The notes under the pieces: model-generated | Databases searched by the model: none | The model's input: the letters and a program-made list of their open reading frames with translations, nothing else | Told to the model about the DNA's origin: nothing | NCBI GenBank assembly: GCA_964490075.1 | Contig: CAZBBK010000014.1 | Coordinates: 1-64,000 of the forward strand | Direction: 5' to 3' | DNA: 64,000 bases | Origin: an uncultured Gemmatimonadota bacterium | GTDB taxonomy: Bacteria > GCA-2686955 | Shown here: piece by piece, positions 1-64,000 of the stretch | Position numbering within the stretch: the first letter of the stretch is position 1 | How the letters are laid out: each line of letters opens with the position of its first letter | Translations under genes and position numbers: made by a program

Positions 1-631
<631 letters not shown>

Positions 632-720
632 CTATTCATCGCTTCCAGAGACGCCTCTGGACCCATATTCGACATTCACCCTTCGCGTCGCCCCGGTGCG
701 GCGCGAAGGGGACCGGATTT

Positions 721-836
721 TCCGGTGGCAATGGCGGAGGGGTTCCACCCGTTCCCATCTCGAACACGGTAGTTAAGCCCTCCTGCGCCGATGGTACTGC
801 TCGGGCGACCGTGTGGGAGAGTAGGTCGCCGCCGGA
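721..836 (+). rRNA. rrf: 5S rRNA
   Basis: TCCGGTGGC...CCACCCGTTCCCATCTCGAACACGGTAGTTAAG...CGCCGATGGTACT...GGGAGAGTAGGTCGCCGCCGGA. The ends are complementary. Confidence 0.98.
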
Positions 837-845
837 TTTGCTCGC

Positions 846-888
846 AGGCCCGCCTCGAGAGAGCTTCTCGGGGCGGGCCTTGCTTTTG
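846..888 (+). terminator. Intrinsic terminator of the rRNA operon
   Basis: Stem AGGCCCGCCTCGAGA / TCTCGGGGCGGGCCT followed by TGCTTTTG, just after the 5S gene. Confidence 0.85.
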
Positions 889-893
889 TGGGG

Positions 894-923
894 TTGACAG
901 GATCCACAAGAGCTTTCTATGTT
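894..923 (+). promoter_or_regulatory. Putative sigma70-type promoter for rho
   Basis: TTGACA (894-899), 18-nt spacer, TATGTT (918-923). Confidence 0.55.
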
Positions 924-1276
924 AGGGTACTAATGGCGCGGCGGAAGTCGTGCCGTCGTCCTCAGGAGCGCAAGCCGCAAACGGCCCGCTACACGAGCTG
1001 CGCTTGATCCAGGCCCCACGATATCAAGGCTTGATCCAAGCACTCCGCGCCGTGACCGACCCAGAGATCACCTCAGCCGGCGGTTCGGCGCAAGATCCAG
1101 GGCGATCGCGTTCGCGGCGAAGAACGGACTCGCAGCGATCGCAGTTGCCTCGATAGGTTCGGAGCCTCTGATCGGTGAGCGCCGATCGCAGAGCAGGCTA
1201 GGACCGGCAGTCGCAAGACCGTACGCCGTGGCAGTCAGACGCCGGCGATCGGGATGGAGCGGAGTAGATCCCAGCA

Positions 1277-2524
1277 ATGGACATCGCCGAACTGCAATCG
1301 AAGTCGATCGTCGACCTCTACGGCCTGGCGCAGGAGCTGGAGCTGCCCTCGTTCAACGGGATGAACAAGCAGTCTCTGATCTACCGAATCTTGCAGAACG
1401 CGGCGCGGGACGAGGAGGAGATGCTCGCCGAGGGTGTGCTCGACGTGGCCGCCGATGGGCACGGCTTCCTGAGATCGACGACCTACAACTACCTGGCGGG
1501 TCCCGACGACATATACGTGTCTCCGTCGCAGATCAAGCGCTTCCATCTGCAGAAGGGCGACGAGGTCTCCGGGCAGGTGCGCGCACCACGCAATGGCGAG
1601 CGCTTCTTCGCCTTGCTCAAGGTCGACGGGATCAACTTCGAAGAGCCGGAAGCAGCCGCGACCCGCAAGGAGTTCGACAAGCTTACGCCGCTCTACCCCA
1701 ACGAGCAGCTGCGGATGGAGAGCAATCCGGCCGATCTCACCACCCGCATCATCGACCTGCTGGCCCCGGTAGGGAAGGGGCAGAGGGGGCTGATCGTGGC
1801 GCCGCCCAAGGCGGGGAAGACGATCATTCTGAAGTCGATCGCCGCGTCGCTGGCCGCCAATCACCCGGAGGTGGTGCTGATCGTGCTGCTGGTCGACGAG
1901 CGCCCCGAAGAGGTGACCGACATGAAGCGCCACGTCGACGGCGAGGTGGTGAGCTCGACCTTCGACGAAAAGGCACAGCGCCACGTCCAGGTCACCGACA
2001 TGGTGATGGAAAAGGCCCGGCGGATGGTGGAGCAGGGCCACGACGTGGTCATTCTGCTCGATTCGCTGACCCGCCTGGCGCGCGCTCACAACACGCTCGC
2101 GCCCAAGAGCGGGCGCATCCTCAGCGGCGGAGTCGACGCGTCGGCGATGCAGCAGCCGCGGCGCTTTTTCGGCGCCGCCCGCAACGTGGAGCACGGCGGC
2201 AGTCTGACGATCATCGCAACCTGCCTGATCGAGACCGGAAGCCGCATGGACGACGTGATCTTCGAGGAGTTCAAGGGCACCGGCAACCTCGAGATGGTGC
2301 TCGATCGCAGTCTCTCCGACCGGCGCATCTTCCCGGCGATCAACGTACACGGCACGGGCACCCGCAAGGAGGAGCTGCTGCTGAGCGAGATCGAGCTCAA
2401 TCGAGTCTGGATCTTGCGCAAGTACCTCGCCGACCTGAAGACCATCGAGGCGATGGACTTCCTGATCGATCGCCTGTCCAAGACGCCCGATAACTTGACC
2501 TTCTTGAAGTCGATGAGCGTGTAG
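1277..2524 (+). CDS. rho: Transcription termination factor Rho
   Basis: [31 protein letters not shown] (Walker A), [18 protein letters not shown]. An in-frame TAG at 1265 fixes the start. Confidence 0.99.
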
Positions 2525-2609
2525 CGGAGCACCCGAAGGCCCCCGATCCTTGACGAACCACCCATCCAGACACTACCCTCCGGGTTTCCACCTGCTACGG
2601 AGCGTCGAC

Positions 2610-2816
2610 GTGAAGCAAGGCATTCATCCCAAGTACAAGCCGGTGCAAGTGACCTGCGCGTGCGGCAACACCTTCGTGACCGGTTCGGTGCTCGACAAGA
2701 TCCACGTCGAGATCTGCGCCCAGTGCCACCCCTTCTTCACGGGGAAGCAGAAGCTGATCGACACGGCCGGACGGATCGAGCGCTTCCAGCGCAAGTACTC
2801 GAAGTCCGCCAAATAG
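2610..2816 (+). CDS. rpmE: 50S ribosomal protein L31 (Zn-ribbon type)
   Basis: GTG start after [34 protein letters not shown]. Confidence 0.97.
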
Positions 2817-2843
2817 TCCCCGCGCCGCGGACAGGGGCCGATC

Positions 2844-3929
2844 ATGGGAACTGGCTTCATCGACAAGCTCAGTGCCTTCGAGGCCCGCTACGACGAGCTG
2901 GGCGAGCGCCTGGCCGATCCGGAGGCGCTCAAGGACCCGAAGCTCTATCGCTCGCTCGGCCGGGAGTTCGCCCGGGTCCGCGAAATCGTCGAGCAGTTTA
3001 GGCGCTACCAGAGGCTGTGCCGAGATCTGGACGAGGCGGAGCAGCTCTTGGCCGAAGAGTCGGACGCGGAAATCCTCGAGCTGGCGACCGCGGAGCGCGA
3101 TTCGGCGCGCGCGGCGATCGAGGCGGCGGAGGCGGATCTGCAGCTGCTGCTGATTCCCCCCGATCCTAACGACGACAAGAACACCATTCTGGAGATCCGC
3201 GCCGGGACCGGGGGCGAGGAGGCCTCGCTCTTCGCGGCCGACCTCTACCGGATGTACACCCGCTACGCCGAAAGGCGGGGTTGGAAGATCGATCTCTTGA
3301 GCTCGACGCCGACCGACAAGGGTGGGTTCCGTGAGGTGGTGTTCGGGATCGACGGGGTCGAGGTCTTCAGCCGCCTGAAGTATGAAGGCGGCACGCATCG
3401 TGTGCAGCGCGTGCCGGTGACCGAGGCGTCCGGCCGCATCCATACCTCGGCGGCGACCGTGGCGGTGCTGCCCGAGGCCGAGGACGTCGAGGTCGAGATC
3501 TCTGCCGCCGACCTGCGCATCGACGTCTACCGGTCGAGCGGTCCCGGCGGCCAGAGCGTGAACACCACCGACTCCGCGGTGCGGGTGACCCATCTGCCGA
3601 GCGGCCTGGTGGTGACCTGCCAGGACGAGAAGTCGCAGCACAAAAACCGCGACAAGGCGCTGAAGGTGCTGCGCGCCCGCCTGAAGAGCAAGCTGGAGCA
3701 AGAGCAGCAGCAGGAGATCGCGGCCGCGCGCAAGGCGATGGTCGGCTCGGGCGACCGCAGCCAACGGATTCGCACCTATAACTTCCCGCAAGGGCGCCTG
3801 ACCGATCACCGCATCAGCCTCACCCTCTACAAGCTGCCCGAGATCATGGCCGGAGAGATCGACGAGGTAATCGAGGCGCTGCGCGAGGCCGATCGGATCG
3901 AGCGCCTGGAGGCGCTGGAAACCGAGTGA
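2844..3929 (+). CDS. prfA: Peptide chain release factor 1
   Basis: [21 protein letters not shown] (PxT tripeptide), [19 protein letters not shown]. Confidence 0.99.
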
Positions 3930-4801
3930 GGGGCGAGCCGGAGCGAGTCTGGACGGTGGTCGACGTACTGCGCGCCACCTCTGGCTTTCTGGAGCGGCGT
4001 GGGGTGGAGAACGCGCGCGGCAACGCCGAGCAGCTCCTGGCACACCAGCTCGGCTGCTCGCGCCTCGATCTCTACCTGGAGCACGATCGTCCGCTCAATC
4101 CTGAGGAGCGCGACCGCTACAAGGCCTTGGTCAAGAGACGAGTCGACGGGGAGCCTCTGCAATACCTGGTGGGCCACGCGGAGTTTCTCGGGCTGCGGGT
4201 GCGGGTCGGCCCCGGCGTGCTGATTCCCCGGCCGGAGACCGAGACCCTGGCGTCCGAAGCGGCGTCCTTGCTCGACCCGGGCGGGCCGACGCGCGTGGTC
4301 GATCTCGGCTGTGGCTCCGGGGCACTGGCCCTCTTCTTCGCCGATCGTTGGCCCGGCGCGCGCGTCCTGGCGCTCGATCGCTCGCCCCAGGCGTTGCGCT
4401 GTACGGCCGACAACGCCCGGGCGCTGAGCTTGTCCAAGATCTCGTGCCTCGCCGCCGATCTCGCGCGGCTGCCGATCGCCCGCGCGTCGGTCGATCTGTT
4501 GGTGAGCAACCCGCCCTACGTGACCACCGCCGAGCTGGCCTCGCTCGCGCCCGAGGTTCGCTTGCACGAGCCGCGCGTCGCGTTGGACGGCGGGCGCGAC
4601 GGATTCGACGCGCTCCGCGCGCTGCTCCCGGAAGCGGCCCGAGCGTTGCGGCCCGGTGCCTGGCTGGGTCTCGAGGTGGCGGCGGGCCAGGCGCCCGAAG
4701 TGGCGCGGCTGTGCGCCGGCGGGCCCTTCGGCGAGCTTCGGGTGCGGCCGGATTTGGCGGGAATCGAGCGCGTAGTGCTGGCGCGCCGCGCGAAAGGCTG
4801 A
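3926..4801 (+). CDS. prmC: Release factor glutamine methyltransferase (HemK/PrmC)
   Basis: [40 protein letters not shown] overlap with prfA. Confidence 0.97.
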
Positions 4802-4804
4802 GCG

Positions 4805-6076
4805 ATGGACGCATTCGTGATCGAGGGGGGGAGGCGACTGGAAGGCGAGCTGCGGGTCAGCGGATCCAAGAACGCCGCGTTGCCGATCCTGGCCGCCACG
4901 CTGCTGGCCGACGGGGTGAGCGTGATCCACAACGTCCCCGGGCTGCGCGACCTGCAGTCGATGATCGAGCTCCTGGAGTCGATGGGCGTAGAGGTGTCGC
5001 GCTCCGGCACCACCGTCGAGGTCGATCCCTCGGGGCTGAAGAGTGCCGAGGCGCCTTACGAGCTGGTGCGCAAGATGCGCGCCTCGATCTACGTGCTCGG
5101 GCCGCTCCTGGCGCGGCACGGCCATGCTCGGGTCTCCCTGCCGGGCGGCTGTGCCTGGGGCCCGCGCCCGGTCAACCTGCACATCGAAGGGATGCGCTCG
5201 CTCGGGGCGGCGATCGAGCTGGATCACGGCTATATCGACGCCCGCGCCGAGGAGCTGCGCGGCGCGCACATCGTGCTCGACGTGGTCAGCGTCGGCGCAA
5301 GCGCGAATCTGCTGCTGGCGGCAAGCCGCGCGCGGGGTGTGACGGTGATCGAGAACGCGGCGCGCGAGCCGCATATCGTCGCGCTCGGCGGTTTTCTGGC
5401 GCGCATGGGAGCGCGGATCGAGGGTCTGGGAAGCGACACATTGCGGATCGAGGGGGTGGATCGGTTGCGCGGGGCCGAGTTTTCGATTCGCCCGGACTAC
5501 ATCGAGGCGGGAACGCTGGCGGTGGCGGCGGCGATCACCGACGGCGACCTCACGATCCGCGACTTCCCGCTGGCCGACTGCCACCCCTCGGTCGGCCTGC
5601 TGGAGGCCGCCGGAGCCCGGATCGACCGGATCGACGAGGGCGCCGAAAGGGGTACGGTGCGGGTTCGGCGCGCCGGCAAGCTGCGCGCGCTCTCGGTCAC
5701 CACCGCCCCCCATCCGGGATTTCCGACCGATATGCAGGCTCAGCTGATGGCGCTCTCGAGCGTCGCGGAGGGCACCAGCGTGATCACCGAAGCGATCTAC
5801 CCCGACCGCTTCACCCACGTGCCGGAGCTGCGGCGCATGGGGGCCAGGATCACCCTGCGTGGCAACGTGGCGGTGGTGGAAGGGGCGACGAGCCTCGCGG
5901 GAGCCCCGGTCATGGCGACCGATTTGAGAGCCAGCGCGGCGATGGTGCTGGCGGGATTGATCGCCGAGGGAGAGACCACGGTGCGCCGTGTCTATCACAT
6001 CGATCGCGGCTATGAGGCGATCGAGCGCAAGCTGGCGGCGGTCGGGGCGCGCATTCGGCGGGTCGCCGATCGCTGA
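4805..6076 (+). CDS. murA: UDP-N-acetylglucosamine 1-carboxyvinyltransferase
   Basis: GSKNAALP, KMRAS, LPGGCAWGPRP (active-site Cys), ENAAREP, PGFPTDMQ, DLRASA, HIDRGYE. Confidence 0.99.
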   Translation: MDAFVIEGGRRLEGELRVSGSKNAALPILAATLLADGVSVIHNVPGLRDLQSMIELLESMGVEVSRSGTTVEVDPSGLKSAEAPYELVRKMRASIYVLGPLLARHGHARVSLPGGCAWGPRPVNLHIEGMRSLGAAIELDHGYIDARAEELRGAHIVLDVVSVGASANLLLAASRARGVTVIENAAREPHIVALGGFLARMGARIEGLGSDTLRIEGVDRLRGAEFSIRPDYIEAGTLAVAAAITDGDLTIRDFPLADCHPSVGLLEAAGARIDRIDEGAERGTVRVRRAGKLRALSVTTAPHPGFPTDMQAQLMALSSVAEGTSVITEAIYPDRFTHVPELRRMGARITLRGNVAVVEGATSLAGAPVMATDLRASAAMVLAGLIAEGETTVRRVYHIDRGYEAIERKLAAVGARIRRVADR

Positions 6077-6077
6077 C

Positions 6078-8003
6078 TCAGGATTGGGCGGCATGCCCGG
6101 CGACGCGGCGGTCGCCCTTCCGTCGGGTGATCCCCTTGCGATCGAGGTGCTCCAGCAGAGGGATCAGGTACTTGCGGGTGCATCCGAAGCGCTCCCGCAA
6201 ATCGCCCACGGTGATCGACCCTTCTCCCGCGACCATCACGGAGACGCCGCGCTCGATCTCGTCGAGAGCCTCGCGGATCAGCACCAGGTCGCGGGTCAGG
6301 CGCACCAGCTCACCCTGCTCCGTCATGGCGTGCAGCACCGCCCGCGCGCCTTCGGGATCGTCGCTCGATTCGATCACCACGGCGGGTGAGGGCGGCGAGA
6401 AGCGCTGATCGCCGCCGAGCCGCTCCAACCAGCCAATCCGCAGGCGCCGATCGGCGGCTTTCAGCTCGACGCGGAACTCGGGATCGGCGAGGCGATCCCG
6501 CATCCGGGCGAGGCGCCCACGCTCGACCGCCAGCTCGACCACGGCATCGCCGGGGATGCCCGGCTGCGCGCTCTCCAGCCTGCTGGCCGCCTCGGAGCGC
6601 GGGATGCCTGTTTGCAGCGGCTGCTTGCGGTGATGTTCGGCGACCAGCTCGCCCAGGAAGGCGAGGGCGCGATCGACGTGCTCGGTGGCCACGACGAGGC
6701 CGCCGGGAAGCGCCCGCACCAGGTCGCGCTCTTCGGCCTCCGTCAACGCCGCGGCCGATCGCTCCCCGAGGGCCGCGCGCAGGCGCGGATCGTCGCGCCT
6801 GAGACCGGAGGGGCCGCCCCGTCGCACGATCTCGGCGGCCACATCTTCGCCGGCTCCCACCTCACGAAGCGCGAGCCCACGCAGCACGTCGCCGCGCCGG
6901 CTGCGGTGCTTGGTCGCCCAGGGATCGAGCACCACGCCCCCGGCGATCGTCGTGACCGGCGAGTAGCGGCGCAGCACGAATCGATCTCCCGGCAGCAGCG
7001 CCACCGGCTGCTCCATGCGCAGCTGTGCCAGCGCGCTCTCCCCGGGGGGGATCGTCGCGCTCTCGAGCGGCACCACGCGCGCCAGGCATTCCGCGGTGCC
7101 GTGGTGGAAATGGACCCGCTGCCGGTGCTCCAGGGCCCGATCCTCGCGCGCCAGAACCCGCAGCCGCACGTCGGCCATGAAGGCCGGAGTGAGCAGCTCG
7201 GGCGCGCAGATCGTGGTGCCGCGCGAGAGCTGATCGCGCTCCACTCCGACCAGCGCCAGTGCGGCCCTTTGCCCGGCCCGGGCCTCTTTGGCGTCGCGTC
7301 CGTGCACCTGCACGTTGCGAATCCGCGCGCGCGTGCCGCCCGGCTCCAGCGTCACGGTATCGCCCACCGCGGTGCGACCGGACCAGACCGTTCCGGTGAC
7401 CACGGTGCCGAAGCCGCGCACCGTGAAGACGCGGTCGATCGGCATCCGAAACCTCCCGGCCGAGTCCCTCTCCGGCAGCCGCGCGATGAGCTCCCGCAGG
7501 CTATTCCGCAGCGCGTCGATGCCCGCGCCGGTGATCGCGCTCACCGGCAGCACCGGCGCGCCCTCCAGAGCGGTTCCGACCAGGAGCTCCTCGACATCGA
7601 GCTCGACCAGCTCGAGCCATTCCGGGTCGTCGACCAGGTCGGACTTGCTCAGCACCACGATCCCGCGCCGCACGTCGAGCAGATCGATGATGTCGAGATG
7701 CTCCCGGGTCTGCGGCATCACCCCCTCGTCGGCCGCGATCACCAGAATCACCAGGTCGATTCCGCCCACGCCCGCCAGCATGTTGCGCACGAAGCGCTCG
7801 TGGCCCGGCACGTCGACCAGTCCCACGGTCGTCGCGTCGCCGATCGGCAGCTCGGCAAAGCCCAGGTCGATCGAGATCCCGCGCAGGCGCTCCTCTTTCA
7901 GCCGATCGGTGTCGACTCCGGTCAGGGCGCGGACCAGCTGGGTCTTGCCGTGGTCGATGTGGCCGGCCGTTCCGGCGACGACGAAGCGGTGCGTCTGAGG
8001 CAA
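6078..8003 (-). CDS. selB: Selenocysteine-specific elongation factor SelB
   Basis: [49 protein letters not shown]-terminal winged-helix [16 protein letters not shown] start after AAGGGAG. Confidence 0.96.
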
Positions 8004-8026
8004 ATCGCGTCACTCCCTTGTGGGTC

Positions 8027-9733
8027 TCAGTCCGAGGCGGGCCCGGCCTCGGGGCGCCCAAAGAGCCGGCCCTCCATCATCAGGTAGTCCATGCCCGATT
8101 CGACGAAGGTGCGGGCCGCCTGCGCGGCGCTCGGGACCATCGGCTGCCCGGCCCGGTTGAACGAGGTATTGAGCAGCACCGGAACACCGGTGAGGTCGGC
8201 GAAGGCCTCGATGATCGCATGGTAGGCCGGGTTGTCCTCGCGACGAACCGTCTGCAGCCGCGCGGTGCCGTCGACATGGGTGACGGCCGGGATCTGCTCG
8301 CGGCGCTCCTCGCGCACCGGCACCACCTGCAGCATGTGCGGCGAGGGCACGTCGGTCGCGAACCAATCGCCGGCCCGCTCCGCGAGCGCCACCGGCGCGA
8401 AGGGGCGGTAGCTTTCGCGCTTCTTGATCTTGTGGTTCAGGCGGTCCTTCATGTCGGCGCGCCGCGGATCGGCCAGGATCGACCGGTTGCCGAGCGCCCG
8501 CGGGCCGATCTCCATGCGCCCGTGAAACCACCCCAGGACCGCGCCCTCGGCCAACAGCCGTGCCGCCTCCTGGATCGTGTCGACGCCCTTGTGCTCCGGC
8601 AGCTTCCACTCCCGGGCGGCGGCATCGACCGATCCCCCCGCGACATTCGGTCCCAGGTAGACCGTGTCGAGCGCGCAGCGTTCGCCGGTCAGCTGGCCGC
8701 GCACGTGCAAGGCCGCGCCCAGCGAGCAGCCGGCGTCGTTGGCAGCCGGCTGGATGAACAGGTTTTCGAAGGGCGATTCGCGCTGGATTCTGCCGTTCAT
8801 CACACTGTTGAGCACCACCCCGCCCGCCAGGCAGAGGCTGGGGGTGCCGGTCTCTCGGTGCAGGTAGTCGGCCAGCTCCAGGCCGATCTCCTCGGTGCGC
8901 ATCTGCACGCTGGCGGCCAGGTCGGCGTGGTGGTCCTCGATCTCTCCCTCCCGTTGCCGTGCGGGGCCGAAGCGTTCCTCGAAGCGCGGCGAGAACCAGA
9001 GCATGGTGTCGCGGTGGAAGAGGAAGTAAGAGAGATCGAGGCGGAACTGCCCGGAGCCGATCCACGGCACGATCTCCCGAAAGGCCTCGATATGTCGGGC
9101 CTTTCCATAGGGGGCGAGCCCCATCACCTTGCCTTCGTGGGCGTTGTTGAGGTAGCCCAGGTACTCGGTCGCGGTGGCGTAGAGCAGACCGAGGGAATGG
9201 GGGAAGGGAACCTCCGTCAGCCGCGTCATGCGCGTTCCCTCACCGATTCCCAGCCAGGTCGTCGAGCGCTCGCCGTTGCCGTCGATGCACAGGATCGCGG
9301 CGCGCTCGAAGGGGGAGAGCAGAAAGGCCGATGCAGCGTGAGCGAGGTAGTGGTCGACCCAGTGAAATCGAAAGCGCAGGCGGCCAGAGGCGGCGAAGCG
9401 GCGCCGGATCTCCCGCTCCACGCGCAGGATCTTCCACCATTCCGAGCCGTAGTCGCCGGCCACGCCCTGCAACGATCCCGGCAGTCCCTTGACCAGCTCC
9501 ACGGCGCGCTTGCCGAGTCCCAGCCAGGGGTTGTAGTAGAACGCCACGTGGTCGATCTCTTCGATCCCGGTTCCGCCGATCTCCAGGCAGGCAGCGATCG
9601 CCCGCATCGGAAACGACCCGTCGTAGCGGATTCCGCTCAGCCGCTCCTCTTCGACGCTCGCGACCACCCCCGATTCGTCGACCAGGCTGGCGGAGGCGAA
9701 GTTGTGGTAGCAGTTGAGGCCCAGAATCCTCAT
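8027..9733 (-). CDS. O-carbamoyltransferase, CmcH/NodU/TobZ (SxtI-like) family, paralog 1
   Basis: EEERL, HYLAHAASAF, IDGNGE, HSLGLLY, EGKVMGLAPYG, LAGGVVLN, QPAANDAG, GPRALGNRSILADP, KKRESYRPFAP, HVDGTARLQ, LNTSFN. Confidence 0.95.
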   Translation of the reverse strand: MRILGLNCYHNFASASLVDESGVVASVEEERLSGIRYDGSFPMRAIAACLEIGGTGIEEIDHVAFYYNPWLGLGKRAVELVKGLPGSLQGVAGDYGSEWWKILRVEREIRRRFAASGRLRFRFHWVDHYLAHAASAFLLSPFERAAILCIDGNGERSTTWLGIGEGTRMTRLTEVPFPHSLGLLYATATEYLGYLNNAHEGKVMGLAPYGKARHIEAFREIVPWIGSGQFRLDLSYFLFHRDTMLWFSPRFEERFGPARQREGEIEDHHADLAASVQMRTEEIGLELADYLHRETGTPSLCLAGGVVLNSVMNGRIQRESPFENLFIQPAANDAGCSLGAALHVRGQLTGERCALDTVYLGPNVAGGSVDAAAREWKLPEHKGVDTIQEAARLLAEGAVLGWFHGRMEIGPRALGNRSILADPRRADMKDRLNHKIKKRESYRPFAPVALAERAGDWFATDVPSPHMLQVVPVREERREQIPAVTHVDGTARLQTVRREDNPAYHAIIEAFADLTGVPVLLNTSFNRAGQPMVPSAAQAARTFVESGMDYLMMEGRLFGRPEAGPASD

Positions 9734-12249
9734 TCCGGTCTTCTCCTCACAGGACGCGGCGGCACGAGTCCGATGTAGAGCGCGAGGGCCGTGAGCCCGG
9801 CGATCAGGGTGGTCCAGGCACCGACCTGGGCCGCCCGCGGACGGTACTCCAGCTCGACCTGGTGGCGGCCGCGTGCTAGCGGCAGCGCCTGAAAGATGTG
9901 GTTGGCGCGCCAGGCGCGGGTCTCCTCACCGTTCAGCCAGGCGCGCCATCCCGGCGCATCGGCTTCGGTGACCACCAGCCAGCTCGGCTCCTTGACCCGC
10001 GCATCGAGTCGAATGCGACCCGGCGCGTGGTCGATCTCGACCCATCCGGGAGCGGCCGGCGTCTCTTCGGCGGCGGCCGGCAGCCGAGGGGCGTCGGGTG
10101 TCACGACCACCACCTCGCGGGGATCGAACTCCGGGTCCGCGAGGAGCTCCAGGGTGGCCTCGCCCGGCGTCGCCCGCCGGGCTTCGGGCACCAGGAAGGC
10201 CCGCGGCAGCGCGCGTCGGTTTTCGTAGATCTTGATCTCTTCGTTGTAGGCCAGCTTCCAGTGCAGCAGAGGCGAATTGGCCGCCGCCAGGTCCCCCGAG
10301 GGGACGAATCGGGACGAGATGGCGAAGCGCACGCCGAGCAGGTCGAGGATCGGGCTGGCCAGGCTCTGGGCGTCGGGGAGGGCGATCACCTTCTTGAAGC
10401 CGACGAACATCTCGGGGTGGATGCGGGCCACCAGCTCGCCATAGGGCCGGGGCAGCAGGGCGTTCGAGCCATGGATGTCGGCTATCTCGAACACCTGCGC
10501 CGAGTTGGGCGGCAGCACCTCGCGGAAGCCGCCGTAGCGGGCAATCCTCGATCCCCGCGCATTCTGCGCCAGGAAGCGGATCGACTCCGGCACCTCCCGC
10601 GGGTAGAACTGGTCTTGAAAGATGAAGTAGCGGTGGGCCTCGGAGGCGATGTCGAGCGCGATCAGGTAGGCCGCGATTCCAACGAAGGCCCGCCGGTCGA
10701 TCAGCCGCACGCCGTAGAGCACCAGCAGCGCCACCGCCGCGCTCGAGAGGGCAAGAAAGACCAGCACCCGCTTCAGCCAGGTGTCGTAATTCCAGTAGAT
10801 GCGACGCCGAGCCAGGTCCCAGGCGGCTTGCCGGTTTTGCAGCCAGTCGGAGGAATGCACGACTGCCCGACCGCGATCCTGGAGCGCCTTCAAGCGTGCG
10901 TCGACGTCGTGCCGGGGCGGAACCACGATCGTCAGGATCACCGCGGCGAGGGCGGCCTGGAGCACCACCCAGCGCCCGGTGCGGCTCGGCCTCCGGCGCA
11001 GTAGGGCATCGACACCCAGCGCGCCCAGCATGGCGATCGCCGCCCCGTAGAGGTAGGTGACGCGACAGATGCGCGAGAACTTGAAGCCCGGCAGCAGCGC
11101 GTGGGCGATGCGGAAGGTCGGCCAGCCGAGCGTCAAGGTCACACTCAGCACGGCCATCGCCAGGAAGTAGAGGGTGAGCCTGGGGCGATCGCGCCGGATC
11201 AGCGCCGCGGCGCTCAGCACCAGGGGCAGGATCCCGACATAGGCCGAGTTCTCGAGATAGCTGTTGCGCCAGAAGTAGTCCTCGTAGACCTTCTCGCGCG
11301 TGGCCGAGCAGAACACCCCGAGCCAAGAGCGCGCCGGATCCCCGAAGAAGTCGGGAACCACGTAGCTCACCAGCGCCTCGAAGGGCAGGAAGATGGCGCG
11401 AAAGTCCTCGTAGGCGACCGCCTTGCGACCGCTGAAACGGCCCATTTCGGCCACCGGCAGGAGCTGGATCGCGGCCAGAACCAGGCCAAGCGCCAGGGCG
11501 CCGCCGATCAACGCGGCGGAGCCGAGGTCGCGCGACTCGCGCCAGCCGGCGAGACTCTTCGCCAGCGCATAGCCGACCACCGCGTAGAAGGCATAGACGG
11601 CGATCGGCGGGAATCCCCCCAGGATCGCCAGCGCCACGGTCGCCGCCAGGCAGGCCGCCGCCGCATGAGGGCGGTGGCCGCGGTGGATGCGCTCGATGAA
11701 GAGCAGGCTGGCGGGCAGCCAGATGCCTGAGTCGGGATTGGTGGGATTGACCAGGTGGGTGAGGATGAAGGGGTTGCCCTGGAAGATCAGTCCCCCGACC
11801 AGGGCCGCGCCGGGTCGCAGCCTGAGCTCGCGACAGAATGCGAAGGTGAAGGCGCCGGCCAGGAAGAGCTGCAGCCAGGCCAGACACGCCATGGCCTGCT
11901 CAGGGTCGAGATGCAGGTAGAGCAGATTGGGCGGATAGAAGAGGGCGGTGTGCGGATCGGCCTGGAAGGGCAGACCGGCGAAGTTCCAGGGATTCCAGAG
12001 CGGCACCCGACCCTGGCCGAGCTCCGAGCGGGCGAAGTGGCGGCGCGGGTAGAAGGTCAGCGTGCCGTCGGTTCCGGCGTTGTTCTGCTCTGCGCACTCG
12101 GCCGCCGCGCTCCACGGCAGGAACGCGTGCATGTCGTTGATCGCGAAGGTCTTGTCGCCGACCAGGGGGCCCCGCAGCAAGTAGAGTGCGAAGCCCGCCA
12201 GCACCAGCAGCGCCCCCGCGGTCGAAAGGTGCCGCCGCTCCCTACCCAA
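9730..12249 (-). CDS. YfhO-like GT-C-fold membrane glycosyltransferase
   Basis: PLWNPWNFAGLPFQADP, LFYPPN, many TM segments, YVGILP, C-terminal ADAPGWRA...ANHIFQAL...GRHQVELEYRP. The TTG start at 12249 (overlapping the upstream stop) is inferred. Confidence 0.8.
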   Translation of the reverse strand: MGRERRHLSTAGALLVLAGFALYLLRGPLVGDKTFAINDMHAFLPWSAAAECAEQNNAGTDGTLTFYPRRHFARSELGQGRVPLWNPWNFAGLPFQADPHTALFYPPNLLYLHLDPEQAMACLAWLQLFLAGAFTFAFCRELRLRPGAALVGGLIFQGNPFILTHLVNPTNPDSGIWLPASLLFIERIHRGHRPHAAAACLAATVALAILGGFPPIAVYAFYAVVGYALAKSLAGWRESRDLGSAALIGGALALGLVLAAIQLLPVAEMGRFSGRKAVAYEDFRAIFLPFEALVSYVVPDFFGDPARSWLGVFCSATREKVYEDYFWRNSYLENSAYVGILPLVLSAAALIRRDRPRLTLYFLAMAVLSVTLTLGWPTFRIAHALLPGFKFSRICRVTYLYGAAIAMLGALGVDALLRRRPSRTGRWVVLQAALAAVILTIVVPPRHDVDARLKALQDRGRAVVHSSDWLQNRQAAWDLARRRIYWNYDTWLKRVLVFLALSSAAVALLVLYGVRLIDRRAFVGIAAYLIALDIASEAHRYFIFQDQFYPREVPESIRFLAQNARGSRIARYGGFREVLPPNSAQVFEIADIHGSNALLPRPYGELVARIHPEMFVGFKKVIALPDAQSLASPILDLLGVRFAISSRFVPSGDLAAANSPLLHWKLAYNEEIKIYENRRALPRAFLVPEARRATPGEATLELLADPEFDPREVVVVTPDAPRLPAAAEETPAAPGWVEIDHAPGRIRLDARVKEPSWLVVTEADAPGWRAWLNGEETRAWRANHIFQALPLARGRHQVELEYRPRAAQVGAWTTLIAGLTALALYIGLVPPRPVRRRPE

Positions 12250-13909
12250 TGTAGCCCAGTCCCTTGAGTTGATCGGCGATGCGCCGCTGCTCCTCGTCGG
12301 TGGGCGACTCCCCCCGCGCGTCGCCCGGGCCGTAGTCTTCGCGTGTCTCGGGATGGGAGCGGCGGTGCTCATCGGTCAGCGCCTGGGAGATCACGCGCCC
12401 CTCCATCGAGGTGGCGACCGGCGCACCCAGGAGGTGCAGAAGGGTCGGGGCGACGTCGATCATGGAGGCAGTGTCGATGCGCTGGCCGCGGCGGATCGCA
12501 GGACCGGCCAGCACCATCATGCCGTTCATTCGGTGGTCGCCGCTCTGGCCGAAGTTGGGTCTCACGAAGCCCTTGGCGATGAAATCGAGAACTCCGAGCG
12601 CCTTGAAGCGCATGTCCTTGGGCAGCACCAGCACGTCGGGGGCCTGGTCGACGAAAGGACCGCCGTAGAGCTCTTCGCGGCGCCACACCGATTCGAAGAG
12701 AGGCTGATCGCCGCCCGGTTGGCGAAGTGCGCTGAGCTCTGCGATCAGCCGCTCGCGGGCCTCCTCGTACTGCGCTCCGGGATCGAGGATTCCGTGCGGC
12801 TCGCGGCCGCGCACGTTCATGTAGATCTGCCCGAAATTGCCCTTGCTGAAGGCGACGCTGCGGCTCCAGTCGACGTCGGCGAAGGAGAGGAAGAACTTCG
12901 ACACCCACGCGAGCAGGTCGTGACGGGAGCCGATGCCGCCGGAGTGGCGCAGGTGGCCGAGCCCCAACACGTCGGCGACCCGGTAGGCGCGCTCAGGCGT
13001 GAGTCCGAGCCGGAAGGCAGCCGCGCGCAGTCGCGACAACGCATGCTTGCGAAGCACCAGGAAGCCGCGCTCGAGCAGCCAGCAGTTGAGCACCAGGTAG
13101 TGGTGGATCGGCCCGAAGCCGTGGTCGGAGAGCAGGCAAAGCACCCCCTCGGGGCCCAGCCACTCCCGTACCTTGGGGATGGCGGCGTCCAGCTCGTCGA
13201 AGTAGTCGGCGACCGCCGGCGCCCAGCGCGACCCCTCGGCCGGATCGTGGGCCGGATGATCGGGATCGATGACGTGCCACAGCTCGTGCTGCAGGCGGTC
13301 GGAGCCGAACACATGGTGGATGGCCAGGTCCCAGTCGCGGGTGCGGGTCAGGTATTCGATCACGCCGAGCTTGTAGCGGAACACCTCGCGCGCCTCTTCC
13401 AGGACCTCGCCGATGCCGCCCTTGCGGTAGATCTTCTTGAAATGCAGGCGGTAGGGACCGAACTTCCCCTCCAGCTCGTCGAGCAGCTCGGGCGGCCAGG
13501 TCAGACGGCGGTCGCCCTGGGGAGCCAGGAAGTCGGAGACCAGGGCCCCCTCGATCGGCCGTGGCGGCCAGGTCGGCGGCAGGTTGACCACGATCGAGCG
13601 CAGCCCACGCTGGCCGGCCAGGTCCCAGATCGTTCGGCCCTGTACGGCTCGCGCCGACGCCGGCTCTTCGTGTAGAGCGGAATCGCGGCGCAGCAGGGTC
13701 ATGTCGAAGATGCCGTGGCTGCCCGGTCCAGTGCCGGTCGCGAACGACGTCCAGCTGGTGGCGGTGACCGGTGGGAACACGGTCGGCAGATGGCCCGAGC
13801 TGCCCTCCTCGATCAGGGCGCGCAGGTTGGGCAGCCGTCCCTGCTCCATCCACGGCTCGAGCATATCGAGCGAGACGCCGTCCCAGGCGAAGACGTAGAC
13901 GCGGCTCAT
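12242..13909 (-). CDS. Alkaline phosphatase superfamily (nucleotide pyrophosphatase/phosphodiesterase-like) protein
   Basis: FAWDG, PPVTATSWTSFATG (Thr nucleophile), HGIFD, DRLQHELW, LSDHGFG, SGDHR, DVAPTLL, C-terminal QLKGLGYIG. No signal peptide. Confidence 0.88.
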   Translation of the reverse strand: MSRVYVFAWDGVSLDMLEPWMEQGRLPNLRALIEEGSSGHLPTVFPPVTATSWTSFATGTGPGSHGIFDMTLLRRDSALHEEPASARAVQGRTIWDLAGQRGLRSIVVNLPPTWPPRPIEGALVSDFLAPQGDRRLTWPPELLDELEGKFGPYRLHFKKIYRKGGIGEVLEEAREVFRYKLGVIEYLTRTRDWDLAIHHVFGSDRLQHELWHVIDPDHPAHDPAEGSRWAPAVADYFDELDAAIPKVREWLGPEGVLCLLSDHGFGPIHHYLVLNCWLLERGFLVLRKHALSRLRAAAFRLGLTPERAYRVADVLGLGHLRHSGGIGSRHDLLAWVSKFFLSFADVDWSRSVAFSKGNFGQIYMNVRGREPHGILDPGAQYEEARERLIAELSALRQPGGDQPLFESVWRREELYGGPFVDQAPDVLVLPKDMRFKALGVLDFIAKGFVRPNFGQSGDHRMNGMMVLAGPAIRRGQRIDTASMIDVAPTLLHLLGAPVATSMEGRVISQALTDEHRRSHPETREDYGPGDARGESPTDEEQRRIADQLKGLGYIG

Positions 13910-14643
13910 CGGCGTCTTCCACGCCGCGGGCTCAGCTCTTCGAGGCGCAGCCGCAGCACCGCGAAGTAGCCGGTCAGGAGTTTCGCGAAGTTCAGGTTCG
14001 AGTTGCCGGCGCGGCGGTCGACGAAGCGGATCGGGATCTCGCCGATGGAGAGCTTGGCTCGATGGGCGCGGAAGAGCACCTCCTGTACGATCGCCGGACC
14101 GTGGCTGCGCAGCGACGCGGGGTCGATTGCCTCCAGCGCGGTGCGGCGATAGGCACGGAAGCCGGAGTTACAGTCTTGGACCTGGAGCCCGAGCGTTTCG
14201 CGCGTGAATCGGTTGGCGGCGCGGGTCAGGATCCGGCGGCCGGGGCCGCGGTCGGTGTCGCTGCCACCGTCTACGGCCCGCGATCCGAGCACCAGGTCGT
14301 GCTCATCCAGCGCCGCCACCAGGTCGGGGATGTGCACCGGATCGTGAGACAAATCGGCATCCATCTCGACGATCCGTTCGGCCCCCATCCTCAGTGCTTC
14401 GAGAAATCCGGCGCGCCCCGCCAGGCCGCGGCCGCGCGGTCCGCGCCGATGCATGAGGTGCAGATGGGGATCGTCACGCGCCAGCGAACGGACCAGCGAC
14501 CAGGTGTTGTCCGGCGAGTCGTCGTCGACCACCAGCACCTCGGCGGTGAAGGGGAGCGCGCGCAGCCGCTGCAGCAGCGGTCTCAGGTTCTCCCGCTCGT
14601 TGAAGGTGGGGACCACGACGACGGTTTTTGCCCCGTGGATCAT
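13906..14643 (-). CDS. GT2 polyprenol-phosphate glycosyltransferase (Ppm1/DPM1-like)
   Basis: VVVPTFNERENL, VVDDDSPD, EMDADLSHDP, VLGSR, DCNSGFRAY, EIPIRFVDRRAG. Confidence 0.92.
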   Translation of the reverse strand: MIHGAKTVVVVPTFNERENLRPLLQRLRALPFTAEVLVVDDDSPDNTWSLVRSLARDDPHLHLMHRRGPRGRGLAGRAGFLEALRMGAERIVEMDADLSHDPVHIPDLVAALDEHDLVLGSRAVDGGSDTDRGPGRRILTRAANRFTRETLGLQVQDCNSGFRAYRRTALEAIDPASLRSHGPAIVQEVLFRAHRAKLSIGEIPIRFVDRRAGNSNLNFAKLLTGYFAVLRLRLEELSPRRGRRR

Positions 14644-17600
14644 GGACGGAGGTTACCGGATGCCAGGGCGATCGCGCGCGCCTGAGTGCCGGATCGTGGA
14701 TCGAGACGGGTGGCGCGCACCAGGTGCGGGCGGGCCGCGGCCTGGTCGCCGAGACCCAGCAGCGCTTCGGCCAGGGCCAGATGGCCGCGGGCGTCGCGGG
14801 CGTCGTAGCGCAGCGACTCACGCAGATGCCGGATCGCCACCTCGTAGCGTTGCAGCCGCAACAGGGCCTGGCCCAGCTCGCGCAGCGCCAGTGCCGAGGG
14901 CTCCGCCTGGGCGGCCCGGGTCGCCAGCGGCAGAGCTTGCTCCGGCGCTCCGCGGCGCAGCCACTCCGATGCCAGCTTCAGCGTCAACGACGCCGGGAGC
15001 CCGGGCAGCTCGGCGCAGGCGCGCAGCATCAGCGGCGCGTCGTCGGCGCCGACGCGGCTTCGGGCGATCGCCAAACCGACTTGCGGCAGCGGATCATCGG
15101 GGTCGGCGAGCTTCGCCCGATCGTAGGCTTCAGCCGCGATCACGGGAGCGCCGATCGAGAGCGCCGTCGTGGCGATGCTGCGCAGCTCGTCGCGGGTGGC
15201 GTGGCTCAGCTCGCGAGTCAGGATGCGCTGCGCCGTGGCCGGGTCGCCGACCGCGCGCGCCAGCAGGAGGTGGGCGCGCAGCGGTGCGTCGGAGGTCAGT
15301 GCGGGAGCGAGGACCTGGACCGCTTCGATCTCCGCCTCGATCGCCAGCAGCCCCTCGACGCAGCGAAAGCGCAAAGCGATGTCGCCGGGGTTGCTCTCCG
15401 CCGCGAGTTGGTAGAGGGGCGAGGCTTCCTCCCAGCGGCCGGAGCTGGCGCGAATCCGTGCCCGCGCCAGGGCGATCCGATGGTCGGCGGGGAAGCTGGT
15501 GGCCGCGCTGTCGAGCAGGGCGTTGGCACGTTCCGGTTGGGCGGCTCGCGCCCGGTGCTCCGCCATCGCCACCAGGTCGGCGGCCTCCACGGCTCCGGGG
15601 GCGCGCTCCAGCAGCAGAGCGGCGCTCTGCGGCGAGCCGGTCGCGGCCAGATGGGCCGCCAGGCGGCGGTAGGCCTGGTGATCGTTGGGTCGCCCCTCGG
15701 CCAGGTAGGCCCGCCACGAGGAGATCACCTCGCTGCGTTCGAGGGAGCCCCGTGGCGAGCTCGCAAAGGCCTGGTCGCGAGCGTGGGCGAACGCCCGCAG
15801 CAGCCGATCCGGACGGTCGGCGCCGGGTCTCTGGGTGCCCAGGACCTCGAGGGCGGCGGCGGGGTCTCCGCGGTGCAGAAGCAGCTCGGCGAGACCGCAG
15901 CGCACCTCGATCGATCGATCGCCCTGGTCGAAGGCGGCGCGCAGCTGGGCCTCTTCGGCCACCCGGTTGCCGGCCACCGCGTCGGCCGACTCGAGGAGCT
16001 TCTTGGCGGCGTCTCCGTGGAGCGGGTCGTCGACCCAGGGGGCGGCTCGGCGGCGCGCCGGATCCGCCATCCCCAGCGCCAGGTGGACCCGTGCCAGCTC
16101 CAGCGCGGTGCGCGCCCGCGCCGGCGCCAGGGCGAAGGCGCGGCGTGCTGCCGCGAGCGCCGCGTCGAGCTCTCCGCGCCGGCGCCGCAAGCGCGCCAGG
16201 TCGAGCAGGGCGTTGCTGCGATCGGCCAGCGCCAAGCGTGGATCGGTGCCCAGACCCCACCAGAGAGTGTCGGCCGCGCTGCTGTCGCCGACCGCGAGCG
16301 CGGTGAGTGCGCTCTGGTGGCGATAACCGGGTTGGGCGCAGGCGAAAGGCGAGGAGGCGCGCGCCACGCGCCAAGCCGCTTGAGGATCGTCGTCGTGGCG
16401 CAGCGCGGCCATCAGCCGTGCGTTCAGCTCGCAGTCGCCGCGGAAGCGCTCCAGCGCGGCCCGCAGGTCGGCGCAGGCGCCGGGCCATTGGTCGGCGCGA
16501 CCGCGGAGCGCCGCCCGCGCCGCCAGAGCCGCGGCCGAGCTCGGCCACGCGACCACCAGCGAGTCGAGGATCCGCGCTCCCTCTCCTCCCGCGTTTGCGA
16601 ACGCGCGGGCCACCCGGCGCCGTGCCACCTCGTCGAGCGTGGCGTCGATGGCCCGCAGCAGATCGGAGGCGGCGTCGAAGGCCCCGGCGCTGATCAGGAG
16701 CTCCGCCTGCTCCAGCGACAGGGTGTCGCTGCGGGCCAGAACCCGGCGCGCACCCTCCAGGTTGCCCTTTTGCAGCCGCGCGCGCACCAGCTGGCGGGAG
16801 ATCGCCCCCTGCTCGGGAGCCAGCCGGTGGGCGCGGGCGAGCAGGAGCTCGGGATCGTCCTCTTCGAGCGCCAGCACCGCCAGAGCCTGCGCCGATGCCT
16901 GGGCCTGCCGGCGGATGATGTCGATCTCGGCGAGCGCCTCGAGGGGATCGTCGGTCGTGCGGGCCAGCAACAGGCGGGCATGGTGACGCGTGGGATGGCG
17001 AAGCAGAAGCTCTTCGAGCAGCGCGCGGGCCTGGGTGCCGCGCCCGGTGGCGATCATCAGCCGACTGGCGTCCTCGGCCAGCGCCACGTCGCGCAGAATC
17101 GCCTCGCGCCCCTCTTCGAGCAGCTCGAAGTCGTTGCCCGGCGGAGGCGCACGGCGATCCCGCAGCAGCGCGATCAGGCCGCGCAGCGCGGGCCGATGCT
17201 CCGGATCCGACGCGAGCGCACGACGAAACGACTCCGCCGCCACGTCGCGCTGCCCGCGGGCAGCCAGGGTCGCGGCTCGAGCGGCGTGGCCCACGGCGGA
17301 GTCCGGGGCAAGGTCCAGCGCCCGCTGGGCGGCCGCCAATGCGCCCTTGAAGTTGCCTTTGGCTCGCAACGCGGCCGCCGAGAGCGCGTGGCCCCTGGGA
17401 TCACCGGGCTCCTGGAGGGCGGCCTTGCGGAGCATTCGCTGGCCCTGCTCGATCCGGCCGCATTCGATCGCCAGCTCGGCCAGGTCCAGCAGATCCTCGT
17501 GGTCCTCGACGGGGAGCTCGGCGGCCAGTCGCGCCAGCTCCGCGGCGCGCGCTGCATCGCCGCCGGCCAGCGCATCGCCGGCCAGCTCGATCAGGCCCCG

Positions 17601-17726
17601 CGGGTGGAACACCGATGCGGGGGGATCGTTCATCTGCGGCGCCGACCGCGCGGCGGCGGCAGCAGGCGGGGATTCGGGCGGCGGCAGCGCCATGGCGCCC
17701 GCGAGCAGCAGCGCGACGGCCTTCAC
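14640..17726 (-). CDS. Large exported TPR-repeat protein (~1028 aa)
   Basis: GTG start overlapping the stop of the upstream small ORF (GTGA). Hydrophobic leader VKAVALLLAGAMA. Repeated TPR-like units, e.g. RALDLAPDSAVGH, RRALASDPEH, RESLRYDARDARGHLALAEAL. Confidence 0.75.
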   Translation of the reverse strand: MKAVALLLAGAMALPPPESPPAAAAARSAPQMNDPPASVFHPRGLIELAGDALAGGDAARAAELARLAAELPVEDHEDLLDLAELAIECGRIEQGQRMLRKAALQEPGDPRGHALSAAALRAKGNFKGALAAAQRALDLAPDSAVGHAARAATLAARGQRDVAAESFRRALASDPEHRPALRGLIALLRDRRAPPPGNDFELLEEGREAILRDVALAEDASRLMIATGRGTQARALLEELLLRHPTRHHARLLLARTTDDPLEALAEIDIIRRQAQASAQALAVLALEEDDPELLLARAHRLAPEQGAISRQLVRARLQKGNLEGARRVLARSDTLSLEQAELLISAGAFDAASDLLRAIDATLDEVARRRVARAFANAGGEGARILDSLVVAWPSSAAALAARAALRGRADQWPGACADLRAALERFRGDCELNARLMAALRHDDDPQAAWRVARASSPFACAQPGYRHQSALTALAVGDSSAADTLWWGLGTDPRLALADRSNALLDLARLRRRRGELDAALAAARRAFALAPARARTALELARVHLALGMADPARRRAAPWVDDPLHGDAAKKLLESADAVAGNRVAEEAQLRAAFDQGDRSIEVRCGLAELLLHRGDPAAALEVLGTQRPGADRPDRLLRAFAHARDQAFASSPRGSLERSEVISSWRAYLAEGRPNDHQAYRRLAAHLAATGSPQSAALLLERAPGAVEAADLVAMAEHRARAAQPERANALLDSAATSFPADHRIALARARIRASSGRWEEASPLYQLAAESNPGDIALRFRCVEGLLAIEAEIEAVQVLAPALTSDAPLRAHLLLARAVGDPATAQRILTRELSHATRDELRSIATTALSIGAPVIAAEAYDRAKLADPDDPLPQVGLAIARSRVGADDAPLMLRACAELPGLPASLTLKLASEWLRRGAPEQALPLATRAAQAEPSALALRELGQALLRLQRYEVAIRHLRESLRYDARDARGHLALAEALLGLGDQAAARPHLVRATRLDPRSGTQARAIALASGNLRP

Positions 17727-17845
17727 TCGCTGTCCTGAGCCTCCCCGTTTTCCACATCGCCCAGCGAGCGGAAAGCCTCGACGATCACCAGCACGAAGAG
17801 GATCCCGAGCAGTCCGACGAGCGTGTAGTAGAAGTAGATCGACAT
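17723..17845 (-). CDS. 40-aa single-pass membrane micropeptide (absent from the ORF track)
   Basis: Manual translation MSIYFYYTLVGLLGILFVLVIVEAFRSLGDVENGEAQDSE. One TM helix. Its TGA overlaps the TPR gene GTG. Confidence 0.6.
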   Translation of the reverse strand: MSIYFYYTLVGLLGILFVLVIVEAFRSLGDVENGEAQDSE

Positions 17846-18018
17846 GGTCGGCCCCGAGCGAGATGCGGATTGCACCGCAGAGCCTAGCACGCGCCGCGCT
17901 CGGCCCGCGCGCCCCTGACCCTTGCGCTCCGTCGCCGCCCGCAGAGTGTGCTAAGTTCCCGCGACTTCGTGAAAAGCGCAGTCGTGGAGCATCGGTTAAG
18001 ACATCGAAAGGACCCGAA

Positions 18019-18603
18019 ATGAGACGCCCAGGCCATCTTTCCTTGCTCGCGGCGTTGGCGCTTTTCAGCGCCGGTTGCGCCACCAAGGGCTATGTGAACG
18101 ACCAGATCGCGGCGCTCGAGGCCCGATTGAACGGCTCGATGGGCGAGAGCCTGGCCGCACAGAACGCGCTGATCGCCGCCAACAAGAAGACCGCCGGAGA
18201 GGCCCTGCGCAGGGCGACCGAGGCCGGCAAGCTGGCCGAGGGGCAGCTCCTGGGCCAGGCGATCATGACCAACGAGGATGTTCGCTTCGAGGTCGACAGC
18301 TATGTGTTGAGCGAGGACTCACGCGCGGTCCTGGCGAGCCTGATCGGCAACCTGAAGCAGTCCAACAAGAGCGTCTATATCGAGGTGCAGGGCCACGCCG
18401 ATGCCACCGGATCCGAGGCATACAACATGGAGCTCGGCGAGGAGCGCGCCGAGGCGGTGGTCGACTACCTGCATCGCGAGCACCAGATCCCGCTGCACCG
18501 TCTCTCGGCCTTCTCCTACGGCGAGAGCATGCCCGTGGCCGACAACGAGAGCACCGACGGACGCGCCATGAATCGTCGCGTCGTCGTGGTGGTCATGAGC
18601 TGA
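18019..18603 (+). CDS. OmpA-family peptidoglycan-binding lipoprotein
   Basis: Lipobox FSAGC. OmpA_C motifs IEVQGHAD, YNMELGEERAEAV, SYGESMPVADN, GRAMNRRV. AAGGA SD. Confidence 0.93.
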   Translation: MRRPGHLSLLAALALFSAGCATKGYVNDQIAALEARLNGSMGESLAAQNALIAANKKTAGEALRRATEAGKLAEGQLLGQAIMTNEDVRFEVDSYVLSEDSRAVLASLIGNLKQSNKSVYIEVQGHADATGSEAYNMELGEERAEAVVDYLHREHQIPLHRLSAFSYGESMPVADNESTDGRAMNRRVVVVVMS

Positions 18604-18615
18604 TCGGCACTGCTG

Positions 18616-18789
18616 TCAGAACAGCGCATAGAAGAAGGGCAGCAGGGTCGAGGTTTCGACTACCAGGATGAACAGGCCGAAGAAGAGCAGCACGAAGAGG
18701 ATCGGCGCCATCCACCAGCGGCGGGTGGCGCGCAGATAGAGTCCCGCCTCGCGGAAGATGCTGAAGTAGCTCTTGATCGAAGGGCTCAT
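18616..18789 (-). CDS. SxtK/DUF5989-like 57-aa membrane micropeptide (absent from the ORF track)
   Basis: Manual translation MSPSIKSYFSIFREAGLYLRATRRWWMAPILFVLLFFGLFILVVETSTLLPFFYALF. The RRWWxxP-TM-PFxYxLF pattern is typical of the family. ATGA overlap with the upstream gene. Confidence 0.85.
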   Translation of the reverse strand: MSPSIKSYFSIFREAGLYLRATRRWWMAPILFVLLFFGLFILVVETSTLLPFFYALF

Positions 18790-19559
18790 CGGGTCGCCTC
18801 TGGTTGCTCGGGAGTCGAGTCACGCGCGGCGGAGCGGCAGCAGCGAAAGCCGTCGTCTCCGCCGGTGTACTCCATGTTGTGAGAGTGATTGCGGAAGCTG
18901 CAGGTCAGCATCCGCCCGGCCATTCCGAGGTCTCCGCCGCGCAGAATCGGATAGCCGCGGTGTGATCCGGTGGGCCAGGGCAGGCCGTGATTGTCGTTCG
19001 ATCGACGCAGGTCGGAAACCCACTCGTTGACGTTTCCGAGCATATCGACCACCCCGTAGCCGCTGGCGCAACGCGGGTGCTCGCCGGCCGCGGCGAGCTC
19101 TTCGCTGCCGACGATGTCGGTGTGGCACCAGTCGGGCTCGAAGCGGTCCCCGTAACCGTAGCGCAGGCCCCGCGGACCCTTGCAGGCCTTCTCCCACTCT
19201 GCTTCGGTGCACAGCCGCTTGCCGAGCGCTTTGCAGCGCGCTTGCGCCTCGTACCAGCTCAGGTCGGTCATCGGTGGCTCACCCTCGATGTTGGGCCAGG
19301 GGTAGCGGTCGATCCAAAAGGCCTCGAGGCGCACTTCGTGCGGCAGGAAGTGGGTGTGGGGAGGGGCCCCGCCCGGCGCGTCGCCGATCACCATGTCGCT
19401 CTCGAAACGGTCGCCCATGATGAAGGTCCCCGCGGGGACCGGGACCATGCCCTCGGTTCCTGGGGTGCGGCTTGGGGCGTCGGCCTGAGCGCCGGCGCCG
19501 GTGGCGGCGAGCGCAACGAGGCAGACCAGGGCGGCGCAGCGCCGATCATGGTGAAGCAT
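18786..19559 (-). CDS. Exported FGE-sulfatase (SUMF1/EgtB/PvdO-fold) domain protein
   Basis: Signal peptide. GMVPVPAGTFIMG, FWIDRYP, KRLCTEAEWEKACKG, DMLGNVNEW, RGG, DDGFRCC. Confidence 0.88.
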   Translation of the reverse strand: MLHHDRRCAALVCLVALAATGAGAQADAPSRTPGTEGMVPVPAGTFIMGDRFESDMVIGDAPGGAPPHTHFLPHEVRLEAFWIDRYPWPNIEGEPPMTDLSWYEAQARCKALGKRLCTEAEWEKACKGPRGLRYGYGDRFEPDWCHTDIVGSEELAAAGEHPRCASGYGVVDMLGNVNEWVSDLRRSNDNHGLPWPTGSHRGYPILRGGDLGMAGRMLTCSFRNHSHNMEYTGGDDGFRCCRSAARDSTPEQPEATR

Positions 19560-19593
19560 ACGCGGAGCCTACCACCGGCTGGGGGCGTGGGGC

Positions 19594-22113
19594 TCAGCCA
19601 CCGGATAGGATGCCCTGCTCGAGGAGGGCGGCTTCGATCTCGGCCGCGATGATCTCGAATCCGGCCGGGTTCGGGTGCACCGCGTCGAAGAAGAGCGCCT
19701 CGTCCGGCGCCCGATCGAGGGCAGCCGCGGTGAAGGCCTGCGCAACGTCGACGCAGTGCACGCCGCCCCCGCCGGACGCGCGGAGAATCTCGTTGGCCTG
19801 GCTGTGGGCACGCTGCGGAGCGACGTCCAGATCGATGGCCGCCAGCCACTCCTCGCGGGCCTCCTCGGTGCGCCAAAGCTCGCTGTAGACCACACCCAGC
19901 TGATGGCGAAGATCGGATCGACTGTCGTCGATGCGTGCCGCCTCGCGCAGCTCTTCGAGAGCGGCCTGCCACTGCGACTCATCCGCCAGCCGTCGCCCTT
20001 CGTCGAAATGTTGCTGCCAACGCCCCGCCTCCTTCGCCGACAGGTGCTCGAAGTGAAAGGACTGAAAGGGCGGGTGCTTCAGATTCGAGGGGACGGTCAG
20101 CAGCAAGAGCGGCGTGCCGTGGTCGCGACACATCTGTGCCAGACGGCCGATGTTGGTTTCGAAATCGAGCAGCGTCAAGAAGCGACGGTTGATATGTTGC
20201 TGCGCCGCCTCACGATGATCGCGTGGCTGCTCACTGGGCTGCACCTCCTGGCCGGGATTCCAACCGGCTCCGTGCAGCGTGTCGAGCGCCCAGCGTCGCA
20301 TCAGCACGTAGAGTCGAATGCGATTCAACGTGATCTGCAGACGCAGAGCCCAGGGAGAGCGGCTGACGAACGCACGGTTGAGATCGTAGTTCACGAAATC
20401 GTTGTGCGCCGAAAACACGATCAGCGCGTCGGGCTGGTATTCCAGTACCTCTTTGGCGATGAGCACCAACTGGTTGGAGTCGTAGCCGACGCCGCCACAG
20501 TTGATCACGCGTGTCTTGGCGCCGGGATGGTGCTGGTCGAGCCGCTCCTGGAGAACGCGCGGAAAAGCGTCGCGACCGCCGGTGGGCCAGCCGTAGACGA
20601 TCGACCCGCCCAGACAGAAGAGCCGCGTGGCGCCCGGCTCTTTGTCGACCGGGAACTCCTGGTGGTTGAACTCGCCGTAGGAGTACCAGCCGGTCTTGGA
20701 GCGGTTGGTGACATGATAGGCGCGTCCTCTGTCCAGGGTCTTGACGCCGAAGAGCCGATACTCGTCGAGATCGAGATGGTGGCGGAAGGGATCCTCGCGC
20801 GCGCCGGCTTCGCCGTAGCCGAAGAGACGCAAGCCGAGCTCGGTCAGAGCCAGCAATCCGCAGCCGAGCGCGAGCGGCGCCAAGGTGTGGAGCAGGGCCC
20901 TGCGCGAGGGAAGCAAGGGGCGGCCGGAGCGCACCCTTCGGTAGCCGGCATGGGCGCCGATCAGCAGCGCGCCGAGGGCGAGCAGCCACGCCGCCCAGGG
21001 GCTGGAGGGCGGCTGGTCCGCGGCGCTGGTGCTGACGCCGCGCAAGCGATCGAGCACCTCATCGAGCTGCTCGAGCTCTTGCGGCTCGGCGGCGTCGCGA
21101 TGCCCTTCGAGGACCTCGATCGCCTCTGTCCTGCCCAGCTCGCCGAGTCCGCGGATAGCGGCGATGCGCACCGAGGAATCGCCGTCGCCGAGCATCGTCA
21201 CGAGATGGGGGTAGGAGATCGCGTAGGGGGGATCGGGTTGGCCGATGGTCTCGGCGGCCCAGCGCCTCAGGGCCGGGGACGAATCCTCCAGCCAGGGCAG
21301 GCAGAGGGCGATCTGGATGCGCGGCGCCAGATCGGAGAGCACTCGCATGGCTTCGCTGGCCGGGTCCTCCTGGTCGATCGACTGCAGCTCCTGGGCGTGC
21401 AGGCGGTTGGCCAGCAGGCGGGCGTTCACTCCCAGCGGCAGACGCAGCCGTGAGAGCAGACCGCGGTCCGAGTCGTCGAGCCCCAGGCCCGGAGAGTCGA
21501 GCTCGAAGGCGGCGCGCAGATGGACCAGCACGCGCTTGATATCCTCCACCAGGTAGCGGGGCGCCAGCCGACGCCGCACCAGCTCCGGCAGCGTGGGCCT
21601 CTGGATCAGGATCTGCTCGACGGTGGACTGGGTCTCCATGTCGAGATGGGTCTGTTCACCGGCGGCTGCCTCTCCTCGGAAGATCCACAGCCCGAGCAAG
21701 GGAAAGACGGCGGCATCCGTCGGGGAGGCCTCGATCGCGGCCAGGGCGACACGGCGGGTCAGAGGATCGGGGACTTCGAGCAGCGCCGCCGCCGCCTCGC
21801 TGCCGCGCGGGATCCTCGCCAGCAACGCGGCACAGCCGAGGCGGAACTGGTACGGCTCTTCCGGCGCGCGCAGCAATTCCACCAGCTCGGTGATGGCTCC
21901 GCGCTCGATCAGGCGGTTGCCCAGCTGCGATTCCCCGAGGGCGGTGCCGCTCTGGTGAAGCGCGCGCAACGAGTCCGCGATCGCCTCAGGGCTCTCCGGG
22001 GCGGCATCGGCCGGCGGCGCCGCGCCGGTGAGAAGGGCCAGGAGCAGCGCGGGCAGCAGGGTCCGGCGGCGAGGTCGGGCAGGGCGCCGGGTGCGCGGCA
22101 GCGGCCTGGTCAC
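19594..22113 (-). CDS. Membrane protein: HEAT repeats, 2 TM, SGNH/GDSL-fold domain with TPR insert
   Basis: Signal peptide. HEAT repeats (DSSPALRRWAAETIG, DGDSSVRIAAIRGLG). Two TMs. SGNH blocks CLGGSIVYG, INCGGVGYDS, AHND, FDAVHP. Confidence 0.8.
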   Translation of the reverse strand: MTRPLPRTRRPARPRRRTLLPALLLALLTGAAPPADAAPESPEAIADSLRALHQSGTALGESQLGNRLIERGAITELVELLRAPEEPYQFRLGCAALLARIPRGSEAAAALLEVPDPLTRRVALAAIEASPTDAAVFPLLGLWIFRGEAAAGEQTHLDMETQSTVEQILIQRPTLPELVRRRLAPRYLVEDIKRVLVHLRAAFELDSPGLGLDDSDRGLLSRLRLPLGVNARLLANRLHAQELQSIDQEDPASEAMRVLSDLAPRIQIALCLPWLEDSSPALRRWAAETIGQPDPPYAISYPHLVTMLGDGDSSVRIAAIRGLGELGRTEAIEVLEGHRDAAEPQELEQLDEVLDRLRGVSTSAADQPPSSPWAAWLLALGALLIGAHAGYRRVRSGRPLLPSRRALLHTLAPLALGCGLLALTELGLRLFGYGEAGAREDPFRHHLDLDEYRLFGVKTLDRGRAYHVTNRSKTGWYSYGEFNHQEFPVDKEPGATRLFCLGGSIVYGWPTGGRDAFPRVLQERLDQHHPGAKTRVINCGGVGYDSNQLVLIAKEVLEYQPDALIVFSAHNDFVNYDLNRAFVSRSPWALRLQITLNRIRLYVLMRRWALDTLHGAGWNPGQEVQPSEQPRDHREAAQQHINRRFLTLLDFETNIGRLAQMCRDHGTPLLLLTVPSNLKHPPFQSFHFEHLSAKEAGRWQQHFDEGRRLADESQWQAALEELREAARIDDSRSDLRHQLGVVYSELWRTEEAREEWLAAIDLDVAPQRAHSQANEILRASGGGGVHCVDVAQAFTAAALDRAPDEALFFDAVHPNPAGFEIIAAEIEAALLEQGILSGG

Positions 22114-23447
22114 CGACCTGCCCGGGGAGCCAGCGCCAACGCCAGCGCGGCGCTGCGACGCACCCCTTCCTCGGGATCCTGCTCGGCGATCGTTGCCAGA
22201 GCCTGGCGCGCTTCGCGGCAGGCGCGCTCATAGCCGACCGTCACCGGCAAGACCCGGCCGAGCGCCCAGGCGCTGCGCGCTCGCACGTGCTCGTGGGCCA
22301 GGTTCTCGGGGGAAAGAAGTGCCGCGCTCAGGTGGGGCAGCGCCTCGGGCGAGGGCGTCGCTCCCAGGGCGCGGGCGGCAGCCTCGCGCACCTGCCAGCA
22401 GCGGTCCTCCAGCGCCCGGATCAGTCCGGGCACCGCGCCGCGGGCGCGCAGTGCGCCCAGCGCGTCGGCGGCGGCGGCGCGCACCGAGGGATCGGCATCC
22501 TCCAGGGCGCGGCGCAGCTCGGCGGATGCCGTGCCGAAGCGCAACAGAGCCAGCCCTCGACAGGCGGCGATTCGCACCTCGCGCTCGCCCGAGCGCAGCA
22601 GGGCGACGAGGTGGGTCGACGCGCCGGTGCCACCAACTCGGGCCAGCCCGTGCGCGGCCGCCGCGCGCACCAGGGGATTGGTGTCGCGGGCACCGAGCTC
22701 GGCGAGGCGCTCGAGATCGCCGGGGCCGGCATGGGAGCCCAGGGCGAGGGCCGCGGCGCGGCGTACCTGTGGGTGCCCATCGTCCAGCGCCGCGCGCAGG
22801 GCGGCGGCGATCTCCTCGGAGGCGGGAAGCCGGGCCACGGCGCGGGCCGCGGCGGCCCGCGCGGGACCGCTCGGATCGTCGCGGAGCATGCTGAGCAAAG
22901 GCCCGGCCACCGCGCCGCGGGGGTAGCCGCAGTCTCCAACCAGTCTCAGCGCGGCGCCGCGCACCATCGGATCCGGGTCGCCGAGCCGGGCTTCGATCGA
23001 CGCGCCCAGCCCCGGCTCCTTCAGCGGGGCCGGAGCCTGCGCCGCCAGTCCGTCGAGCGCCGCCGCGCGGACCCGCGGGTCCGAATCCTCGAGCAGCTCC
23101 GCCAGCCGCTTGCCGGCCTCTTCTCCTCCGGTCCGGGCCAACCCCCGTGCCGCCAGGAGACGCCGCTTCGGATCGTCCGCGGCCAGAGCCTGCTCGATCG
23201 CGGGGGAGGCGCCGGGGCTGCCCAGGTGGACCGCCGCGAAGAGTGCCTCGAAGGAGGCCGAGCCCCCCAACGCCTCGAGCACCGCGTCGCCCGCGGCCTG
23301 GTCCTTCAGGATCCCGGCGAAGCGTGGAAACCAGGGCCCTTCGCCGGCACGCAGCGCGCCCAGGAAGCGGCTCTCTTCCGTCTCGTCGCCCCCGGCGCTC
23401 GCCAGCAACGAAACGCTCAGCACGGCGGCCCAGCGACCCGCTCTCAT
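22110..23447 (-). CDS. Exported HEAT-repeat (PBS-lyase-like) protein
   Basis: About nine repeats of DxDPxVRxAAxxALG. Hydrophobic leader. Overlaps both neighbours by 4 nt. Confidence 0.85.
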   Translation of the reverse strand: MRAGRWAAVLSVSLLASAGGDETEESRFLGALRAGEGPWFPRFAGILKDQAAGDAVLEALGGSASFEALFAAVHLGSPGASPAIEQALAADDPKRRLLAARGLARTGGEEAGKRLAELLEDSDPRVRAAALDGLAAQAPAPLKEPGLGASIEARLGDPDPMVRGAALRLVGDCGYPRGAVAGPLLSMLRDDPSGPARAAAARAVARLPASEEIAAALRAALDDGHPQVRRAAALALGSHAGPGDLERLAELGARDTNPLVRAAAAHGLARVGGTGASTHLVALLRSGEREVRIAACRGLALLRFGTASAELRRALEDADPSVRAAAADALGALRARGAVPGLIRALEDRCWQVREAAARALGATPSPEALPHLSAALLSPENLAHEHVRARSAWALGRVLPVTVGYERACREARQALATIAEQDPEEGVRRSAALALALAPRAGR

Positions 23448-24787
23448 TCGCTTCCTCCTGGGAGAACCTCTCGTTCCAGCGTCTCCAACGCCGCTTCCGC
23501 CATCAGCCGGTAGCCGCGCCGCGAGGGATGGACGGAGTCGACGAAGAGATCACGCATCAGGTAGTCCCCGCGCGCGATGGCGTCCTGCTCGAAGGCGCGG
23601 ATCGGGTCGATCAGCGGTACGTCCATCGACAGCGACACCCAGGAGAGGATGGTGTTGAGCTCCTCGAGCATTCCCAGACCGGGATGCCCCAGGCGCTTCG
23701 CCTGGTCCCAGGCGCAGGCCGCGCCCTCGATCTCTCCGAGCTGGCCGCGGGCGACCGCCAGGGCATGATAGAGATCGATCAGCTGCTGATTGCCCCTTGC
23801 GGCCGGGCCTCGCGGCCCGATCTCGAGCTCCAGCAGCCGCTGGGCACCGATCTTGGCCCGCGCCGCCTCCCCGGCCCAGATGCGCGGCAGCACCTCGCAT
23901 CCGCGCAGCTCGAAGCCGTCCTCCTGGCGCGGCAGCCGGAAGATGGCGATCTCGGCGCCGGCGTCGCGCACGATGCGCACCATCTCGGCCAGCGAATGCT
24001 CGTAGTGAACGAGCGTCCCGATCTGCTCGGCCGCCCCTTCGGTCGGCTCCCACTTGACGTTCTCTTCGGGCAGCATCGGCTTGCCGAACATGTCGAGGGT
24101 GCGGGGATCGGTGCGGTCCTCGCCTCCCTCCGAGGGACCGGCGAAGCGCAGCTGTACCTCGAACACCGCCCGCTTGAGCGCCAGGAAGGCGCGGCTGCGA
24201 TAGAGCAGGCGTTGCAGCTCGATGAGGCGCGGATCGCGCTCGATCAGGCGCCGGTAGAAGAGCGGCTCGTCGGTCTCGTTCTGCCCGCACGAGATCAGGA
24301 TCAGGTCGGGCTCGAGCCGCACCACCTCCTTGACCAGCTGCAGAATGCGGTAGGAGGCGTAGCCGTTGGCGCCGCAGTTGATCACCTCGAAGCGCCGCGA
24401 TCCGCGCAGCGCCTGTGCCTGTTCGGCCAGGACCTTCTCGAGCCGTTTGGGGTAGGAGAAGACGATCGAGTCCTGCCCACCGATGCCGTAGCCCCAGGTC
24501 ACAGAGCCGCCGAAGCAGAACACCCGGTAGGTGTCTGGGGCCTTGCTCGCCGGGAAACGCTCGTTCCGGAAGATCCCCTGGTCGAGCTTGCGCGGATTGG
24601 TGCGCAGGAAGGTGGGATCGTCGGGATCGGGGACGAAGAGGGGATGGAGGCCGTAGAAGCCGACGAAGGGGTCCTCCATCTCCAGCGGGCGGCCCAGGGC
24701 GGCGTCGCCGGCGCGCGCCAGCGCTTCCAGTGCGGCCAGAGTCAGGGCGACCGAGAGCAGGGCGAAGAGGTACTTGCGCAGTCCCAT
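23444..24787 (-). CDS. Membrane-anchored SGNH/GDSL-fold protein
   Basis: N-terminal TM ending in LEALAR. Blocks CFGGSVTWG, INCGANGYAS, GQNE, VDSVHP. Confidence 0.82.
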   Translation of the reverse strand: MGLRKYLFALLSVALTLAALEALARAGDAALGRPLEMEDPFVGFYGLHPLFVPDPDDPTFLRTNPRKLDQGIFRNERFPASKAPDTYRVFCFGGSVTWGYGIGGQDSIVFSYPKRLEKVLAEQAQALRGSRRFEVINCGANGYASYRILQLVKEVVRLEPDLILISCGQNETDEPLFYRRLIERDPRLIELQRLLYRSRAFLALKRAVFEVQLRFAGPSEGGEDRTDPRTLDMFGKPMLPEENVKWEPTEGAAEQIGTLVHYEHSLAEMVRIVRDAGAEIAIFRLPRQEDGFELRGCEVLPRIWAGEAARAKIGAQRLLELEIGPRGPAARGNQQLIDLYHALAVARGQLGEIEGAACAWDQAKRLGHPGLGMLEELNTILSWVSLSMDVPLIDPIRAFEQDAIARGDYLMRDLFVDSVHPSRRGYRLMAEAALETLEREVLPGGSE

Positions 24788-24911
24788 GGTGCTGCGAATC
24801 CTACTACCTCTCGGTCGTTGGCAGTGCGCGGCGTGCGGCGCATCCGCTATCCTGTGCCGCCTCCGCACCAGAACCTCCATCGCCCCCCGACCCTGACAGG
24901 AGTCGAAACGC

Positions 24912-26630
24912 TTGAAGATTCTCGGGATCTCCTACATGTACCACGACTCCGCGGCGGTATTGTTGGTGGACGGTCGACTGGTCGCCGCCGCCGCGGAGGA
25001 GCGCTTCAACCGACTGAAGCACTCGATCGAGTTTCCGGAGCAGGCGGCGCGCTACTGCCTGCGCCAGGGCGGCCTCGACGTCTCCGAGCTCGACTGCATC
25101 GGGTTCTACGAAAAACCCCTGCTCAAGTTCGAGCGCTTTCTGACCGCCCACATGGCCTATTTTCCGCGCTCCTACACCGCCTTTCGCCGCTTCATCCCGC
25201 TCTTTCTGACCCGCAAGCTGCACATTCCGGGCACCATTCGCGAGAGCCTGGACTACCGCGGCGACATCTTCTTCGCCGAGCACCACCCGGTGCACGCCGC
25301 CAGTGCTTTCTACCCCTCGCCCTTCGACCGGGCCGCGATCCTGACGGTCGACGGCACCGGCGAGTGGGCCACCACCTGCGTGGGACTGGGGGAAGGCGAC
25401 ACGATACGCCTGTTGCGCGAGCTGCGTTGGCCGCATTCGATCGGACTGCTCTACAGCGCCCTGACCGCCTATCTCGGCTTTCGGGTCAACGGCGGCGAAG
25501 GCAAGGTGATGGGACTGGCGCCCTACGGCGACCCCGAACGCTTCATCGAGCCGCTGCGCCGGCTCTCCCCTTCGGCCGGCGACGGCAGCTTTCGACTCGA
25601 CCTCTCCTACTTCGACTTCCACTACAAGACACGCATGGTCAGCCCCAAGTTCGAGCAGCTCTTCGGCACGCCGCGCGAGCCCGAAGGGCCGATCGAGGAG
25701 CACCATCGCGACGTGGCGGCGGCGCTGCAGCTCAGATCGGAGGAGCTGCTCCTGGAGATCTCCCGCCACGCATACGAGAGCACCGGGGCGACCGACCTGT
25801 GCATTGCCGGTGGCGTCGGCCTGAACAGTGTCGCCAACGGACGCATCCTGCGCGAGACACCATTCGAGCGGATCTTCGTTCAGCCCGCTTCGGGAGACGA
25901 TGGCGGCGCACTCGGTGCCGCGCTCTACTTGCAGCATCATCTTTTCGGGGATGGGGTGCGGGTGCCCATGGAACACGCCTGCTGGGGCCCGGAGTTCGGC
26001 GATGCCGAGATCGCCGCCTTTCTCGCCCGGCAGGGCATCGCGGCCCAGGCTCTGGAAGAGGCGGATCTGCTCGAGCGCTGCGCGGGAGCGTTGGCCCAGG
26101 GACACATCGTCGGCTGGTTCCAGGGGCGCATGGAGTACGGGCCGCGCGCTCTGGGAAACCGCAGCATCCTGGCCGATCCGCGCGGGGCCGACATGAAGGA
26201 CGTGCTCAACGCGCGGGTAAAGCACCGCGAGTCGTTTCGTCCTTTCGCGCCCGCGGTGCCGCTCGAGCGGGTCGCGGAGTTCTTCGATCTGGAGGGCCCC
26301 AGCCCCTACATGCTGCTGGTGGCGGCGGTTCGCGACCAATGGGTCGAGCGCTTGCCGGCGATTACCCACGTCGACGGTACGGCTCGCGTCCAGACGGTGA
26401 CGCCCGAATCGAATCGGCTCTTCTATCGACTGCTGGAGGCCTTCGAGCGGCACTCCGGCGTGCCGGTGCTGCTGAATACGTCGTTCAACGTGCGTGGCGA
26501 GCCGATCGTCTGCTCCCCAGAAGACGCCTGGATCTGCTTCCAGAAGACCGATATGGATGCGCTGGTGCTGGGCCGCTGGTGGATCGATGCTCAGCGCGAG
26601 GCGCAGCAGCGAAATCCGTCGTCGGGGTAG
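24912..26630 (+). CDS. O-carbamoyltransferase, CmcH/NodU (SxtI-like) family, paralog 2
   Basis: ILGISYMYHDSAA, EERFNRLKH, FYEKPLLKFER, EHHPVHAASAF, DGTGEW, EGKVMGLAPYG, GPRALGNRSILADP, LNTSFNVRGEPIV. TTG start after AGGAG. Confidence 0.96.
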   Translation: MKILGISYMYHDSAAVLLVDGRLVAAAAEERFNRLKHSIEFPEQAARYCLRQGGLDVSELDCIGFYEKPLLKFERFLTAHMAYFPRSYTAFRRFIPLFLTRKLHIPGTIRESLDYRGDIFFAEHHPVHAASAFYPSPFDRAAILTVDGTGEWATTCVGLGEGDTIRLLRELRWPHSIGLLYSALTAYLGFRVNGGEGKVMGLAPYGDPERFIEPLRRLSPSAGDGSFRLDLSYFDFHYKTRMVSPKFEQLFGTPREPEGPIEEHHRDVAAALQLRSEELLLEISRHAYESTGATDLCIAGGVGLNSVANGRILRETPFERIFVQPASGDDGGALGAALYLQHHLFGDGVRVPMEHACWGPEFGDAEIAAFLARQGIAAQALEEADLLERCAGALAQGHIVGWFQGRMEYGPRALGNRSILADPRGADMKDVLNARVKHRESFRPFAPAVPLERVAEFFDLEGPSPYMLLVAAVRDQWVERLPAITHVDGTARVQTVTPESNRLFYRLLEAFERHSGVPVLLNTSFNVRGEPIVCSPEDAWICFQKTDMDALVLGRWWIDAQREAQQRNPSSG

Positions 26631-28255
26631 CGTTCGCCGGGGAAGTGGAAGTGCTCGCGGTGGGCGCAGCGCCACTCCCGCTGGCTCTCGCCCCAGTCTC
26701 CGCCGCCGCGCAGCATCGGCAGCTCGGCGAGCGGTGGCGCATCGGGGGGAAACTTCGATTCGGCGGCGAAAATGCCGTAGTTGGGCTCGCGAGGCGAGGT
26801 CTCCAGCTCGGTGCGGGTCAGGGTCGACGCCGTCCATTCATTGACGTTTCCGACCATGTCGGCGACACCGAAACCCGACACGCAACCTGGGAAGACGCCG
26901 TTGCGGCGCATGGCGTAGGAGTCGAAATCGCCGGGGGTGAAGCAGCGCTCGGGATCGAAGCGAGCGCCGTAGGGCAGCGCGGAGCTCTTCGGACCTTTGC
27001 AGGCGCGCTCCCATTCCCCTTCGCGGCACAGGCGCTTGCCTTGCATGGCGCACAGATAACGCGCCTCGAACAGGGTCACGTTCACGGTGGGGAATACCCC
27101 CCCGCGTCCGGGCCAGGGGTAGGGATCGATGCCGAAGGCGGGGACCATGATGGTGTCGTTCTCGGCTTCGGTCGGATAGCGCAAAGGGCTGTGCGGGTCG
27201 CTGCCCCATACCAGCAGCCCGGCCGGAATGAAGATCGGCTCCACCGGCGGCGGCAGCGCGCGCGCGCGCCGGTCGGGAGGCAGCAGCCGCACCGCGCCTA
27301 CCGACAGCTCCGGCGGCGGGTTCTCGAACACCACCGTGAGTGTCGTCACCTCGCCGCCCGCGAGCCAGCGCGGCGAATCACCGACCGGAAAGCGGATCCG
27401 GCCGGGGCCGGCGAAGGCGACGAGCTTCTGAGTATCGCGGCGCTGGGCATGACTGCGGGTGGTCCAGTAGAGACGGCCGCGCAAGGGCGCCGCGCCGGTC
27501 GGCAGATCGAGCCCAACCTGGATCGCGCCGACCTGCACCGGCGATAGCTCGAGCGAGCGCCTGAGCAGGCAGAAGGTGCCGCCGGTCCAGGAGAAATCGT
27601 CGCGATCGAAGGGCTCGGTCGGCATCGAGTTCACGCTGCCGCCCGGGGCCCCGGGATGCCATTCCCAGTCGCCGGCGGATTCGCCCCAGCGCACTGGTGC
27701 GCGCTCGTGCGCTGCCTCTTGGGTGGCGCGCAAGAGCTCCGGGAGGGCGGAGCTGAGGTCGATGAAGTCGCTGATATCCTGCTCCCAGAGCAGGATCAGG
27801 GGCTCGTCGCGCGGTGCCGGCGGCGCGCTGGGCGATGGCGCCGATGGGCGCAGCTGCACCCGGCGACGCCGCGGGCGAGCGAGCGGGGCGGCCCCCGGCT
27901 CGGCGGCCGGGAGCAGCCCGGCGAGATCGAGGCGCGAGCCGTCTTCGAGGCGTAGGGCGTGGTCGGGGCGGTGGAAGGCCGGAGGCGGACCGGGCGCGTC
28001 GGCATAGAGCGCGCGCAGCGCGTCGACTACCTCGTCGGGTGTGTCCCAGAGGACGATCCCGCGCCCGGCGGCCGGTGGCGGGTAGCGGCGCTCGATCCCG
28101 CGCACGACCCGGGCGATCGCGATTTCGTCGAGGCCGCTTTCGCTTCGCGGTGCGGCGGCGCCGGGTTCGCGTTCCTGCTGGCAGGTCGGGAGCAGCGCGG
28201 CGAGTGTCGCCACGGGCAACCAGCGTCGTAACAGGGACCGGAAGCTACACTCCAT
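26591..28255 (-). CDS. Probable lipoprotein with a beta-sandwich domain and a C-terminal FGE-sulfatase-fold domain
   Basis: Leader ending LLPTC. KRLCREGEWERACKG, LPYG, DMVGNVNEW, RGG, DDGFRCC. The start is inferred. Confidence 0.78.
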   Translation of the reverse strand: MECSFRSLLRRWLPVATLAALLPTCQQEREPGAAAPRSESGLDEIAIARVVRGIERRYPPPAAGRGIVLWDTPDEVVDALRALYADAPGPPPAFHRPDHALRLEDGSRLDLAGLLPAAEPGAAPLARPRRRRVQLRPSAPSPSAPPAPRDEPLILLWEQDISDFIDLSSALPELLRATQEAAHERAPVRWGESAGDWEWHPGAPGGSVNSMPTEPFDRDDFSWTGGTFCLLRRSLELSPVQVGAIQVGLDLPTGAAPLRGRLYWTTRSHAQRRDTQKLVAFAGPGRIRFPVGDSPRWLAGGEVTTLTVVFENPPPELSVGAVRLLPPDRRARALPPPVEPIFIPAGLLVWGSDPHSPLRYPTEAENDTIMVPAFGIDPYPWPGRGGVFPTVNVTLFEARYLCAMQGKRLCREGEWERACKGPKSSALPYGARFDPERCFTPGDFDSYAMRRNGVFPGCVSGFGVADMVGNVNEWTASTLTRTELETSPREPNYGIFAAESKFPPDAPPLAELPMLRGGGDWGESQREWRCAHREHFHFPGERYPDDGFRCCASR

Positions 28256-29957
28256 CTGGGCGCCTCCTCCGCTCCACTCGTGTCGTTCTCTCGAAGCACA
28301 GCCACGACACCGGTGGCCGCGGATCGGAGGCGGCCAGACGCCAGCCCGGGAGTGGCGCCCGCAGCACCAGTCCCTGTGCTCCCCGCCAGTCGAGCCAGGT
28401 GCCGAGCAGGGAAGGGCGCTGCTCCAGGTTGTGCCTGGCCAGCACCAGCCAATCGACCTGCTCGCGGTCCAGGTAGTGCAGAAAGTCGCCGGCTGTGGGA
28501 AGCTCGGGAAGCTCGGAGAGTGTCTCTCCCTGGATCTGTGCGTACCACTGGAACTCGTAGCGCGCACTGCCGCTGTAGCCCTCGGCGTCGTAGACCAGCG
28601 TGTCGAATAGATAGGTGTCGCCAGGCTGGACCGAGCTCTCCAGGAAGGCCAGCAACTCCGCCTGGTTGTCGTCCTCGCGATAGGCGTGCAGAGGATTGGC
28701 GTAGGAGCGGGCGAAACCGAGGTAGCCGGTGAAGCAGATCAAGGCAGTCGCGAGCAGCAGCGTCGTGGTGCCCGGCAGGCGCTGCTCGACCGGTTGGGTC
28801 ATTCCGGCCAGTGGAACGGCGGCGTAGAGGTAGACGAAGGGGACGATCGGCAACAGAAAACGTGGATCGCCCAGGATCTGATGGGTCCAGGAGAAGAGCG
28901 AGTAGAAGATCCCCATGTGCAGCGCGACCCAGAGCAACGATTTGTGGTCGCGCCAGTGGAGAATCGCACCGGTGAGCGCCAGCAGGGCGAGAAGCAGGCT
29001 CAACGCGGTGCGCGGCTGCATGTCGTTCAGCACCGCGGAGGGATCGAAGGGAAGAATATTGTTGTTGAGCATGCGGTGCAAGTTGACCGCCTGCTCATAG
29101 GTGCCGAGCTCGATGCGCGCCGCCACGTCGGCCCAGCTGTGGGTGTCGATGTACTGCGAGAACGACACCGGCGACTCGCGAATCGCGTCGGGGTCCCATT
29201 CGTCGGCCCAGAGCGAGTTGTTGTTGAAGTTGTAGGTGGGGCTGCCGTAGACGATCAGGTTGCGTACGAAGAGCGGTGAGCCGGCCAGGAAGAGGCAGAG
29301 GAAGAAGAGCCAGAAGTGCTTGCTCCGCAGCGCTCGAAACCGTGTGCCGAGACAGATCGCGCCGGCCGACGATGGGATCAGGAACAGACCGGGACCCTTG
29401 CTGAGGAAGGCCAGGCCGGCGAAGATGCCGGCCAGACCCCAGAGCCGGGGGCGCTCGAAGCCCTCCACCACGCAGTACCAGGTGAGCAGAATCCACAGGA
29501 GCAGGAAGGGTTCGACCGTGACCACGGTGCTCAGGCGCAGGAAGTTGGCATTGAAGAGCAAGAGCAGCGTCGCCACCACCGCGACGGTCTCGCCGGCGCG
29601 TTTCCTGACCAGGAAGAACAGGGTCAGCAAGGTCAGCCAGCCGCTGGCGAGCGTTGCCAGCTTGGCCTCGGGGAAGTACTGGATATCGCGCCGGGCGAAG
29701 AGGGAGAGGATCAGATGATAGAGCGGATTCTGCTCGGCATCGGGCCACTGGCCGGTGTACGACTGCCAGAGGAAGGAGCCGATGCCGCCCGACTCGGAGA
29801 TCCCCAGGGCGCAGGAAAGATAGACCCCGGTGTCCATGATCGAGGGATCGTCGGCGGCCTGGATGAGCAGCAGGCCCATGGCCCAGAAGGCGGCCGAGAG
29901 GGCGGCCGCGAAGAGCAGCGCGCGGGCTCGGGGGGCGGTGATCTCGGGAATCGTCAT
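28245..29957 (-). CDS. ArnT/PMT-like GT-C-fold glycosyltransferase
   Basis: Acidic first loop (DDPSIMDTGVY), QNPLY, VEPFL, FLSKG, PRFLLP. About 11-13 TMs plus a soluble C-terminal domain. Confidence 0.8.
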   Translation of the reverse strand: MTIPEITAPRARALLFAAALSAAFWAMGLLLIQAADDPSIMDTGVYLSCALGISESGGIGSFLWQSYTGQWPDAEQNPLYHLILSLFARRDIQYFPEAKLATLASGWLTLLTLFFLVRKRAGETVAVVATLLLLFNANFLRLSTVVTVEPFLLLWILLTWYCVVEGFERPRLWGLAGIFAGLAFLSKGPGLFLIPSSAGAICLGTRFRALRSKHFWLFFLCLFLAGSPLFVRNLIVYGSPTYNFNNNSLWADEWDPDAIRESPVSFSQYIDTHSWADVAARIELGTYEQAVNLHRMLNNNILPFDPSAVLNDMQPRTALSLLLALLALTGAILHWRDHKSLLWVALHMGIFYSLFSWTHQILGDPRFLLPIVPFVYLYAAVPLAGMTQPVEQRLPGTTTLLLATALICFTGYLGFARSYANPLHAYREDDNQAELLAFLESSVQPGDTYLFDTLVYDAEGYSGSARYEFQWYAQIQGETLSELPELPTAGDFLHYLDREQVDWLVLARHNLEQRPSLLGTWLDWRGAQGLVLRAPLPGWRLAASDPRPPVSWLCFERTTRVERRRRPDGV

Positions 29958-31720
29958 GGCAGCTGGAACTCGAAGCAGCAGTCGTAGATGCACTCGATGG
30001 CGTCGGAGGGCTCACTCTTCGCCTGGGTGACGGCGACCACCACCATGCGCTCATGGAGATCGAAGAATATGTTGCGATGGACCAGCTCGGCCAGGGGCTC
30101 CAGGGAGATCGTCTGGCCGCGGTGCATCAGCGTGGCGGGTCCCAACTCGCCCTGGCGCAGGATCAGCGAGGTCAACAGGCTGTTGATGTTGGCGCCGTTG
30201 ATCAGCTTCTCTTCGAAGGGCGCCCGGTCGAGATACTTCATCACCACCGAATCGAGCTCCTCGATGTCGTCGATGCGTTGCAGGATCAGGTGCGTGGCCG
30301 CGGTGTCGAGCAGACGGTCGAGGAGCCGGTCGCGGCTGTAGGGTTGGGTGTAGTCGACATCGAAGAAGGTCGCGCCGCAGGTGGCGACGGAGCAGAAATC
30401 GACCATGACCACCGGGCAGAGGACCCGCATCGGCGCTGCGCCGGTCTCGTTCTCGGTCAGCCAGGCATCGCACGCGATGTAGCCGGCCATCGAAATCTGA
30501 TCGTACTTGTCGCGCAGAAACGACTCGTCGCCGACGTAACGCCGATAGTCTCCGAAGGCACCCCAGCGGCCGACCATGAGCAATCCCACGGCGATGCCCG
30601 GCCCGATCCAGGCCAGCACTCGCAGGCGCAACACCTTGAGCAGCACCTGCTCGGCCGTGAACACCATGAAGAGCAACAGCAGCCCGAGGCCGAAAAGGGT
30701 GTAGCGCAGGTCGGCCTCGTAGAAGGTGAAGGCCGCCGTATGCGCCACGAAGTAGAGATAGACCGGAGAGAAGCGCACGAAGCAGGCGGCCCCGAGTGCC
30801 AGCGCGATCGCCGCCCCTTGCCAGAAGGGTGTATCGGCGATCCGATTCAGGTCGAAGCTGCGGTAGAGCCAGCTGGTCTGGATGCTGTAGGGGGCGTCGA
30901 GATTGAGGATCGCCAGCATGGCGTTGCGCACCGTGTCGCGAAACACCGCGAGCAGGGGGCCGGAGTCTCCGGCGGCGAGCGCCGCCCACATGCTCTGCTG
31001 GTTGATCTGGCGATAGGCGAGATACTCGCCGGCGGAGCGGAACACTGGGATGCTGAGCAGCAAGAAGAGGACGAATCCGGTGCCGCAGACCAGCCAGTAG
31101 CGCCGCCAGAGACGCATCGCATCCGAGCCCCACCCGTCGCGGCGCCAGGTGCGAAATCCCAGCCAGAGCGTCGCGCAGGGAATGATGATCCCACTGATTC
31201 GGGTCAGGATGACCAGCGACGAGAGCACGCCGGCCACGACCATCAGGCGCCGCTCGCCGCGCCGCCAGCCGAGCGCCATTGCGTAGAGCGCCGCGAGGGT
31301 CAGGAAGATGTAGAGGATGTTGTACTGAATTGTGGAGGCGAAGCAGATGTCGAGCAGGCTGAGACACATCAACAGAGCCGCGCTGAGCGCCGCGAAGGTC
31401 GAGGTCACTTCGCGCCCGAGCAGGTAGAGCAAGACCACCGCTCCGACGCTCGACACCAGGGTGACGCTCTTGGCGAGCAATAGATTTTCCGGACCGAAGA
31501 GCAGCTCCAGGAGCGCCAGAAGCGCTACGTAGAACACTCCCTCGTCGTAGGTGAAAATGGTCATGATGTCGCCGGTCGCGATCCGCGCACCGATGAACCA
31601 GTACCAGTTCGACCCCTCGCTGAGCTCGGCGTTGAAGACCACCAGGCGGATCGCCAGCGCCGCCAGGCCGATCAGCAGCGGCACCGCGATGCGGCCCGCT
31701 CGGGACAAGAGGGGCGACAT
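29954..31720 (-). CDS. ArnT/PMT-like GT-C-fold glycosyltransferase
   Basis: ALAIRL leader, YDEGVFY, LYLLGR, ILTRISG, DLRYTL, multiple TMs. TGATG overlap with carbamoyltransferase 3. Confidence 0.72.
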   Translation of the reverse strand: MSPLLSRAGRIAVPLLIGLAALAIRLVVFNAELSEGSNWYWFIGARIATGDIMTIFTYDEGVFYVALLALLELLFGPENLLLAKSVTLVSSVGAVVLLYLLGREVTSTFAALSAALLMCLSLLDICFASTIQYNILYIFLTLAALYAMALGWRRGERRLMVVAGVLSSLVILTRISGIIIPCATLWLGFRTWRRDGWGSDAMRLWRRYWLVCGTGFVLFLLLSIPVFRSAGEYLAYRQINQQSMWAALAAGDSGPLLAVFRDTVRNAMLAILNLDAPYSIQTSWLYRSFDLNRIADTPFWQGAAIALALGAACFVRFSPVYLYFVAHTAAFTFYEADLRYTLFGLGLLLLFMVFTAEQVLLKVLRLRVLAWIGPGIAVGLLMVGRWGAFGDYRRYVGDESFLRDKYDQISMAGYIACDAWLTENETGAAPMRVLCPVVMVDFCSVATCGATFFDVDYTQPYSRDRLLDRLLDTAATHLILQRIDDIEELDSVVMKYLDRAPFEEKLINGANINSLLTSLILRQGELGPATLMHRGQTISLEPLAELVHRNIFFDLHERMVVVAVTQAKSEPSDAIECIYDCCFEFQLP

Positions 31721-33480
31721 CAAGGCTTCGCCAAGCGCGTGCCTTCCAGGTAGAGCACGTCGATTCCGGTTCCGGCGAAGCAGAGCAGGGCGTCGTCCGG
31801 CGAGCAGACGATCGGCTCTCCACGCACGTTGAAGCTGGTATTGAGCACCACGGGCGTTCCGCTGAGCTCGGCGAAGGCCGAGATCAGGCGATGGAAGAGC
31901 GGCGAGTCGTCGCGGTTCACGGTCTGCAGCCGCGCCGAGCCGTCGACATGGGTGACGGCCGGGATCTCGGTGCGTTTCTCCGCCCGAACCGGACAGATTT
32001 TGAGCATGAAGGGGGTCGGTCCCTCGATCTCGAAGTACTCGGCGGCGCGCTCTTCCAGCGCCGCCGGGGCAAAGGGCCGGAAGCCCTCGCGATGTTTGAC
32101 CCGAGCGTTGAGGTGGTCCTTCATCGTCGCCTGCCGCGGGTCGGCCAGGATCGAACGATGGCCGAGGGCCCGCGGACCAACCTCCATGCGGCCCTGGAAC
32201 CAGCCGACGATGCGTCCGGCGGCGATGTCGCGGGCCGCATGTTCGGCCGGCGTGTCGAGCGCTTCGATAGTCACGGAATCGAGCCTGGAGCGCTGCCGAT
32301 CGATCGCGGCGGCGACATCGGCCGCGGTCCAGGCCGGTCCCCAGGCGGCATGACCCAGGTGGCGCTGGGCGCCGGGACGCTGGAGTCGGAAATGGTGCAG
32401 CAGCAGCGCGCCACCGAGCGCGGTTCCGGCGTCGTTGGCGGCCGGCTGCACGTAGATCTCGTCGAAGGGCCCCTCGCGCACCAGGCGTCCGTTGGCGGCG
32501 CCGTTCAGGGCCACTCCGCCGGCCAGGCAGAGGCGTTTCAGTCCGGTGCGCCGCGCGAGCTCCGCGGCGAGGTGCAGGAAGATCGTCTCGGTATGGGCCT
32601 GCAGCGAGGCCGCCACGTCGTGGTGGTGATCGTCGAAGGGCCCCTCGGGTACCCGGCGCGGTCCGAAGCGCTCGATGAAGCGCTGCGTCACGTAGTCCTG
32701 CTTGCCCAGGTGGACGTCGAAATAGCGCATGTCGAGACGCAGCCGGAAGCCGGGACCGAGGCGCAGGATCTCGGCGAAGTCGTCGGCGTACTTCGGGCTG
32801 CCGTAGGGCGCCAGCCCCATCACTTTGCCCTCGCCGGAGTTCTCTTTGAAGCCGAGATACTCGGTCACGCAGAGGTAGAGCAACCCGAGGCTGTGGGGAT
32901 AGGCGATTCGCTCCAGCACCTCGTAGCGGTGGCCGCGGGCTCGCGCGGCGAGGGTGGTGTGGGCCTCGCCGTTGGCGTCGATGATCAGCACCGCCGCCTC
33001 GTCGAAGCCCGAAGGGCAGAATGCCGATGCGATGTGGGCGGCGTGGTGATCGGCGTAGTGGAACTTGCCCCGGAATCCGAGTGTTCGAAACTCGCGCTTG
33101 ACTCCGAGCATGCGTCGCAAGATGTCGGTTCGGCCCTCGCTGACTACCGGGCGCCCGGCGCTCGACGACGATTGCCCGGCTCCCGGCGTCAGCCTTGGCC
33201 ACCAGGCCGCCGCCTTGGCGAGGGCGGCGATCCAGGCCCGTTTGCTCAGCCCGCGCCAGGGTCGCCAGAAGTAGACCGCGTGGTCGACCTCGGCGAGTGT
33301 GATGCCGGCATCGGCCAGGAGTGCCTCGAGCGCCAGGCGAGGAAACGCGGACGTGTGTTTCTGGCGGGTGAAGCGTTCCTCTTCCACGAAGCCGGCGATC
33401 TCGCCGTCGCGCAAGAGGCAGACCGCACTGTCGTGCATGTGGCAGTTGACGCCCAGGATGTAGAGCGGGCGGTGTCTCAT
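31720..33480 (-). CDS. O-carbamoyltransferase, CmcH/NodU (SxtI-like) family, paralog 3
   Basis: ILGVNCHMHDSA, EEERFTRQKH, DHHAAHIASAF, HSLGLLY, EGKVMGLAPYG, QPAANDAG, GPRALGHRSILADP, LNTSFNVRGEPIV. Confidence 0.96.
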   Translation of the reverse strand: MRHRPLYILGVNCHMHDSAVCLLRDGEIAGFVEEERFTRQKHTSAFPRLALEALLADAGITLAEVDHAVYFWRPWRGLSKRAWIAALAKAAAWWPRLTPGAGQSSSSAGRPVVSEGRTDILRRMLGVKREFRTLGFRGKFHYADHHAAHIASAFCPSGFDEAAVLIIDANGEAHTTLAARARGHRYEVLERIAYPHSLGLLYLCVTEYLGFKENSGEGKVMGLAPYGSPKYADDFAEILRLGPGFRLRLDMRYFDVHLGKQDYVTQRFIERFGPRRVPEGPFDDHHHDVAASLQAHTETIFLHLAAELARRTGLKRLCLAGGVALNGAANGRLVREGPFDEIYVQPAANDAGTALGGALLLHHFRLQRPGAQRHLGHAAWGPAWTAADVAAAIDRQRSRLDSVTIEALDTPAEHAARDIAAGRIVGWFQGRMEVGPRALGHRSILADPRQATMKDHLNARVKHREGFRPFAPAALEERAAEYFEIEGPTPFMLKICPVRAEKRTEIPAVTHVDGSARLQTVNRDDSPLFHRLISAFAELSGTPVVLNTSFNVRGEPIVCSPDDALLCFAGTGIDVLYLEGTRLAKP

Positions 33481-35537
33481 TGCAGCTCGATCCATGTGTA
33501 GCTACGGCCGTTTCCGTTGGGGTCGCTGCCGTCGCTGGTAGAGAAGAACACCTTGCCCTGCCAGTGGCTGTAGCGCCCCCCCCCGGAGCGCCGGATCGCC
33601 TGGTGGCCCTGGTGGGCGGGCCCCAGCGGCACGTCGTCCTCCAGCAGCGCCAGCCGCGACCGGCCCACCCGATTTGGCTCGTCGCTCGGGACGTTGGCGG
33701 GGACGTCCATCACGTAGGAAGCACCGCCGTCGTGCGGAAAGTAGCCGTCGACGTCGCTGCCGCGGCGCAAGGGCTGGGAGCCGATTCTATAGACACGGAT
33801 CTCTGGATGGTGCACCGAGTAGTCGTAGGGCAGTGCCGGGAAGCGGGCGATCAGCGCGGTTCCCGGATGGGATTGGAGCTCGACATAAAAATTCCGATAG
33901 GGCCGAGTCTCGGGATTGCCGTACATCCACTGAGAGAGCACCACGTAGTCGGGCGCCAGGCGCAGCAAGGCGGGGAAGTCTCCTGTGTCGCGATTCGCGT
34001 GCAGCGCGTAAGTCTGGAGAACCATGTCGCGGGCGACCCGTGCCGCCATCTGTTCGGCAGCGTCGAGGCTCGTCGCGTCGAGCTCCAGGGCCATGATATG
34101 GCGCGGCTCGCACATGCCCTCCAGGTCGGACAAGATCTCGGTCGCGGCGCTGTCTGATTCACCCACCAACAAGAAGGGAACCCGCTTCACGAAAGGCCCG
34201 TACATCGGTTGCCCCTCGAGAAAGCTGAAGTTGGTGATTTGGTAGCGTTGGCCAGAAACCGACGGTCCGTACTCCCCGTTCGACTCCACGGCGATGGACG
34301 ATTCGACCGGAATATTGTCGCTGATCCAGCGCGATGCCACCAGCCGCGAATCGGGAGTGTGGAAGATCGTCTGCACCGTCGCCAGCGCCGGCAGAACCTC
34401 GGCCAGCGCGGCGGCCAGGAGCAGCGCCGTCAATCCCGCCCGTGTCCGCACCGGGAGGCGCCGAAAGGGAACCACCACCGCGCCCGCGGCCAGCACCAGC
34501 AGGATCGGCACGATCGGCAGGATGTAGCGCGGAACGCGCAATCCGAAGGACGACATCAGGCAGTAGAAGCCACCCAGCCACAGGGCGACGACCAGCGCGG
34601 CGCCGGGCCTGGATCTCACCATGAACCCAAAGCCCAGGGCGGCGAGGGCCATCAAACCGAATCCCATGTGGCGCCCCAGGAGGAAGAAGTACTCGCCGAG
34701 GGGCCGTGCGTCGCCGGTTCCGGTGTCGAGCGACACCACGCGCCCGAGGTTGCGTTGTAGCTCGGCCCAGGAGTCCTGGAAGTGGACCAGGAAGGCGAGG
34801 TTGATCAGCAGCACGGTGAAGGCGGCGAGGGCGGCGCCCGCCAGCACCGGCGCTCTCCAGGGCGGCGACCCACGCCGGGACCAGGCCCAGCCCAGCGCGC
34901 CGGCGTAGGGCAGGAGCAGCGCCACCGCGTTGTACTTCTGCGACATCGCCAGCCCCATCAAGAGCCCGGCCCGGAGATGATCGCGGGCGCCGCCGCGCTC
35001 GGCGACAGCCACCAGAGCGATCACCGCGGCGCTGCAGAGCAGCACGAAGAGGGCGTCGAGGGTGCCGTAGTGGGAGTGCTGCACGTGCAGCGGGTTGAGT
35101 GTGAGCAGGACACCGGCGATGAGTGCGGCACCCGCTCCTCCCGCCAGCTCGCGGCCGCGCCGCATGACCAGCCAGGCCGTGGCGCCGGCCGCCACGACCG
35201 ACACCATCCGCGCCAGCAGGTAGCGGGTGCCGGGGATCAGGTCGAGGAAGGAGTGGTAGTCGAGATCGCTCGCTATCCCGACCAGTCGGGCGCCCCAGAA
35301 GGTGATTCCGTTGAGGGCCGCCAGCAGATAGAGATGGAGCGCGGGGTAGCCCCAGTAGTGCGGATCGAGATCGGGCCAGATCTGTCCCGACTTGTTCCAG
35401 ACGCCGTACTCGTCGGCATGCCAGGCCCCCACCCACCCCTGATCGAGCGCGATGTTGAAGCCGATGCCGCTGGCGCGCAAGACCAGGGCGAGCGCCGCGA
35501 TTGCGATTGCGGCATATGTCGATCGGGCGATCCGCAG
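33477..35537 (-). CDS. ArnT-like GT-C glycosyltransferase with an extra C-terminal soluble module
   Basis: WHADE, DPHYWGYPALH, SHYGTLD, SQKYNA, VPRYILP, DSRLVASRWI. The start is uncertain; a CTG at 35537 follows GGAG by 7 nt. Confidence 0.8.
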   Translation of the reverse strand: MRIARSTYAAIAIAALALVLRASGIGFNIALDQGWVGAWHADEYGVWNKSGQIWPDLDPHYWGYPALHLYLLAALNGITFWGARLVGIASDLDYHSFLDLIPGTRYLLARMVSVVAAGATAWLVMRRGRELAGGAGAALIAGVLLTLNPLHVQHSHYGTLDALFVLLCSAAVIALVAVAERGGARDHLRAGLLMGLAMSQKYNAVALLLPYAGALGWAWSRRGSPPWRAPVLAGAALAAFTVLLINLAFLVHFQDSWAELQRNLGRVVSLDTGTGDARPLGEYFFLLGRHMGFGLMALAALGFGFMVRSRPGAALVVALWLGGFYCLMSSFGLRVPRYILPIVPILLVLAAGAVVVPFRRLPVRTRAGLTALLLAAALAEVLPALATVQTIFHTPDSRLVASRWISDNIPVESSIAVESNGEYGPSVSGQRYQITNFSFLEGQPMYGPFVKRVPFLLVGESDSAATEILSDLEGMCEPRHIMALELDATSLDAAEQMAARVARDMVLQTYALHANRDTGDFPALLRLAPDYVVLSQWMYGNPETRPYRNFYVELQSHPGTALIARFPALPYDYSVHHPEIRVYRIGSQPLRRGSDVDGYFPHDGGASYVMDVPANVPSDEPNRVGRSRLALLEDDVPLGPAHQGHQAIRRSGGGRYSHWQGKVFFSTSDGSDPNGNGRSYTWIELQ

Positions 35538-35582
35538 AGCCGGACTCCGGATGGAAGCTGATTGGAGTACAAGACTTTGCGA

Positions 35583-35611
35583 AGAATATGGAGGGGGGGG
35601 GTGGGCGTCAA
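35583..35611 (-). promoter_or_regulatory. Sigma70-type promoter with a C9 homopolymer in the spacer
   Basis: Minus strand TTGACG (35611-35606), 17-nt spacer containing C9 (G9 at 35593-35601 on +), TATTCT (35588-35583). Confidence 0.6.
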
Positions 35612-35689
35612 GGAGGACGGGATCCGGATGCGGGGCGGCACTCCCGCCCCAAGTCTGGCCTTTGTGCCCACCCCTGCTATGCTCCGGCC

Positions 35690-35932
35690 ATGGCTTCCGG
35701 GAGACTCCGCTCCGCATGGCTGCGCTTCAAGGCGCGGGCCGAGGCGCTGCGGCTGCGCATCGCCTCGGCGCAGACCACGGTGTTGATCGTCATCGGCTAC
35801 TTCCTGGTGCTGGGGCCGATCGCGCTGATCTGGCGCCGTTTCGTGCCCGATCCGCTGGGCGAGTCGGGCACGGGATGGACCGAGCGACCCGAGCTGCCGC
35901 GCGACCTCGAATCGCACCGGCGGCAGTACTGA
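35690..35932 (+). CDS. SxtJ-like small membrane protein (80 aa)
   Basis: MASGRLRSAWLRF...TTVLIVIGYFLVLGPIALIWRRFVPDPL...GWTER...RRQY matches the W..F..TM-P-I..R...DPL...W..R...RQ[FY] pattern. Extended -10 TGCTATGCT just upstream. Confidence 0.75.
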   Translation: MASGRLRSAWLRFKARAEALRLRIASAQTTVLIVIGYFLVLGPIALIWRRFVPDPLGESGTGWTERPELPRDLESHRRQY

Positions 35933-35935
35933 TCG

Positions 35936-38098
35936 ATGCGGCGGCGGTCGAGCCGCGCGCTGCGGGTGGGCGCGTGTATCTGGTTGGCGCTGCTGGTGGC
36001 GGTCACGCTGAGCGGGCGGCGCGACGCCTTGGCCGCGGCCGGTTACGCGTTGGGACCGCTGCTGCTGCTGGCCGCCGGGGCCTGGCTGGCGGAGCCGCCG
36101 CGCGAGGCGCCGATCGCGAAGCCGCCCGCGTTCCGCGGGGTCTGGATCGGCGCGGTGGCGGTGGGGCTCTGCGGCCTGGCCCTGGTGCGCTTCGGCCGTG
36201 GGCTCGACGGGGCCTTCATCTGGGACGACCTGCGCCATCTCTCGTGGGGAGTCGACCTGGTCGAGAACCGGTCGTGGGCGACGCTCTGGAAGTACTTGAG
36301 CGAGAACCAGGGCAGCATGTACCGGGCCCTGCCCAGCCTGATGGCCGGGGTCGACTATGCGCTCTGGGGGGCCGATTCGCGTGGCTGGCACGCCACCACG
36401 CTGTTCTTTCACGTCGGTGCCGCCTTCTGGATCTACCTGCTGGGGTGTCGACTGCTCTCCGATCGGAGGGCGGCGCTCTTCGCGGCCGCGGCGCTCCTGA
36501 TCTACCCGCTGGCGACCGACTGTGCCTTGTGGATCACTCTGCGCGAAGAGGGAATGTGCCTCTTCTTCTACAGCTTGAGCTGCGTGCTCTATCTGCGCGG
36601 AGTGCCGGCGGGGGAGGAGGGGGCGCGGGCGATGCGCGCGGCGGCGGTCGCGGCCACGTGTGCGGCGCTCTTCAGCAAGGAGCTGGCGGTGACTCTGCCG
36701 GCGGCGCTGTGGCTGCTCGGGGGGGCGCTCGGCGAGTCGCGGCGCCGGCGCCTGGTGCACCTGGCGCCGCACGTGGCGGCGGTGGTGCTCTTCGGCTGGG
36801 CGCGCACCGTGGTGCACGGCGGGGTGGTGGCCGGGTTGTCGAGCGCGGAGGGGGAGTCCTACGGGTCGCTGGGCGGCTACTTCGCCTCTCTGCCCGCGAT
36901 CGTGGCCTACTTCTTCGGTCCTTTCCTGCAGATGCTCTTGATCCCCTTCGAGCGCGGTCTCGGGGGGATGATCGCCGATCGCGCGCTGTGGACCGAGGCG
37001 GCGATCGTCGCCGCCCTGGTCGCGGCGCTGCTGCGGCCCGGAGCGTTGCCCCACGGGCACCGGCGCGCCATCGTGGCGCTGGCGGTGTTGGTTGGGGTGA
37101 TGGCGCTGCCGGTGCTGCCGCATATCGCCCAGGAGGGGCTGGCGCTTTCGGAACACCGGCGCTACTACCTGCCGGCCGCGCCTCTGATGCTGCTGCTGGC
37201 CGCGCTCCTGGTGGCCGGACGTTCGCGGCGCGCGGCATGGGTGGGAGCGGGCGCGGTGTTGCTGCCGTATGGGATCTTCGGCGAGGGCTACGTGGAGGAA
37301 TGGGTGCGCATCGGCGATGCGCGGAGGCGTCTCGAGCAGGATCTGGTGGCGTTGGTCGAATCACACCCGGAGCTGCGCACCCTCTACTTCACCCGCGACT
37401 CCACCTCCGAAGCGGCGGAGGCAGCGGCACAGTACTTCCGCTGGGTCGCGCCCCGGCCGCTCAGCGCGGTGGCGCTCCATCCGGGGAACCGCAGCGCCTG
37501 GTTCTCCTCGCGCGAGGGCGATCCGGCTCCGCCCCTGGACGAGCTCGGCGGGGTCGACTGGGGCGGCGCCGCGCGCCTGGTGCGCTGGCGGATCGATCGC
37601 TCGGGCGTCGAGGATTGCACCGGCGCGCTGCGCGCCGCCCTGGCGCACCAGGCCCGGCCCCGTATCAGCCCCGCCGGTGCGCGGCGCTGGCCGGCGCTGG
37701 AGCACTGGGAGGCGGCTGAGTGCAGCGCGGGCGCGGCGCGCCTGGAGGGTGGCGAATGGCGTTTGGGGGGCGAGCTGGCCTGTCGCGTCCAGGTGCGGAT
37801 GACGCCGGTCGCCGCCGCCGACGTTGCCGCGGTGAGGGTTCGGGCGCGCGCATCGGAGACGGCGACGCTGCGTTTTCACTGGGCGATCGACGGCCGCTGG
37901 GAGGACCACCTCCTGGAGCGCGAGCTGCCAGCGGGCGCGGGGAGTGTCGCCACCTTCCGCCTCGACGACGTGCCGATCTGGCTGATGGCCGGCAAGGTCG
38001 AGGCGGTGGCGCTGAGCGCCAAGCCGGGGGCGCAAGTGTGGCTCGAGAGCCTGGATGTGGTGCTGGCGGCGGGGCCCATGGTGCCGGGAAAGCCCTGA
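35936..38098 (+). CDS. TMTC-like GT-C-fold membrane glycosyltransferase with a C-terminal beta-sandwich
   Basis: FIWDD, MYRALP, WHATTLFFH, WITLREE, LFSKE, EHRRYYLP. Confidence 0.75.
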   Translation: MRRRSSRALRVGACIWLALLVAVTLSGRRDALAAAGYALGPLLLLAAGAWLAEPPREAPIAKPPAFRGVWIGAVAVGLCGLALVRFGRGLDGAFIWDDLRHLSWGVDLVENRSWATLWKYLSENQGSMYRALPSLMAGVDYALWGADSRGWHATTLFFHVGAAFWIYLLGCRLLSDRRAALFAAAALLIYPLATDCALWITLREEGMCLFFYSLSCVLYLRGVPAGEEGARAMRAAAVAATCAALFSKELAVTLPAALWLLGGALGESRRRRLVHLAPHVAAVVLFGWARTVVHGGVVAGLSSAEGESYGSLGGYFASLPAIVAYFFGPFLQMLLIPFERGLGGMIADRALWTEAAIVAALVAALLRPGALPHGHRRAIVALAVLVGVMALPVLPHIAQEGLALSEHRRYYLPAAPLMLLLAALLVAGRSRRAAWVGAGAVLLPYGIFGEGYVEEWVRIGDARRRLEQDLVALVESHPELRTLYFTRDSTSEAAEAAAQYFRWVAPRPLSAVALHPGNRSAWFSSREGDPAPPLDELGGVDWGGAARLVRWRIDRSGVEDCTGALRAALAHQARPRISPAGARRWPALEHWEAAECSAGAARLEGGEWRLGGELACRVQVRMTPVAAADVAAVRVRARASETATLRFHWAIDGRWEDHLLERELPAGAGSVATFRLDDVPIWLMAGKVEAVALSAKPGAQVWLESLDVVLAAGPMVPGKP

Positions 38099-38127
38099 TC
38101 TCGCGCGGCATCGTCTGCCGCAGGGCT

Positions 38128-38384
38128 CACTCCTTTCCCCTCGTTGCGGGACTGTCTTCGTGGGGCATCCGCGACGCCTGGTTCGAGGGGGAGGAGAGTG
38201 TCGGTTCGACCCGGCGCACCGAGCGCGCGTGAGTTTGACATTCTTCGCACCGAGCGGGGTTCAGTTTGACACTTGACCCAGATTTGCCTTCGATTTGGGT
38301 CTCTGGGGGGGCTTTGGAAGCTGAATCGGGCTCCGAAGAGCCGGAAATGTCAAACTGAACCCCTCTCGGTGCGGAGAGTGTCAA
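38128..38384. repeat. Intergenic repeat element (tandem 31-bp units, 37-bp inverted repeat, flanking hairpin); MITE/REP-like
   Basis: Units CGCACCGAGC...AGTTTGACA at 38215-38240 and 38246-38271. 38235-38271 is the reverse complement of 38348-38384 (34/37 identical). Hairpin 38128-38143/38184-38200. Confidence 0.75.
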
Positions 38385-38464
38385 GTTCGGGCAGCCTGGG
38401 TGTGCTCTCTGGGCTGGCGGGGCTCATCTCCGCGCCACCGGCCGGTTTTGTGGGAGCATGACAC

Positions 38465-39771
<1,307 letters not shown>

Positions 39772-39775
<4 letters not shown>

Positions 39776-40725
39776 GGTGTGTTCCTCGTACCCGGCGAGC
39801 CGGGCTTGGTGGCGGTCGCCACGAAGACGCCCATCGACGACGCTTCGCTCTCGACCCCTTCGAAAGTGATTTCGGCGAGGCCGGCCGCGGCCAGCCACGC
39901 TCTCATGTCGTGCTCGGAGAGACCGAGCCACTGGTCGGCGAGCTCGTCTCTCATCCACTGGTTGCCGTGGGGCAAAAAGTCCCCCACCAGGATCTTGCCG
40001 CCCGGCGCGACCACCCGCGCCAGCTCGGCCAGCGTCCGTGCCGGATCGGGTGCGTGGTGCAGCACCATATGCGCCAGCGCCTGGTCGGCCTCGCTGTCGG
40101 CCAGCGGCAGATGCTCGATGTCGCCCAGCCGCAGATCGACCGCGGCTCCGGCGACGGCGGCGGCGTCGCGCGCCCGGTCGAGCATCGCCTGGCTGCCGTC
40201 GACCGCGATGATGCGCGTCGCCCGCGCCCCCAGCTCGGGCAAGAGGCGCCCCGTCCCGGTGCCGACATCGGCCACCACGCCGCCCGAGCCGAGACGCTCC
40301 AGCAAGAGCGGCACGCAATCGGGACTGCCGAGGTAGTCGGCCCGCCCGGGACCGCCCGCCGCCGGCGCGACGGCGTCGAAAAAAGCCCGCGAGCGATGGC
40401 GGCGGCGCTCCCAGATCTCGGCCAGGCGCGCCTCACGCTCCGCCGAGCGCTGCTCCCCCAGGCAGGCCAGAGTCTCGGCCACCAGCGGCGCGGGCGGATC
40501 GTTCGCCAGCCGGTAAAAGGCCTCGCGCCCCTCCTTGCGCAGCGCCAGCACTCCGGCGTCGAGCAGAATGCGCAGGTGGCGCGACACCGTGCTCTGCCCC
40601 TGGTCGAGCACGAAGCAGAGCTCGCTCACATTGAGCGAGCCACGGGCCAGCGTCTCGACCAGCGCCAGGCGGGTCGGGTCGGCGAGAGCCTTCAGGATCG
40701 GGAGGGGCGGGGGTGGTGAAATCAT
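39772..40725 (-). CDS. sahR: ArsR-HTH plus SAM-methyltransferase-fold regulator (SahR-type)
   Basis: [48 protein letters not shown]-coupled to ahcY. Confidence 0.85.
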
Positions 40726-40729
40726 CGAC

Positions 40730-40776
40730 TTATCTCGATACGTCGATATATTAGCCTGCGGTCTCGGGGAATGCAA
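40730..40776 (-). promoter_or_regulatory. sahR-ahcY promoter with an overlapping palindromic operator
   Basis: TTGCAT (40776-40771), 17-nt spacer, TAATAT (40753-40748). 20-bp site TTATC-N10-GATAT at 40730-40749. Confidence 0.7.
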
Positions 40777-41298
40777 GTGCGGAGGGGGGCGCTCTGGGGT
40801 TTCGCCATAGGGGTTCGCGTTCCCGGGTCCGATCCCGCGCCCGGCCCCGCGCCCGATGCCCGGGCAATCCCCGCGCAGAGGTCCGGCGGTCATTTCGATG
40901 CGCTGAGCCGCTTCACGCGGAGATTTCGGCCTCTCAGCGATCTCTGCGTTCCTTTCGGTTCATCCCCCGTCGGTCTACGAAACCACCAAAGTAGAATCGG
41001 TTCCACCTCGTTGGCCTGGAGCTCGAGCGACCAGGCATCCGGCCTTCGCCGGAAGGACGGATCCGTGCGGCGCTATTCTGGGTCGCGTCAGAGCGCCATG
41101 ACCTCCTCGCTTCGCCCACTACACTCCGACACTCCAACGAAGGTCGGAATCCACGCTTGCCCGAGGGCCCGGTTCGCGGCGACCTCGATCAGGTGGGGGT
41201 TTTCGACACCATGAGCTCCACCGACCGACACACGCTGCGTCCGGAGATGTCCGCGAGCTCCTCGATCAGCCGCCCTGGGCGAGCGCCCCGCCTGGCTG

Positions 41299-42010
41299 GT
41301 GCGCATCGACGACCACCCCGAGGACACGTCCACGCCGCGCCTGGTGCCGGCCCTGTGCCGGCCGTACAAACGACGGTCCGGATTGCGGGTGGAGAAGTGT
41401 CGTTGGGACCAGTTTCTCGCCGCGCTGGGCCGTCACCACTCGGTCTCTTTTCAGGCCGCCTACGATCTACTCTCCTCCGATGGCTGCCCGAGCCCGCACT
41501 GGCACTGGGAGGTTGGCGAGGAGCTGAGCGAGGGATTGTATCTGCGGGCGCTCGCCGCCCTGGCCGGCAGCCCCCGGGTGTTCGCGAGCGGGCGCGGGCG
41601 CGAGGGCATTCCGATCGTCCTGCGCCGTGCCTCTCTCGCCCTGCGCTGGCACCAGACGGAGGACGGGGAGATCGAGCTGATGCCCCGGGTGGCGGCCCGT
41701 GACCTGGAGCCGCGCGCGCTCTTGAAGGCGGCGCGGGGTGAGCCCGCGGCGGGGATCCTGGCGCTGCGCGACGCGGAGGGCTTGACCCTGGTGGAATCCG
41801 GCGGTCGAGGACCAGGCCACCGACCGCGCCCACCGGATCGGCCAAGAGAGCCCGGTCACGGTCTATCGCCTGGTGGCCCGCGACACGGTCGAGGAGTCGA
41901 TCCTCGCCCTGCACGCGGAAAAGCGCAAGCTGGTGGCCGCTGTTCTCGACGGAAGCGGATCCGCCGCGGCGCTCTCGACGGAGGACCTGGTCGAGCTGCG
42001 CGGCGATCAG
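41299..42010 (+). pseudogene. Internally deleted SNF2-family helicase remnant
   Basis: C-terminal motifs [20 protein letters not shown]...[26 protein letters not shown] start at 41786 right after an in-frame TGA. They are fused out of frame to a putative N-terminal piece. The ATPase core is absent. Confidence 0.8.
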
Positions 42011-42310
42011 CGGGGCAACGGTGTCGATCTCTCGGCCGCGCCGGCGCCGCCGCGGCCGGTGGCGGCATCGAGAGCGCTTGGGGATCATCGTCTTCGACCG
42101 ATCGACGATCGTGGACTGGGGGGGGATGCCATCGGCGGCTCGAAAGATGTAGGACTCGAGAGCATCGCTGCTTCCGCGGGGAATCGCGGCACAAGCCGCG
42201 GCTCTGCAATCCCCGTCGCCACAACAACCCCGGCATTCTCGACCGACCCCGACACAAAGCCCAGCTCCGCGCCCGGAACCGCGAGTCATGACGCCTTTTC
42301 GCGACAGAAT

Positions 42311-42450
42311 TCACCACTCTCGATCGAGAGCGCGGAGCTACGACCGTATGTCCGCCATCACTCGCCGCTCATCGCGATGAACCCGGAGCCACGACCGTAT
42401 TCGCGCCGTACCTCGCGACTCTCGATCGAGAGTGGTGAGTTGTGACCAGA
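42311..42450. repeat. Degenerate 51-bp tandem repeat with a palindromic core
   Basis: Units at 42311, 42362, 42413. Palindrome CTCTCGATCGAGAG at 42317 and 42419. GGAGC[TC]ACGACCGTAT occurs twice, 51 nt apart. Confidence 0.7.
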
Positions 42451-42524
42451 ATCTGGCCGCGACCTCCATGTTACCGTTCGCTTTCTCATCCGCTCTCCCG
42501 CCCCGTCCGACCGGAGCGTCTTTC

Positions 42525-45239
42525 GTGCTACGCCGCAAGTTCCTGGAGCTCTGCATCCGCCTCGCTCTCGAGGCGCGCGCGCGAGTGTTGGCGGCCGGGT
42601 TGGTCCTGACGCTGATCTCGCTGGCGATCGCCTCCGGGCTCGGCATGAACTTCCAGTGGACCGAGATGATGCCGGCCGATTCTCCCCTGGTGATCGGGGT
42701 CGAGCGGGTCCACTCGGAGTTCGCCACCGGCAACTCCTATATCGTGGCGATCACCGCGTCCGAGCGCGGCGCGCTGGAGGCGGCGGTCGACGATGCGGCG
42801 CGCGAGATCGCCAAGATCGACGAGCCCTTGCGCCAGGTGGTGCGCGGCATCTCCGAGGATTTCGCCCTCGACCACGGGCTCGGGACGCTCGACGCGGCCG
42901 ACCTGCGGCGCACCGAGGGGCTGCTCTCCGAGCCCTCGCTGCTGCCCTTCCTGACCCACCTGAACGACCTCTTCGAGGAGGACTACGCCGACGATTCCGA
43001 GCGTCTGTCGGACGACGAGCGCAGCGTGGTGGCGACGCTGCAGGCGGTGGCGGGGCTCGGCGCGGGGCTGGCCGGCGCAGCGGCCGGGGGCGAGGCGCAG
43101 GCCGAGCTGGAGCGGGCGGTGCGCGACTTCAGCAGCGGCGATCCCTACCTGCGCTCGCTCGACGGCGAGATGGCGCTGGTGCTGGTCTCGCCCTACGGCG
43201 AGGTCGGCGACATGACCACCGTGATCCCGGTCGACTACGCGGTCGAGGAGGTCTTCGAAGAGCTGCGGGCGCGCCATCCGGGCGTGGTCTTCGAGCGCAC
43301 CGGGGTGATCCCCATCTCGCGCGACGAGCTCGACTCGCTGGGCGGGCTGACCTACCTGCTCAGCGCGCTGGCGGTGGCGTTGGCCTACGTGCTGCTGGCG
43401 ATCGCCTTCCGCGACCTGAGCACGCCGATCCTGGCCGGGGCGCCGCTGGCGGCCGGCATCGTCTGGTCGCTGGCGGTCTATACCTTCACAGTCGGCGAGC
43501 TGAACATCATGACGGCGGTGATCATGATGGTGCTGACCGGGCTCGGCATCGACTTCTCTATCCACATCGTGGGGCGCTACCAGGAGGAGCGTGCGCGCGG
43601 CGCGGAGCCGGCCGAGGCGCTGCGGCGGACCATGCGCGAGACCGGCGGCGGGGTGGTGACCGGGGGGCTGACCACGGCGATCGCCTTCTTCGTGCTGATG
43701 GTGGCCGAGACCAAGGGGATTCGTGAGTTCGGCTTCTGCGCCGGGATCGGCGTGCTGCTGACGCTGGGCTCGGTGCTGGTGCTCTTGCCGGCGCTGCTCC
43801 TGTGGCGTGACGCGCGACTGCGCTCGCTGGGGCGCGGCTACGCCAGCCGTCCCTTGCCGCTGCTGGGGCGCGTGGCGGCGGGGGTCGGGCGGCGGCCTCT
43901 CCTTTTCTCGGCGCTGGTGATCGCCACGACGGCGCTCGGGGTCTGGCTGGGGGCGACCAATCGCTACGAGTACAACATGCTCGAGCTGGAGCCGGCGGGG
44001 CTGCGCTCGGTCGACCTGCAGCCGGAGATCGTCGAGCGTTTCGGACTGTCGATGGAGGTCGGCTACGTGACCGTGGGCGACGTGGAGAGCTCGCGGGCGC
44101 TGGCGGAGCGCTTCTTGGAGCTCGACTCGGTGGGGGAGGTGGACGATATCTCGCGCTGGCTGCCCTCGCCCGGTGCGGCCGAGCGCTCGGGGGCGACGAT
44201 CCGGCGGATTCGGGAGGCGGCGACGCGCCATGTGGCGGCAGACGCGGCGGCCGGGGCGGACACCGACTCGGCGCGGGTGGCGCTGGCCGAGCAGGTCCGG
44301 CGCCTGCGCGACAACGTGATCGAGATCGGCGACCTGGCCTTCGTCAGCGGCCTCGACCGGATCGCCGAGTCGGCGGCGCGGCTGACCGGGACGGAGCAGC
44401 TCGATGGTCCGCTGGCGCGGCTGGCGGCGCGGTTGAGCGGGGAGGGGACGGTCGACTGGGGGGCCGTGGAGCACTTCGCGCAGCGCTTCGGCAGCTCGCT
44501 GGCGGCGCGGGTGGAGCGCATGACGCGGATCGACCGCGCGGCGACCCTGGCAGACCTGCCTCCCGACGTGTTGAGCCGCTACCAGTCACCCTTCAACGGC
44601 GAGTTTCTGCTCACCATCATGCCCGAGGGCGACATCTACGAGCGCGAGCCGCTGGTGCGCTTTTCCGACGACGTGGCGCGGGTGCACGCCGGCGTGGTCG
44701 GCACGCCGCAGCTGATTCTGTCGATGAACGAGGAGATGCTGCGCGAGGGCATGATCGCCATCCCGGCCGCCTTCGTGGCGATCGCGCTCTTGCTGCTCTG
44801 CGATTTCCGCCGCCCGCTGCCGGCGCTGCTGGCGATGGTGCCCCTGATCGTGGCGACCGCCTGGTCGCTGGGGGCGATGAAGCTCTTCGGGATCGACTAC
44901 AACTTCGTGAATGTGATCGGGATTCCGATCTTGATCGGGATCGGGGTCGACGACGGGGTGCATTTGCTACACCGGCTGCGTCATGGCGGCGGGCTGCGGG
45001 TAGCCGGGGCCGGTGTGGGTCGGGCAATGCTCCTGACCAGCCTGACGACCATGGCAGGCTTTGGGAGCATCGGGCTCTACTCGCACCGGGGCATGGCCTC
45101 GCTGGGGATCGGGCTCTTCATCGGGGTGGCGGCCTGCTTCGCCGCGACCATGCTGGCGCTGCCGCCGCTCTTGCAGTTCTGCGGGGTGGTGGAGCAGCTC
45201 GAAGAGGAGGCGCGCGAGGCGGAGCTGGCCGGGCGATGA
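42525..45239 (+). CDS. MMPL/RND-family transporter (HpnN-like)
   Basis: Two MMPL halves with GLGIDFSIH and GIGVDDGVH, 1+5 TM repeats, large periplasmic domains. GTG start after GGAG is inferred. Confidence 0.88.
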   Translation: MLRRKFLELCIRLALEARARVLAAGLVLTLISLAIASGLGMNFQWTEMMPADSPLVIGVERVHSEFATGNSYIVAITASERGALEAAVDDAAREIAKIDEPLRQVVRGISEDFALDHGLGTLDAADLRRTEGLLSEPSLLPFLTHLNDLFEEDYADDSERLSDDERSVVATLQAVAGLGAGLAGAAAGGEAQAELERAVRDFSSGDPYLRSLDGEMALVLVSPYGEVGDMTTVIPVDYAVEEVFEELRARHPGVVFERTGVIPISRDELDSLGGLTYLLSALAVALAYVLLAIAFRDLSTPILAGAPLAAGIVWSLAVYTFTVGELNIMTAVIMMVLTGLGIDFSIHIVGRYQEERARGAEPAEALRRTMRETGGGVVTGGLTTAIAFFVLMVAETKGIREFGFCAGIGVLLTLGSVLVLLPALLLWRDARLRSLGRGYASRPLPLLGRVAAGVGRRPLLFSALVIATTALGVWLGATNRYEYNMLELEPAGLRSVDLQPEIVERFGLSMEVGYVTVGDVESSRALAERFLELDSVGEVDDISRWLPSPGAAERSGATIRRIREAATRHVAADAAAGADTDSARVALAEQVRRLRDNVIEIGDLAFVSGLDRIAESAARLTGTEQLDGPLARLAARLSGEGTVDWGAVEHFAQRFGSSLAARVERMTRIDRAATLADLPPDVLSRYQSPFNGEFLLTIMPEGDIYEREPLVRFSDDVARVHAGVVGTPQLILSMNEEMLREGMIAIPAAFVAIALLLLCDFRRPLPALLAMVPLIVATAWSLGAMKLFGIDYNFVNVIGIPILIGIGVDDGVHLLHRLRHGGGLRVAGAGVGRAMLLTSLTTMAGFGSIGLYSHRGMASLGIGLFIGVAACFAATMLALPPLLQFCGVVEQLEEEAREAELAGR

Positions 45240-46597
45240 GCGCAGCGGTGGGCGGCGCCCTGGCGGAGCTGCACGTGCATCTCTACGGGTGCATCCGGCC
45301 GGAGGCGTTTCAGCGCCACCTGACGCGCGGCGCCGAGATCGACTGGGAGCCCTACCGGGAGGTCTACCAGGCGGCCTTCGGGTGGCGCCCCGATCCCGGG
45401 GCCCTGGTGGAGCGGCTGCGCGCCGGGGATCCACGGGCGGCCGGCGAGCTGCGCGAGCTCCTGGTGTTCGGCGACGCCGATGGCGGCAGCTTCGAGCGCT
45501 TCCAGGCCAAGTTCGACCTGCTGATCGCCGCCAGCGAGCTGAGTCGGCTGGCGCGCGGGCGCGGCTCGGAATCCGCGCTCGAGAAGGAGGTCGACACCTA
45601 CATGGGCGCGGTGCTGCGCGACCAGGCCGAAGGCGGGGTCGGCCACCTGGAGCTCAGGATGATGCCGCCGGCGGGCGCCGGCCTCGAGCTGACGCGGCGC
45701 CTGCTGGAGCGAATGCTCGACCACGCGGAGCAGGGGGCGGACCGGCTCGGGATCGATGCCACCATCGCTCTCAGCCTGCCGCGCGAGGATCCCTGGCCGA
45801 TGTGGGAGCTGGTCGGGGAGCTGTGCCGGGGAGCGGGAGGGGAGCGGCTCAGCGCGGTCGACTTCTGCGCGGTGGAGGAGGGGCATCCGCCGAAGCGCAA
45901 GGCGGCCTTCTTCGAGGCGCTGCGCGCCCACAACGAGGCCGATCCGGAGCGTGCCCTGGCGATCCTCTACCACGTCAGCGAGAGCTTCGAGGACAAGTCG
46001 CTGGAGAGCGCCCTGCGCTGGGTACAGGAGGCGGCCGAGCTCGGCGCCCATCGCCTCGGCCACGCCCTGGCACTGGGCATCGATCCCGATCACCTCGGCC
46101 CGCACACCCGCTCCGAGCCGGCCGGCGAGCGCGCCGATCAGCTGCGCTACGACCTGCGGCACAACCAGGGCCTGGCGCGTCACGGGGTGCGGGTCGACCG
46201 CGAAGCGGCCGTGGCCGAGCTGGCGCGCCTCGAGACATATTCCGCCGACCGCGCTCTCGAGACCGTCTACGATCCGCCGCGTCTGCACGAGCTGCGCAAG
46301 CGACAGAATTACGCGATGGAGTGCGTGCGACGATCGGGTGCGGTGATCGAGGTCTGCCCCACCTCCAATCGGCGCATCGCCGGGCTCGTCGACGACGCGC
46401 ACCATCCCATCCACCGCTTCCTGGAAGCCGACCTGCCTGTCGTCATTGGCTCCGACGATCCGGGGATCTTCGATACCACGCTGCGCGCTGAGCTCGACTG
46501 GGTGCGACGAACGGCCGGTCTGGCGCCGGAGCAGATGACGGAGCTGGTGCGGCGCGGCTGGGAGTGTCGCAGCGGAGTGTTGGTGGGGCGGGGGTGA
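45236..46597 (+). CDS. Adenosine/AMP deaminase-family amidohydrolase
   Basis: ELHVHLYG, YHVSES, HRLGHA, EVCPTSN, GSDDPG. ATGA overlap with the MMPL gene. Confidence 0.85.
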   Translation: MSAAVGGALAELHVHLYGCIRPEAFQRHLTRGAEIDWEPYREVYQAAFGWRPDPGALVERLRAGDPRAAGELRELLVFGDADGGSFERFQAKFDLLIAASELSRLARGRGSESALEKEVDTYMGAVLRDQAEGGVGHLELRMMPPAGAGLELTRRLLERMLDHAEQGADRLGIDATIALSLPREDPWPMWELVGELCRGAGGERLSAVDFCAVEEGHPPKRKAAFFEALRAHNEADPERALAILYHVSESFEDKSLESALRWVQEAAELGAHRLGHALALGIDPDHLGPHTRSEPAGERADQLRYDLRHNQGLARHGVRVDREAAVAELARLETYSADRALETVYDPPRLHELRKRQNYAMECVRRSGAVIEVCPTSNRRIAGLVDDAHHPIHRFLEADLPVVIGSDDPGIFDTTLRAELDWVRRTAGLAPEQMTELVRRGWECRSGVLVGRG

Positions 46598-46613
46598 GGG
46601 GGCGGCGCAGCAA

Positions 46614-47711
46614 TCAGTTGAGCAACAACGCGACGACCGGCGCCGGCACGGCCCAGACATCGCCGGCCAGATCGACGATCTCTTTCGTTGCCAAGATGCC
46701 GCGACCGTACTTGCCGCGCATCACGAGTGCCTCGCGTCGCCACGCCCGGGACACCCATTTGCTCTCCAGTGGCACGGTCGCGCAGGCTTTCGGCCCGCCG
46801 GTGATTGGAATAGGCGCGAAGTCGACTTCGTTGCCTTTGGCGGTACGTGCGTAGTGCACGGCCCGCTGCTCGACGAAGCGGTCCGGAATGAGGCGATCGA
46901 CAGCTCGTGCGTACTCCAGGGCGAGTTGGCTCTCGGTCAAGAGGGTCGTGTCGGCATCACCGAAGGACGCATCACGGTGTTCCGGAAGCCTGGAAACGAG
47001 GGGATCGATCAGATAGAGCTTTGACTGACTGTTCGGTGCGGCAACCCCGTCTCTACCGAGCTGTCGGCACCAAAAGGCGCCGAATGTCTCGACCAGGCGA
47101 TTGAGTCGGACCTCGAGGCGCCCGCGCGTCGTGGAGAGAGACGCGGCGGTGTCGCGGACATTCAAGGGCGAGCCGCTTCGGCTGAGTAGCTCGCGAAGCA
47201 GACGCGTGACCGAGTCGGGGGGAGCATCAGGATCCACGTCCGCGGTCAGCCACGCTCTCAGGTCGAAAACGAACTCGGCCGAGACGGCACCCCGGTGCAT
47301 CATCTCGCCGACCGCGCGAGGAAAACCGCCGCACTCGAGAAAGCGCTGCCAAGAGAGGTCGAGATCGTCGACGAAGGGCTCCAGAGAGAGGATCGCGCCT
47401 CTTGCGCGGTCGCTCATCAGCGCGTCGGGTGGGACCCTCTCGGGGCTGGGGATCGCGGTGGACGTGATCGCCAGAAACTCCCGGAAGGTCATCGGCAGCA
47501 CCACCCGAAACGGATCCGCAACCCTCGTGCGTCCGGCCCCGAGGGAGCGGCGAGCCTCGGCGAGATCTTTGGCGGACGAACCCGTCAGCACCACGGTGTC
47601 GTACGCCAACTCGGTGTTGTCGCGCAGCTCCTTGATCAGCGGAACCCAGCCGTCGACGGTCGTTACTTCGTCGATCACCCACACCCCTATTGTGCGCATG
47701 GACAGGCACAT
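46614..47711 (-). pseudogene. 5'-truncated AAA_14/DUF4143-type ATPase-nuclease
   Basis: Walker B (VIDEV), LTGSS, GGFP, KLYLIDP, GNEVDF, ESKW are present. No Walker A lies upstream because the frame abuts the phosphohexomutase stop. Confidence 0.7.
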
Positions 47712-47761
47712 GACCGGGGAGCAGTCCCTCTATCAGCGCCCTTGCACCCCCAGGCGAACCC

Positions 47762-49543
47762 TCACTCCAGCCCCAGCCGCTCCATCAACTCCCGCTCCAG
47801 TCGATCCAGCGCCTCCGCAGCGCGCCCGCGCGCCGCGCCCAGTCCGCTCTCGTCGAGCTGCTCTCGTACCTCGAAGTAGAACTTGATCTTCGGCTCGGTC
47901 CCCGAAGGACGCGCGGTGACGGTTGCCGCGCCTTCCAGCTCCCAGCGCAGCACGTTCGACGCAGGCAGAGCGAGCGCGGAGCTGTCGCCGGTGGCGCACA
48001 CCTGGCGCGTGCCCTGGAGGATGTCCCAAATCTCTTCCACTCTCCGCCCGGTCAGGTTCGCCGCCGGATCGGAGCGCAACGAGTCCATCATCGCGGAGAT
48101 TCGCGCCGCTCCTTCCGATCCCGGCAGCACCACCGAACGCTGGCGGGTCAGGTAGAGACCGTGGCGCCGATAGAGTGTCGCCAGTCGATCGAGAAGGGTC
48201 TCGCCGGCGTCGCGCGCACGGGCCGTCAGCTCGGCCATCGCCACCGCGGCACCGATGCCGTCCTTGTCGCGGCAGACCGTGCCGACGGTGTAGCCCAGGG
48301 CCTCCTCGTAGCCGAACACGAAGTCGAGCCCCTCCTGCTCGGCCTCGCGCTCCAGCGCCCGGTTGCCGATCCACTTGAAGCCGGTGAGCACGGTTTCGAA
48401 CTCGGCGCCGTGGTCGTCGGCTATCGGAGCCAGCATGCCCGACGACACGATGCTGTTCATGACGATCTTGGGGCCGGGGCGAACCTTCGCTTCGGCGAGC
48501 AGGAAGTCGGCCAGCAGCACGCCGACCTGGTTGCCGTCGAGCTGCACGCAGGCGCCGTCGGCGGCGCGGGTGATCACCGCCAGGCGGTCGGCGTCGGGAT
48601 CGTTGGCCAGCACCAGGTCGGCGCCGATCCGCTCGGCCAGCGCCAGGGAGAGATCCATCGCCCCCGGCTCCTCCGGGTTCGGGAACTCGACCGTGGGGAA
48701 GTCGCCGTCCGGCTCGGCCTGCTCCGGGACCGTGTACAGCCCGGCGAATCCGGCCCGCCGCAGCGCCCGCTCCGCCAGCTCGCGGCCGACTCCGTGGAGC
48801 GGGGTGTAGACGATCTTCAGGGGATCGTGGCGGCGATCGGCGCCCGGCAACGCGGCGCTCAGCGCCTCGAGGTAGGCCGCCTCGAGCTCGGGACCCGGCT
48901 CCTGGAGATACCCGGCGGCACGCGCGTCGGCCAGATCGAGCATCGGCACCTCGGCCGCGTTGCCGACTCCGCTTTTCCCCAGTCGCTCCAGGTCGGCGTC
49001 GATCGCCGCGGCGATCCCCTGGTCGTGCGGCGGAATGATCTGCGCCCCGTTGCCCCAGTAGACCTTGTAGCCGTTGTCCTGGGGCGGGTTGTGGCTGGCG
49101 GTCACCATGATCGCCGCGCACGCGCCGAGGTGGGTGGTGCCGAAGGCGACCAGGGGGGTGGGGGCGGTGCGGTCGATGAGGATCGCGCGGATTCCGCGCG
49201 CCGCACACACACCGGCGCTGTCGTGCGCCATCTCGCGGCTCAGGTGGCGGCCGTCGAAGCCGATCAGCACCCCGCGTTTCCGGGCGTCGGGGAGCGTCGC
49301 GAGCAGATAGTCGGCCAGGCCGGCGGTGGTCTGACGCACCACCGCCCGGTTCATGCACGCGGGACCGGCGCCGATGGTGCCGCGCAGCCCGGCGGTGCCG
49401 AAGGCCAGACGGCCGGCGAAGCGCTCTTCGAGCTCATCGCGCGAGTCGGGGAGGGCGTCGAGGAGAGCGTCCAGCTCGGCCCGCGCGGTGGGGTCGGGAT
49501 CGTGGTCGCGCCAGGCGCGGACGGCGGCGAGATCGAGAGCCAT
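47762..49543 (-). CDS. Phosphohexomutase (phosphoglucomutase/phosphomannomutase family)
   Basis: FGTAGLRG, TASHNPPQDNGYK, FPNPEE, DPDADR, LTGFKW, YEEALG, DKDG, RPSGTEPKIKFY. Confidence 0.96.
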   Translation of the reverse strand: MALDLAAVRAWRDHDPDPTARAELDALLDALPDSRDELEERFAGRLAFGTAGLRGTIGAGPACMNRAVVRQTTAGLADYLLATLPDARKRGVLIGFDGRHLSREMAHDSAGVCAARGIRAILIDRTAPTPLVAFGTTHLGACAAIMVTASHNPPQDNGYKVYWGNGAQIIPPHDQGIAAAIDADLERLGKSGVGNAAEVPMLDLADARAAGYLQEPGPELEAAYLEALSAALPGADRRHDPLKIVYTPLHGVGRELAERALRRAGFAGLYTVPEQAEPDGDFPTVEFPNPEEPGAMDLSLALAERIGADLVLANDPDADRLAVITRAADGACVQLDGNQVGVLLADFLLAEAKVRPGPKIVMNSIVSSGMLAPIADDHGAEFETVLTGFKWIGNRALEREAEQEGLDFVFGYEEALGYTVGTVCRDKDGIGAAVAMAELTARARDAGETLLDRLATLYRRHGLYLTRQRSVVLPGSEGAARISAMMDSLRSDPAANLTGRRVEEIWDILQGTRQVCATGDSSALALPASNVLRWELEGAATVTARPSGTEPKIKFYFEVREQLDESGLGAARGRAAEALDRLERELMERLGLE

Positions 49544-49633
49544 GGGGATGGTGTTTCTTCTTTGGTAGGTTCAGCTTGCAGGATCGAAGTCGATCATGAG
49601 CGTAGCAAACTCGTCATGATACCCTGCCGCGCC

Positions 49634-50815
49634 ATGCCGAACTCGCCACAGTCCCACACCATCCTCCATCTGCTGCCGAACTTCGAGGTCGGTGGCGAGC
49701 AGCAGGTGCTCTATCGGCTGCTCGAGCAGATGGCCGGGCGTCCCTACCGCCACATCGTCGCCGGGGTGTTCGCGGGGCCTCGCGACTTCGTGCCGCGTCT
49801 CGAGAAGGTGGCCGAGCAGGTGATCGACATCAACTGCGAGCGCGCCCCTGTCACCCGGCCGATCGCCTTCCGGCGCGACGTGCGGCGCATCGGCTCCACC
49901 CTGAGCGAGCTGGCGCGCGCCGAGAAGGTGCGCCTGGTGCACGGCCGCACCCACGACAACGACCTGGTGGCTCTCTTGCTCGGCAGGCGGCTCGGCATCC
50001 CCGCGGTCGCCACCCACGCCGGTGCCCGGCTCTTCCCCGACAACCGGGTCGGGCCCTCGCTGCGCAAGCTGGCCCGAATCTGGGTGCTGCGACGCATCGC
50101 CCGCGGCCTCGACGCGATCATCGCGGTCGGACCCGACGTTCGCGACAACCTGCTCCGGGTGGCGAAGGCGCCGCCCGAGCGGATCCACCTGATGCGCAAC
50201 GCCGTGGCCCGCTCCGAGCGCCCCGGCGCCGCGGCCCGCGCCGAGCTGCGGCGGCGCCTCGACCTGCCGCTCGAGGGTGCCCTCCTGGTGGTCGTCGGTC
50301 GCCTGATCCCCGCCAAGGGCGTCGACACCCTGGTCGAGGCGCTGGGGCGCCTCGATGCTCCGCCGGCGACCCTGCTGGTGGTGGGCGACGGGCCCGAGCG
50401 CGCCCGCCTGGAGCGCATGGCGGCCGCCATCGGGCCGCGGCGGGTGCGCTTTCTCGGCCTGCGCGACGACGTCGACGACCTGCTGGGTGTGGCCGATCTC
50501 TACCTCTCCGGATCCCACAGCGAGGGCACCTCGATCGCCCTGATCGAGGCGATGGCGCGCGGGCTGCCCTGCGCGGTTGCCGACGCACCGGGGCTGCGCG
50601 ATCTTGTGTGCGATGGCGTCAACGGCCGGATCTTCTGCTTGCGCGACGCGGCCGACTGCGCGCGCGTGATCGCCGCGATCCTGGCCGACCCGGAGCAGGC
50701 CGCGGGGTGGGCCGCCCGGGCTCAGGAAGAGGTGCGCCGCGAGTTCTCGATGGAGACCTTCGTGAACCAGCATTGCGAGCTCTACCACGAGCTGATCGAG
50801 CGGCGGCGTCCGTGA
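49634..50815 (+). CDS. GT4-family glycosyltransferase
   Basis: GGEQQ, VGRLIPAKG, VGDGPER, FLGLRDDV, EGTSIALIEAMARG. Confidence 0.92.
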   Translation: MPNSPQSHTILHLLPNFEVGGEQQVLYRLLEQMAGRPYRHIVAGVFAGPRDFVPRLEKVAEQVIDINCERAPVTRPIAFRRDVRRIGSTLSELARAEKVRLVHGRTHDNDLVALLLGRRLGIPAVATHAGARLFPDNRVGPSLRKLARIWVLRRIARGLDAIIAVGPDVRDNLLRVAKAPPERIHLMRNAVARSERPGAAARAELRRRLDLPLEGALLVVVGRLIPAKGVDTLVEALGRLDAPPATLLVVGDGPERARLERMAAAIGPRRVRFLGLRDDVDDLLGVADLYLSGSHSEGTSIALIEAMARGLPCAVADAPGLRDLVCDGVNGRIFCLRDAADCARVIAAILADPEQAAGWAARAQEEVRREFSMETFVNQHCELYHELIERRRP

Positions 50816-51780
50816 GCGCCCCGCGCGCCGTGCCGCTGCTCGTGTTTGCGTGCGCGATCCTCGCCGGCTGCGCCCCGCGACCGGTGCGGGTCGAGCCCCC
50901 GGCCGCACCGCCGGCGGAGACGACCCCGCCCGATCCAGTCTTCGACTGGCAGCCGACCCGGGTCGACGCCCGCGCCGCAGATCCCTTGCTCTCCCAGGCC
51001 CTGAGCTTCGCGGTGGTGCCGGCGGCGCGGGTGGTGCGTGCGCGGGCGGCGGTCGGCGAGATGGATCGCCGGCTGCTCTTCAGTGCCCGCAACGCCCTCG
51101 AGGCGCGTGGCTACCGCTGGGTCGGCGCCGCCAACCCCGAGCTGATCGTGGCGCTCGACTGGCGCGCCCCGGAGCCGGGTGGCGCCAGCGTCGCTCCCTT
51201 CCGGACCCGCTGGCCGAGTCGGGTCACGGCGCTGCCGGGCGATATCGAGGCGCTGCGCATCGATCCGGCCTGGGGAACCTGGTCGGCCGTTCGCGCGCCG
51301 CGCCGGCCGCTCGAGGCCGCTCCCTGGTGGACTCCCGCGGTGCAGATCGCCATCTTCGACAGTGCCGAAGGCACCTTGCTGTGGCAGGCCGAAGGCCACG
51401 GATCGACCGAGGAGCCGGCACCCCAAGTGGCCCTGCCGCGGGTGCTGGACGAGACCGCGGTCCACCTGCCGCGCGCCACGCGCCCGGCCCATCGGCTGCG
51501 CGCGGGCGAGGGCCGCCTCGGCATGCGCCTGCGGGTCGCCACCGCCGACGGCTGGCGCTTCTATCCGCGCGTCGAGGCGCTGGCGCCGGGGCTGCCGGCC
51601 GAGGAGATGCTCGAGGTGGGAACCTGGATCGTCGCGGTCGAAGGAGTTTCCACCGCCAACCTCGCCCTGGCCGATCTCTACGACCTGCTGCGCGGGCCGC
51701 CCGACACCACGACGCGGATGCGGGTCGCGGCCGCCGGTGAGGAGGAGCGCACCGTCTACGTCGTTCGCGCGCCGCAATGA
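50812..51780 (+). CDS. Lipoprotein with a DUF4136-like domain and a C-terminal PDZ-like domain
   Basis: Lipobox ILAGC. LEARGY...PELIV, IFDSAEGTLLWQAEG. PDZ-like GRLGMRL...PGLPAE..LEVG..IVAVEG...LLRGPP. GTGA overlap with GT4. Confidence 0.65.
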   Translation: MSAPRAVPLLVFACAILAGCAPRPVRVEPPAAPPAETTPPDPVFDWQPTRVDARAADPLLSQALSFAVVPAARVVRARAAVGEMDRRLLFSARNALEARGYRWVGAANPELIVALDWRAPEPGGASVAPFRTRWPSRVTALPGDIEALRIDPAWGTWSAVRAPRRPLEAAPWWTPAVQIAIFDSAEGTLLWQAEGHGSTEEPAPQVALPRVLDETAVHLPRATRPAHRLRAGEGRLGMRLRVATADGWRFYPRVEALAPGLPAEEMLEVGTWIVAVEGVSTANLALADLYDLLRGPPDTTTRMRVAAAGEEERTVYVVRAPQ

Positions 51781-51793
51781 GAGACTGCCTTCG

Positions 51794-52456
51794 ATGAGCC
51801 GATCCGCCCGAATCTACTGCTCCGGACCGCTCTTCTGCCCGGAGGAGGTCGCGGCGATGAGCCGCATCGCCGGCGTGCTCGAAGCGGCCGGCTACCAGAC
51901 CTTTCTGCCCCACCGCGACGGTCTCGAGCGTTTTGTGCTGCCGCTGAGCCGTTTGCCGGGGACCGACTTGCCGGGGATCGCCGCCGCCGGGCGGACCCTG
52001 GAGCGCGCCATCTTCGCGCTCGACCTCTACCAGATCGTGGAGCGCTGCGACGCCCTGGTCTTCAACATGAACGGTCGGGTGCCCGACGAGGGCGGCGTGG
52101 CGGAAAGCGCCCTCGCCTTCGCCTCCGGCAAGCCGGTCGTGATCTACAAGCACGACCATCGCTCGCTGCTGGGCGGCCGCGACAATCCCCTGCTGATCGG
52201 ATTGAGCGGCGACTTCGCAGCGGTCGGCAGCCTCGGCGCGCTGCCGGAGCGGCTGGAGACGGCGCTGGCGGCCGCCGAGCGCGACGCAGCGAGTCCCTAT
52301 CGCGGCGAAGCGATCCCGCCGCGGGTGCGCCGCAGCCTGCGCCGCGGCCGGCGGATCTGGCGTTTGCTGGAGCGAGTGTCCGCACCCGGCAGCGCGAGCG
52401 AGGTCGCGGAGCTCTGCGCGGAGATCGCGGGGTTGGAGGCGGGCGACTCGGACTGA
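51794..52456 (+). CDS. Nucleoside 2-deoxyribosyltransferase-family protein
   Basis: IYCSGPLF, TFLPHRDG, IFALDLYQI...CDALV, PDEGGVAE, NPLL. Confidence 0.85.
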   Translation: MSRSARIYCSGPLFCPEEVAAMSRIAGVLEAAGYQTFLPHRDGLERFVLPLSRLPGTDLPGIAAAGRTLERAIFALDLYQIVERCDALVFNMNGRVPDEGGVAESALAFASGKPVVIYKHDHRSLLGGRDNPLLIGLSGDFAAVGSLGALPERLETALAAAERDAASPYRGEAIPPRVRRSLRRGRRIWRLLERVSAPGSASEVAELCAEIAGLEAGDSD

Positions 52457-52750
52457 CATCGTCGAAACGCCATGCCCTGGTCGTCCCGGCCCGCCCCTCT
52501 CCGTCGGGTAGTAGCGCCGCGGCTGCTCGGTCATCCGCGACCACTCCCGAAGCTCGATCACCATCGGCTCCGCGACACATTCGCCTCTTCCATAGCCAAC
52601 TCCTTGCTGCAAAGGACAGACAAGGCCGCCGCGATGGTCGGGTCACCCCTGTACCGGCGCTCGAAGCGCGGACTCCTCACTGGACCTTCATCGCGGCCAA
52701 CCCGCCGGGGCACAGGTCCCTGCCAGGCGCTCGAAGCGCTGGGCAGAAAA

Positions 52751-52900
52751 GGTGGCTCCCGGCGGATTGGCCTGGCCTGACTGGATGATCCCTGATCAGG
52801 GGCTCCAGCCAGGTTGGGAGAAACGGTACAGGGCAGGTTCGTCGCGTGCCGGCCGCTTCCTGCGTAGAGGCCGGCCATATCGAAACCCCGGCGAGCCCCC
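52751..52900 (-). ncRNA. Candidate ~150-nt structured ncRNA (6S-like architecture, family unassigned)
   Basis: Terminal stem GGGGGCTC-CCGG / CCGG-GAGCCACC followed by TTTT. Internal stems GGAAGCGG/CCGTTTCT and CCTGGCTGGA/TCCAGTCAGG have G-U wobbles that favour the minus strand. Confidence 0.4.
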
Positions 52901-52908
52901 AGCCTCGG

Positions 52909-52937
52909 TTGCGGGCCCCGCATCACGGCGCTATGTT
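52909..52937 (+). promoter_or_regulatory. Putative sigma70 promoter for the ClpP-like gene
   Basis: TTGCGG, 17-nt spacer, TATGTT. Confidence 0.45.
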
Positions 52938-52979
52938 CCACACTGGTTTTGCGTTTCTCACCCTCCACCTGGGCTCACG

Positions 52980-53621
52980 ATGCGCACATCCCTCCTTCCT
53001 TCGGCCCGAATCGCGCGCCCCGCGCGTCGTTGGGCCGCCCCGCTCCTGCTCGCCGCCCTCATGCTCGCGCCCCATCTAGCCGCCGCCGACCTGGTCCTGG
53101 GTAGCGGGCAGAACGGCCGCCAGGTGTTGCTCTTCGGCCACATCGACTCCGATCTGGCGCGCGATGTGGTCGAGCAGCTCCTGGTGCTCGATCAGTCGGG
53201 CCAGGCGGAGATCGACCTCTTGATCAACTCGACCGGCGGGTCGATCGGCGACGCGCGCTCGATCCTGAGCGCCTTCCACCTGATCGAGTCGCCGGTGAAC
53301 ACCGTCTGTATCGGCTATGCCTGGTCGAGCGCGGCGACCATTCTGGCCGGCGGGACCGGGGCGCGGCAGGCCTTCGAGCACGCCTCGGTGATGATCCACG
53401 AGCTCTCCTGGGAGGACTCGGGGCCGATCACCGAGCTCGAGGCGACCGCCAAGCAGGGCCGTCGCGACAACGACATCGAGGTGGAGCTGCTGTCCCGCTT
53501 CACCGGCCGCGACGCCGCGCTGATCACCGAGGATATGCGCGACGATCATTTCCTGAGCGCCGCCCAGGCCCGGGAGTACGGCCTGATCGATACGGTCCTG
53601 CCGATCGCCCCGCGGCGCTAG
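52980..53621 (+). CDS. ClpP-family (S14) serine protease with an N-terminal signal peptide
   Basis: INSTGGS, VNTVCIGYAWSSAA (Ser), VMIHE (His), MRDDHFLSA (Asp), EYGLID. Leader is basic, then hydrophobic, ending AAA-D. Confidence 0.85.
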   Translation: MRTSLLPSARIARPARRWAAPLLLAALMLAPHLAAADLVLGSGQNGRQVLLFGHIDSDLARDVVEQLLVLDQSGQAEIDLLINSTGGSIGDARSILSAFHLIESPVNTVCIGYAWSSAATILAGGTGARQAFEHASVMIHELSWEDSGPITELEATAKQGRRDNDIEVELLSRFTGRDAALITEDMRDDHFLSAAQAREYGLIDTVLPIAPRR

Positions 53622-53628
53622 CGGCTCG

Positions 53629-53856
53629 GTGAGAGTCGCCACACACGAGGCGCGCATCGGTGTCGAGATCCACTGTCGCCTCACGACCGAGTCGAGGCCC
53701 TTCTGCGCCTGCCCGACCGGTTTCGGCGCGCCGCCCGAGAGCCAGGTCTGCCCGGTCTGCCTGGCCCATCCGGGCGCGCTGCCGGTGGTCGACGCAGGCG
53801 CGGTCGACCGGGCGGTGGCGCTGGCCCGAATCCACCTCGAGGAGCGGATTCGATGA
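53629..53856 (+). pseudogene. gatB: GatB N-terminal fragment (75 aa)
   Basis: IGVEIHCRL, FCAC, CPVCLAHPGALPV, then RIHLEE and a stop. Most of the protein is missing. Confidence 0.7.
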
Positions 53857-54929
53857 GCGAGAAGAGGGGGGACTCGAGAACGACCACCGAGGGGCGGCCG
53901 AAGCGCGGGGCCGGCGCGCTGAGCGGCGGCCGGCTGCGCCTGGCCCTGGCCGCGGCGGCGAGTGTCGCGTTTCTCTACCTGACCTTCGGCGATGCGTCGG
54001 CGCGCGGCATCGTGCGCTCTCTGGCGCCCGCCCGGCCCTTGCCGATCGCCGCCGCCGTCGGCCTGGTGGTGTTGACCTCATTGCTGCGCGGTTGGCGCTG
54101 GCAGGTGCTGCTGGCGCCGATCCGGCGCATCGGCTTCGGGCTGCCCCACGACGTCTGCGCGATCGGCTTTCTGGCCAACAACATCCTGCCGGCGCGGGCC
54201 GGCGAAGTGGTGCGCGCCGATCTGCTGGGGCGGATGGCGGGGATCAACCGCGCGCAGGTGCTGGCGACGGTGCTGCTGGAGCGGATCTGCGACCTGGTGG
54301 GGTTGATTCTGATGCTGGCGGTGGTGCCCTGGCTGGCGCCGCAGGCGATCGGGGGGCTGAGCCGTGGCGGCGGGCTGCTGCTCAGCCTGGGGGCGGTGCT
54401 GCTGCTGGCGCTGGCGCTGGCCGGGGGGCGGCGCCTGCTGGCGTCGGCCCGGGTGCGGCGCCGGGTGGAGACGATGGGCGGGTTTCCCGGGCGGCTCTTG
54501 CAGGGGCTCGCCGAGGGTTTTCGGATCGGCGCGACACCGGGAGTGGTGGCGTTGGCGGTGGCGCAGACTCTGGGAGTCTGGTGCCTGGTGGGCGCCACCT
54601 TTCACGCCATCGCCCTGGCCTACGACCTGCCGCTGGCCGGGCCGGTGTGGGGGCTGCCCTCGGCCCTGGCAATCTCGGCGATCACCGGCCTGGGATCCTT
54701 GATTCCATCGCTGCCGGGGCAGGTCGGGACCTTCCATTTTTTCGCCAAGCAGGGACTGGAGCTGGTGATAGAGGCGGGCGTCGAGATCGACGCGGTGCGC
54801 GCCGACACCTATACCATCGCCGCACACGGCTTGCAGTACCTCGCGGTCAACGCGGTGGGACTGATTGCGTGTGCGCACCGCGGCCTGCGCATTGGCCGCC
54901 CGTGGGAGTGGTTGCGAGTCGGGGGGTAG
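53853..54929 (+). CDS. LPG-synthase-TM (flippase-like) membrane protein
   Basis: RGWRWQVLL, NNILPARAGEVVR, LATVLLERICD, PSLPGQVGTFH. Confidence 0.9.
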   Translation: MSEKRGDSRTTTEGRPKRGAGALSGGRLRLALAAAASVAFLYLTFGDASARGIVRSLAPARPLPIAAAVGLVVLTSLLRGWRWQVLLAPIRRIGFGLPHDVCAIGFLANNILPARAGEVVRADLLGRMAGINRAQVLATVLLERICDLVGLILMLAVVPWLAPQAIGGLSRGGGLLLSLGAVLLLALALAGGRRLLASARVRRRVETMGGFPGRLLQGLAEGFRIGATPGVVALAVAQTLGVWCLVGATFHAIALAYDLPLAGPVWGLPSALAISAITGLGSLIPSLPGQVGTFHFFAKQGLELVIEAGVEIDAVRADTYTIAAHGLQYLAVNAVGLIACAHRGLRIGRPWEWLRVGG

Positions 54930-55101
54930 GCCGATTCGAGAAGTCCGATCTACGAGCCGATAGCAGGATCAGAGCTGCTTCCGGCGGTTCCCTTCACTGG
55001 CCCGTTGGTGCATGATTCCGGGGCGATCCGCGCAAGCCTCCATGCGCCGCCGGCGGACCGCGAATCCTGCGGCGGCACAAAGCACTCCAGGTGAGACACT
55101 G

Positions 55102-55758
55102 ATGGCGCAGAAAGCCGAGCGGCTGACGATCGACCGAATCCGTCCGCAGCGGGAGCTGATCGTACGCGCCGTCGAGATCCTGCGCGGCGGCGGGATCGTG
55201 GCCTTTCCCACCGATACCACCTACGGCCTGGCCGCCCCCGCCAACGACGACGGCGCGCGGCGCCTGACCCATGCCAAGGGGCGTTCCAGCGACAAACGCT
55301 TTCTGATCGCTCTGCTCGACGTGCCGCGCGCGGGCAACTGGATCGAGCCGGTGCCGCCGCGGGTGCGGGGCGCGATCTCGGTGCTATGGCCGCAGAAGGT
55401 CTCGCTGGTTTTGCCGGCCGGTCCCGCGGTCGCGGAGCGGCTGCGCGATGCCCAGCACCGAGTCGGGATCCGGCGCGCCGCCGACGCCCTGACCCGCGCC
55501 CTGGCGGCCGAGCTGGAGGGCGCGGTGATCTCGAGCAGCGCCAACCTCTCCGGGCAGCTTCCGGCGCTCGACGCCGACCGCGTGGCCGCCGAGCTCGGCG
55601 AACGCATCGACCTGATCCTCGACGGCGGCGCGCTGCCCCCCCGATCGCTGCCCACCACGGTGATCGACTTCGTCGCCGATCCGCCGCGCATCGTACGGCC
55701 GGGAGCCTGCGCCCGCGACCGGATCGCGGAGCTGCTCGGCTACGAGATCGACGGTTGA
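55102..55758 (+). CDS. tsaC: L-threonylcarbamoyladenylate synthase (YrdC/Sua5 family)
   Basis: GGIVAFPTDTTYGL, AKGR, VGIR, SSSANLSG, ILDGG, PTTVID. Confidence 0.9.
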   Translation: MAQKAERLTIDRIRPQRELIVRAVEILRGGGIVAFPTDTTYGLAAPANDDGARRLTHAKGRSSDKRFLIALLDVPRAGNWIEPVPPRVRGAISVLWPQKVSLVLPAGPAVAERLRDAQHRVGIRRAADALTRALAAELEGAVISSSANLSGQLPALDADRVAAELGERIDLILDGGALPPRSLPTTVIDFVADPPRIVRPGACARDRIAELLGYEIDG

Positions 55759-55829
55759 GCGCTCGCGCCGACCGAACGTCGCGGGGCCGCTGCGATCCAG
55801 ATTCGACCTTCCCGATGACCGGGGTTGCC

Positions 55830-58328
55830 ATGAAGACCAAGCGCCAGATGACCATCATTGAAGAGCTCCGGGACCGCTTCGCGGATGCGCGTCTGCACCG
55901 GCCCGCGCGGGTGGAGCGCTACGACGAGGGCGACGAGCTGGTCTACCAGGCCGAGGCGGTGACCGGCGCCGAGCGCGGGGGCAGTGGCTCGCTGCGCCTG
56001 GTCGTCGAGCGCTTCGTGGGCGGTGGCTTCGCCGGCCAGGTCTACAAGGTGCGGGTGATCGACGTCGCCGGTGGATCGATCGAGGGCGTAGAGCCTGGGA
56101 AGAGCTACGCCATCAAAATCCTGATCCCACCCTCGCGCGGCGCCCTCTTCTTTCGCAACCTGCTCTACGCGGTGGGATTCCAGGGACCCTTCCAGCTGCA
56201 GAGCAACCCCGCGGCGACTCGCGCGGGCGCGCTGTGGCAGAAGTTCATCCGCCGCGGGGCGCGCATTCGGATGGGGGACGAGCGTGCCGTCAACGACATC
56301 CATGCCATGTTCGTCGACAGCAGCCTCGGCAGCTGTGGCGAGCTGAGCGACTGGGTGGACGGGCGCACCTGGCGCCTGGAGGTCGACGAGCATCTCGACT
56401 CGTTGCGGCGCTGGCGCAAGGGGCAGCGGGTCGATCGGGAGCGCCTCGGGTCTCCCGAGTACCGGGCCAAGAAGCGTTTCATGGCCGACTTCGTGGCGCT
56501 CCTGCACGAGATGGGGGCGCACGAGTTCGCGCGCCAGTACCAATGGTCGACCTGCAAGAGCCAGCCGAACTGTCTGAAGCGCAAGGACACCGAGGACGAT
56601 CCCGAGGCCGGCCTGATGGCGGTCGACTTCCGCGCCGGCCTGGCGCTCTTGCCCTTCCTGCCGATGAGCCCGGGCGACCTGGGCCTGATCGTTCAGGGAC
56701 TTCGACGCGGCAGCCTGGTGCAGTTCGATCGCGGCGATTTGCGGCGCCTGGAAGCCTTCGTCGAGGCGCACGCCGAGGAGTTCGCCGATCTGCGGCCGCT
56801 GCTCGGCGAGCTACGCGAGGCGGACGAGATCTATCGGAGCTCGGTGCCCGACATCAGCCACAACCATCTGCGGCTGCTTTACGACACGAAGCTGTGGTCG
56901 ACGCTGCTCGATTCCGCGCGCCGCGGATGGCGCATCCGCAACCGCATCGACGACGCTCGCCTGGCCTCCCTGGAGCGCAGCGCGCCCTTGACCGTGCTGT
57001 TCCGGCTGATCGGTCTGATTCCGCTGCTCGGCGCCTTCGTGCTGCGGTTGTGGGGGCGCGCCGATTACCGGCGTCACTACCGCGCATTGCTCACCGACGG
57101 CGCCTATTTGCGCCGCGCGATTCGCGCCAAGCTGGCGGAGACACTTTTGCCCTGGGTGCGCAGCGGCCGGGTCGAAGAAGACGCAGCGCGCCGCATCGCC
57201 GACTCGGCGCCGCGCTTTCTGCTCCACCTTCCTCTCTCCGTGCTGCCGATCGGGTTGCACCGGGCCGCGACCAGCTGGAGCTACCTGAAAGAGCGCCTGC
57301 ACTACGTCTTCGTGCGACCGATTCGACTCTATTTCGACGCCGATCTGCGCGAGGAGTGGATGTTGAGCATGGTGGCGGAGGGGCAAGCCAAGCACATTCT
57401 CGATCACGAAGAGGCGGCGATCATCCGCTCGCGGATCAAGGACCCCTTCATCCAGAAGTACCTGAAGAGCCTGGCGGTGCACGTTTGCACCGTGCCGATC
57501 ACCCAGGTGGTGTCGGTAATGGTGGCGCTGATCTACGTCTGGACCCATCCCGAGATGCCGCGCGCCCAGGCCTGGGCGGTGGGGGCCGGAATCATCGCGC
57601 TCTTCCAGGTGGTGCCGATCTCTCCGGGATCGCTCACCCGCGGACTTTATGTCGTCTACTTGGTGGTCCGCGAGCGCAACTTCAAGGACTACAACATCGC
57701 GGTCTTTCTGGGCTTCTTCAAGTACATCGGCTACCTGGCCTTCCCGATCCAGATGGCCCATCACTACCCGACCCTGGCGCGTTTCATGGCCGGGCATTGG
57801 GCCACCGAAGCGGTGCACATCGTGCCGGTCTTCGGGGAGGGTGGGGCGTTGCTCGAGCACTGGATCTTCCGGCTCTTCTACAACTGGCCCTTGACCATCC
57901 GGCGGCGCGCGGTTCGGCGCAGCGAGCGGCGCGCCGCGCTTGCGCCGCGCTACTGGCATGTGGCGGTATTGGTGTCGCTGGCGGCGACGGCCTTCGGCGC
58001 GGCCGATTGGCGCTTCGGCGGCGCGACCCAGGCGCTGCCCGGCCTGGGAGAAATTGTGCTGCTGGTGATGTTGCTGCCGGCGCTCTGCGGCATCGGCACC
58101 ACCTTGGGTGCCGGGGGCGCGTCGCCGCCACGGCGCATCGTCGCGGCCGCGCTCGCCGGCGCGGGGCTGGCACTGCTCTCCACGCTGGTCGCGGCGGGGA
58201 TCGCGAATGCGCTGGCGATCGAGCCGGACGCCGCCGAGCTGCTGGCGAACGGGGTCTGGCGGGTGTTCCTGTTCTCGATGATCAGCGCTTTCGCGGCGAT
58301 CGCCACCGAGCTGATGCTGGGAGAGTAG
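55830..58328 (+). CDS. Large hypothetical membrane protein with a protein-kinase-like N-terminal domain
   Basis: VGGGFAGQVYK, YAIKIL, KSQPNCL, AVDFRAG. Several C-terminal TMs. Start at 55830 or 55815. Confidence 0.7.
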   Translation: MKTKRQMTIIEELRDRFADARLHRPARVERYDEGDELVYQAEAVTGAERGGSGSLRLVVERFVGGGFAGQVYKVRVIDVAGGSIEGVEPGKSYAIKILIPPSRGALFFRNLLYAVGFQGPFQLQSNPAATRAGALWQKFIRRGARIRMGDERAVNDIHAMFVDSSLGSCGELSDWVDGRTWRLEVDEHLDSLRRWRKGQRVDRERLGSPEYRAKKRFMADFVALLHEMGAHEFARQYQWSTCKSQPNCLKRKDTEDDPEAGLMAVDFRAGLALLPFLPMSPGDLGLIVQGLRRGSLVQFDRGDLRRLEAFVEAHAEEFADLRPLLGELREADEIYRSSVPDISHNHLRLLYDTKLWSTLLDSARRGWRIRNRIDDARLASLERSAPLTVLFRLIGLIPLLGAFVLRLWGRADYRRHYRALLTDGAYLRRAIRAKLAETLLPWVRSGRVEEDAARRIADSAPRFLLHLPLSVLPIGLHRAATSWSYLKERLHYVFVRPIRLYFDADLREEWMLSMVAEGQAKHILDHEEAAIIRSRIKDPFIQKYLKSLAVHVCTVPITQVVSVMVALIYVWTHPEMPRAQAWAVGAGIIALFQVVPISPGSLTRGLYVVYLVVRERNFKDYNIAVFLGFFKYIGYLAFPIQMAHHYPTLARFMAGHWATEAVHIVPVFGEGGALLEHWIFRLFYNWPLTIRRRAVRRSERRAALAPRYWHVAVLVSLAATAFGAADWRFGGATQALPGLGEIVLLVMLLPALCGIGTTLGAGGASPPRRIVAAALAGAGLALLSTLVAAGIANALAIEPDAAELLANGVWRVFLFSMISAFAAIATELMLGE

Positions 58329-58335
58329 AGGGAGC

Positions 58336-58989
58336 GTGGTCCATCTCCCGGCGTTGATCTGTCTCCTCTTGGTTGGGATGCTGATCGACGCCGAAGTCCG
58401 CACGAGGACCCGGCGGCGGGCCGTGGCCAAGACCGGCGCTTCTCTGGCCTTCGTGATCTATGCCTACGCTCTCGGGGCGTGGGAGGCCGGGCCGGCCGGG
58501 CGCTGGGTGGTGGTCGGTCTGGCGCTCTCCGTGGTCGGCGATCTGGCGCTCCTTTCGCGGCGGCAGCGGCTCTTTCTCGCGGGACTGGCGGCCTTTTTGT
58601 TGGCGCATCTGGCCTATATCGGGGCGTTTCTGACGCTGGGCGTCGCACTGCCCCGGGTCTTGATCGCGCTGGCCGTGTTGGCGTTGGTGGCCGCGGGGGT
58701 CTGGCGCTGGCTGGGGCGGCGGGTCGACGCCGAGATGAGGCGGCCGGTGCTGGCCTATGTCGCCGTGATCAGTGTGATGTTGGCATGCTCTCTCGGGGCA
58801 TTGGCGGGAGATGCGGGCGCCGGCCGCGCGGTTCTGGCCGTCGCGGCCGCCGCTTTCTACCTCTCCGACCTGTGCGTCGCTCGCGACCGTTTCGTCGCCC
58901 CGGGGCCGCTCAATCGGGTGCTCGGATTGCCGCTTTACTACGGGGCGCAGCTTCTGTTCGGGCTGGGGGTGGTGGCTGTTTCTCTGTGA
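58336..58989 (+). CDS. YhhN-family (lysoplasmalogenase-like) membrane protein
   Basis: KTGAS, LSVVGDLALL, GLAAFLLAHLAY, FYLSD, LYYGAQ. Confidence 0.9.
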   Translation: MVHLPALICLLLVGMLIDAEVRTRTRRRAVAKTGASLAFVIYAYALGAWEAGPAGRWVVVGLALSVVGDLALLSRRQRLFLAGLAAFLLAHLAYIGAFLTLGVALPRVLIALAVLALVAAGVWRWLGRRVDAEMRRPVLAYVAVISVMLACSLGALAGDAGAGRAVLAVAAAAFYLSDLCVARDRFVAPGPLNRVLGLPLYYGAQLLFGLGVVAVSL

Positions 58990-59030
58990 GCATCGCGAGC
59001 CGCCGGCCGCGGACATGAGGCTCCACGGAG

Positions 59031-60059
59031 CTACCCCACGGTCTCGGCTCCACCCACCACCACCGCCGATGCTCCCAGCTCTCGCGCCCGCTCGATCAGC
59101 TTCGGCTCGATGTGCATCGCGGTGGCCAGGGCGTCGGCGGTGGTGGCGTCTCCCGCGCGCACCAGGGTCGAGTGCGGCGCGGCGGGCAGCGGCTCGCCGG
59201 AGCGCGGATCGATGAGGTGGCTGACCCGCTTGCCGCCGATCTCGCGCACCTTGTCGAAGCTGCCCGAAGTGGCCACCGCACCGCGGCGCAGCGACAGGAT
59301 GTCGACGATGCGGGCGGCGCCGGTCGGGTCGGCGACACCGATCCGCCAGCCCTTCTCCGGAAGATGCTCGCCGCCATAGACGCGGACGTCCCCGCCGGCC
59401 TCGACCAGTCCCGCGACGGCACCTCGGGCGCGCAGAGTCTCCAGCGCCCGGTCGACGCCGTAGCCCTTGGCGATCCCGCCCAGATCGAGCCCGGCTTCGG
59501 GACCGGCCAGGCGCACCCGTCCGCCGCGCCGGTCGAGCTCGAGGGCGTCGCGACCGACGGCCGCCCGTGCGCGGGCGAGCTGCTGCCGGGCCGCGGACGA
59601 GCCGGAGCCCGCCGCGCCGAAGCCCCATGCGTTCACCAGTCCCAGCAGCGTGGGATCGACCGCACCCTCGGTGAGCCGCATCAGCTCCTGGGCCCGTTCC
59701 AGGAGCCCGAAGAGCTCTGCCGAGCAGGGCGCGGCGGCGCCGCGTACGGTACTGCGATTGACCCGGACCAGCTCCGAATCGGCCCGGAAGATCGACATCG
59801 CGCGCTCGACCCGCTCCAGCTCGGCGAAGGCGGCATCGATGGCGGCGTCGGCCGCCGCGCCGTCGTCGTGCAGAGCGACGATTCGCGCGGCGCTTCCCAT
59901 GGCGGGGCGGCGCCGGCGGCGCAGGACGCGGGCGCTGCCTCCCGGCAGCAGATCGGCGAGGGCCAGCGGCGTCGCGGCCAGGAGCGCGACGCCGAGACCG
60001 GCGCGGCGGACGAAAGAGCGGCGATCGATCGCCCAGGTGGTCGGGGTCTTTTCGCTCAT
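59031..60059 (-). CDS. apbE: FAD:protein FMN transferase with a Tat signal peptide
   Basis: DRRSFVRR leader. AMGS, DSELVRVN, TEGAVDPT, DLGGIAKGY, GGDV, VATSG, HLIDPRSG, ADALATA. Confidence 0.94.
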   Translation of the reverse strand: MSEKTPTTWAIDRRSFVRRAGLGVALLAATPLALADLLPGGSARVLRRRRRPAMGSAARIVALHDDGAAADAAIDAAFAELERVERAMSIFRADSELVRVNRSTVRGAAAPCSAELFGLLERAQELMRLTEGAVDPTLLGLVNAWGFGAAGSGSSAARQQLARARAAVGRDALELDRRGGRVRLAGPEAGLDLGGIAKGYGVDRALETLRARGAVAGLVEAGGDVRVYGGEHLPEKGWRIGVADPTGAARIVDILSLRRGAVATSGSFDKVREIGGKRVSHLIDPRSGEPLPAAPHSTLVRAGDATTADALATAMHIEPKLIERARELGASAVVVGGAETVG

Positions 60060-60454
60060 CGGATCGCTCCTTCCTGGATCCACTCCAGCACCAGCGCGTA
60101 GCTCTCGTCTCCGGCACCGGACCAGATGGTGCCGCCGCCGTGGCCCTGACCGGTGGCCTTGAGGAGCAGCAGACTGGCCTCGGGATCGACTGGGTCGATG
60201 CGCTCCAAGGTCGCCGCGTAGTCGGCGTTCTCGTCGCCGCTCAGGGTGAAGCCGCCGGCGCCGCCGCCGTGGCAGGATGCGCACTCGACGAGCAACAGAT
60301 CGTGGATCTCGCCGTCGAAGCTGAGCGCTCGAGACTGACCCCCGCCCGGGCCCGAGGGCAGACCGCGCTCGAAAGGCTGTTGCGTGCCGCAGCCGCCGAT
60401 CACCAGCGTCGTCGCGCAGATTGTCGCGACGGCGCCCAATCCGTTGACTCTCAT
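60056..60454 (-). CDS. Monoheme c-type cytochrome lipoprotein (planctomycete-type fold)
   Basis: Lipobox VIGGC. CASCH. SLLLLKATG..HGGG gives a candidate distal His. Confidence 0.8.
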   Translation of the reverse strand: MRVNGLGAVATICATTLVIGGCGTQQPFERGLPSGPGGGQSRALSFDGEIHDLLLVECASCHGGGAGGFTLSGDENADYAATLERIDPVDPEASLLLLKATGQGHGGGTIWSGAGDESYALVLEWIQEGAIR

Positions 60455-60464
60455 CGTCTCCTCC

Positions 60465-61046
60465 TCACTTCGAGGGTGCGCTCTGTGCACGCTCATTTCC
60501 GCTTCCCAGCACCACCACTTTGGTGAAGGCGATGGTGCGGCGCGCCGCCTCGCACACCGCCATGGAAGAGCTGGTGGCGCCGGTCACGGCCTGAATGTCG
60601 ACGCCGACCTCGATCTTGTCGCCCGCTGCGATGTCGCGGAACTGGTCCAGGAAGAACCGTTCCTTCACCGGCTTGCCCCGTTCCTCGACGTACGAGGCGA
60701 CGGCGACGTCTTTGATGTTGCCGGCCTCGTCCATCACGAAGGCGAGGCGCATCGGCCCTTCCTTGCCCTCCTGATCCACCATCACCAGGCGGCCCACACT
60801 CGCGCCCTCGGCGCTCCGTCCCGTGTAGTAGGTCCAGGCCCGGGACGGAGCCCAGCCGGTGTGTCGCCGCAGCGTCGCCGTCTGTTCCGCGGTGGCGGTG
60901 TAGCTTGCCTTGGAGAGCTTCTTGGCATCGGGCAGCATCGACTTGACCGCGTCACGCAAGCTCAGCAAGGTCTCGGCCCGCGCCGGGGCCGCCGCCGCGA
61001 ACAAGCCCGCGCACAAGGCAAGCCGGCGCAAGGTGCTTTGTCTCAT
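60465..61046 (-). CDS. Periplasmic FMN-binding (flavinylated) protein
   Basis: Signal peptide ending ARA. GKEGPM, YVEERG, FLDQF, DIQAVTGATSSS ([ST]GA[ST] flavinylation motif). Confidence 0.88.
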   Translation of the reverse strand: MRQSTLRRLALCAGLFAAAAPARAETLLSLRDAVKSMLPDAKKLSKASYTATAEQTATLRRHTGWAPSRAWTYYTGRSAEGASVGRLVMVDQEGKEGPMRLAFVMDEAGNIKDVAVASYVEERGKPVKERFFLDQFRDIAAGDKIEVGVDIQAVTGATSSSMAVCEAARRTIAFTKVVVLGSGNERAQSAPSK

Positions 61047-61636
61047 CGATCTTCCTCCGCGGGAGTGAACCAGACCTCTCGCATCACCGCGAAGAAGGCG
61101 GCGGAGAACGAGATCGCCATGGCGGCGCCGGACAGAATCGTCAGCCAGGCGAAGCCCGGATGATAGAGCCGAGTCAGCAACAGCCCCCACACATCCAGCA
61201 CCGAGCCGGCGAAGGGGGCGATCACGATCGCGCTCTTGAGCCGATCCGAGATGCCGGTCATCAGCACCAGCACGCCGGTGCCGAAGAATAGTGTCGCGTG
61301 CCCGAAGAGATGGAAATGGCCCTCGGCGACCAGGCTCTTCAGAGAGGGAATCGCCAGGATCTCCTCTTCCGGTGCCGGCTCCTCGGCGAGAAAGGCGTCG
61401 AGATCGAGCGCCTCCTCCTCGATCATGCCGGGCGCTTCGGCGGGGGGCGCCGGCTCCAGCGCCGCCCGGGTCGCCGGGTTGCCGTAGTAGTGTCGCACCA
61501 CTTCGCTGTACGAGGTGCCGACCGAGAGCGCCACATTGCTGATCGCGAACAGATAACCGGTGCCGGCCGTCAGCATGAAGAAGGTCGCGACCAGTCGCCA
61601 AGGCAGGGGCGCTCCGGCGAGACGAAGCTGAAACAT
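61043..61636 (-). CDS. Four-TM membrane protein with a His cluster (possible heme b or metal site)
   Basis: Four hydrophobic segments, EGHFHLFGH, acidic loop. ATGA-coupled to the FMN-binding gene. Confidence 0.7.
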   Translation of the reverse strand: MFQLRLAGAPLPWRLVATFFMLTAGTGYLFAISNVALSVGTSYSEVVRHYYGNPATRAALEPAPPAEAPGMIEEEALDLDAFLAEEPAPEEEILAIPSLKSLVAEGHFHLFGHATLFFGTGVLVLMTGISDRLKSAIVIAPFAGSVLDVWGLLLTRLYHPGFAWLTILSGAAMAISFSAAFFAVMREVWFTPAEEDR

Positions 61637-61654
61637 GATGGTTCTGGTCCCGGG

Positions 61655-62725
61655 TTAGAAGTCGAGGGCGATATGCAGGCGAGCGAGATCGTCATCGACC
61701 TCGTTCACCTCTTCCATGCGCCATTGGTACTGAACGATGTAAGTCAAACGGTACGAGCCGACATCCCAGGGGAACTCCGCGGCGGCGGTCCAGACGTGTC
61801 GATCGGCGTTGGAGACGATCCGCGAGTTGTCGATGTAGGTGCCGTAGCGACCGATCAGACGCACTTTTTGCCGCCACTTGCCCCAGGTGAGCTGGGCGTA
61901 GTCGCCGTGCTGGTAGTAGAAGCGGTCGTCGTCGAGCGGATCCTCTACATCCATGCGGGCGAATCCGGCCTCCCAGCGGCAGTGACGCAAGAGCGGCAGC
62001 GCCAGGGCTCCGTAGTCGAGCGAGCCCTCCAGGCCGTAGAGAAGGAGCATTCTGGAATCGTCGTACTGCGAAACGTAGCCCGAGGCGTGGAGGGAGCCGA
62101 GCCCGCCGCCCTGGAGGCCGATCCGGGTCGCGGCGGCGAATGCGTCGCCGGAATCCGGAACCCGGATCTTGATGGTCGAGCCCGGATCGCCCGAGACCCC
62201 CTTGCCGCCGAACAGATCGAGAGCGATCCGCCAGCGCCCGCGGGAGATCTCGGGCGGCGAATAGACCGCGCCGTACTCACCCCAGACCAGCGGCAGCAGA
62301 AGAGTCTCGTACTCCAGATTCCAGACACCGCCGTAGCGGTGGTGATAAGGATCGGCACCGAAAGGAACCAACACCTTTCCGACCTTGAGCCGGTGCCCTT
62401 CCAGGGGCACGATGCCGATCTCGTGGAACCAGCCGCCCAACACTTCGCCCATGAACGACAGCCGGCCGTCGGGGGAAGCCGCTCGCAGGAAGACGAATTG
62501 GTGGTAGCTGGTCATTTCGAATGCGTCGCCGCGGCGCTCCAGGGCGAGGTCGAAGCGCCCCATCAGCCGCACCGCCGGCGCGACGCCGGCGGCCGGAGGT
62601 GGCGCCTCCTCGTCGGTCAGGTCGTCGAAGGAGATCTCCTCTTCGACCGGCTCGGCCGGGGCGATCGTCCAGGCAGCGAGCATCAGGACGATTGCGGTGA
62701 CTGTCCGCGGGGATCTGGACCACAT
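61655..62725 (-). CDS. Outer-membrane beta-barrel (porin-like) protein
   Basis: Signal peptide. Alternating beta-strand patterns, LKVGKVLVPFG, terminal ARLHIALDF with C-terminal Phe. Confidence 0.75.
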   Translation of the reverse strand: MWSRSPRTVTAIVLMLAAWTIAPAEPVEEEISFDDLTDEEAPPPAAGVAPAVRLMGRFDLALERRGDAFEMTSYHQFVFLRAASPDGRLSFMGEVLGGWFHEIGIVPLEGHRLKVGKVLVPFGADPYHHRYGGVWNLEYETLLLPLVWGEYGAVYSPPEISRGRWRIALDLFGGKGVSGDPGSTIKIRVPDSGDAFAAATRIGLQGGGLGSLHASGYVSQYDDSRMLLLYGLEGSLDYGALALPLLRHCRWEAGFARMDVEDPLDDDRFYYQHGDYAQLTWGKWRQKVRLIGRYGTYIDNSRIVSNADRHVWTAAAEFPWDVGSYRLTYIVQYQWRMEEVNEVDDDLARLHIALDF

Positions 62726-62803
62726 TGCCCCCTCCTTGCTCAGAGCTACTTCGCCAGGCGGTGACCGGGGCCGCCGACTCGGAGCGCGGCGGACCAGGTG
62801 TTG

Positions 62804-63979
62804 CTACTGTTCGAAGCGCAGGTGGTAGACGTCGCCGGAAGTCGCATGAGCGATCTGCGCGTTGTCGAAGATCGCGAATCCGAAGTCGTAGTTGGCGTTC
62901 GCGCCCCGATCCGACCACTGCACGTCATGATCCAGATCGCCGGTTTCGAAGGCCCGGGCGATCTCCACCGTCCAGCCGCCGCCATCGTGTACACCGTGAC
63001 CGACGAGATCGCCGCGGCTACCGGTGAAGGCGTCGATGGTGACGCTGGGGATGCGCTGGGGATCGTGCCGGGGGAAGTCCGCCGCGGCGAGCACCGTGCC
63101 GTCTTCGTCCACCAGCGATCCGTCGGCGTTCAGCGCGGTGATCATGCGGGCGGTTCCGGCATCGATCTCGGATTGCAGGATGTAGTGATACTCGGTGCGC
63201 CCGGGGATGTAGTAGAGGGGGATCTCCACATCTTGTGCGGTGATGGGATGTTGGACGGTCTGCACATTGTTGGAGTAGCCGCCCGCGGTCTTGGTGTCGC
63301 CGTGGCGGCCGGCGTTCTTCTCTTGCGAGGTATCGTCGGTGTATTGATCGTCGGCCTGGTTCATGGCGTTGGTGCGCACCAGCTTCCAGTGCCACATGTC
63401 GACCGCTTCACCCGGCGCGTTGGTGTACTTGAGGGCGGTTTTTCCGAAGGGATGGCCGCTGACGCCGGTGTGGCAGACGGTCATGCAGCCCTGGCTGGCG
63501 AAGTTGGGGACACTCTCGTCGATATTCCAGATGAAGCTGAGCTTGTCTTCGTAGTGCGCCGGCTCGATCAGTGTGCCATTGTCGATGGTGGGACGACCGG
63601 ACTCCTGGACCCAGAGGCTGTCGTCGGCGTCGAAGTACCAGCATTGTCGGTTGTCGCTCAGGGTGGGATCGTCCCACTGCGCCAGGATGTAGAGCTGGGT
63701 GTCGTCGTAGAGCGCGCGCACCGTCGCGCTGTAGCTGTCGCCGCCGTAGCCTTCGAACTCGCCGATGTCCCAGACCGAGGTCTCGATCTCGATCGGGGTC
63801 GCCGCGGCCCAGGCGGCATCGACCACGCCGTCGATCGTCGGCCCGGTCGTGACCTTGGCCGCGAGCAGCTCATCGGCGCTGGGGGCCGGAGGAGGAGGAT
63901 CGGTGGCGGTGTCGCGCTCGCAGCTGGTGAGCGCGAGACACAGGGTGATGGAGAGGGAGATCGGGAGCATGGCGTGCAT
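62804..63979 (-). CDS. Ethylbenzene-dehydrogenase-related (EB_dh, DOMON-like) heme-binding lipoprotein
   Basis: Lipobox LTSC. PTIDG...W, LYILAQWDD, YEDKL, GCMTVCH, DMWHWK, DDQY, WTVEIAR, FAIFDNAQIAH. Confidence 0.82.
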   Translation of the reverse strand: MHAMLPISLSITLCLALTSCERDTATDPPPPAPSADELLAAKVTTGPTIDGVVDAAWAAATPIEIETSVWDIGEFEGYGGDSYSATVRALYDDTQLYILAQWDDPTLSDNRQCWYFDADDSLWVQESGRPTIDNGTLIEPAHYEDKLSFIWNIDESVPNFASQGCMTVCHTGVSGHPFGKTALKYTNAPGEAVDMWHWKLVRTNAMNQADDQYTDDTSQEKNAGRHGDTKTAGGYSNNVQTVQHPITAQDVEIPLYYIPGRTEYHYILQSEIDAGTARMITALNADGSLVDEDGTVLAAADFPRHDPQRIPSVTIDAFTGSRGDLVGHGVHDGGGWTVEIARAFETGDLDHDVQWSDRGANANYDFGFAIFDNAQIAHATSGDVYHLRFEQ

Positions 63980-64000
63980 GGTGCTTTCCTCAGGGTGTTG

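Follow-up and report, generated by a model that had tools for sequence, protein, structure and literature searches.

A 30-kb stretch of an uncultured Gemmatimonadota genome (positions 8027..38098 of the window, our term for the whole 64,000-nucleotide stretch of DNA analysed) brings together genes for carbamoyltransferases, glycosyltransferases and small membrane proteins, raising the question of whether these form one system and what that system would modify. A preliminary description of this DNA proposed an MBOAT-free pathway in which a module resembling SxtI-J-K-L of the saxitoxin cluster delivers carbamoyl groups to envelope glycans built by GT-C enzymes. Our analysis partly confirms the observation and partly supports the interpretation: the stretch is a genuine gene cluster, whose products most likely decorate the cell envelope with sugars and carbamoyl groups.

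Synteny comparison revealed a composite locus flanked by selB and ahcY, and gene calls across the window placed its genes in four operons on both strands. Nine of the 14 same-strand junctions are 4-nt ATGA or GTGA overlaps of the kind noticed previously, including YfhO to CT1 and GTC_c to CT3. GC content stays between 0.65 and 0.75 throughout the window, so the locus is not an island by composition. We scanned 25 ORFs of the window against Pfam. Together with further searches, this yielded three NodU/CmcH-type carbamoyltransferases (CTs), each matching Carbam_trans_N and Carbam_trans_C far above cut-off; five GT-C enzymes (one YfhO, two PMT_2, one borderline PMT_2 and one, MEM, by Foldseek only); a GT2; two membrane-anchored SGNH proteins with Lipase_GDSL_2 matches and an N-terminal or internal anchor; two half-FGE proteins; HEAT and TPR proteins; and DUF5989. 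The gene content first listed is largely real, but three genes had been missed, encoding a phosphodiesterase, an OmpA/Pal-like lipoprotein and a peptide of 40–50 aa. Family profile searches of the ~20 called genes agree with the first description in reporting no member of the Wzx, Wzy, PKS, NRPS or MBOAT families; they reported no flippase family (GtrA/GtcA, Wzx, ArnE/F-like) either. The cluster makes up 0.53% of the genome, yet it carries 3 of the 10 CT matches genome-wide, as well as 3/19 PMT_2, 2/23 FGE, 2/26 GDSL and 1/4 DUF5989 matches. Arithmetic on these counts gives a per-family enrichment of 14- to 57-fold over genome-wide density; this concentration exceeds chance, and the core is also syntenic in relatives.

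We compared the locus with those of two genomes from the same family (G002 and G003) and one from the same class (G004). The order GT2-AlkP-YfhO-CT-SelB is kept at 74–80% identity in G002/G003 and 41–54% in G004, making GT2-AlkP-YfhO-CT1 the class-conserved part of the locus. GT2 (13906..14643, minus strand; Glycos_transf_2, 93.6 bits), whose gene has ATGA overlaps at both ends, resembles polyprenol-phosphate sugar synthases, as had been suggested: its best NCBIfam matches are partial, to ArnC-type, AglJ, PgfS, PpgS and dolichyl-phosphate hexose transferase models, and score far under every equivalog cut-off. With the five GT-C enzymes, it supports the envelope glycosylation context. The next gene (12242..13909, minus) encodes an AlkP-superfamily protein resembling type I phosphodiesterases and nucleotide pyrophosphatases (Phosphodiest, PF01663, 121.6 bits), in which neither a signal peptide nor a transmembrane segment (TM) was seen; its orthologues share 76–77% identity in G002/G003 and 43% in G004, with order kept. 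Since this family is abundant in the lineage (36 tblastn matches in G001, 39 in G004), its presence in the locus may be less specific. The YfhO-type GT-C glycosyltransferase (9730..12204, alternative start 12372, minus; YfhO, 52.5 bits, cut-off 28.5) has eight hydrophobic segments, weak NCBIfam PgfM1/PgfM2 matches and orthologues at 74–75% in G002/G003 and 41–42% in G004. Its gene overlaps by ATGA that of CT1 (8027..9733, minus; Carbam_trans_C 241 bits, _N 196 bits), the last of the operon. CT1 has no predicted TM, and its orthologues, at 79–80% in G002/G003 and 46% in G004, keep the gene order. None of the three CTs has hydrophobic segments or a signal peptide.

Further genes are conserved in the family, namely GTC_c-CT3-FGE2, the OmpA-like gene and a small peptide gene with its TPR partner. 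GTC_c (33477..35480, longest ORF to 35717, minus) is a PMT_2-type GT-C (42.2 bits) with relatives at 40–67% identity adjoining CT3 in G002/G003. CT3 (31720..33480, scanned ORF to 33495, minus; Carbam_trans_C 241.8, _N 213 bits) lies between GT-C genes, overlapping GTC_c by an ATGA and GTC_b by 1 nt, and its orthologues in G002/G003 share 76% identity. Immediately after these lie orthologues (59%) of FGE2 (26591..28255, start 28255 or 28213, minus), a probable lipoprotein with a signal-like, cysteine-containing N-terminus and a C-terminal half-FGE domain (FGE-sulfatase, 73.3 bits). Both FGE-fold proteins named in the preliminary description, FGE1 and FGE2, match the profile only at positions ~90–255. 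The large TPR protein (14640..17726, minus; ~1028 aa), matched by many TPR Pfam families, has orthologues at 51–55% in G002/G003. It is translationally coupled through a GTGA overlap to a single-TM peptide of 40–50 aa (17723..17875, minus), which is 85% identical across 40 aa in both G002 and G003 and matched no family in Pfam or NCBIfam profile searches. On the strand opposite to its neighbours, a six-frame reading placed an OmpA/Pal-like peptidoglycan-binding lipoprotein (18043..18603, plus; NCBIfam YiaD/Pal/OmpA-type, 75–98 bits, under equivalog cut-offs), with 75% identical orthologues at the equivalent position in G002/G003. The conserved core thus consists of GT2-AlkP-YfhO-CT1 and GTC_c-CT3-FGE2, and the Sxt-like parts fall outside it.

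Searches of the compact syntenic loci in G002/G003 gave no counterpart of CT2, either SGNH gene, HEAT, FGE1, DUF5989, mini-SxtJ, MEM or GTC_a/b, so that among the compared loci these were seen in this genome alone. The genes not found there form three blocks (CT2 to DUF5989; GTC_a/b; mini-SxtJ with MEM), so the versions differ by a minimum of three insertions or deletions. Within the first block, the SxtK-sized DUF5989 microprotein (18616..18789, minus; 48.5 bits, cut-off 27) has a basic N-terminal stretch, one TM and the C-terminus F-F-Y-A-L-F, an instance of F-x-Y-x-x-F. Its gene overlaps by ATGA that of FGE1 (18786..19559, minus; FGE-sulfatase, 98.9 bits, profile 90–255), a secreted protein with a hydrophobic signal-like N-terminal segment and the C-terminal half of the domain. 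The following protein (19594..22113, minus; Lipase_GDSL_2 53.2 bits, HEAT_2, TPR) combines a signal peptide, HEAT repeats, a TM near residue 406, an SGNH domain of the family common to trio-linked SGNH proteins (below) and TPRs. A HEAT-repeat gene (22110..23447, minus; HEAT_2, 177 bits) with ATGA/GTGA overlaps at both ends connects it to SGNH2 (23444..24787, alternative start 24880, minus; Lipase_GDSL_2, 53.8 bits), which is anchored by a TM at residue 5 in its short form. Both SGNH proteins keep the GGS and D-x-x-H motifs. CT2 (24912..26630, plus; Carbam_trans_N 263.5, _C 247.7 bits) is transcribed divergently from this operon.

In the second block, GTC_a (28245..29957, scanned ORF to 29993, minus) is a PMT_2-type GT-C (PMT_2 53.3, PMT 36.3 bits) with eight hydrophobic segments and no tblastn match in the syntenic contigs of G002/G003. 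GTC_b (29954..31720, scanned ORF to 31723, minus), a probable GT-C with ten hydrophobic segments, is borderline for PMT_2 (23.5 bits as a protein and 27.4 in a six-frame search, cut-off 26.1); a relative in G003 (31–33%) lies directly downstream of a DUF5989 gene. The third block opens with a possible truncated SxtJ-like protein of 80 aa (mini-SxtJ; 35690..35932, plus), with one TM and a conserved tail, ending 3 nt before the MEM start. The SxtJ-like call made earlier is weak: Pfam SxtJ (PF19588) has zero matches genome-wide at E<=1, and a custom HMM that we built from 32 SxtJ-family neighbours matches ORF 35459–35929(+) across the C-terminal 57 residues alone (E 8.8e-4; 66,177 six-frame ORFs searched). 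No other family matched mini-SxtJ in profile searches. MEM (35936..38098, plus) matches no Pfam family and has a GT-C fold. In its AF2 model the TM part is mostly at pLDDT 70–90, and GT-C enzymes fill all of the top 29 Foldseek rows (ArnT, STT3, AglB, Pmt4, AftB, DPY19, PglB; best E 1.4e-4; ArnT TMt 0.48); PMT_2 occurs in 24% of members of its look-alike cluster in the Atlas, and the genome holds six MEM paralogues.

CT, SxtJ and DUF5989 make up a trio found widely across genomes, with a CT in 32 of 40 DUF5989 loci and an SxtJ-like protein likewise in 32 of 40. Membrane-anchored SGNH proteins are enriched near the trio, at 9 of 225 flanking genes; 20 of 120 CT/DUF5989 loci carry SGNH homologues, 18 of 21 of them with an N-terminal TM, and one locus (L052) encodes SGNH-DUF5989-CT-SxtJ as a single operon. 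These linkages support the grouping behind the proposed SxtI-J-K-L-like module, but not a place for it at the core of this locus. Genes of canonical trios are adjacent, while in the window the Sxt-like parts are spread over four operons, with DUF5989, mini-SxtJ and CT2 spaced 6–17 kb apart in separate operons. The pairing of a CT with a GT-C gene recurs elsewhere but is uncommon, at 4 of 80 CT loci by Pfam: PMT_2 immediately follows the CT in L088, L123 and L126, and YfhO does so in L125, at 30% identity to the window YfhO.

We modelled the canonical CT+SxtJ+DUF5989 trio of G004 in place of the window's own proteins. The complex reached an ipSAE of 0.79 (best of three controls, 0.01), against a mark that solved complexes reached in 58 of 80 cases and mismatched pairs in 2 of 110, a calibration that is only rough here given our own alignments and three chains. 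Runs agreed in at least 91% of contacts, with partner pLDDT of at least 87. The model supports docking of the CT on SxtJ and DUF5989, with only DUF5989 residues 3–36 touching the CT and a predicted CT interface (residues 69–123) that is the segment invariant among trio CTs. CT2, which falls in a 33-row clade with trio-linked CTs (SH-aLRT 98), retains 119 of the 132 columns invariant in trio CTs as well as an intact docking segment. CT1 (100/132, with a deletion there) and CT3 (105/132), the CTs coupled to GT-C genes, have lost that segment, which weakens the interpretation first proposed.

We give roughly even odds to a composite envelope-modification cluster in which glycosylation from lipid-linked sugars and cytoplasmic carbamoylation are joined by an added membrane-docked module. 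GT2 would charge polyprenol phosphate with a sugar at the inner membrane face, and soluble cytoplasmic CT1 (CT3 in the second conserved operon) would O-carbamoylate the lipid-linked sugar or its nucleotide precursor from carbamoyl phosphate and ATP. Once flipped, the lipid-linked sugar would be moved by a GT-C (YfhO-type, or the PMT_2-type GTC_c) onto an acceptor outside the cytoplasm, perhaps a polymer, lipid or protein. This genome would have added GTC_a, GTC_b, MEM and a second kind of carbamoylation gear, in which CT2 would dock on DUF5989 and the truncated SxtJ-like protein to act at the membrane surface, and, in the periplasm, two membrane-anchored SGNH enzymes, partnered by HEAT, TPR and FGE-like proteins, would remove, move or pass on an ester-linked group on the product. 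Here we infer the substrate, the step order, the role of AlkP and all SGNH chemistry. The conserved gene order, the ATGA/GTGA overlaps, the docking model and the recurrence of CTs beside GT-C genes favour this reading; the lack of a reported flippase family, the rarity of CT and GT-C neighbours, the expansion of these families in this genome and the spacing of DUF5989, mini-SxtJ and CT2 weigh against it. Three-component glycosylation by CsbB/YfhO, as described, offers a precedent (PMC5836110, PMC8035078), and in the Pseudomonas LPS core the putative CT WapO is described as carbamoylating a heptose (PMC8005017).

DUF5989 itself suggests a bolder use of the docked module. F47, Y49 and F52 are invariant in 35/35 alignment rows, F-x-Y-x-x-F occurs in 40/40 and 27/31 DUF5989 sequences, and the Tyr in 31/31; a pure tether role would not account for keeping this Tyr unchanged in a motif at the outer C-terminus. 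The membrane microprotein DltX, as described, has at its C-terminus an FXYXXF 'acyl shuttle' motif whose Tyr is invariant, a motif also borne by PatA; DltX is loaded by the MBOAT DltB and unloaded by the SGNH protein DltD (PMC12148441). At 22 loci (18 unique sequences), DltX has a single TM, a linker of ~8 residues and the ending F-I/V-Y-N-x-F, so that it shares size, single TM and C-terminal motif with DUF5989. A Dlt/Pat-like shuttle without an MBOAT, passing carbamoyl from CT2 on SxtJ and DUF5989 to the DUF5989 Tyr, then to the Ser of an anchored SGNH protein and on to GT-C-built glycans, would draw on this unexpected motif, the docking model, the intact SGNH motifs and the SGNH-containing trio loci; we consider it possible but rather doubtful. 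The two profiles align end to end in hhalign (46 columns, local P 8.9e-5), a score reached by 0/100 full column permutations. However, the similarity is mostly one of shared architecture and motif: 7/100 nulls reach the score when the motif is kept and columns are permuted within blocks, and P rises to 0.0059 without the last six columns. The Pfam DltX model does not match DUF5989; of 401 genomes, DltX was matched in 6 (2 of them over cut-off) and DUF5989 in 142, and SGNH proteins lie near only about a fifth of trio loci. The Tyr also lies past the TM, across the membrane from the cytoplasmic CT. Neither MBOAT nor AT3 is present here, the SxtJ family has no invariant polar residue (only W70, L86 and P96 are nearly invariant), and no conduit is known that would carry carbamoyl across the membrane. 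The F-x-Y-x-x-F motif, which the preliminary description did not cite, lends support to its MBOAT-free idea. Finally, the SxtI/J/K case, as described, concerns a small molecule, saxitoxin, tailored by a NodU/CmcH-type CT (PMC2679770).

By analogy with that case, the locus could produce a carbamoylated small molecule or glycolipid rather than decorate the envelope, a natural-product-like, sxt-like reading to which we assign very little probability. NodU/CmcH-type CTs tailor antibiotics as well as saxitoxin, and the locus has genes of SxtJ/K size along with GDSL proteins. Nevertheless, the families reported for the called genes include no PKS, NRPS, amidinotransferase or other builder of a scaffold, the five GT-C enzymes and polyprenol-phosphate sugar synthase-like GT2 point to transfer outside the cytoplasm, and conservation within the locus extends to an OmpA-like lipoprotein and to secreted FGE/HEAT/TPR proteins. 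It is also improbable, if somewhat less so, that the selB-ahcY gap simply gathered insertions serving different substrates. The repeated insertions or deletions and the four operons on both strands would fit such a history, as would the expansion of the CT, GT-C, SGNH, FGE and AlkP families in this genome (10 CT, 19 PMT_2, 23 FGE, 26 GDSL). Against it, the inserted genes belong to the few families of the conserved core, whose enrichment here is noted above; DUF5989 adjoins GT-C genes in relatives also; and a similar combination recurs elsewhere in the genome, at C1 170–210 kb, with two CTs, two DUF5989 genes, an SGNH-TPR gene, Phosphodiest and FGE.

We mapped the genes of the island (8027–38098) with a codon-usage caller trained on its own genome (G000, a 5.7-Mb draft in 136 contigs, 95% complete), together with Pfam and NCBIfam. 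The gene list of the preliminary description was mostly right; it had missed a PF01663 phosphodiesterase (AlkP), an OmpA/Pal-like lipoprotein, and a membrane peptide of 40–50 residues (sTM), and among its assignments GTC_b is borderline for PMT_2 and the SxtJ-like gene is weak. Overlaps of 4 nt (ATGA/GTGA) occur at 9 of the 14 same-strand junctions.

For this poorly sampled lineage, the comparison could draw on three same-family genomes and one same-class genome. Two same-family genomes carry a compact locus at 40–90% identity, which reads, with the window coordinates (minus strand unless marked +), AdoHcyase (38465–39775), GTC_c (33477–35480), CT3 (31720–33480), and FGE2 (26591–28255); then the OmpA/Pal-like lipoprotein (18043–18603, +); then sTM (17723–17875), a TPR protein (14640–17726), GT2 (13906–14643), AlkP (12242–13909), the YfhO-type GT-C (9730–12204), CT1 (8027–9733), and SelB (6078–8003). 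The order GT2-AlkP-YfhO-CT-SelB is kept in the one same-class genome, at 41–54% identity. On the relatives' syntenic contigs, tblastn gave no match for GTC_a (28245–29957), GTC_b (29954–31720), CT2 (24912–26630, +), the anchored SGNH protein SGNH2 (23444–24787), the HEAT protein (22110–23447), the HEAT-TM-SGNH-TPR protein (19594–22113), FGE1 (18786–19559), DUF5989 (18616–18789), an 80-aa SxtJ-like ORF (mini-SxtJ, 35690–35932, +), or MEM (35936–38098, +). Given this layering, the conserved heart of the locus, as judged from gene order, is a carbamoyltransferase (CT) tied to GT2 and a GT-C enzyme. The Sxt-like parts appear as additions found only in this genome, for which gain here and loss in the relatives are both possible.

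Candidate CT fusions in the relatives, seen as stop-to-stop frames of ~1,000 aa at CT genes, resolved into separate genes. Flanking the locus are selB (6078–8003) at one end and, at the other, S-adenosylhomocysteine hydrolase together with an ArsR-methyltransferase fusion (38465–40725); same-family relatives show this bracket too. Upstream of the TPR gene, the 40-aa sTM (17723–17875) is 85% identical in two relatives and matched no known family in the Pfam and NCBIfam scans. The phosphodiesterase family of AlkP (12242–13909) is very abundant in the lineage, with 36 and 39 tblastn matches in two relatives (G001 and G004, respectively).

GT2 carries its Pfam domain at 93.6 bits, and the NCBIfam models closest to it, for polyprenol-P or dolichol-P sugar synthases, reach 41–61 bits against cut-offs of 325–529, the best partial match being to an ArnC-type model (60.7 bits). 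The GT-C matches were to YfhO (52.5 bits) and PMT_2 (53.3 and 42.2 bits). MEM, which matched no Pfam family, has a GT-C fold: the first 29 Foldseek rows for its AlphaFold model are GT-C enzymes only, with the TM part of the model mostly at pLDDT 70–90 and its C-terminal third unreliable. A large protein search found only 7 relatives of MEM at E ≤ 1e-5, and a phmmer search with MEM and GTC_b as queries returned no solved structure at E ≤ 1. Compared by hhalign on shallow alignments, the GT-C groups of the window were weakly similar (best P 4e-4).

A GT2 beside a YfhO-family GT-C in one operon resembles the three-component transmembrane glycosylation of the CsbB/YfhO type (also GtrB/GtrC and PgfS/PgfM), and the nearest NCBIfam partial matches within the latter pair were PgfS for GT2 and PgfM1/PgfM2 for the YfhO protein. 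The island differs in that a GtrA/GtcA-like small flippase was absent from the Pfam and NCBIfam matches of its called genes, among which three small membrane proteins have no assigned role, and in that a CT and an AlkP-type phosphodiesterase are conserved within the operon. A literature search on YfhO with carbamoyltransferase returned only unrelated genome papers.

Two MEM paralogues elsewhere in the genome (G000:C95:3757–6614 and C51:20997–25261) lie a few kb from half-FGE domains of the FGE1/FGE2 type, which suggests that a pairing of GT-C and FGE-like proteins recurs in it. In FGE1 and FGE2 themselves, a full FGE-sulfatase domain was not found, only profile positions ~90–255 of 255 being matched. 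Polytopic proteins of 619–715 aa with no Pfam family lie 1–3 genes from CT genes in Anaerolineae, Chloroflexia, and other MAGs (loci L081, L131, L117, L100, L057, and L058), and may be further unrecognized GT-C partners.

Of 401 genomes sampled, 142 contain DUF5989 (PF19451); none of 14 model organisms does. We fetched ±7 kb around it in 40 diverse genomes and found a CT within 7 kb, mostly within 0.5 kb, at 32 of the 40 loci, and a ~135-aa membrane protein, defined de novo, also at 32 of 40. This second family was built from ORFs between CT and DUF5989, after Pfam and NCBIfam scans had given no SxtJ match; it corresponds to Pfam SxtJ (PF19588), and the NCBI record of a homologue of the SxtJ-like protein from the same-class genome G004 reads "SxtJ family membrane protein." The co-occurrence of DUF5989 with CT and SxtJ, proposed earlier as a check, is thus borne out for this trio. 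By blastp clustering, no other neighbor family reached more than 6 of the 40 loci; a Pfam tally of 225 flanking genes gave Lipase_GDSL_2 (9), sugar-nucleotide epimerase/dehydratase (9), Polysacc_synt_2 (7), GT1 (4), and PMT_2 (3). The 8 loci without a CT had mixed contexts, and no alternative acyl-activating enzyme adjoining the microprotein was found in them.

The window's DUF5989 member scored 48.5 bits against a cut-off of 27 (47.5 bits in a six-frame search). A custom HMM of 32 SxtJ sequences, run against the 66,177 six-frame ORFs of the genome, returned four matches: C2:3502–3873, directly upstream of a CT (E 1.7e-10); the window ORF at 35459–35929 (E 8.8e-4); and two ORFs on C1 that adjoin CTs (E 0.004 and 0.013). 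The Pfam SxtJ model (PF19588, 99 positions) matched nowhere in the genome at E ≤ 1. The window copy aligned over its last 57 residues only, comprising one TM and the conserved tail; it is 80 aa long from its ATG, its stop lies 3 nt ahead of the MEM start, and it is possibly a truncated SxtJ. The trio genes are not adjacent in the window: 6.1 kb lie between DUF5989 and CT2, and mini-SxtJ is separated by 2.2 kb from CT3 and by 9 kb from CT2.

All three island CTs exceeded the Pfam cut-offs (Carbam_trans_N 196–264 bits, Carbam_trans_C 241–248 bits); against the NCBIfam NodU equivalog they scored 165–204 bits, far under its cut-off of 1000, and therefore none is NodU itself. In 29 trio CTs, H125, H126, and H129 (trio numbering) are invariant, with a role that we take to be that of the conserved His cluster in the Kae1-like domain of NodU/CmcH carbamoyltransferases; CT2 and CT3 keep all three, and CT1 alters only the middle one, to Tyr. 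Across the 132 columns invariant in these 29 proteins, CT2 keeps 119, CT3 105, and CT1 100, with the losses of CT1 and CT3 concentrated in residues ~66–108 of the reference, a segment deleted or rewritten in them. A 40-member CT tree placed the trio-linked CTs and the genome's own SxtJ-adjacent CT in one clade (SH-aLRT 99), and CT2 joined the trio-linked CTs in a clade of 33 rows (SH-aLRT 98), with CT1 and CT3 outside.

CT3 relatives were searched in the genomes of 185,579 species. The 80 nearest are only 38–48% identical and come from many phyla; their loci contain DUF5989 in 31 cases, SxtJ in 34, and both in 29, and in 4 a GT-C directly follows the CT (PMT_2 in three, YfhO in one). CTs are expanded in this lineage, with 10 Carbam_trans_N matches in the genome and 9, 9, and 10 tblastn matches to CT1 in G002, G003, and G004. 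Elsewhere in the genome, CTs lie beside sulfatases, B12-radical SAM enzymes, a formyltransferase-GT2 fusion, or a Wzx/GT4 polysaccharide cluster.

We modeled the canonical trio of G004 (CT 592 aa, SxtJ 138 aa, DUF5989 52 aa), not the window proteins, using custom alignments and the CT as partner. The complex scored 0.79 and the best of 3 controls 0.01; the score mark is reached by 58 of 80 solved complexes versus 2 of 110 mismatched pairs, a calibration that is only approximate for three chains with custom alignments. Runs agreed in at least 91% of contacts, with partner pLDDT of at least 87. The modeled CT interface (residues 69–123, 168–176, and 221–232) covers the segment that distinguishes trio CTs from CT1 and CT3, and at its invariant positions CT2 has 1 change, CT1 and CT3 7–9 changes or a partial deletion. 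SxtJ is modeled to contact the CT through its last TM and C-terminal tail (82–138), the portion kept by mini-SxtJ, and DUF5989 through residues 3–36. The model supports binding of the CT to SxtJ and DUF5989, fits a membrane-docking role for the two small proteins, and marks CT2 as the only predicted docking-competent CT of the island.

DUF5989 is ~50 aa long and consists of a basic N-terminal stretch, one TM, a linker of ~8 residues, and the C-terminal end F-x-Y-x-x-F. All 35 aligned rows have F47, Y49, and F52; the motif was present in 40/40 and 27/31 further sequences, the Tyr in all 31 of the latter, and the window member ends F-F-Y-A-L-F. According to PMC12148441, DltX is a membrane microprotein with an invariant Tyr in a C-terminal FXYXXF "acyl shuttle" motif; DltB, an MBOAT, loads D-Ala onto this Tyr, from which it goes on to the catalytic Ser of DltD, an SGNH protein. 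PatA has the same motif, its Tyr auto-acetylated (PMC12148441). A set of 18 unique DltX sequences, taken from 22 loci in a single class, shared the size and layout of DUF5989 and ended F-I/V-Y-N-x-F, and the two profiles aligned end to end (46 columns, local P 8.9e-5, probability 60%). Full permutation of the columns attained the real score in 0 of 100 cases, permutation within blocks in 1 of 100, and within-block permutation with the motif kept in 7 of 100; P was 0.0059 without the last six columns. The DUF5989 profile found nothing in a single DltX sequence, and the Pfam DltX model (PF12459) had no match in DUF5989 genomes and 0 candidates in the genome studied here. From the permutation controls and the Pfam DltX result, we read the likeness as one of architecture and motif, short of a demonstration of common descent.

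Both window SGNH proteins match Lipase_GDSL_2 (53–54 bits), have membrane anchors, and keep GGS and D-x-x-H, the putative catalytic residues. Homologues occurred in 20 of 120 CT/DUF5989 loci, with a TM within the first 45 residues in 18 of 21 proteins, and in one small genome (L052) the four genes follow one another on a single strand in the order SGNH-DUF5989-CT-SxtJ. The HEAT-SGNH protein had no close orthologue in 40 relatives, the best match being 34% identical in the SGNH part. The island resembles the Dlt (DltA/B/C/D/X) and PatA/PatB MBOAT-SGNH systems in a single-TM microprotein of ~50 aa with a C-terminal F-x-Y-x-x-F and invariant Tyr, in an SGNH partner that is anchored in the membrane and has Ser and Asp-x-x-His, and in a donor activated by a cytoplasmic ATP-using enzyme. 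It differs in that it is without an MBOAT, which matched none of the called island genes, and without a carrier protein, and in that the group would be carbamoyl versus acyl. Searches of the literature outside subscription journals found no paper for "DUF5989," for "acyl shuttle" with "carbamoyltransferase," or for carbamoyltransferase with SGNH and MBOAT.

The preliminary description had read the island as a candidate MBOAT-free pathway that glycosylates and O-carbamoylates an envelope polymer or protein, with an SxtI-J-K-L-like module delivering the carbamoyl groups. That reading is partly supported; the locus is real and partly conserved, an unusual mix of known parts. At roughly even confidence, we favor a core of three-component-type glycosylation with cytoplasmic carbamoylation, to which a docking-CT/SGNH block has been added. 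GT2 would make a polyprenol-P sugar; at the cytoplasmic face, a soluble CT would carbamoylate this sugar in its lipid-linked (or nucleotide) form, and the GT-C would transfer it outside. The added block would consist of the docking CT and the two small membrane proteins that partner it, together with anchored SGNH enzymes in the periplasm that have HEAT, TPR, and FGE-like partners; the SGNH enzymes might either trim the carbamate or take it from the DUF5989 Tyr as in Dlt/PatAB. In the ArnC/ArnD/ArnT pathway for lipid A aminoarabinose, a GT2-made polyprenol-P sugar is tailored on the cytoplasmic side and then transferred outside by a GT-C; in the island the tailoring enzyme would instead be a CT, and the GT-C likeness is one of PMT_2 matches and fold only. 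The proposed carbamoylation step would be analogous to this tailoring and to the action of WapO (PA5005), which the cited text describes as a NodU/CmcH-family CT that modifies an envelope sugar, in the Pseudomonas LPS core (PMC8005017). WapO differs in its setting, a cytoplasmic core-oligosaccharide assembly cluster, and GT-C, SxtJ, DUF5989, and SGNH partners are not described in that part of the paper (PMC8005017). Judging from the OmpA/Pal-like lipoprotein, the organism seems to be diderm, and teichoic acids are therefore unlikely as acceptor. Protein O-glycosylation would also fit the PMT_2-type GT-Cs, the GT-C-fold MEM, and the TPR and HEAT partners.

A bolder and more doubtful reading makes DUF5989 a DltX-type shuttle that, with a docked CT, SxtJ, and an anchored periplasmic SGNH protein, would move carbamoyl across the membrane as a Tyr-O-carbamate without an MBOAT. 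The invariant outer Tyr motif and the recurrence of anchored SGNH proteins speak for it, but no component is known to carry a carbamoyl group over the membrane. A natural-product cluster scored low. With saxitoxin SxtI-SxtJ-SxtK-SxtL and its widespread bacterial counterpart, the trio, the island shares several features: CT2 groups with the trio-linked CTs and keeps the docking segment, DUF5989 and GDSL/SGNH proteins are present, and gene sizes match those given for sxtJ (405 nt) and sxtK (165 nt) in the cited passage (PMC2679770), SxtK and DUF5989 being alike by size and position only. In contrast to these systems, the island's parts are dispersed over four operons, its SxtJ-like gene is truncated and fails the Pfam model, two of its three CTs are of the non-docking type and coupled to GT-C genes, and its context is envelope glycosylation versus alkaloid synthesis. 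Chance co-location of the parts was likewise scored low. GC content of ~0.65–0.75 across the whole window gives no compositional island signal; the island is 0.53% of the genome, yet holds 3 of 10 CT, 3 of 19 PMT_2, 2 of 23 FGE, 2 of 26 GDSL, and 1 of 4 DUF5989 matches, and by a hand estimate 3 of 10 randomly placed genes would fall inside 25.5 kb anywhere in 5.7 Mb with a chance of ~0.007.

O-carbamoyl groups on envelope sugars are known, to our knowledge with genetics for only a few cytoplasmic steps. The conserved combination of CT, GT-C, and a GT2 like polyprenol-P sugar synthases leads us to predict that modification outside the cytoplasm draws on carbamoylated lipid-linked sugars as its donors; a literature search for such a donor pathway found no paper. 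The small trio proteins have, as far as we know, carried the label "unknown" ever since the first description of the saxitoxin cluster, and docking of the CT on two membrane proteins, together with a DltX-like outer Tyr motif, offers a testable mechanism for the CT-SxtJ-DUF5989 trio. The DUF5989 lead is concrete, testable, and apparently unpublished. Were the shuttle true, envelope polymers would have a third type of acylation machine in addition to MBOAT-SGNH and AT3-SGNH, one so far unrecognized and, with DUF5989 in 142 of the sampled genomes, very widespread. The shuttle would extend the acyl-shuttle principle of Dlt/PatAB to a new chemical group in an MBOAT-free design, explain a family present in about one-third of the genomes sampled, and make the window a lineage-specific merger of the shuttle machine with GT-C glycosylation.

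Related arrangements occur elsewhere. A second large locus of the genome (G000:C1:170000–210000; L005 and L006) has 2 CTs, several sulfatases and Phosphodiest proteins, 2 QueC-like genes, 2 SGNH-TPR proteins, a half-FGE, and two divergent DUF5989 copies, which end F-I/L-Y-A-G-V, not F-x-Y-x-x-F. At G000:C18:34600–38650 (L012), a DUF3604/CARDB/TPR protein of ~1,230 aa is directly followed by an 83-aa DUF5989 with a long N-terminal extension, a pair conserved in two relatives (G002:C172, L137; G003:C443, L135). In G003 the pair's DUF5989 gene lies upstream of a GTC_b-like GT-C, and in G002 the divergent neighbor is a GTC_c-like gene. In an unrelated genome (G272; L033:5661–7167), with no CT nearby, a HEAT-repeat protein lies directly upstream of DUF5989 and overlaps its open frame, an arrangement that echoes the HEAT genes of the window's DUF5989 operon.

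Follow-up and report, generated by a model that had tools for sequence, protein, structure and literature searches.

A DUF5989 microprotein as a possible DltX-like tyrosine carrier for SGNH proteins in an uncultured Gemmatimonadota bacterium

We tentatively propose, with a confidence that we place a little below even, that a DUF5989 microprotein encoded in the window (the whole 64,000-nucleotide stretch of DNA that was analysed) is a DltX-like tyrosine carrier that feeds SGNH transferases, probably with carbamoyl groups. The proposal draws on sequence and gene context: an invariant tyrosine in a C-terminal motif shared with known acyl carriers, a predicted extracytoplasmic position of that motif, and gene linkage to carbamoyltransferases, SxtJ and SGNH proteins. 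That acyl groups are shuttled on a tyrosine is a recent finding, made for DltX/DltB/DltD and PatA/PatB (PMC12148441), and in both the DltX and the PatA system the acyl-tyrosine passes its group to an SGNH serine (PMC12148441; PMC13653941).

A 57-residue DUF5989 gene ends in PFFYALF

An earlier note on this DNA, made from the sequence alone, had described a 57-residue ORF with one transmembrane (TM) helix and a PFFYALF end. Translation confirmed this description: the ORF at 18616-18789 (-) starts with ATG, encodes 57 aa and ends in PFFYALF-stop.

18616..18789 (-): DUF5989 (SxtK-type) microprotein (translation; Pfam PF19451; GC3; ATGA overlap; GAGG)
18619..18639 (-): C-terminal heptapeptide P-F-F-Y-A-L-F with the candidate acyl- or carbamoyl-accepting tyrosine (Tyr54, codon 18628-18630)
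18658..18717 (-): sole predicted TM helix, about residues 25-44, starting at the invariant Trp26 and near-invariant Pro29

The assignment to DUF5989 likewise held, as PF19451 matched the protein with E 8.7e-13 and 48.5 bits, above the curated cut-off of 27, and the alignment joined residues 10-57 to profile positions 2-49 of 49. Because the GC3 of the gene (0.88) is like that of its neighbours (0.83-0.87), its ATG overlaps the stop codon of the upstream gene (ATGA) and a GAGG lies 7 nt 5' of the ATG, we conclude that the ORF is a real gene. The contigs from four DNA runs, all of one marine study, were identical across the ORF and hence showed no population variation. Scanning for promoters and terminators gave nothing above shuffled controls, and no orthologue of the window copy was found among the matches in four other genomes of the phylum (83-95% complete), a phylum of five genomes being too few for a phyletic test. 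PDB sequence and profile searches with DUF5989 returned nothing relevant, and a protein atlas search returned DUF5989 clusters only and, once that family was skipped, nothing usable.

The protein has one hydrophobic stretch; five K/R residues lie before it, and the 13 residues of the tail after it include none. It is thus predicted to have a cytoplasmic basic N-terminus, a single TM helix and an extracytoplasmic tail (N-in/C-out).

The C-terminal tyrosine is invariant and the motif is restricted to two protein families in the genome

From the divergent window query alone we reached 377 representative DUF5989 clusters. The motif formed the C-terminal end in 138 of the 150 best relatives, and in these 138 proteins Pro(-7) and Tyr(-4) were present without exception, Phe(-6) in 127 and Phe(-1) in 132. 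Tyr(-4) was replaced by Phe in none of the 138, and the flanking aromatic positions varied. The invariance of the tyrosine, a check that the earlier note had called for, is therefore complete in the motif-ending relatives and extends to 146 of all 150 examined. When 102 relatives were aligned, W26, P51 and Y54 were invariant, all three being present in the window protein, and P29, F52 and F57 were nearly so. The cytoplasmic N-terminal segment, including a basic-WW boundary, was likewise conserved. Furthermore, the N-terminal flank held a mean of 3.07 K+R residues versus 0.04 in the tail, with no K/R at all in 132 of 138 tails; from this bias the C-terminus is predicted to lie on the SGNH side of the membrane, as had been supposed.

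We also counted the pattern across the whole genome. Among its 71,799 stop-to-stop frames of at least 35 aa, just 6 ended in F.Y..F, and these were four MBOATs and two DUF5989 proteins and nothing else. Since four permuted control patterns in the same genome gave 2, 1, 0 and 0 frames, the C-terminal motif is more than chance. A second locus of the genome (on C1) encodes carbamoyltransferases, SGNH-TPR proteins and DUF5989-like microproteins, two of each, the microproteins ending F-[IL]-Y-A-G-V, and the DUF5989 paralogue on C18 has no carbamoyltransferase within 9 kb.

The DUF5989 gene closes an operon with two SGNH proteins

The DUF5989 gene is the last of a co-directional row of five, in which neighbouring genes overlap by 4 bp at every junction but the third, where a gap of 34 bp lies between them. 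The earlier note's placing of the gene at the end of an operon with two SGNH proteins holds.

23444..24880 (-): SGNH protein, TM-anchored at its N-terminus; may start later, at 24787 (Pfam Lipase_GDSL_2, E 4.3e-14)
22110..23447 (-): HEAT-repeat protein (Pfam HEAT_2, E 7.3e-53)
19594..22113 (-): HEAT repeats, two TM helices and an SGNH domain with a TPR insertion (Pfam)
18786..19559 (-): protein with an FGE-sulfatase domain and a signal-like segment at the N-terminus, in translational coupling with the DUF5989 gene (Pfam PF03781, E 5e-28)
24912..26630 (+): carbamoyltransferase of the NodU/CmcH type, divergent, adjoining the operon (Pfam Carbam_trans_N and Carbam_trans_C)
31720..33495 (-): second carbamoyltransferase, between PMT_2-type glycosyltransferase genes (Pfam)
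8027..9733 (-): third carbamoyltransferase, downstream of a YfhO-like membrane protein

Both SGNH domains stand after TM anchors with basic cytoplasmic flanks and are predicted to face the periplasm. The domain encoded at 19594-22113 keeps the catalytic Ser, Asn and His, and its AF2 model (pLDDT 89.1) has the SGNH fold at Z ~19; a fold search with this domain returned generic SGNH esterases only. In the alignment used for this domain (A3), Ser130 was invariant and Asn197, His439, Asp188 and Glu51 were each conserved to at least 90%.

By sequence inspection, none of the three carbamoyltransferases in the window has a signal peptide. The earlier note had named "carbamoyltransferase 2" as the partner. 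This choice did not hold, as the neighbour is the divergent copy at 24912-26630, which was also, of the three in the window, the one most like DUF5989-linked carbamoyltransferases elsewhere (51/51 subjects). Genome-wide, the closest relative of those enzymes is encoded on contig C2, outside the window (50/50). The window DUF5989 gene does not have the usual neighbourhood of its family: an FGE-like gene and not SxtJ lies upstream, no carbamoyltransferase lies within 1 kb, and the nearest one begins 6.1 kb off, flanking the opposite end of the operon. GT2 and GT-C enzymes, which use lipid-linked sugars, are numerous in the island around the gene.

DUF5989 genes are linked to carbamoyltransferase, SxtJ and SGNH genes

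With a 14-sequence DUF5989 alignment we collected 80 loci, of which 77 were counted over all frames (L016, L018 and L081 were left out, the pattern finding no motif-ending ORF in them). The loci span 20 or more phylum-level labels and include isolates; they were chosen through the motif itself and thus cannot speak to its conservation. A carbamoyltransferase was present in 63 of the 77 loci (within 1 kb in 57), an SxtJ-like protein in 61 (within 300 bp in 50), an SGNH/AlgX-like protein in 34 (within 1 kb in 21) and all three together in 31, and an MBOAT was present in one and AT3 in two. The linkage that the earlier note had ascribed to the family, to these three partners and hardly ever to an MBOAT, was thereby upheld. 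A greedy longest-ORF gene set of 284 neighbours, which undercounts, gave 50, 40 and 20 for carbamoyltransferase, SxtJ and SGNH and 0 for MBOAT.

Within 1 kb of the DUF5989 gene the density of SGNH genes was 11.7 per 100 kb, compared with 1.0-2.2 per 100 kb at distances of 3-10 kb; relative to the overall rate of 0.46 per 100 kb in the window's genome, the local excess at DUF5989 loci is roughly 25-fold. The order SxtJ-SGNH-DUF5989 recurred in L013, L045, L050 and L074, of which L045 and L074 are compact modules that also hold a carbamoyltransferase. Four partner proteins matched Pfam ALGX, to which known MBOAT-fed O-acetyltransferases belong, and two of these matches exceeded the cut-off. SxtJ-DUF5989 fusions made up about 20 of the 87 longer relatives, and one metagenomic 501-aa MBOAT ends with a complete DUF5989-type helix and tail. 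The absence of any SGNH-like gene within 10 kb in 43 of the 77 loci, and of a carbamoyltransferase in 14, counts against a tyrosine carrier.

These linkages could also reflect a non-covalent adaptor, in which DUF5989 together with SxtJ would hold the soluble carbamoyltransferase at the membrane or regulate it there, carbamoylation of a lipid-linked or membrane-proximal substrate would take place on the cytoplasmic face, and the tail would serve packing or partner recognition. We regard this as unlikely, although it is the likeliest of the alternatives: the genes that lie closest most often are those for SxtJ (within 300 bp in 50/77) and carbamoyltransferase (within 1 kb in 57/77) and not those for SGNH proteins, the cytoplasmic segment with its basic-WW boundary is conserved as well as the tail, the window island abounds in enzymes of lipid-linked sugars, and no new membrane-crossing chemistry is needed. 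However, an adaptor leaves unexplained why the tyrosine is never Phe in 138 sequences while neighbouring aromatics vary, why the motif forms the free C-terminus, and does so on the opposite face of the membrane, and why SGNH genes are in such local excess.

The motif resembles those of DltX and MBOAT tails

The FFYALF end of the window protein is, as the earlier note had stated, the FxYxxF hexapeptide of DltX and PatA at the same distance from the C-terminus: the 49-aa DltX of L. plantarum is represented by a peptide ending FIYNEF (PMC13653941), and the tail of N. gonorrhoeae PatA reads FIYANF (PMC12148441). Like DltX, DUF5989 proteins are about 50 aa long with a single TM helix and a predicted extracytoplasmic C-terminus; the window member carries F-x-Y-x-x-F as its free C-terminus, the tyrosine being at position -4, and its partner from the same operon is an SGNH protein with an N-terminal TM anchor. 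Unlike DltX, DUF5989 has no DltB-type MBOAT, DltA or carrier protein nearby (MBOAT in 1/77 loci), its partners being a carbamoyltransferase and SxtJ. A conserved basic-WW-x-x-P boundary and an invariant Pro at the third position ahead of the tyrosine are peculiar to it, and it occurs in many Gram-negative and candidate phyla. According to a 2025 paper, MBOAT/SGNH pathways other than Dlt have no DltX-like microprotein (PMC12148441). Pfam DltX (PF12459) did not match the window protein at E up to 10, in searches whose HMMER filters drop most weak matches, and DltX was absent from the 25 commonest of 43 Pfam families matched by 102 DUF5989 relatives, weak matches again being mostly filtered.

The four MBOATs of the window's genome end in P/A-F-I/L-Y-x-x-F after the last TM helix, and two of them are directly followed by AlgX-type SGNH genes. 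They are encoded on contigs C1, C4 and C5, which agrees with the earlier statement that the window holds none. As in MBOAT tails of the PatA and AlgI type, the DUF5989 motif follows the last TM helix, and as in MBOAT-SGNH systems the SGNH partner keeps its catalytic residues and is predicted to face outward. Unlike MBOATs, DUF5989 is a stand-alone microprotein, with neither an MBOAT core nor the catalytic His, and its locus in the window holds no MBOAT that would load the tyrosine. When DUF5989 was compared with the four MBOATs by hhalign, the match was confined to the last nine columns and was not significant (E 0.17, probability 0.4%). AT3-SGNH acyltransferases (OatA, OafA type) also move acyl groups across the membrane to an SGNH domain; they do so with a ten-helix AT3 domain and acyl-CoA, unlike the DUF5989 loci (AT3 in 2/77).

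The likeness of the tails might instead be convergent, coincidental or owed to a shared preference for the membrane interface, with the SGNH partners acting as esterases or decarbamoylases that trim the product, as has been proposed for SxtL. The fold search that returned generic esterases, the profile comparisons without a significant link to MBOAT tails or DltX, and the published annotation of SxtL as a decarbamoylation protein (PMC2679770) all fit such a reading, which we nonetheless consider quite improbable. In the window's genome the C-terminal pattern is exclusive to MBOATs and DUF5989, one MBOAT bears the complete DUF5989-type tail, some partner SGNH proteins are of the AlgX type, a transferase family, and the role of SxtL appears in the literature available to us as a proposal that was never tested.

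The module resembles sxtI/J/K/L of the saxitoxin cluster in make-up and gene sizes

SxtK of the saxitoxin cluster is presumably itself a DUF5989 member. The DUF5989 module has the same make-up and gene sizes as sxtI/J/K/L. In the saxitoxin cluster, a carbamoyltransferase gene of 1839 bp, SxtJ (405 bp), SxtK (165 bp) and the GDSL-type SxtL (1281 bp) have consecutive accession numbers, SxtJ and SxtK are listed as of unknown function, and the published guess for SxtL is hydrolysis, i.e. decarbamoylation (PMC2679770). The correspondence with the four-gene module that had been claimed thus agrees in both sizes and annotations, as far as given in that source. No protein named SxtL came up in a search with the alignment of partner SGNH proteins. 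Unlike the saxitoxin cluster, the window belongs to an envelope-glycan island, and its SxtJ-like ORF is truncated and distant.

35690..35932 (+): 80-aa truncated SxtJ-like ORF with the last TM helix and the cytoplasmic tail (custom SxtJ HMM; hhalign)

Pfam SxtJ (PF19588) matched nothing in the genome at E up to 1, and so misses this ORF. A profile of 36 DUF5989-adjacent SxtJ proteins found it with E 7e-4, and hhalign against the same 36 proteins gave 96.2% and E 2.2e-9 over the C-terminal 56 columns only. Its GC3 is 0.89, and its stop lies 4 nt before the gene for a 720-aa membrane protein. The SxtJ partner invoked by the earlier note may be represented in the window by this truncated SxtJ-like ORF, which lies 17 kb from the DUF5989 gene; Pfam detects no SxtJ in the genome. 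Among 36 aligned SxtJ sequences there was neither an invariant column nor a conserved polar candidate for catalysis, which we count against a tyrosine carrier.

A proposed tyrosine carrier as the best explanation

For a DltX-like tyrosine carrier, we infer a covalent tyrosine intermediate, the group carried, the direction of transfer and the acceptor as follows. The basic N-terminus would lie in the cytoplasm, one helix would span the membrane, and the uncharged tail with its invariant tyrosine would be periplasmic. The neighbouring carbamoyltransferase would use carbamoyl phosphate and ATP to make the carbamoyl group; an acyl group, in all likelihood this carbamoyl, would be borne for a time by the hydroxyl of the tyrosine, which would hand it to the catalytic serine of a membrane-anchored SGNH protein of the same operon, which would put it on an envelope glycan or another acceptor. 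In most other genomes the carrier would work with SxtJ, a small membrane protein that is sometimes fused to it. The chemistry has a precedent in that O-aryl carbamates are classical carbamoylating agents of serine hydrolases.

We know of no enzyme, nor is one evident, that would load a periplasmic tyrosine from a cytoplasmic carbamoyltransferase, and this speaks against the carrier, as do the generic esterase fold of the SGNH domain, the hydrolysis guessed for SxtL and the position of the window gene away from SxtJ. A complex prediction for a window SGNH fragment (465 aa) with DUF5989, made without controls, scored 0.21 and 0.28 relative to a mark of 0.32 and weighs neither way; for a naturally occurring SxtJ-DUF5989 fusion, AF2 gave a poor model (pLDDT 66.5, with the tail below 50), which was set aside. 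Of the carbamoyl relay sketched in the earlier note, the motif, the predicted topology and the gene linkage stand, and the named enzyme does not; profile comparisons gave no significant link to DltX or MBOATs beyond the motif.

There is only a slight chance, in our estimate, that the same carrier mechanism serves another cargo in the window, a non-carbamoyl acyl group delivered via some membrane enzyme while the carbamoyltransferases modify other island substrates: SGNH-DUF5989 pairs do occur in loci without a carbamoyltransferase (e.g. L019, L028 and L041, among the 14 such loci), the C18 paralogue lacks one nearby and the closest relative of the linked enzymes is on C2, but a carbamoyltransferase lies within 1 kb in 57/77 loci and no other acyl-activating enzyme or transmembrane acyltransferase recurs (MBOAT in 1/77, AT3 in two loci).

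A tyrosine carrier for carbamoyl groups may also be read more widely, in a form that we hold to be rather doubtful. Carbamoyltransferase, SxtJ, DUF5989 and SGNH together would be a widespread, MBOAT-independent machine that carries carbamoyl across the cytoplasmic membrane as a tyrosine O-carbamate on the tail, the SGNH protein installing it on extracytoplasmic acceptors; SxtJ and DUF5989 would form a minimal transmembrane relay, and SxtI, J, K and L would be one instance of the machine, with SxtL a carbamoyl transferase and not a decarbamoylase. We found nothing in print on a tyrosine-tailed DUF5989 carrier; Schultz et al. 2023 or its supplements might mention other motif-bearing microproteins.

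The proposal lends itself to a direct test, since it comes down to a single tyrosine, a single mass shift and a single peptide donor assay of the kind used for PatB. No function is known for DUF5989, a large family, and if the proposal is true its members would represent a second, MBOAT-independent tyrosine carrier, and with it a third way to bring an activated group across a bacterial membrane and the first route for extracytoplasmic carbamoylation. It would also suggest roles that can be tested for SxtJ and SxtK, whose functions have been given as unknown ever since the first description of the saxitoxin cluster, and for thousands of "GDSL lipase" genes that lie beside carbamoyltransferases.

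The window encodes a DUF5989 microprotein with a conserved C-terminal tyrosine

A 57-codon ORF with an ATG start lies at window 18616-18789 (-), and the last residues of its product are P-F-F-Y-A-L-F; translation thus bore out the ORF and C-terminus claimed in the earlier note. We mark this ORF as a real gene because its third-position G+C is 0.88, matching adjacent genes, its start overlaps the upstream stop in an ATGA, and a GAGG lies seven bases 5' of the ATG. By Pfam the product belongs to DUF5989, scoring 48.5 bits (E 8.7e-13) against a curated cut-off of 27; NCBIfam has no model for it. SxtK itself we take to be a DUF5989 member. The gene is the last of a co-directional row, whose junctions are, in gene order, -4, -4, +34 and -4 bases.

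Genes of the row, in gene order, and the gene divergent from its head
24912-26630, carbamoyltransferase, divergent from the head of the row
23444-24880, SGNH protein, head gene
22110-23447, HEAT-repeat protein
19594-22113 (-), HEAT-TM-TM-SGNH-TPR protein
18786-19559, FGE-sulfatase-like protein
18616-18789 (-), DUF5989 gene, last gene

Many unrelated metagenome contigs matched a 40-base stretch of the FGE-like gene (19185-19224) in all four runs, probably because other organisms have a conserved FGE-domain motif in common with it. Another candidate gene, at 17723-17890 (-), is a 55-aa ORF amid long overlapping frames; it contains a single hydrophobic stretch, its GC3 is 0.80, and it had no Pfam match.

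We searched for relatives with phmmer against 1.84 billion proteins and examined the best 150 of 377 representatives. The C-terminus read hydrophobic-x-Y-x-x-hydrophobic in 138 of these 150; counted back from the C-terminus, Tyr(-4) and Pro(-7) were present in all 138, Phe(-1) in 132 and Phe(-6) in 127. Tyrosine conservation across DUF5989, which the earlier note had proposed as a check, therefore held in every motif-ending relative. Of the other 12, three had Ala or Gly next to the conserved positions as a flanking residue, five ran on beyond the motif and four lacked it; these last four look like unrelated or frame-shifted sequences. Furthermore, Trp26, Pro51 and Tyr54 were invariant in an alignment of the 102 relatives of modest length with the motif at their end. 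Tyr was never replaced by Phe at (-4), although the flanking aromatic positions vary, which argues that the tyrosine hydroxyl itself is important in the DUF5989 tail.

In the window's genome, 6 of 71,799 stop-to-stop frames of at least 35 aa ended in F.Y..F, namely four MBOATs and two DUF5989 proteins, while four permuted control patterns gave 2, 1, 0 and 0 hits in the same frames. The C-termini of the genome's MBOATs read P/A-F-I/L-Y-x-x-F, and two MBOATs are directly followed by large AlgX-type proteins, the canonical MBOAT-SGNH pairing.

The tail is predicted to lie outside the cytoplasm, on the side of the SGNH domains

The microprotein carries five Lys/Arg ahead of its single hydrophobic stretch and none after it. 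Among the 138 relatives, Lys+Arg averaged 3.07 in the 15 residues ahead of the helix vs 0.04 in the 14-residue tail, and 132 tails had none. Because Lys/Arg are concentrated before the helix, the positive-inside rule predicts an extracytoplasmic tail.

About 20 of 87 longer relatives were SxtJ-DUF5989 fusions, among them clusters with 18 and with 13 members. In these natural fusions the SxtJ C-terminal tail runs into the DUF5989 N-terminus, which would make the SxtJ tail cytoplasmic. In several others of the 87, DUF5989 was joined to carbamoyltransferase pieces, some of which look like read-through or frame-shift artefacts. A 501-aa MBOAT (P0262; a single metagenomic sequence on a 3.2-kb contig) closes with the complete DUF5989 signature, from the basic-WW boundary and Pro through the last helix to a tail reading A-P-F-I-Y-T-L-F; either this protein naturally bridges the two families or the assembly has produced a chimera. 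An alignment of 36 SxtJ proteins (loci L013-L091) contained no invariant column. Most of them have S-Y-W in the cytoplasmic tail and end in Y-E-x-Q-F, in which Tyr is common, not invariant; like the DUF5989 tail, but across the membrane from it, this is a conserved aromatic C-terminus.

TM anchors with basic cytoplasmic flanks precede both window SGNH domains, and both should therefore face the tyrosine's side of the membrane. When the last 465 residues encoded at 19594-22113 were aligned with 33 relatives, the Ser in G-G-S was invariant, and Asn, Asp and His were kept in at least 90%, as was a Glu within the TM anchor (position 51, about residue 425 of the product, pattern E-x-G-L-R). The same Glu is also found in the other window SGNH protein and in two SGNH-TPR proteins of C1, another contig of this genome. 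An AF2 model of the SGNH domain (me662e1a771c3; pLDDT 89.1, pTM 0.87) resembles ordinary SGNH esterases (Foldseek E ~1e-5, VIA Z ~19), a fold that is compatible with transferase and hydrolase alike and does not tell between them. The top Foldseek match was CgnD of crocagin biosynthesis (8a2n, E 1.5e-5), its E-value no better than for generic esterases. The crocagin pathway presumably includes a carbamoyltransferase too.

DUF5989 genes recur beside SxtJ-like, carbamoyltransferase and SGNH-like genes

We scanned a single genome of each species with patterns (tail plus KKWW boundary) that bias the sample to canonical members, and obtained 600 matches, 551 of them confirmed. The record titles of the best 80 of these 551 carried at least 20 phylum-level labels; 77 loci were analysed and three, with no motif-ending ORF found, were dropped. 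In a first pass on a greedy longest-ORF gene set, a carbamoyltransferase lay no more than five genes away in 50 of 77 loci, and the 284 other neighbours within three genes included Pfam SxtJ in 40 loci, SGNH-type families (GDSL_2, ALGX, SGNH) in 20, AT3 in 2 and MBOAT in none. Since many small genes of high-G+C genomes were absent from this set, we recounted on all frames of at least 50 aa.

Partners of DUF5989 in the recount of 77 loci
SxtJ-like: 61 loci, 50 within 300 bp of DUF5989
Carbamoyltransferase: 63 loci, 57 within 1 kb
SGNH-like: 34 loci, 21 within 1 kb and 28 within 3 kb
SxtJ-like, carbamoyltransferase and SGNH-like together: 31 loci
MBOAT: 1 locus, 8.5 kb away

Twenty-five SxtJ-like matches came from outside the profile's training set (E 4e-7 to 2.5e-43). 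SGNH matches were densest near DUF5989, at 11.7 per 100 kb within 1 kb vs 1.0-2.2 at 3-10 kb and 0.46 across the window's genome, the profile having been built from near neighbours, so that its matches there are circular. The gene order SxtJ-SGNH-DUF5989 recurred in L013, L045, L050 and L074, and four partner proteins, two of them above cut-off, matched Pfam ALGX, to which MBOAT-fed O-acetyltransferases belong.

The window's genome holds the components without the compact module

Ten carbamoyltransferases are encoded in the genome (136 contigs, 95% complete), and the window accounts for three of these; the genome also has three DUF5989 matches above cut-off. A 30-kb island (8027-38098) holds the three carbamoyltransferases, a GT2, a phosphodiesterase, a YfhO-like protein, two FGE-sulfatase-like proteins, three PMT_2-type membrane glycosyltransferases and one GT-C-like membrane protein without an assigned family; it looks like an envelope-glycan modification system, decorating a polymer outside the cytoplasm. 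Compared with the other two window copies, the copy at 24912-26630 scored nearest for 51 of 51 DUF5989-linked carbamoyltransferases of other genomes (median 532 bits vs 409 and 376). Genome-wide, the nearest copy was a gene on another contig, C2 (50 of 50). Directly upstream of it lies a 121-aa SxtJ-like protein (C2:3511-3876; L096:3511-3876), which Pfam did not recognise and which matched the 36 SxtJ proteins by hhalign (96% probability, E 3.5e-9). No DUF5989 gene adjoins this pair, so the members of the usual triad lie on different contigs.

Our SxtJ profile also matched an 80-aa window ORF at 35690-35932 (+) (GC3 0.89; no Pfam match); the hhalign match (96.2%, E 2.2e-9) is confined to the last TM helix and the tail. 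By this comparison the ORF is probably homologous to the SxtJ C-terminal half, including the aromatic final residue. Its stop lies 4 nt ahead of a gene for a 720-aa membrane protein, which has a GT-C-like F-I-W-D-D loop and no Pfam match. Two weaker profile matches lie beside C1 carbamoyltransferases. A second locus, on C1, combines two carbamoyltransferases and two SGNH-TPR proteins with two weaker DUF5989-like microproteins, which end in F-[IL]-Y-A-G-V, with Val where the final Phe is expected, and adjoin PP-loop ATPase-like and sulfatase-type genes.

DUF5989-like microproteins of C1
C1:192644-192778 (L006:9636-9779)
C1:195578-195706 (L006:12579-12716)

Thus the window has a carbamoyltransferase, an SxtJ-like ORF, DUF5989 and SGNH proteins, but not the compact module found elsewhere.

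A DltX-like carrier is the best-supported reading

The group carried by DltX goes to the catalytic SGNH serine of DltD, and the same hexapeptide stands at the C-terminus of other bacterial MBOATs themselves; PatA acetylates the motif tyrosine, and an O-acetylated FIYANF peptide is a donor for PatB (PMC12148441). According to its authors, other MBOAT/SGNH pathways have no DltX-like microprotein, and the word 'carbamoyl' is absent from the paper (PMC12148441). The 49-residue DltX of L. plantarum ends in FIYNEF; according to modelling and binding assays, its final residues occupy the catalytic pocket of DltD, and the two TM helices form a second contact (PMC13653941). The Pfam DltX model did not match the microprotein, nor was it among the 25 commonest of 43 families matched by 102 relatives. 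Moreover, the DltX system has an MBOAT, whereas that of the microprotein lacks it.

By analogy, the microprotein may work like DltX. The best-supported reading, which we hold at somewhat under even odds, is a carrier feeding the SGNH serine, the cargo probably being carbamoyl because of the gene linkage to carbamoyltransferase. The outer tyrosine would take the activated group and pass it to the serine. Loading of the tyrosine is the weak point: the window carbamoyltransferases have no signal peptide, the SxtJ alignment has no invariant column, and among the 77 loci neither MBOAT (1) nor AT3 (2) recurs as a partner. Conceivably, the uncharged tail of 14 residues could re-enter the membrane along an SxtJ-lined path, the tyrosine could be carbamoylated ahead of tail-anchored insertion, giving a single-use carrier, or some further partner protein could take part. 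A non-covalent adaptor for the carbamoyltransferase, which would share that linkage and require no loading, is the leading alternative, although an unlikely one given the conserved hydroxyl. Convergence on the motif, with hydrolytic SGNH partners, would suit the esterase-like fold and is improbable beside the restriction of the C-terminal pattern to MBOATs and DUF5989 proteins in this genome. The same carrier mechanism with another cargo is the least probable of all.

The carrier reading also bears on saxitoxin biosynthesis. Numbered consecutively by accession, sxtI, J, K and L measure 1839, 405, 165 and 1281 bp (PMC2679770); published annotation gives sxtJ and sxtK as 'unknown' and sxtL as a GDSL-type 'decarbamoylation' enzyme (PMC2679770; PMC2885083). 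In these respects they fit a four-gene module of carbamoyltransferase, SxtJ, DUF5989 and SGNH. In a literature search over the main text of open-access papers, we found no publication naming DUF5989, and no title or abstract among the matches listed for DltX, SxtJ/SxtK, carbamoyltransferase, SGNH or MBOAT linked these families; 'acyl shuttle' and 'microprotein' co-occurred there only in the PatA/PatB paper and its preprint.

Altogether, the observation is confirmed and its interpretation partly supported: the relay from carbamoyltransferase through tyrosine to SGNH serine, as the earlier note had it, draws support from the motif, the invariant Tyr and the linkage to carbamoyltransferase, SxtJ and SGNH genes, and the lack of a compact module in the window counts against it. 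The evidence is comparative and computational throughout, and the claim that DUF5989 microproteins may act as carriers is specific and cheap to test.
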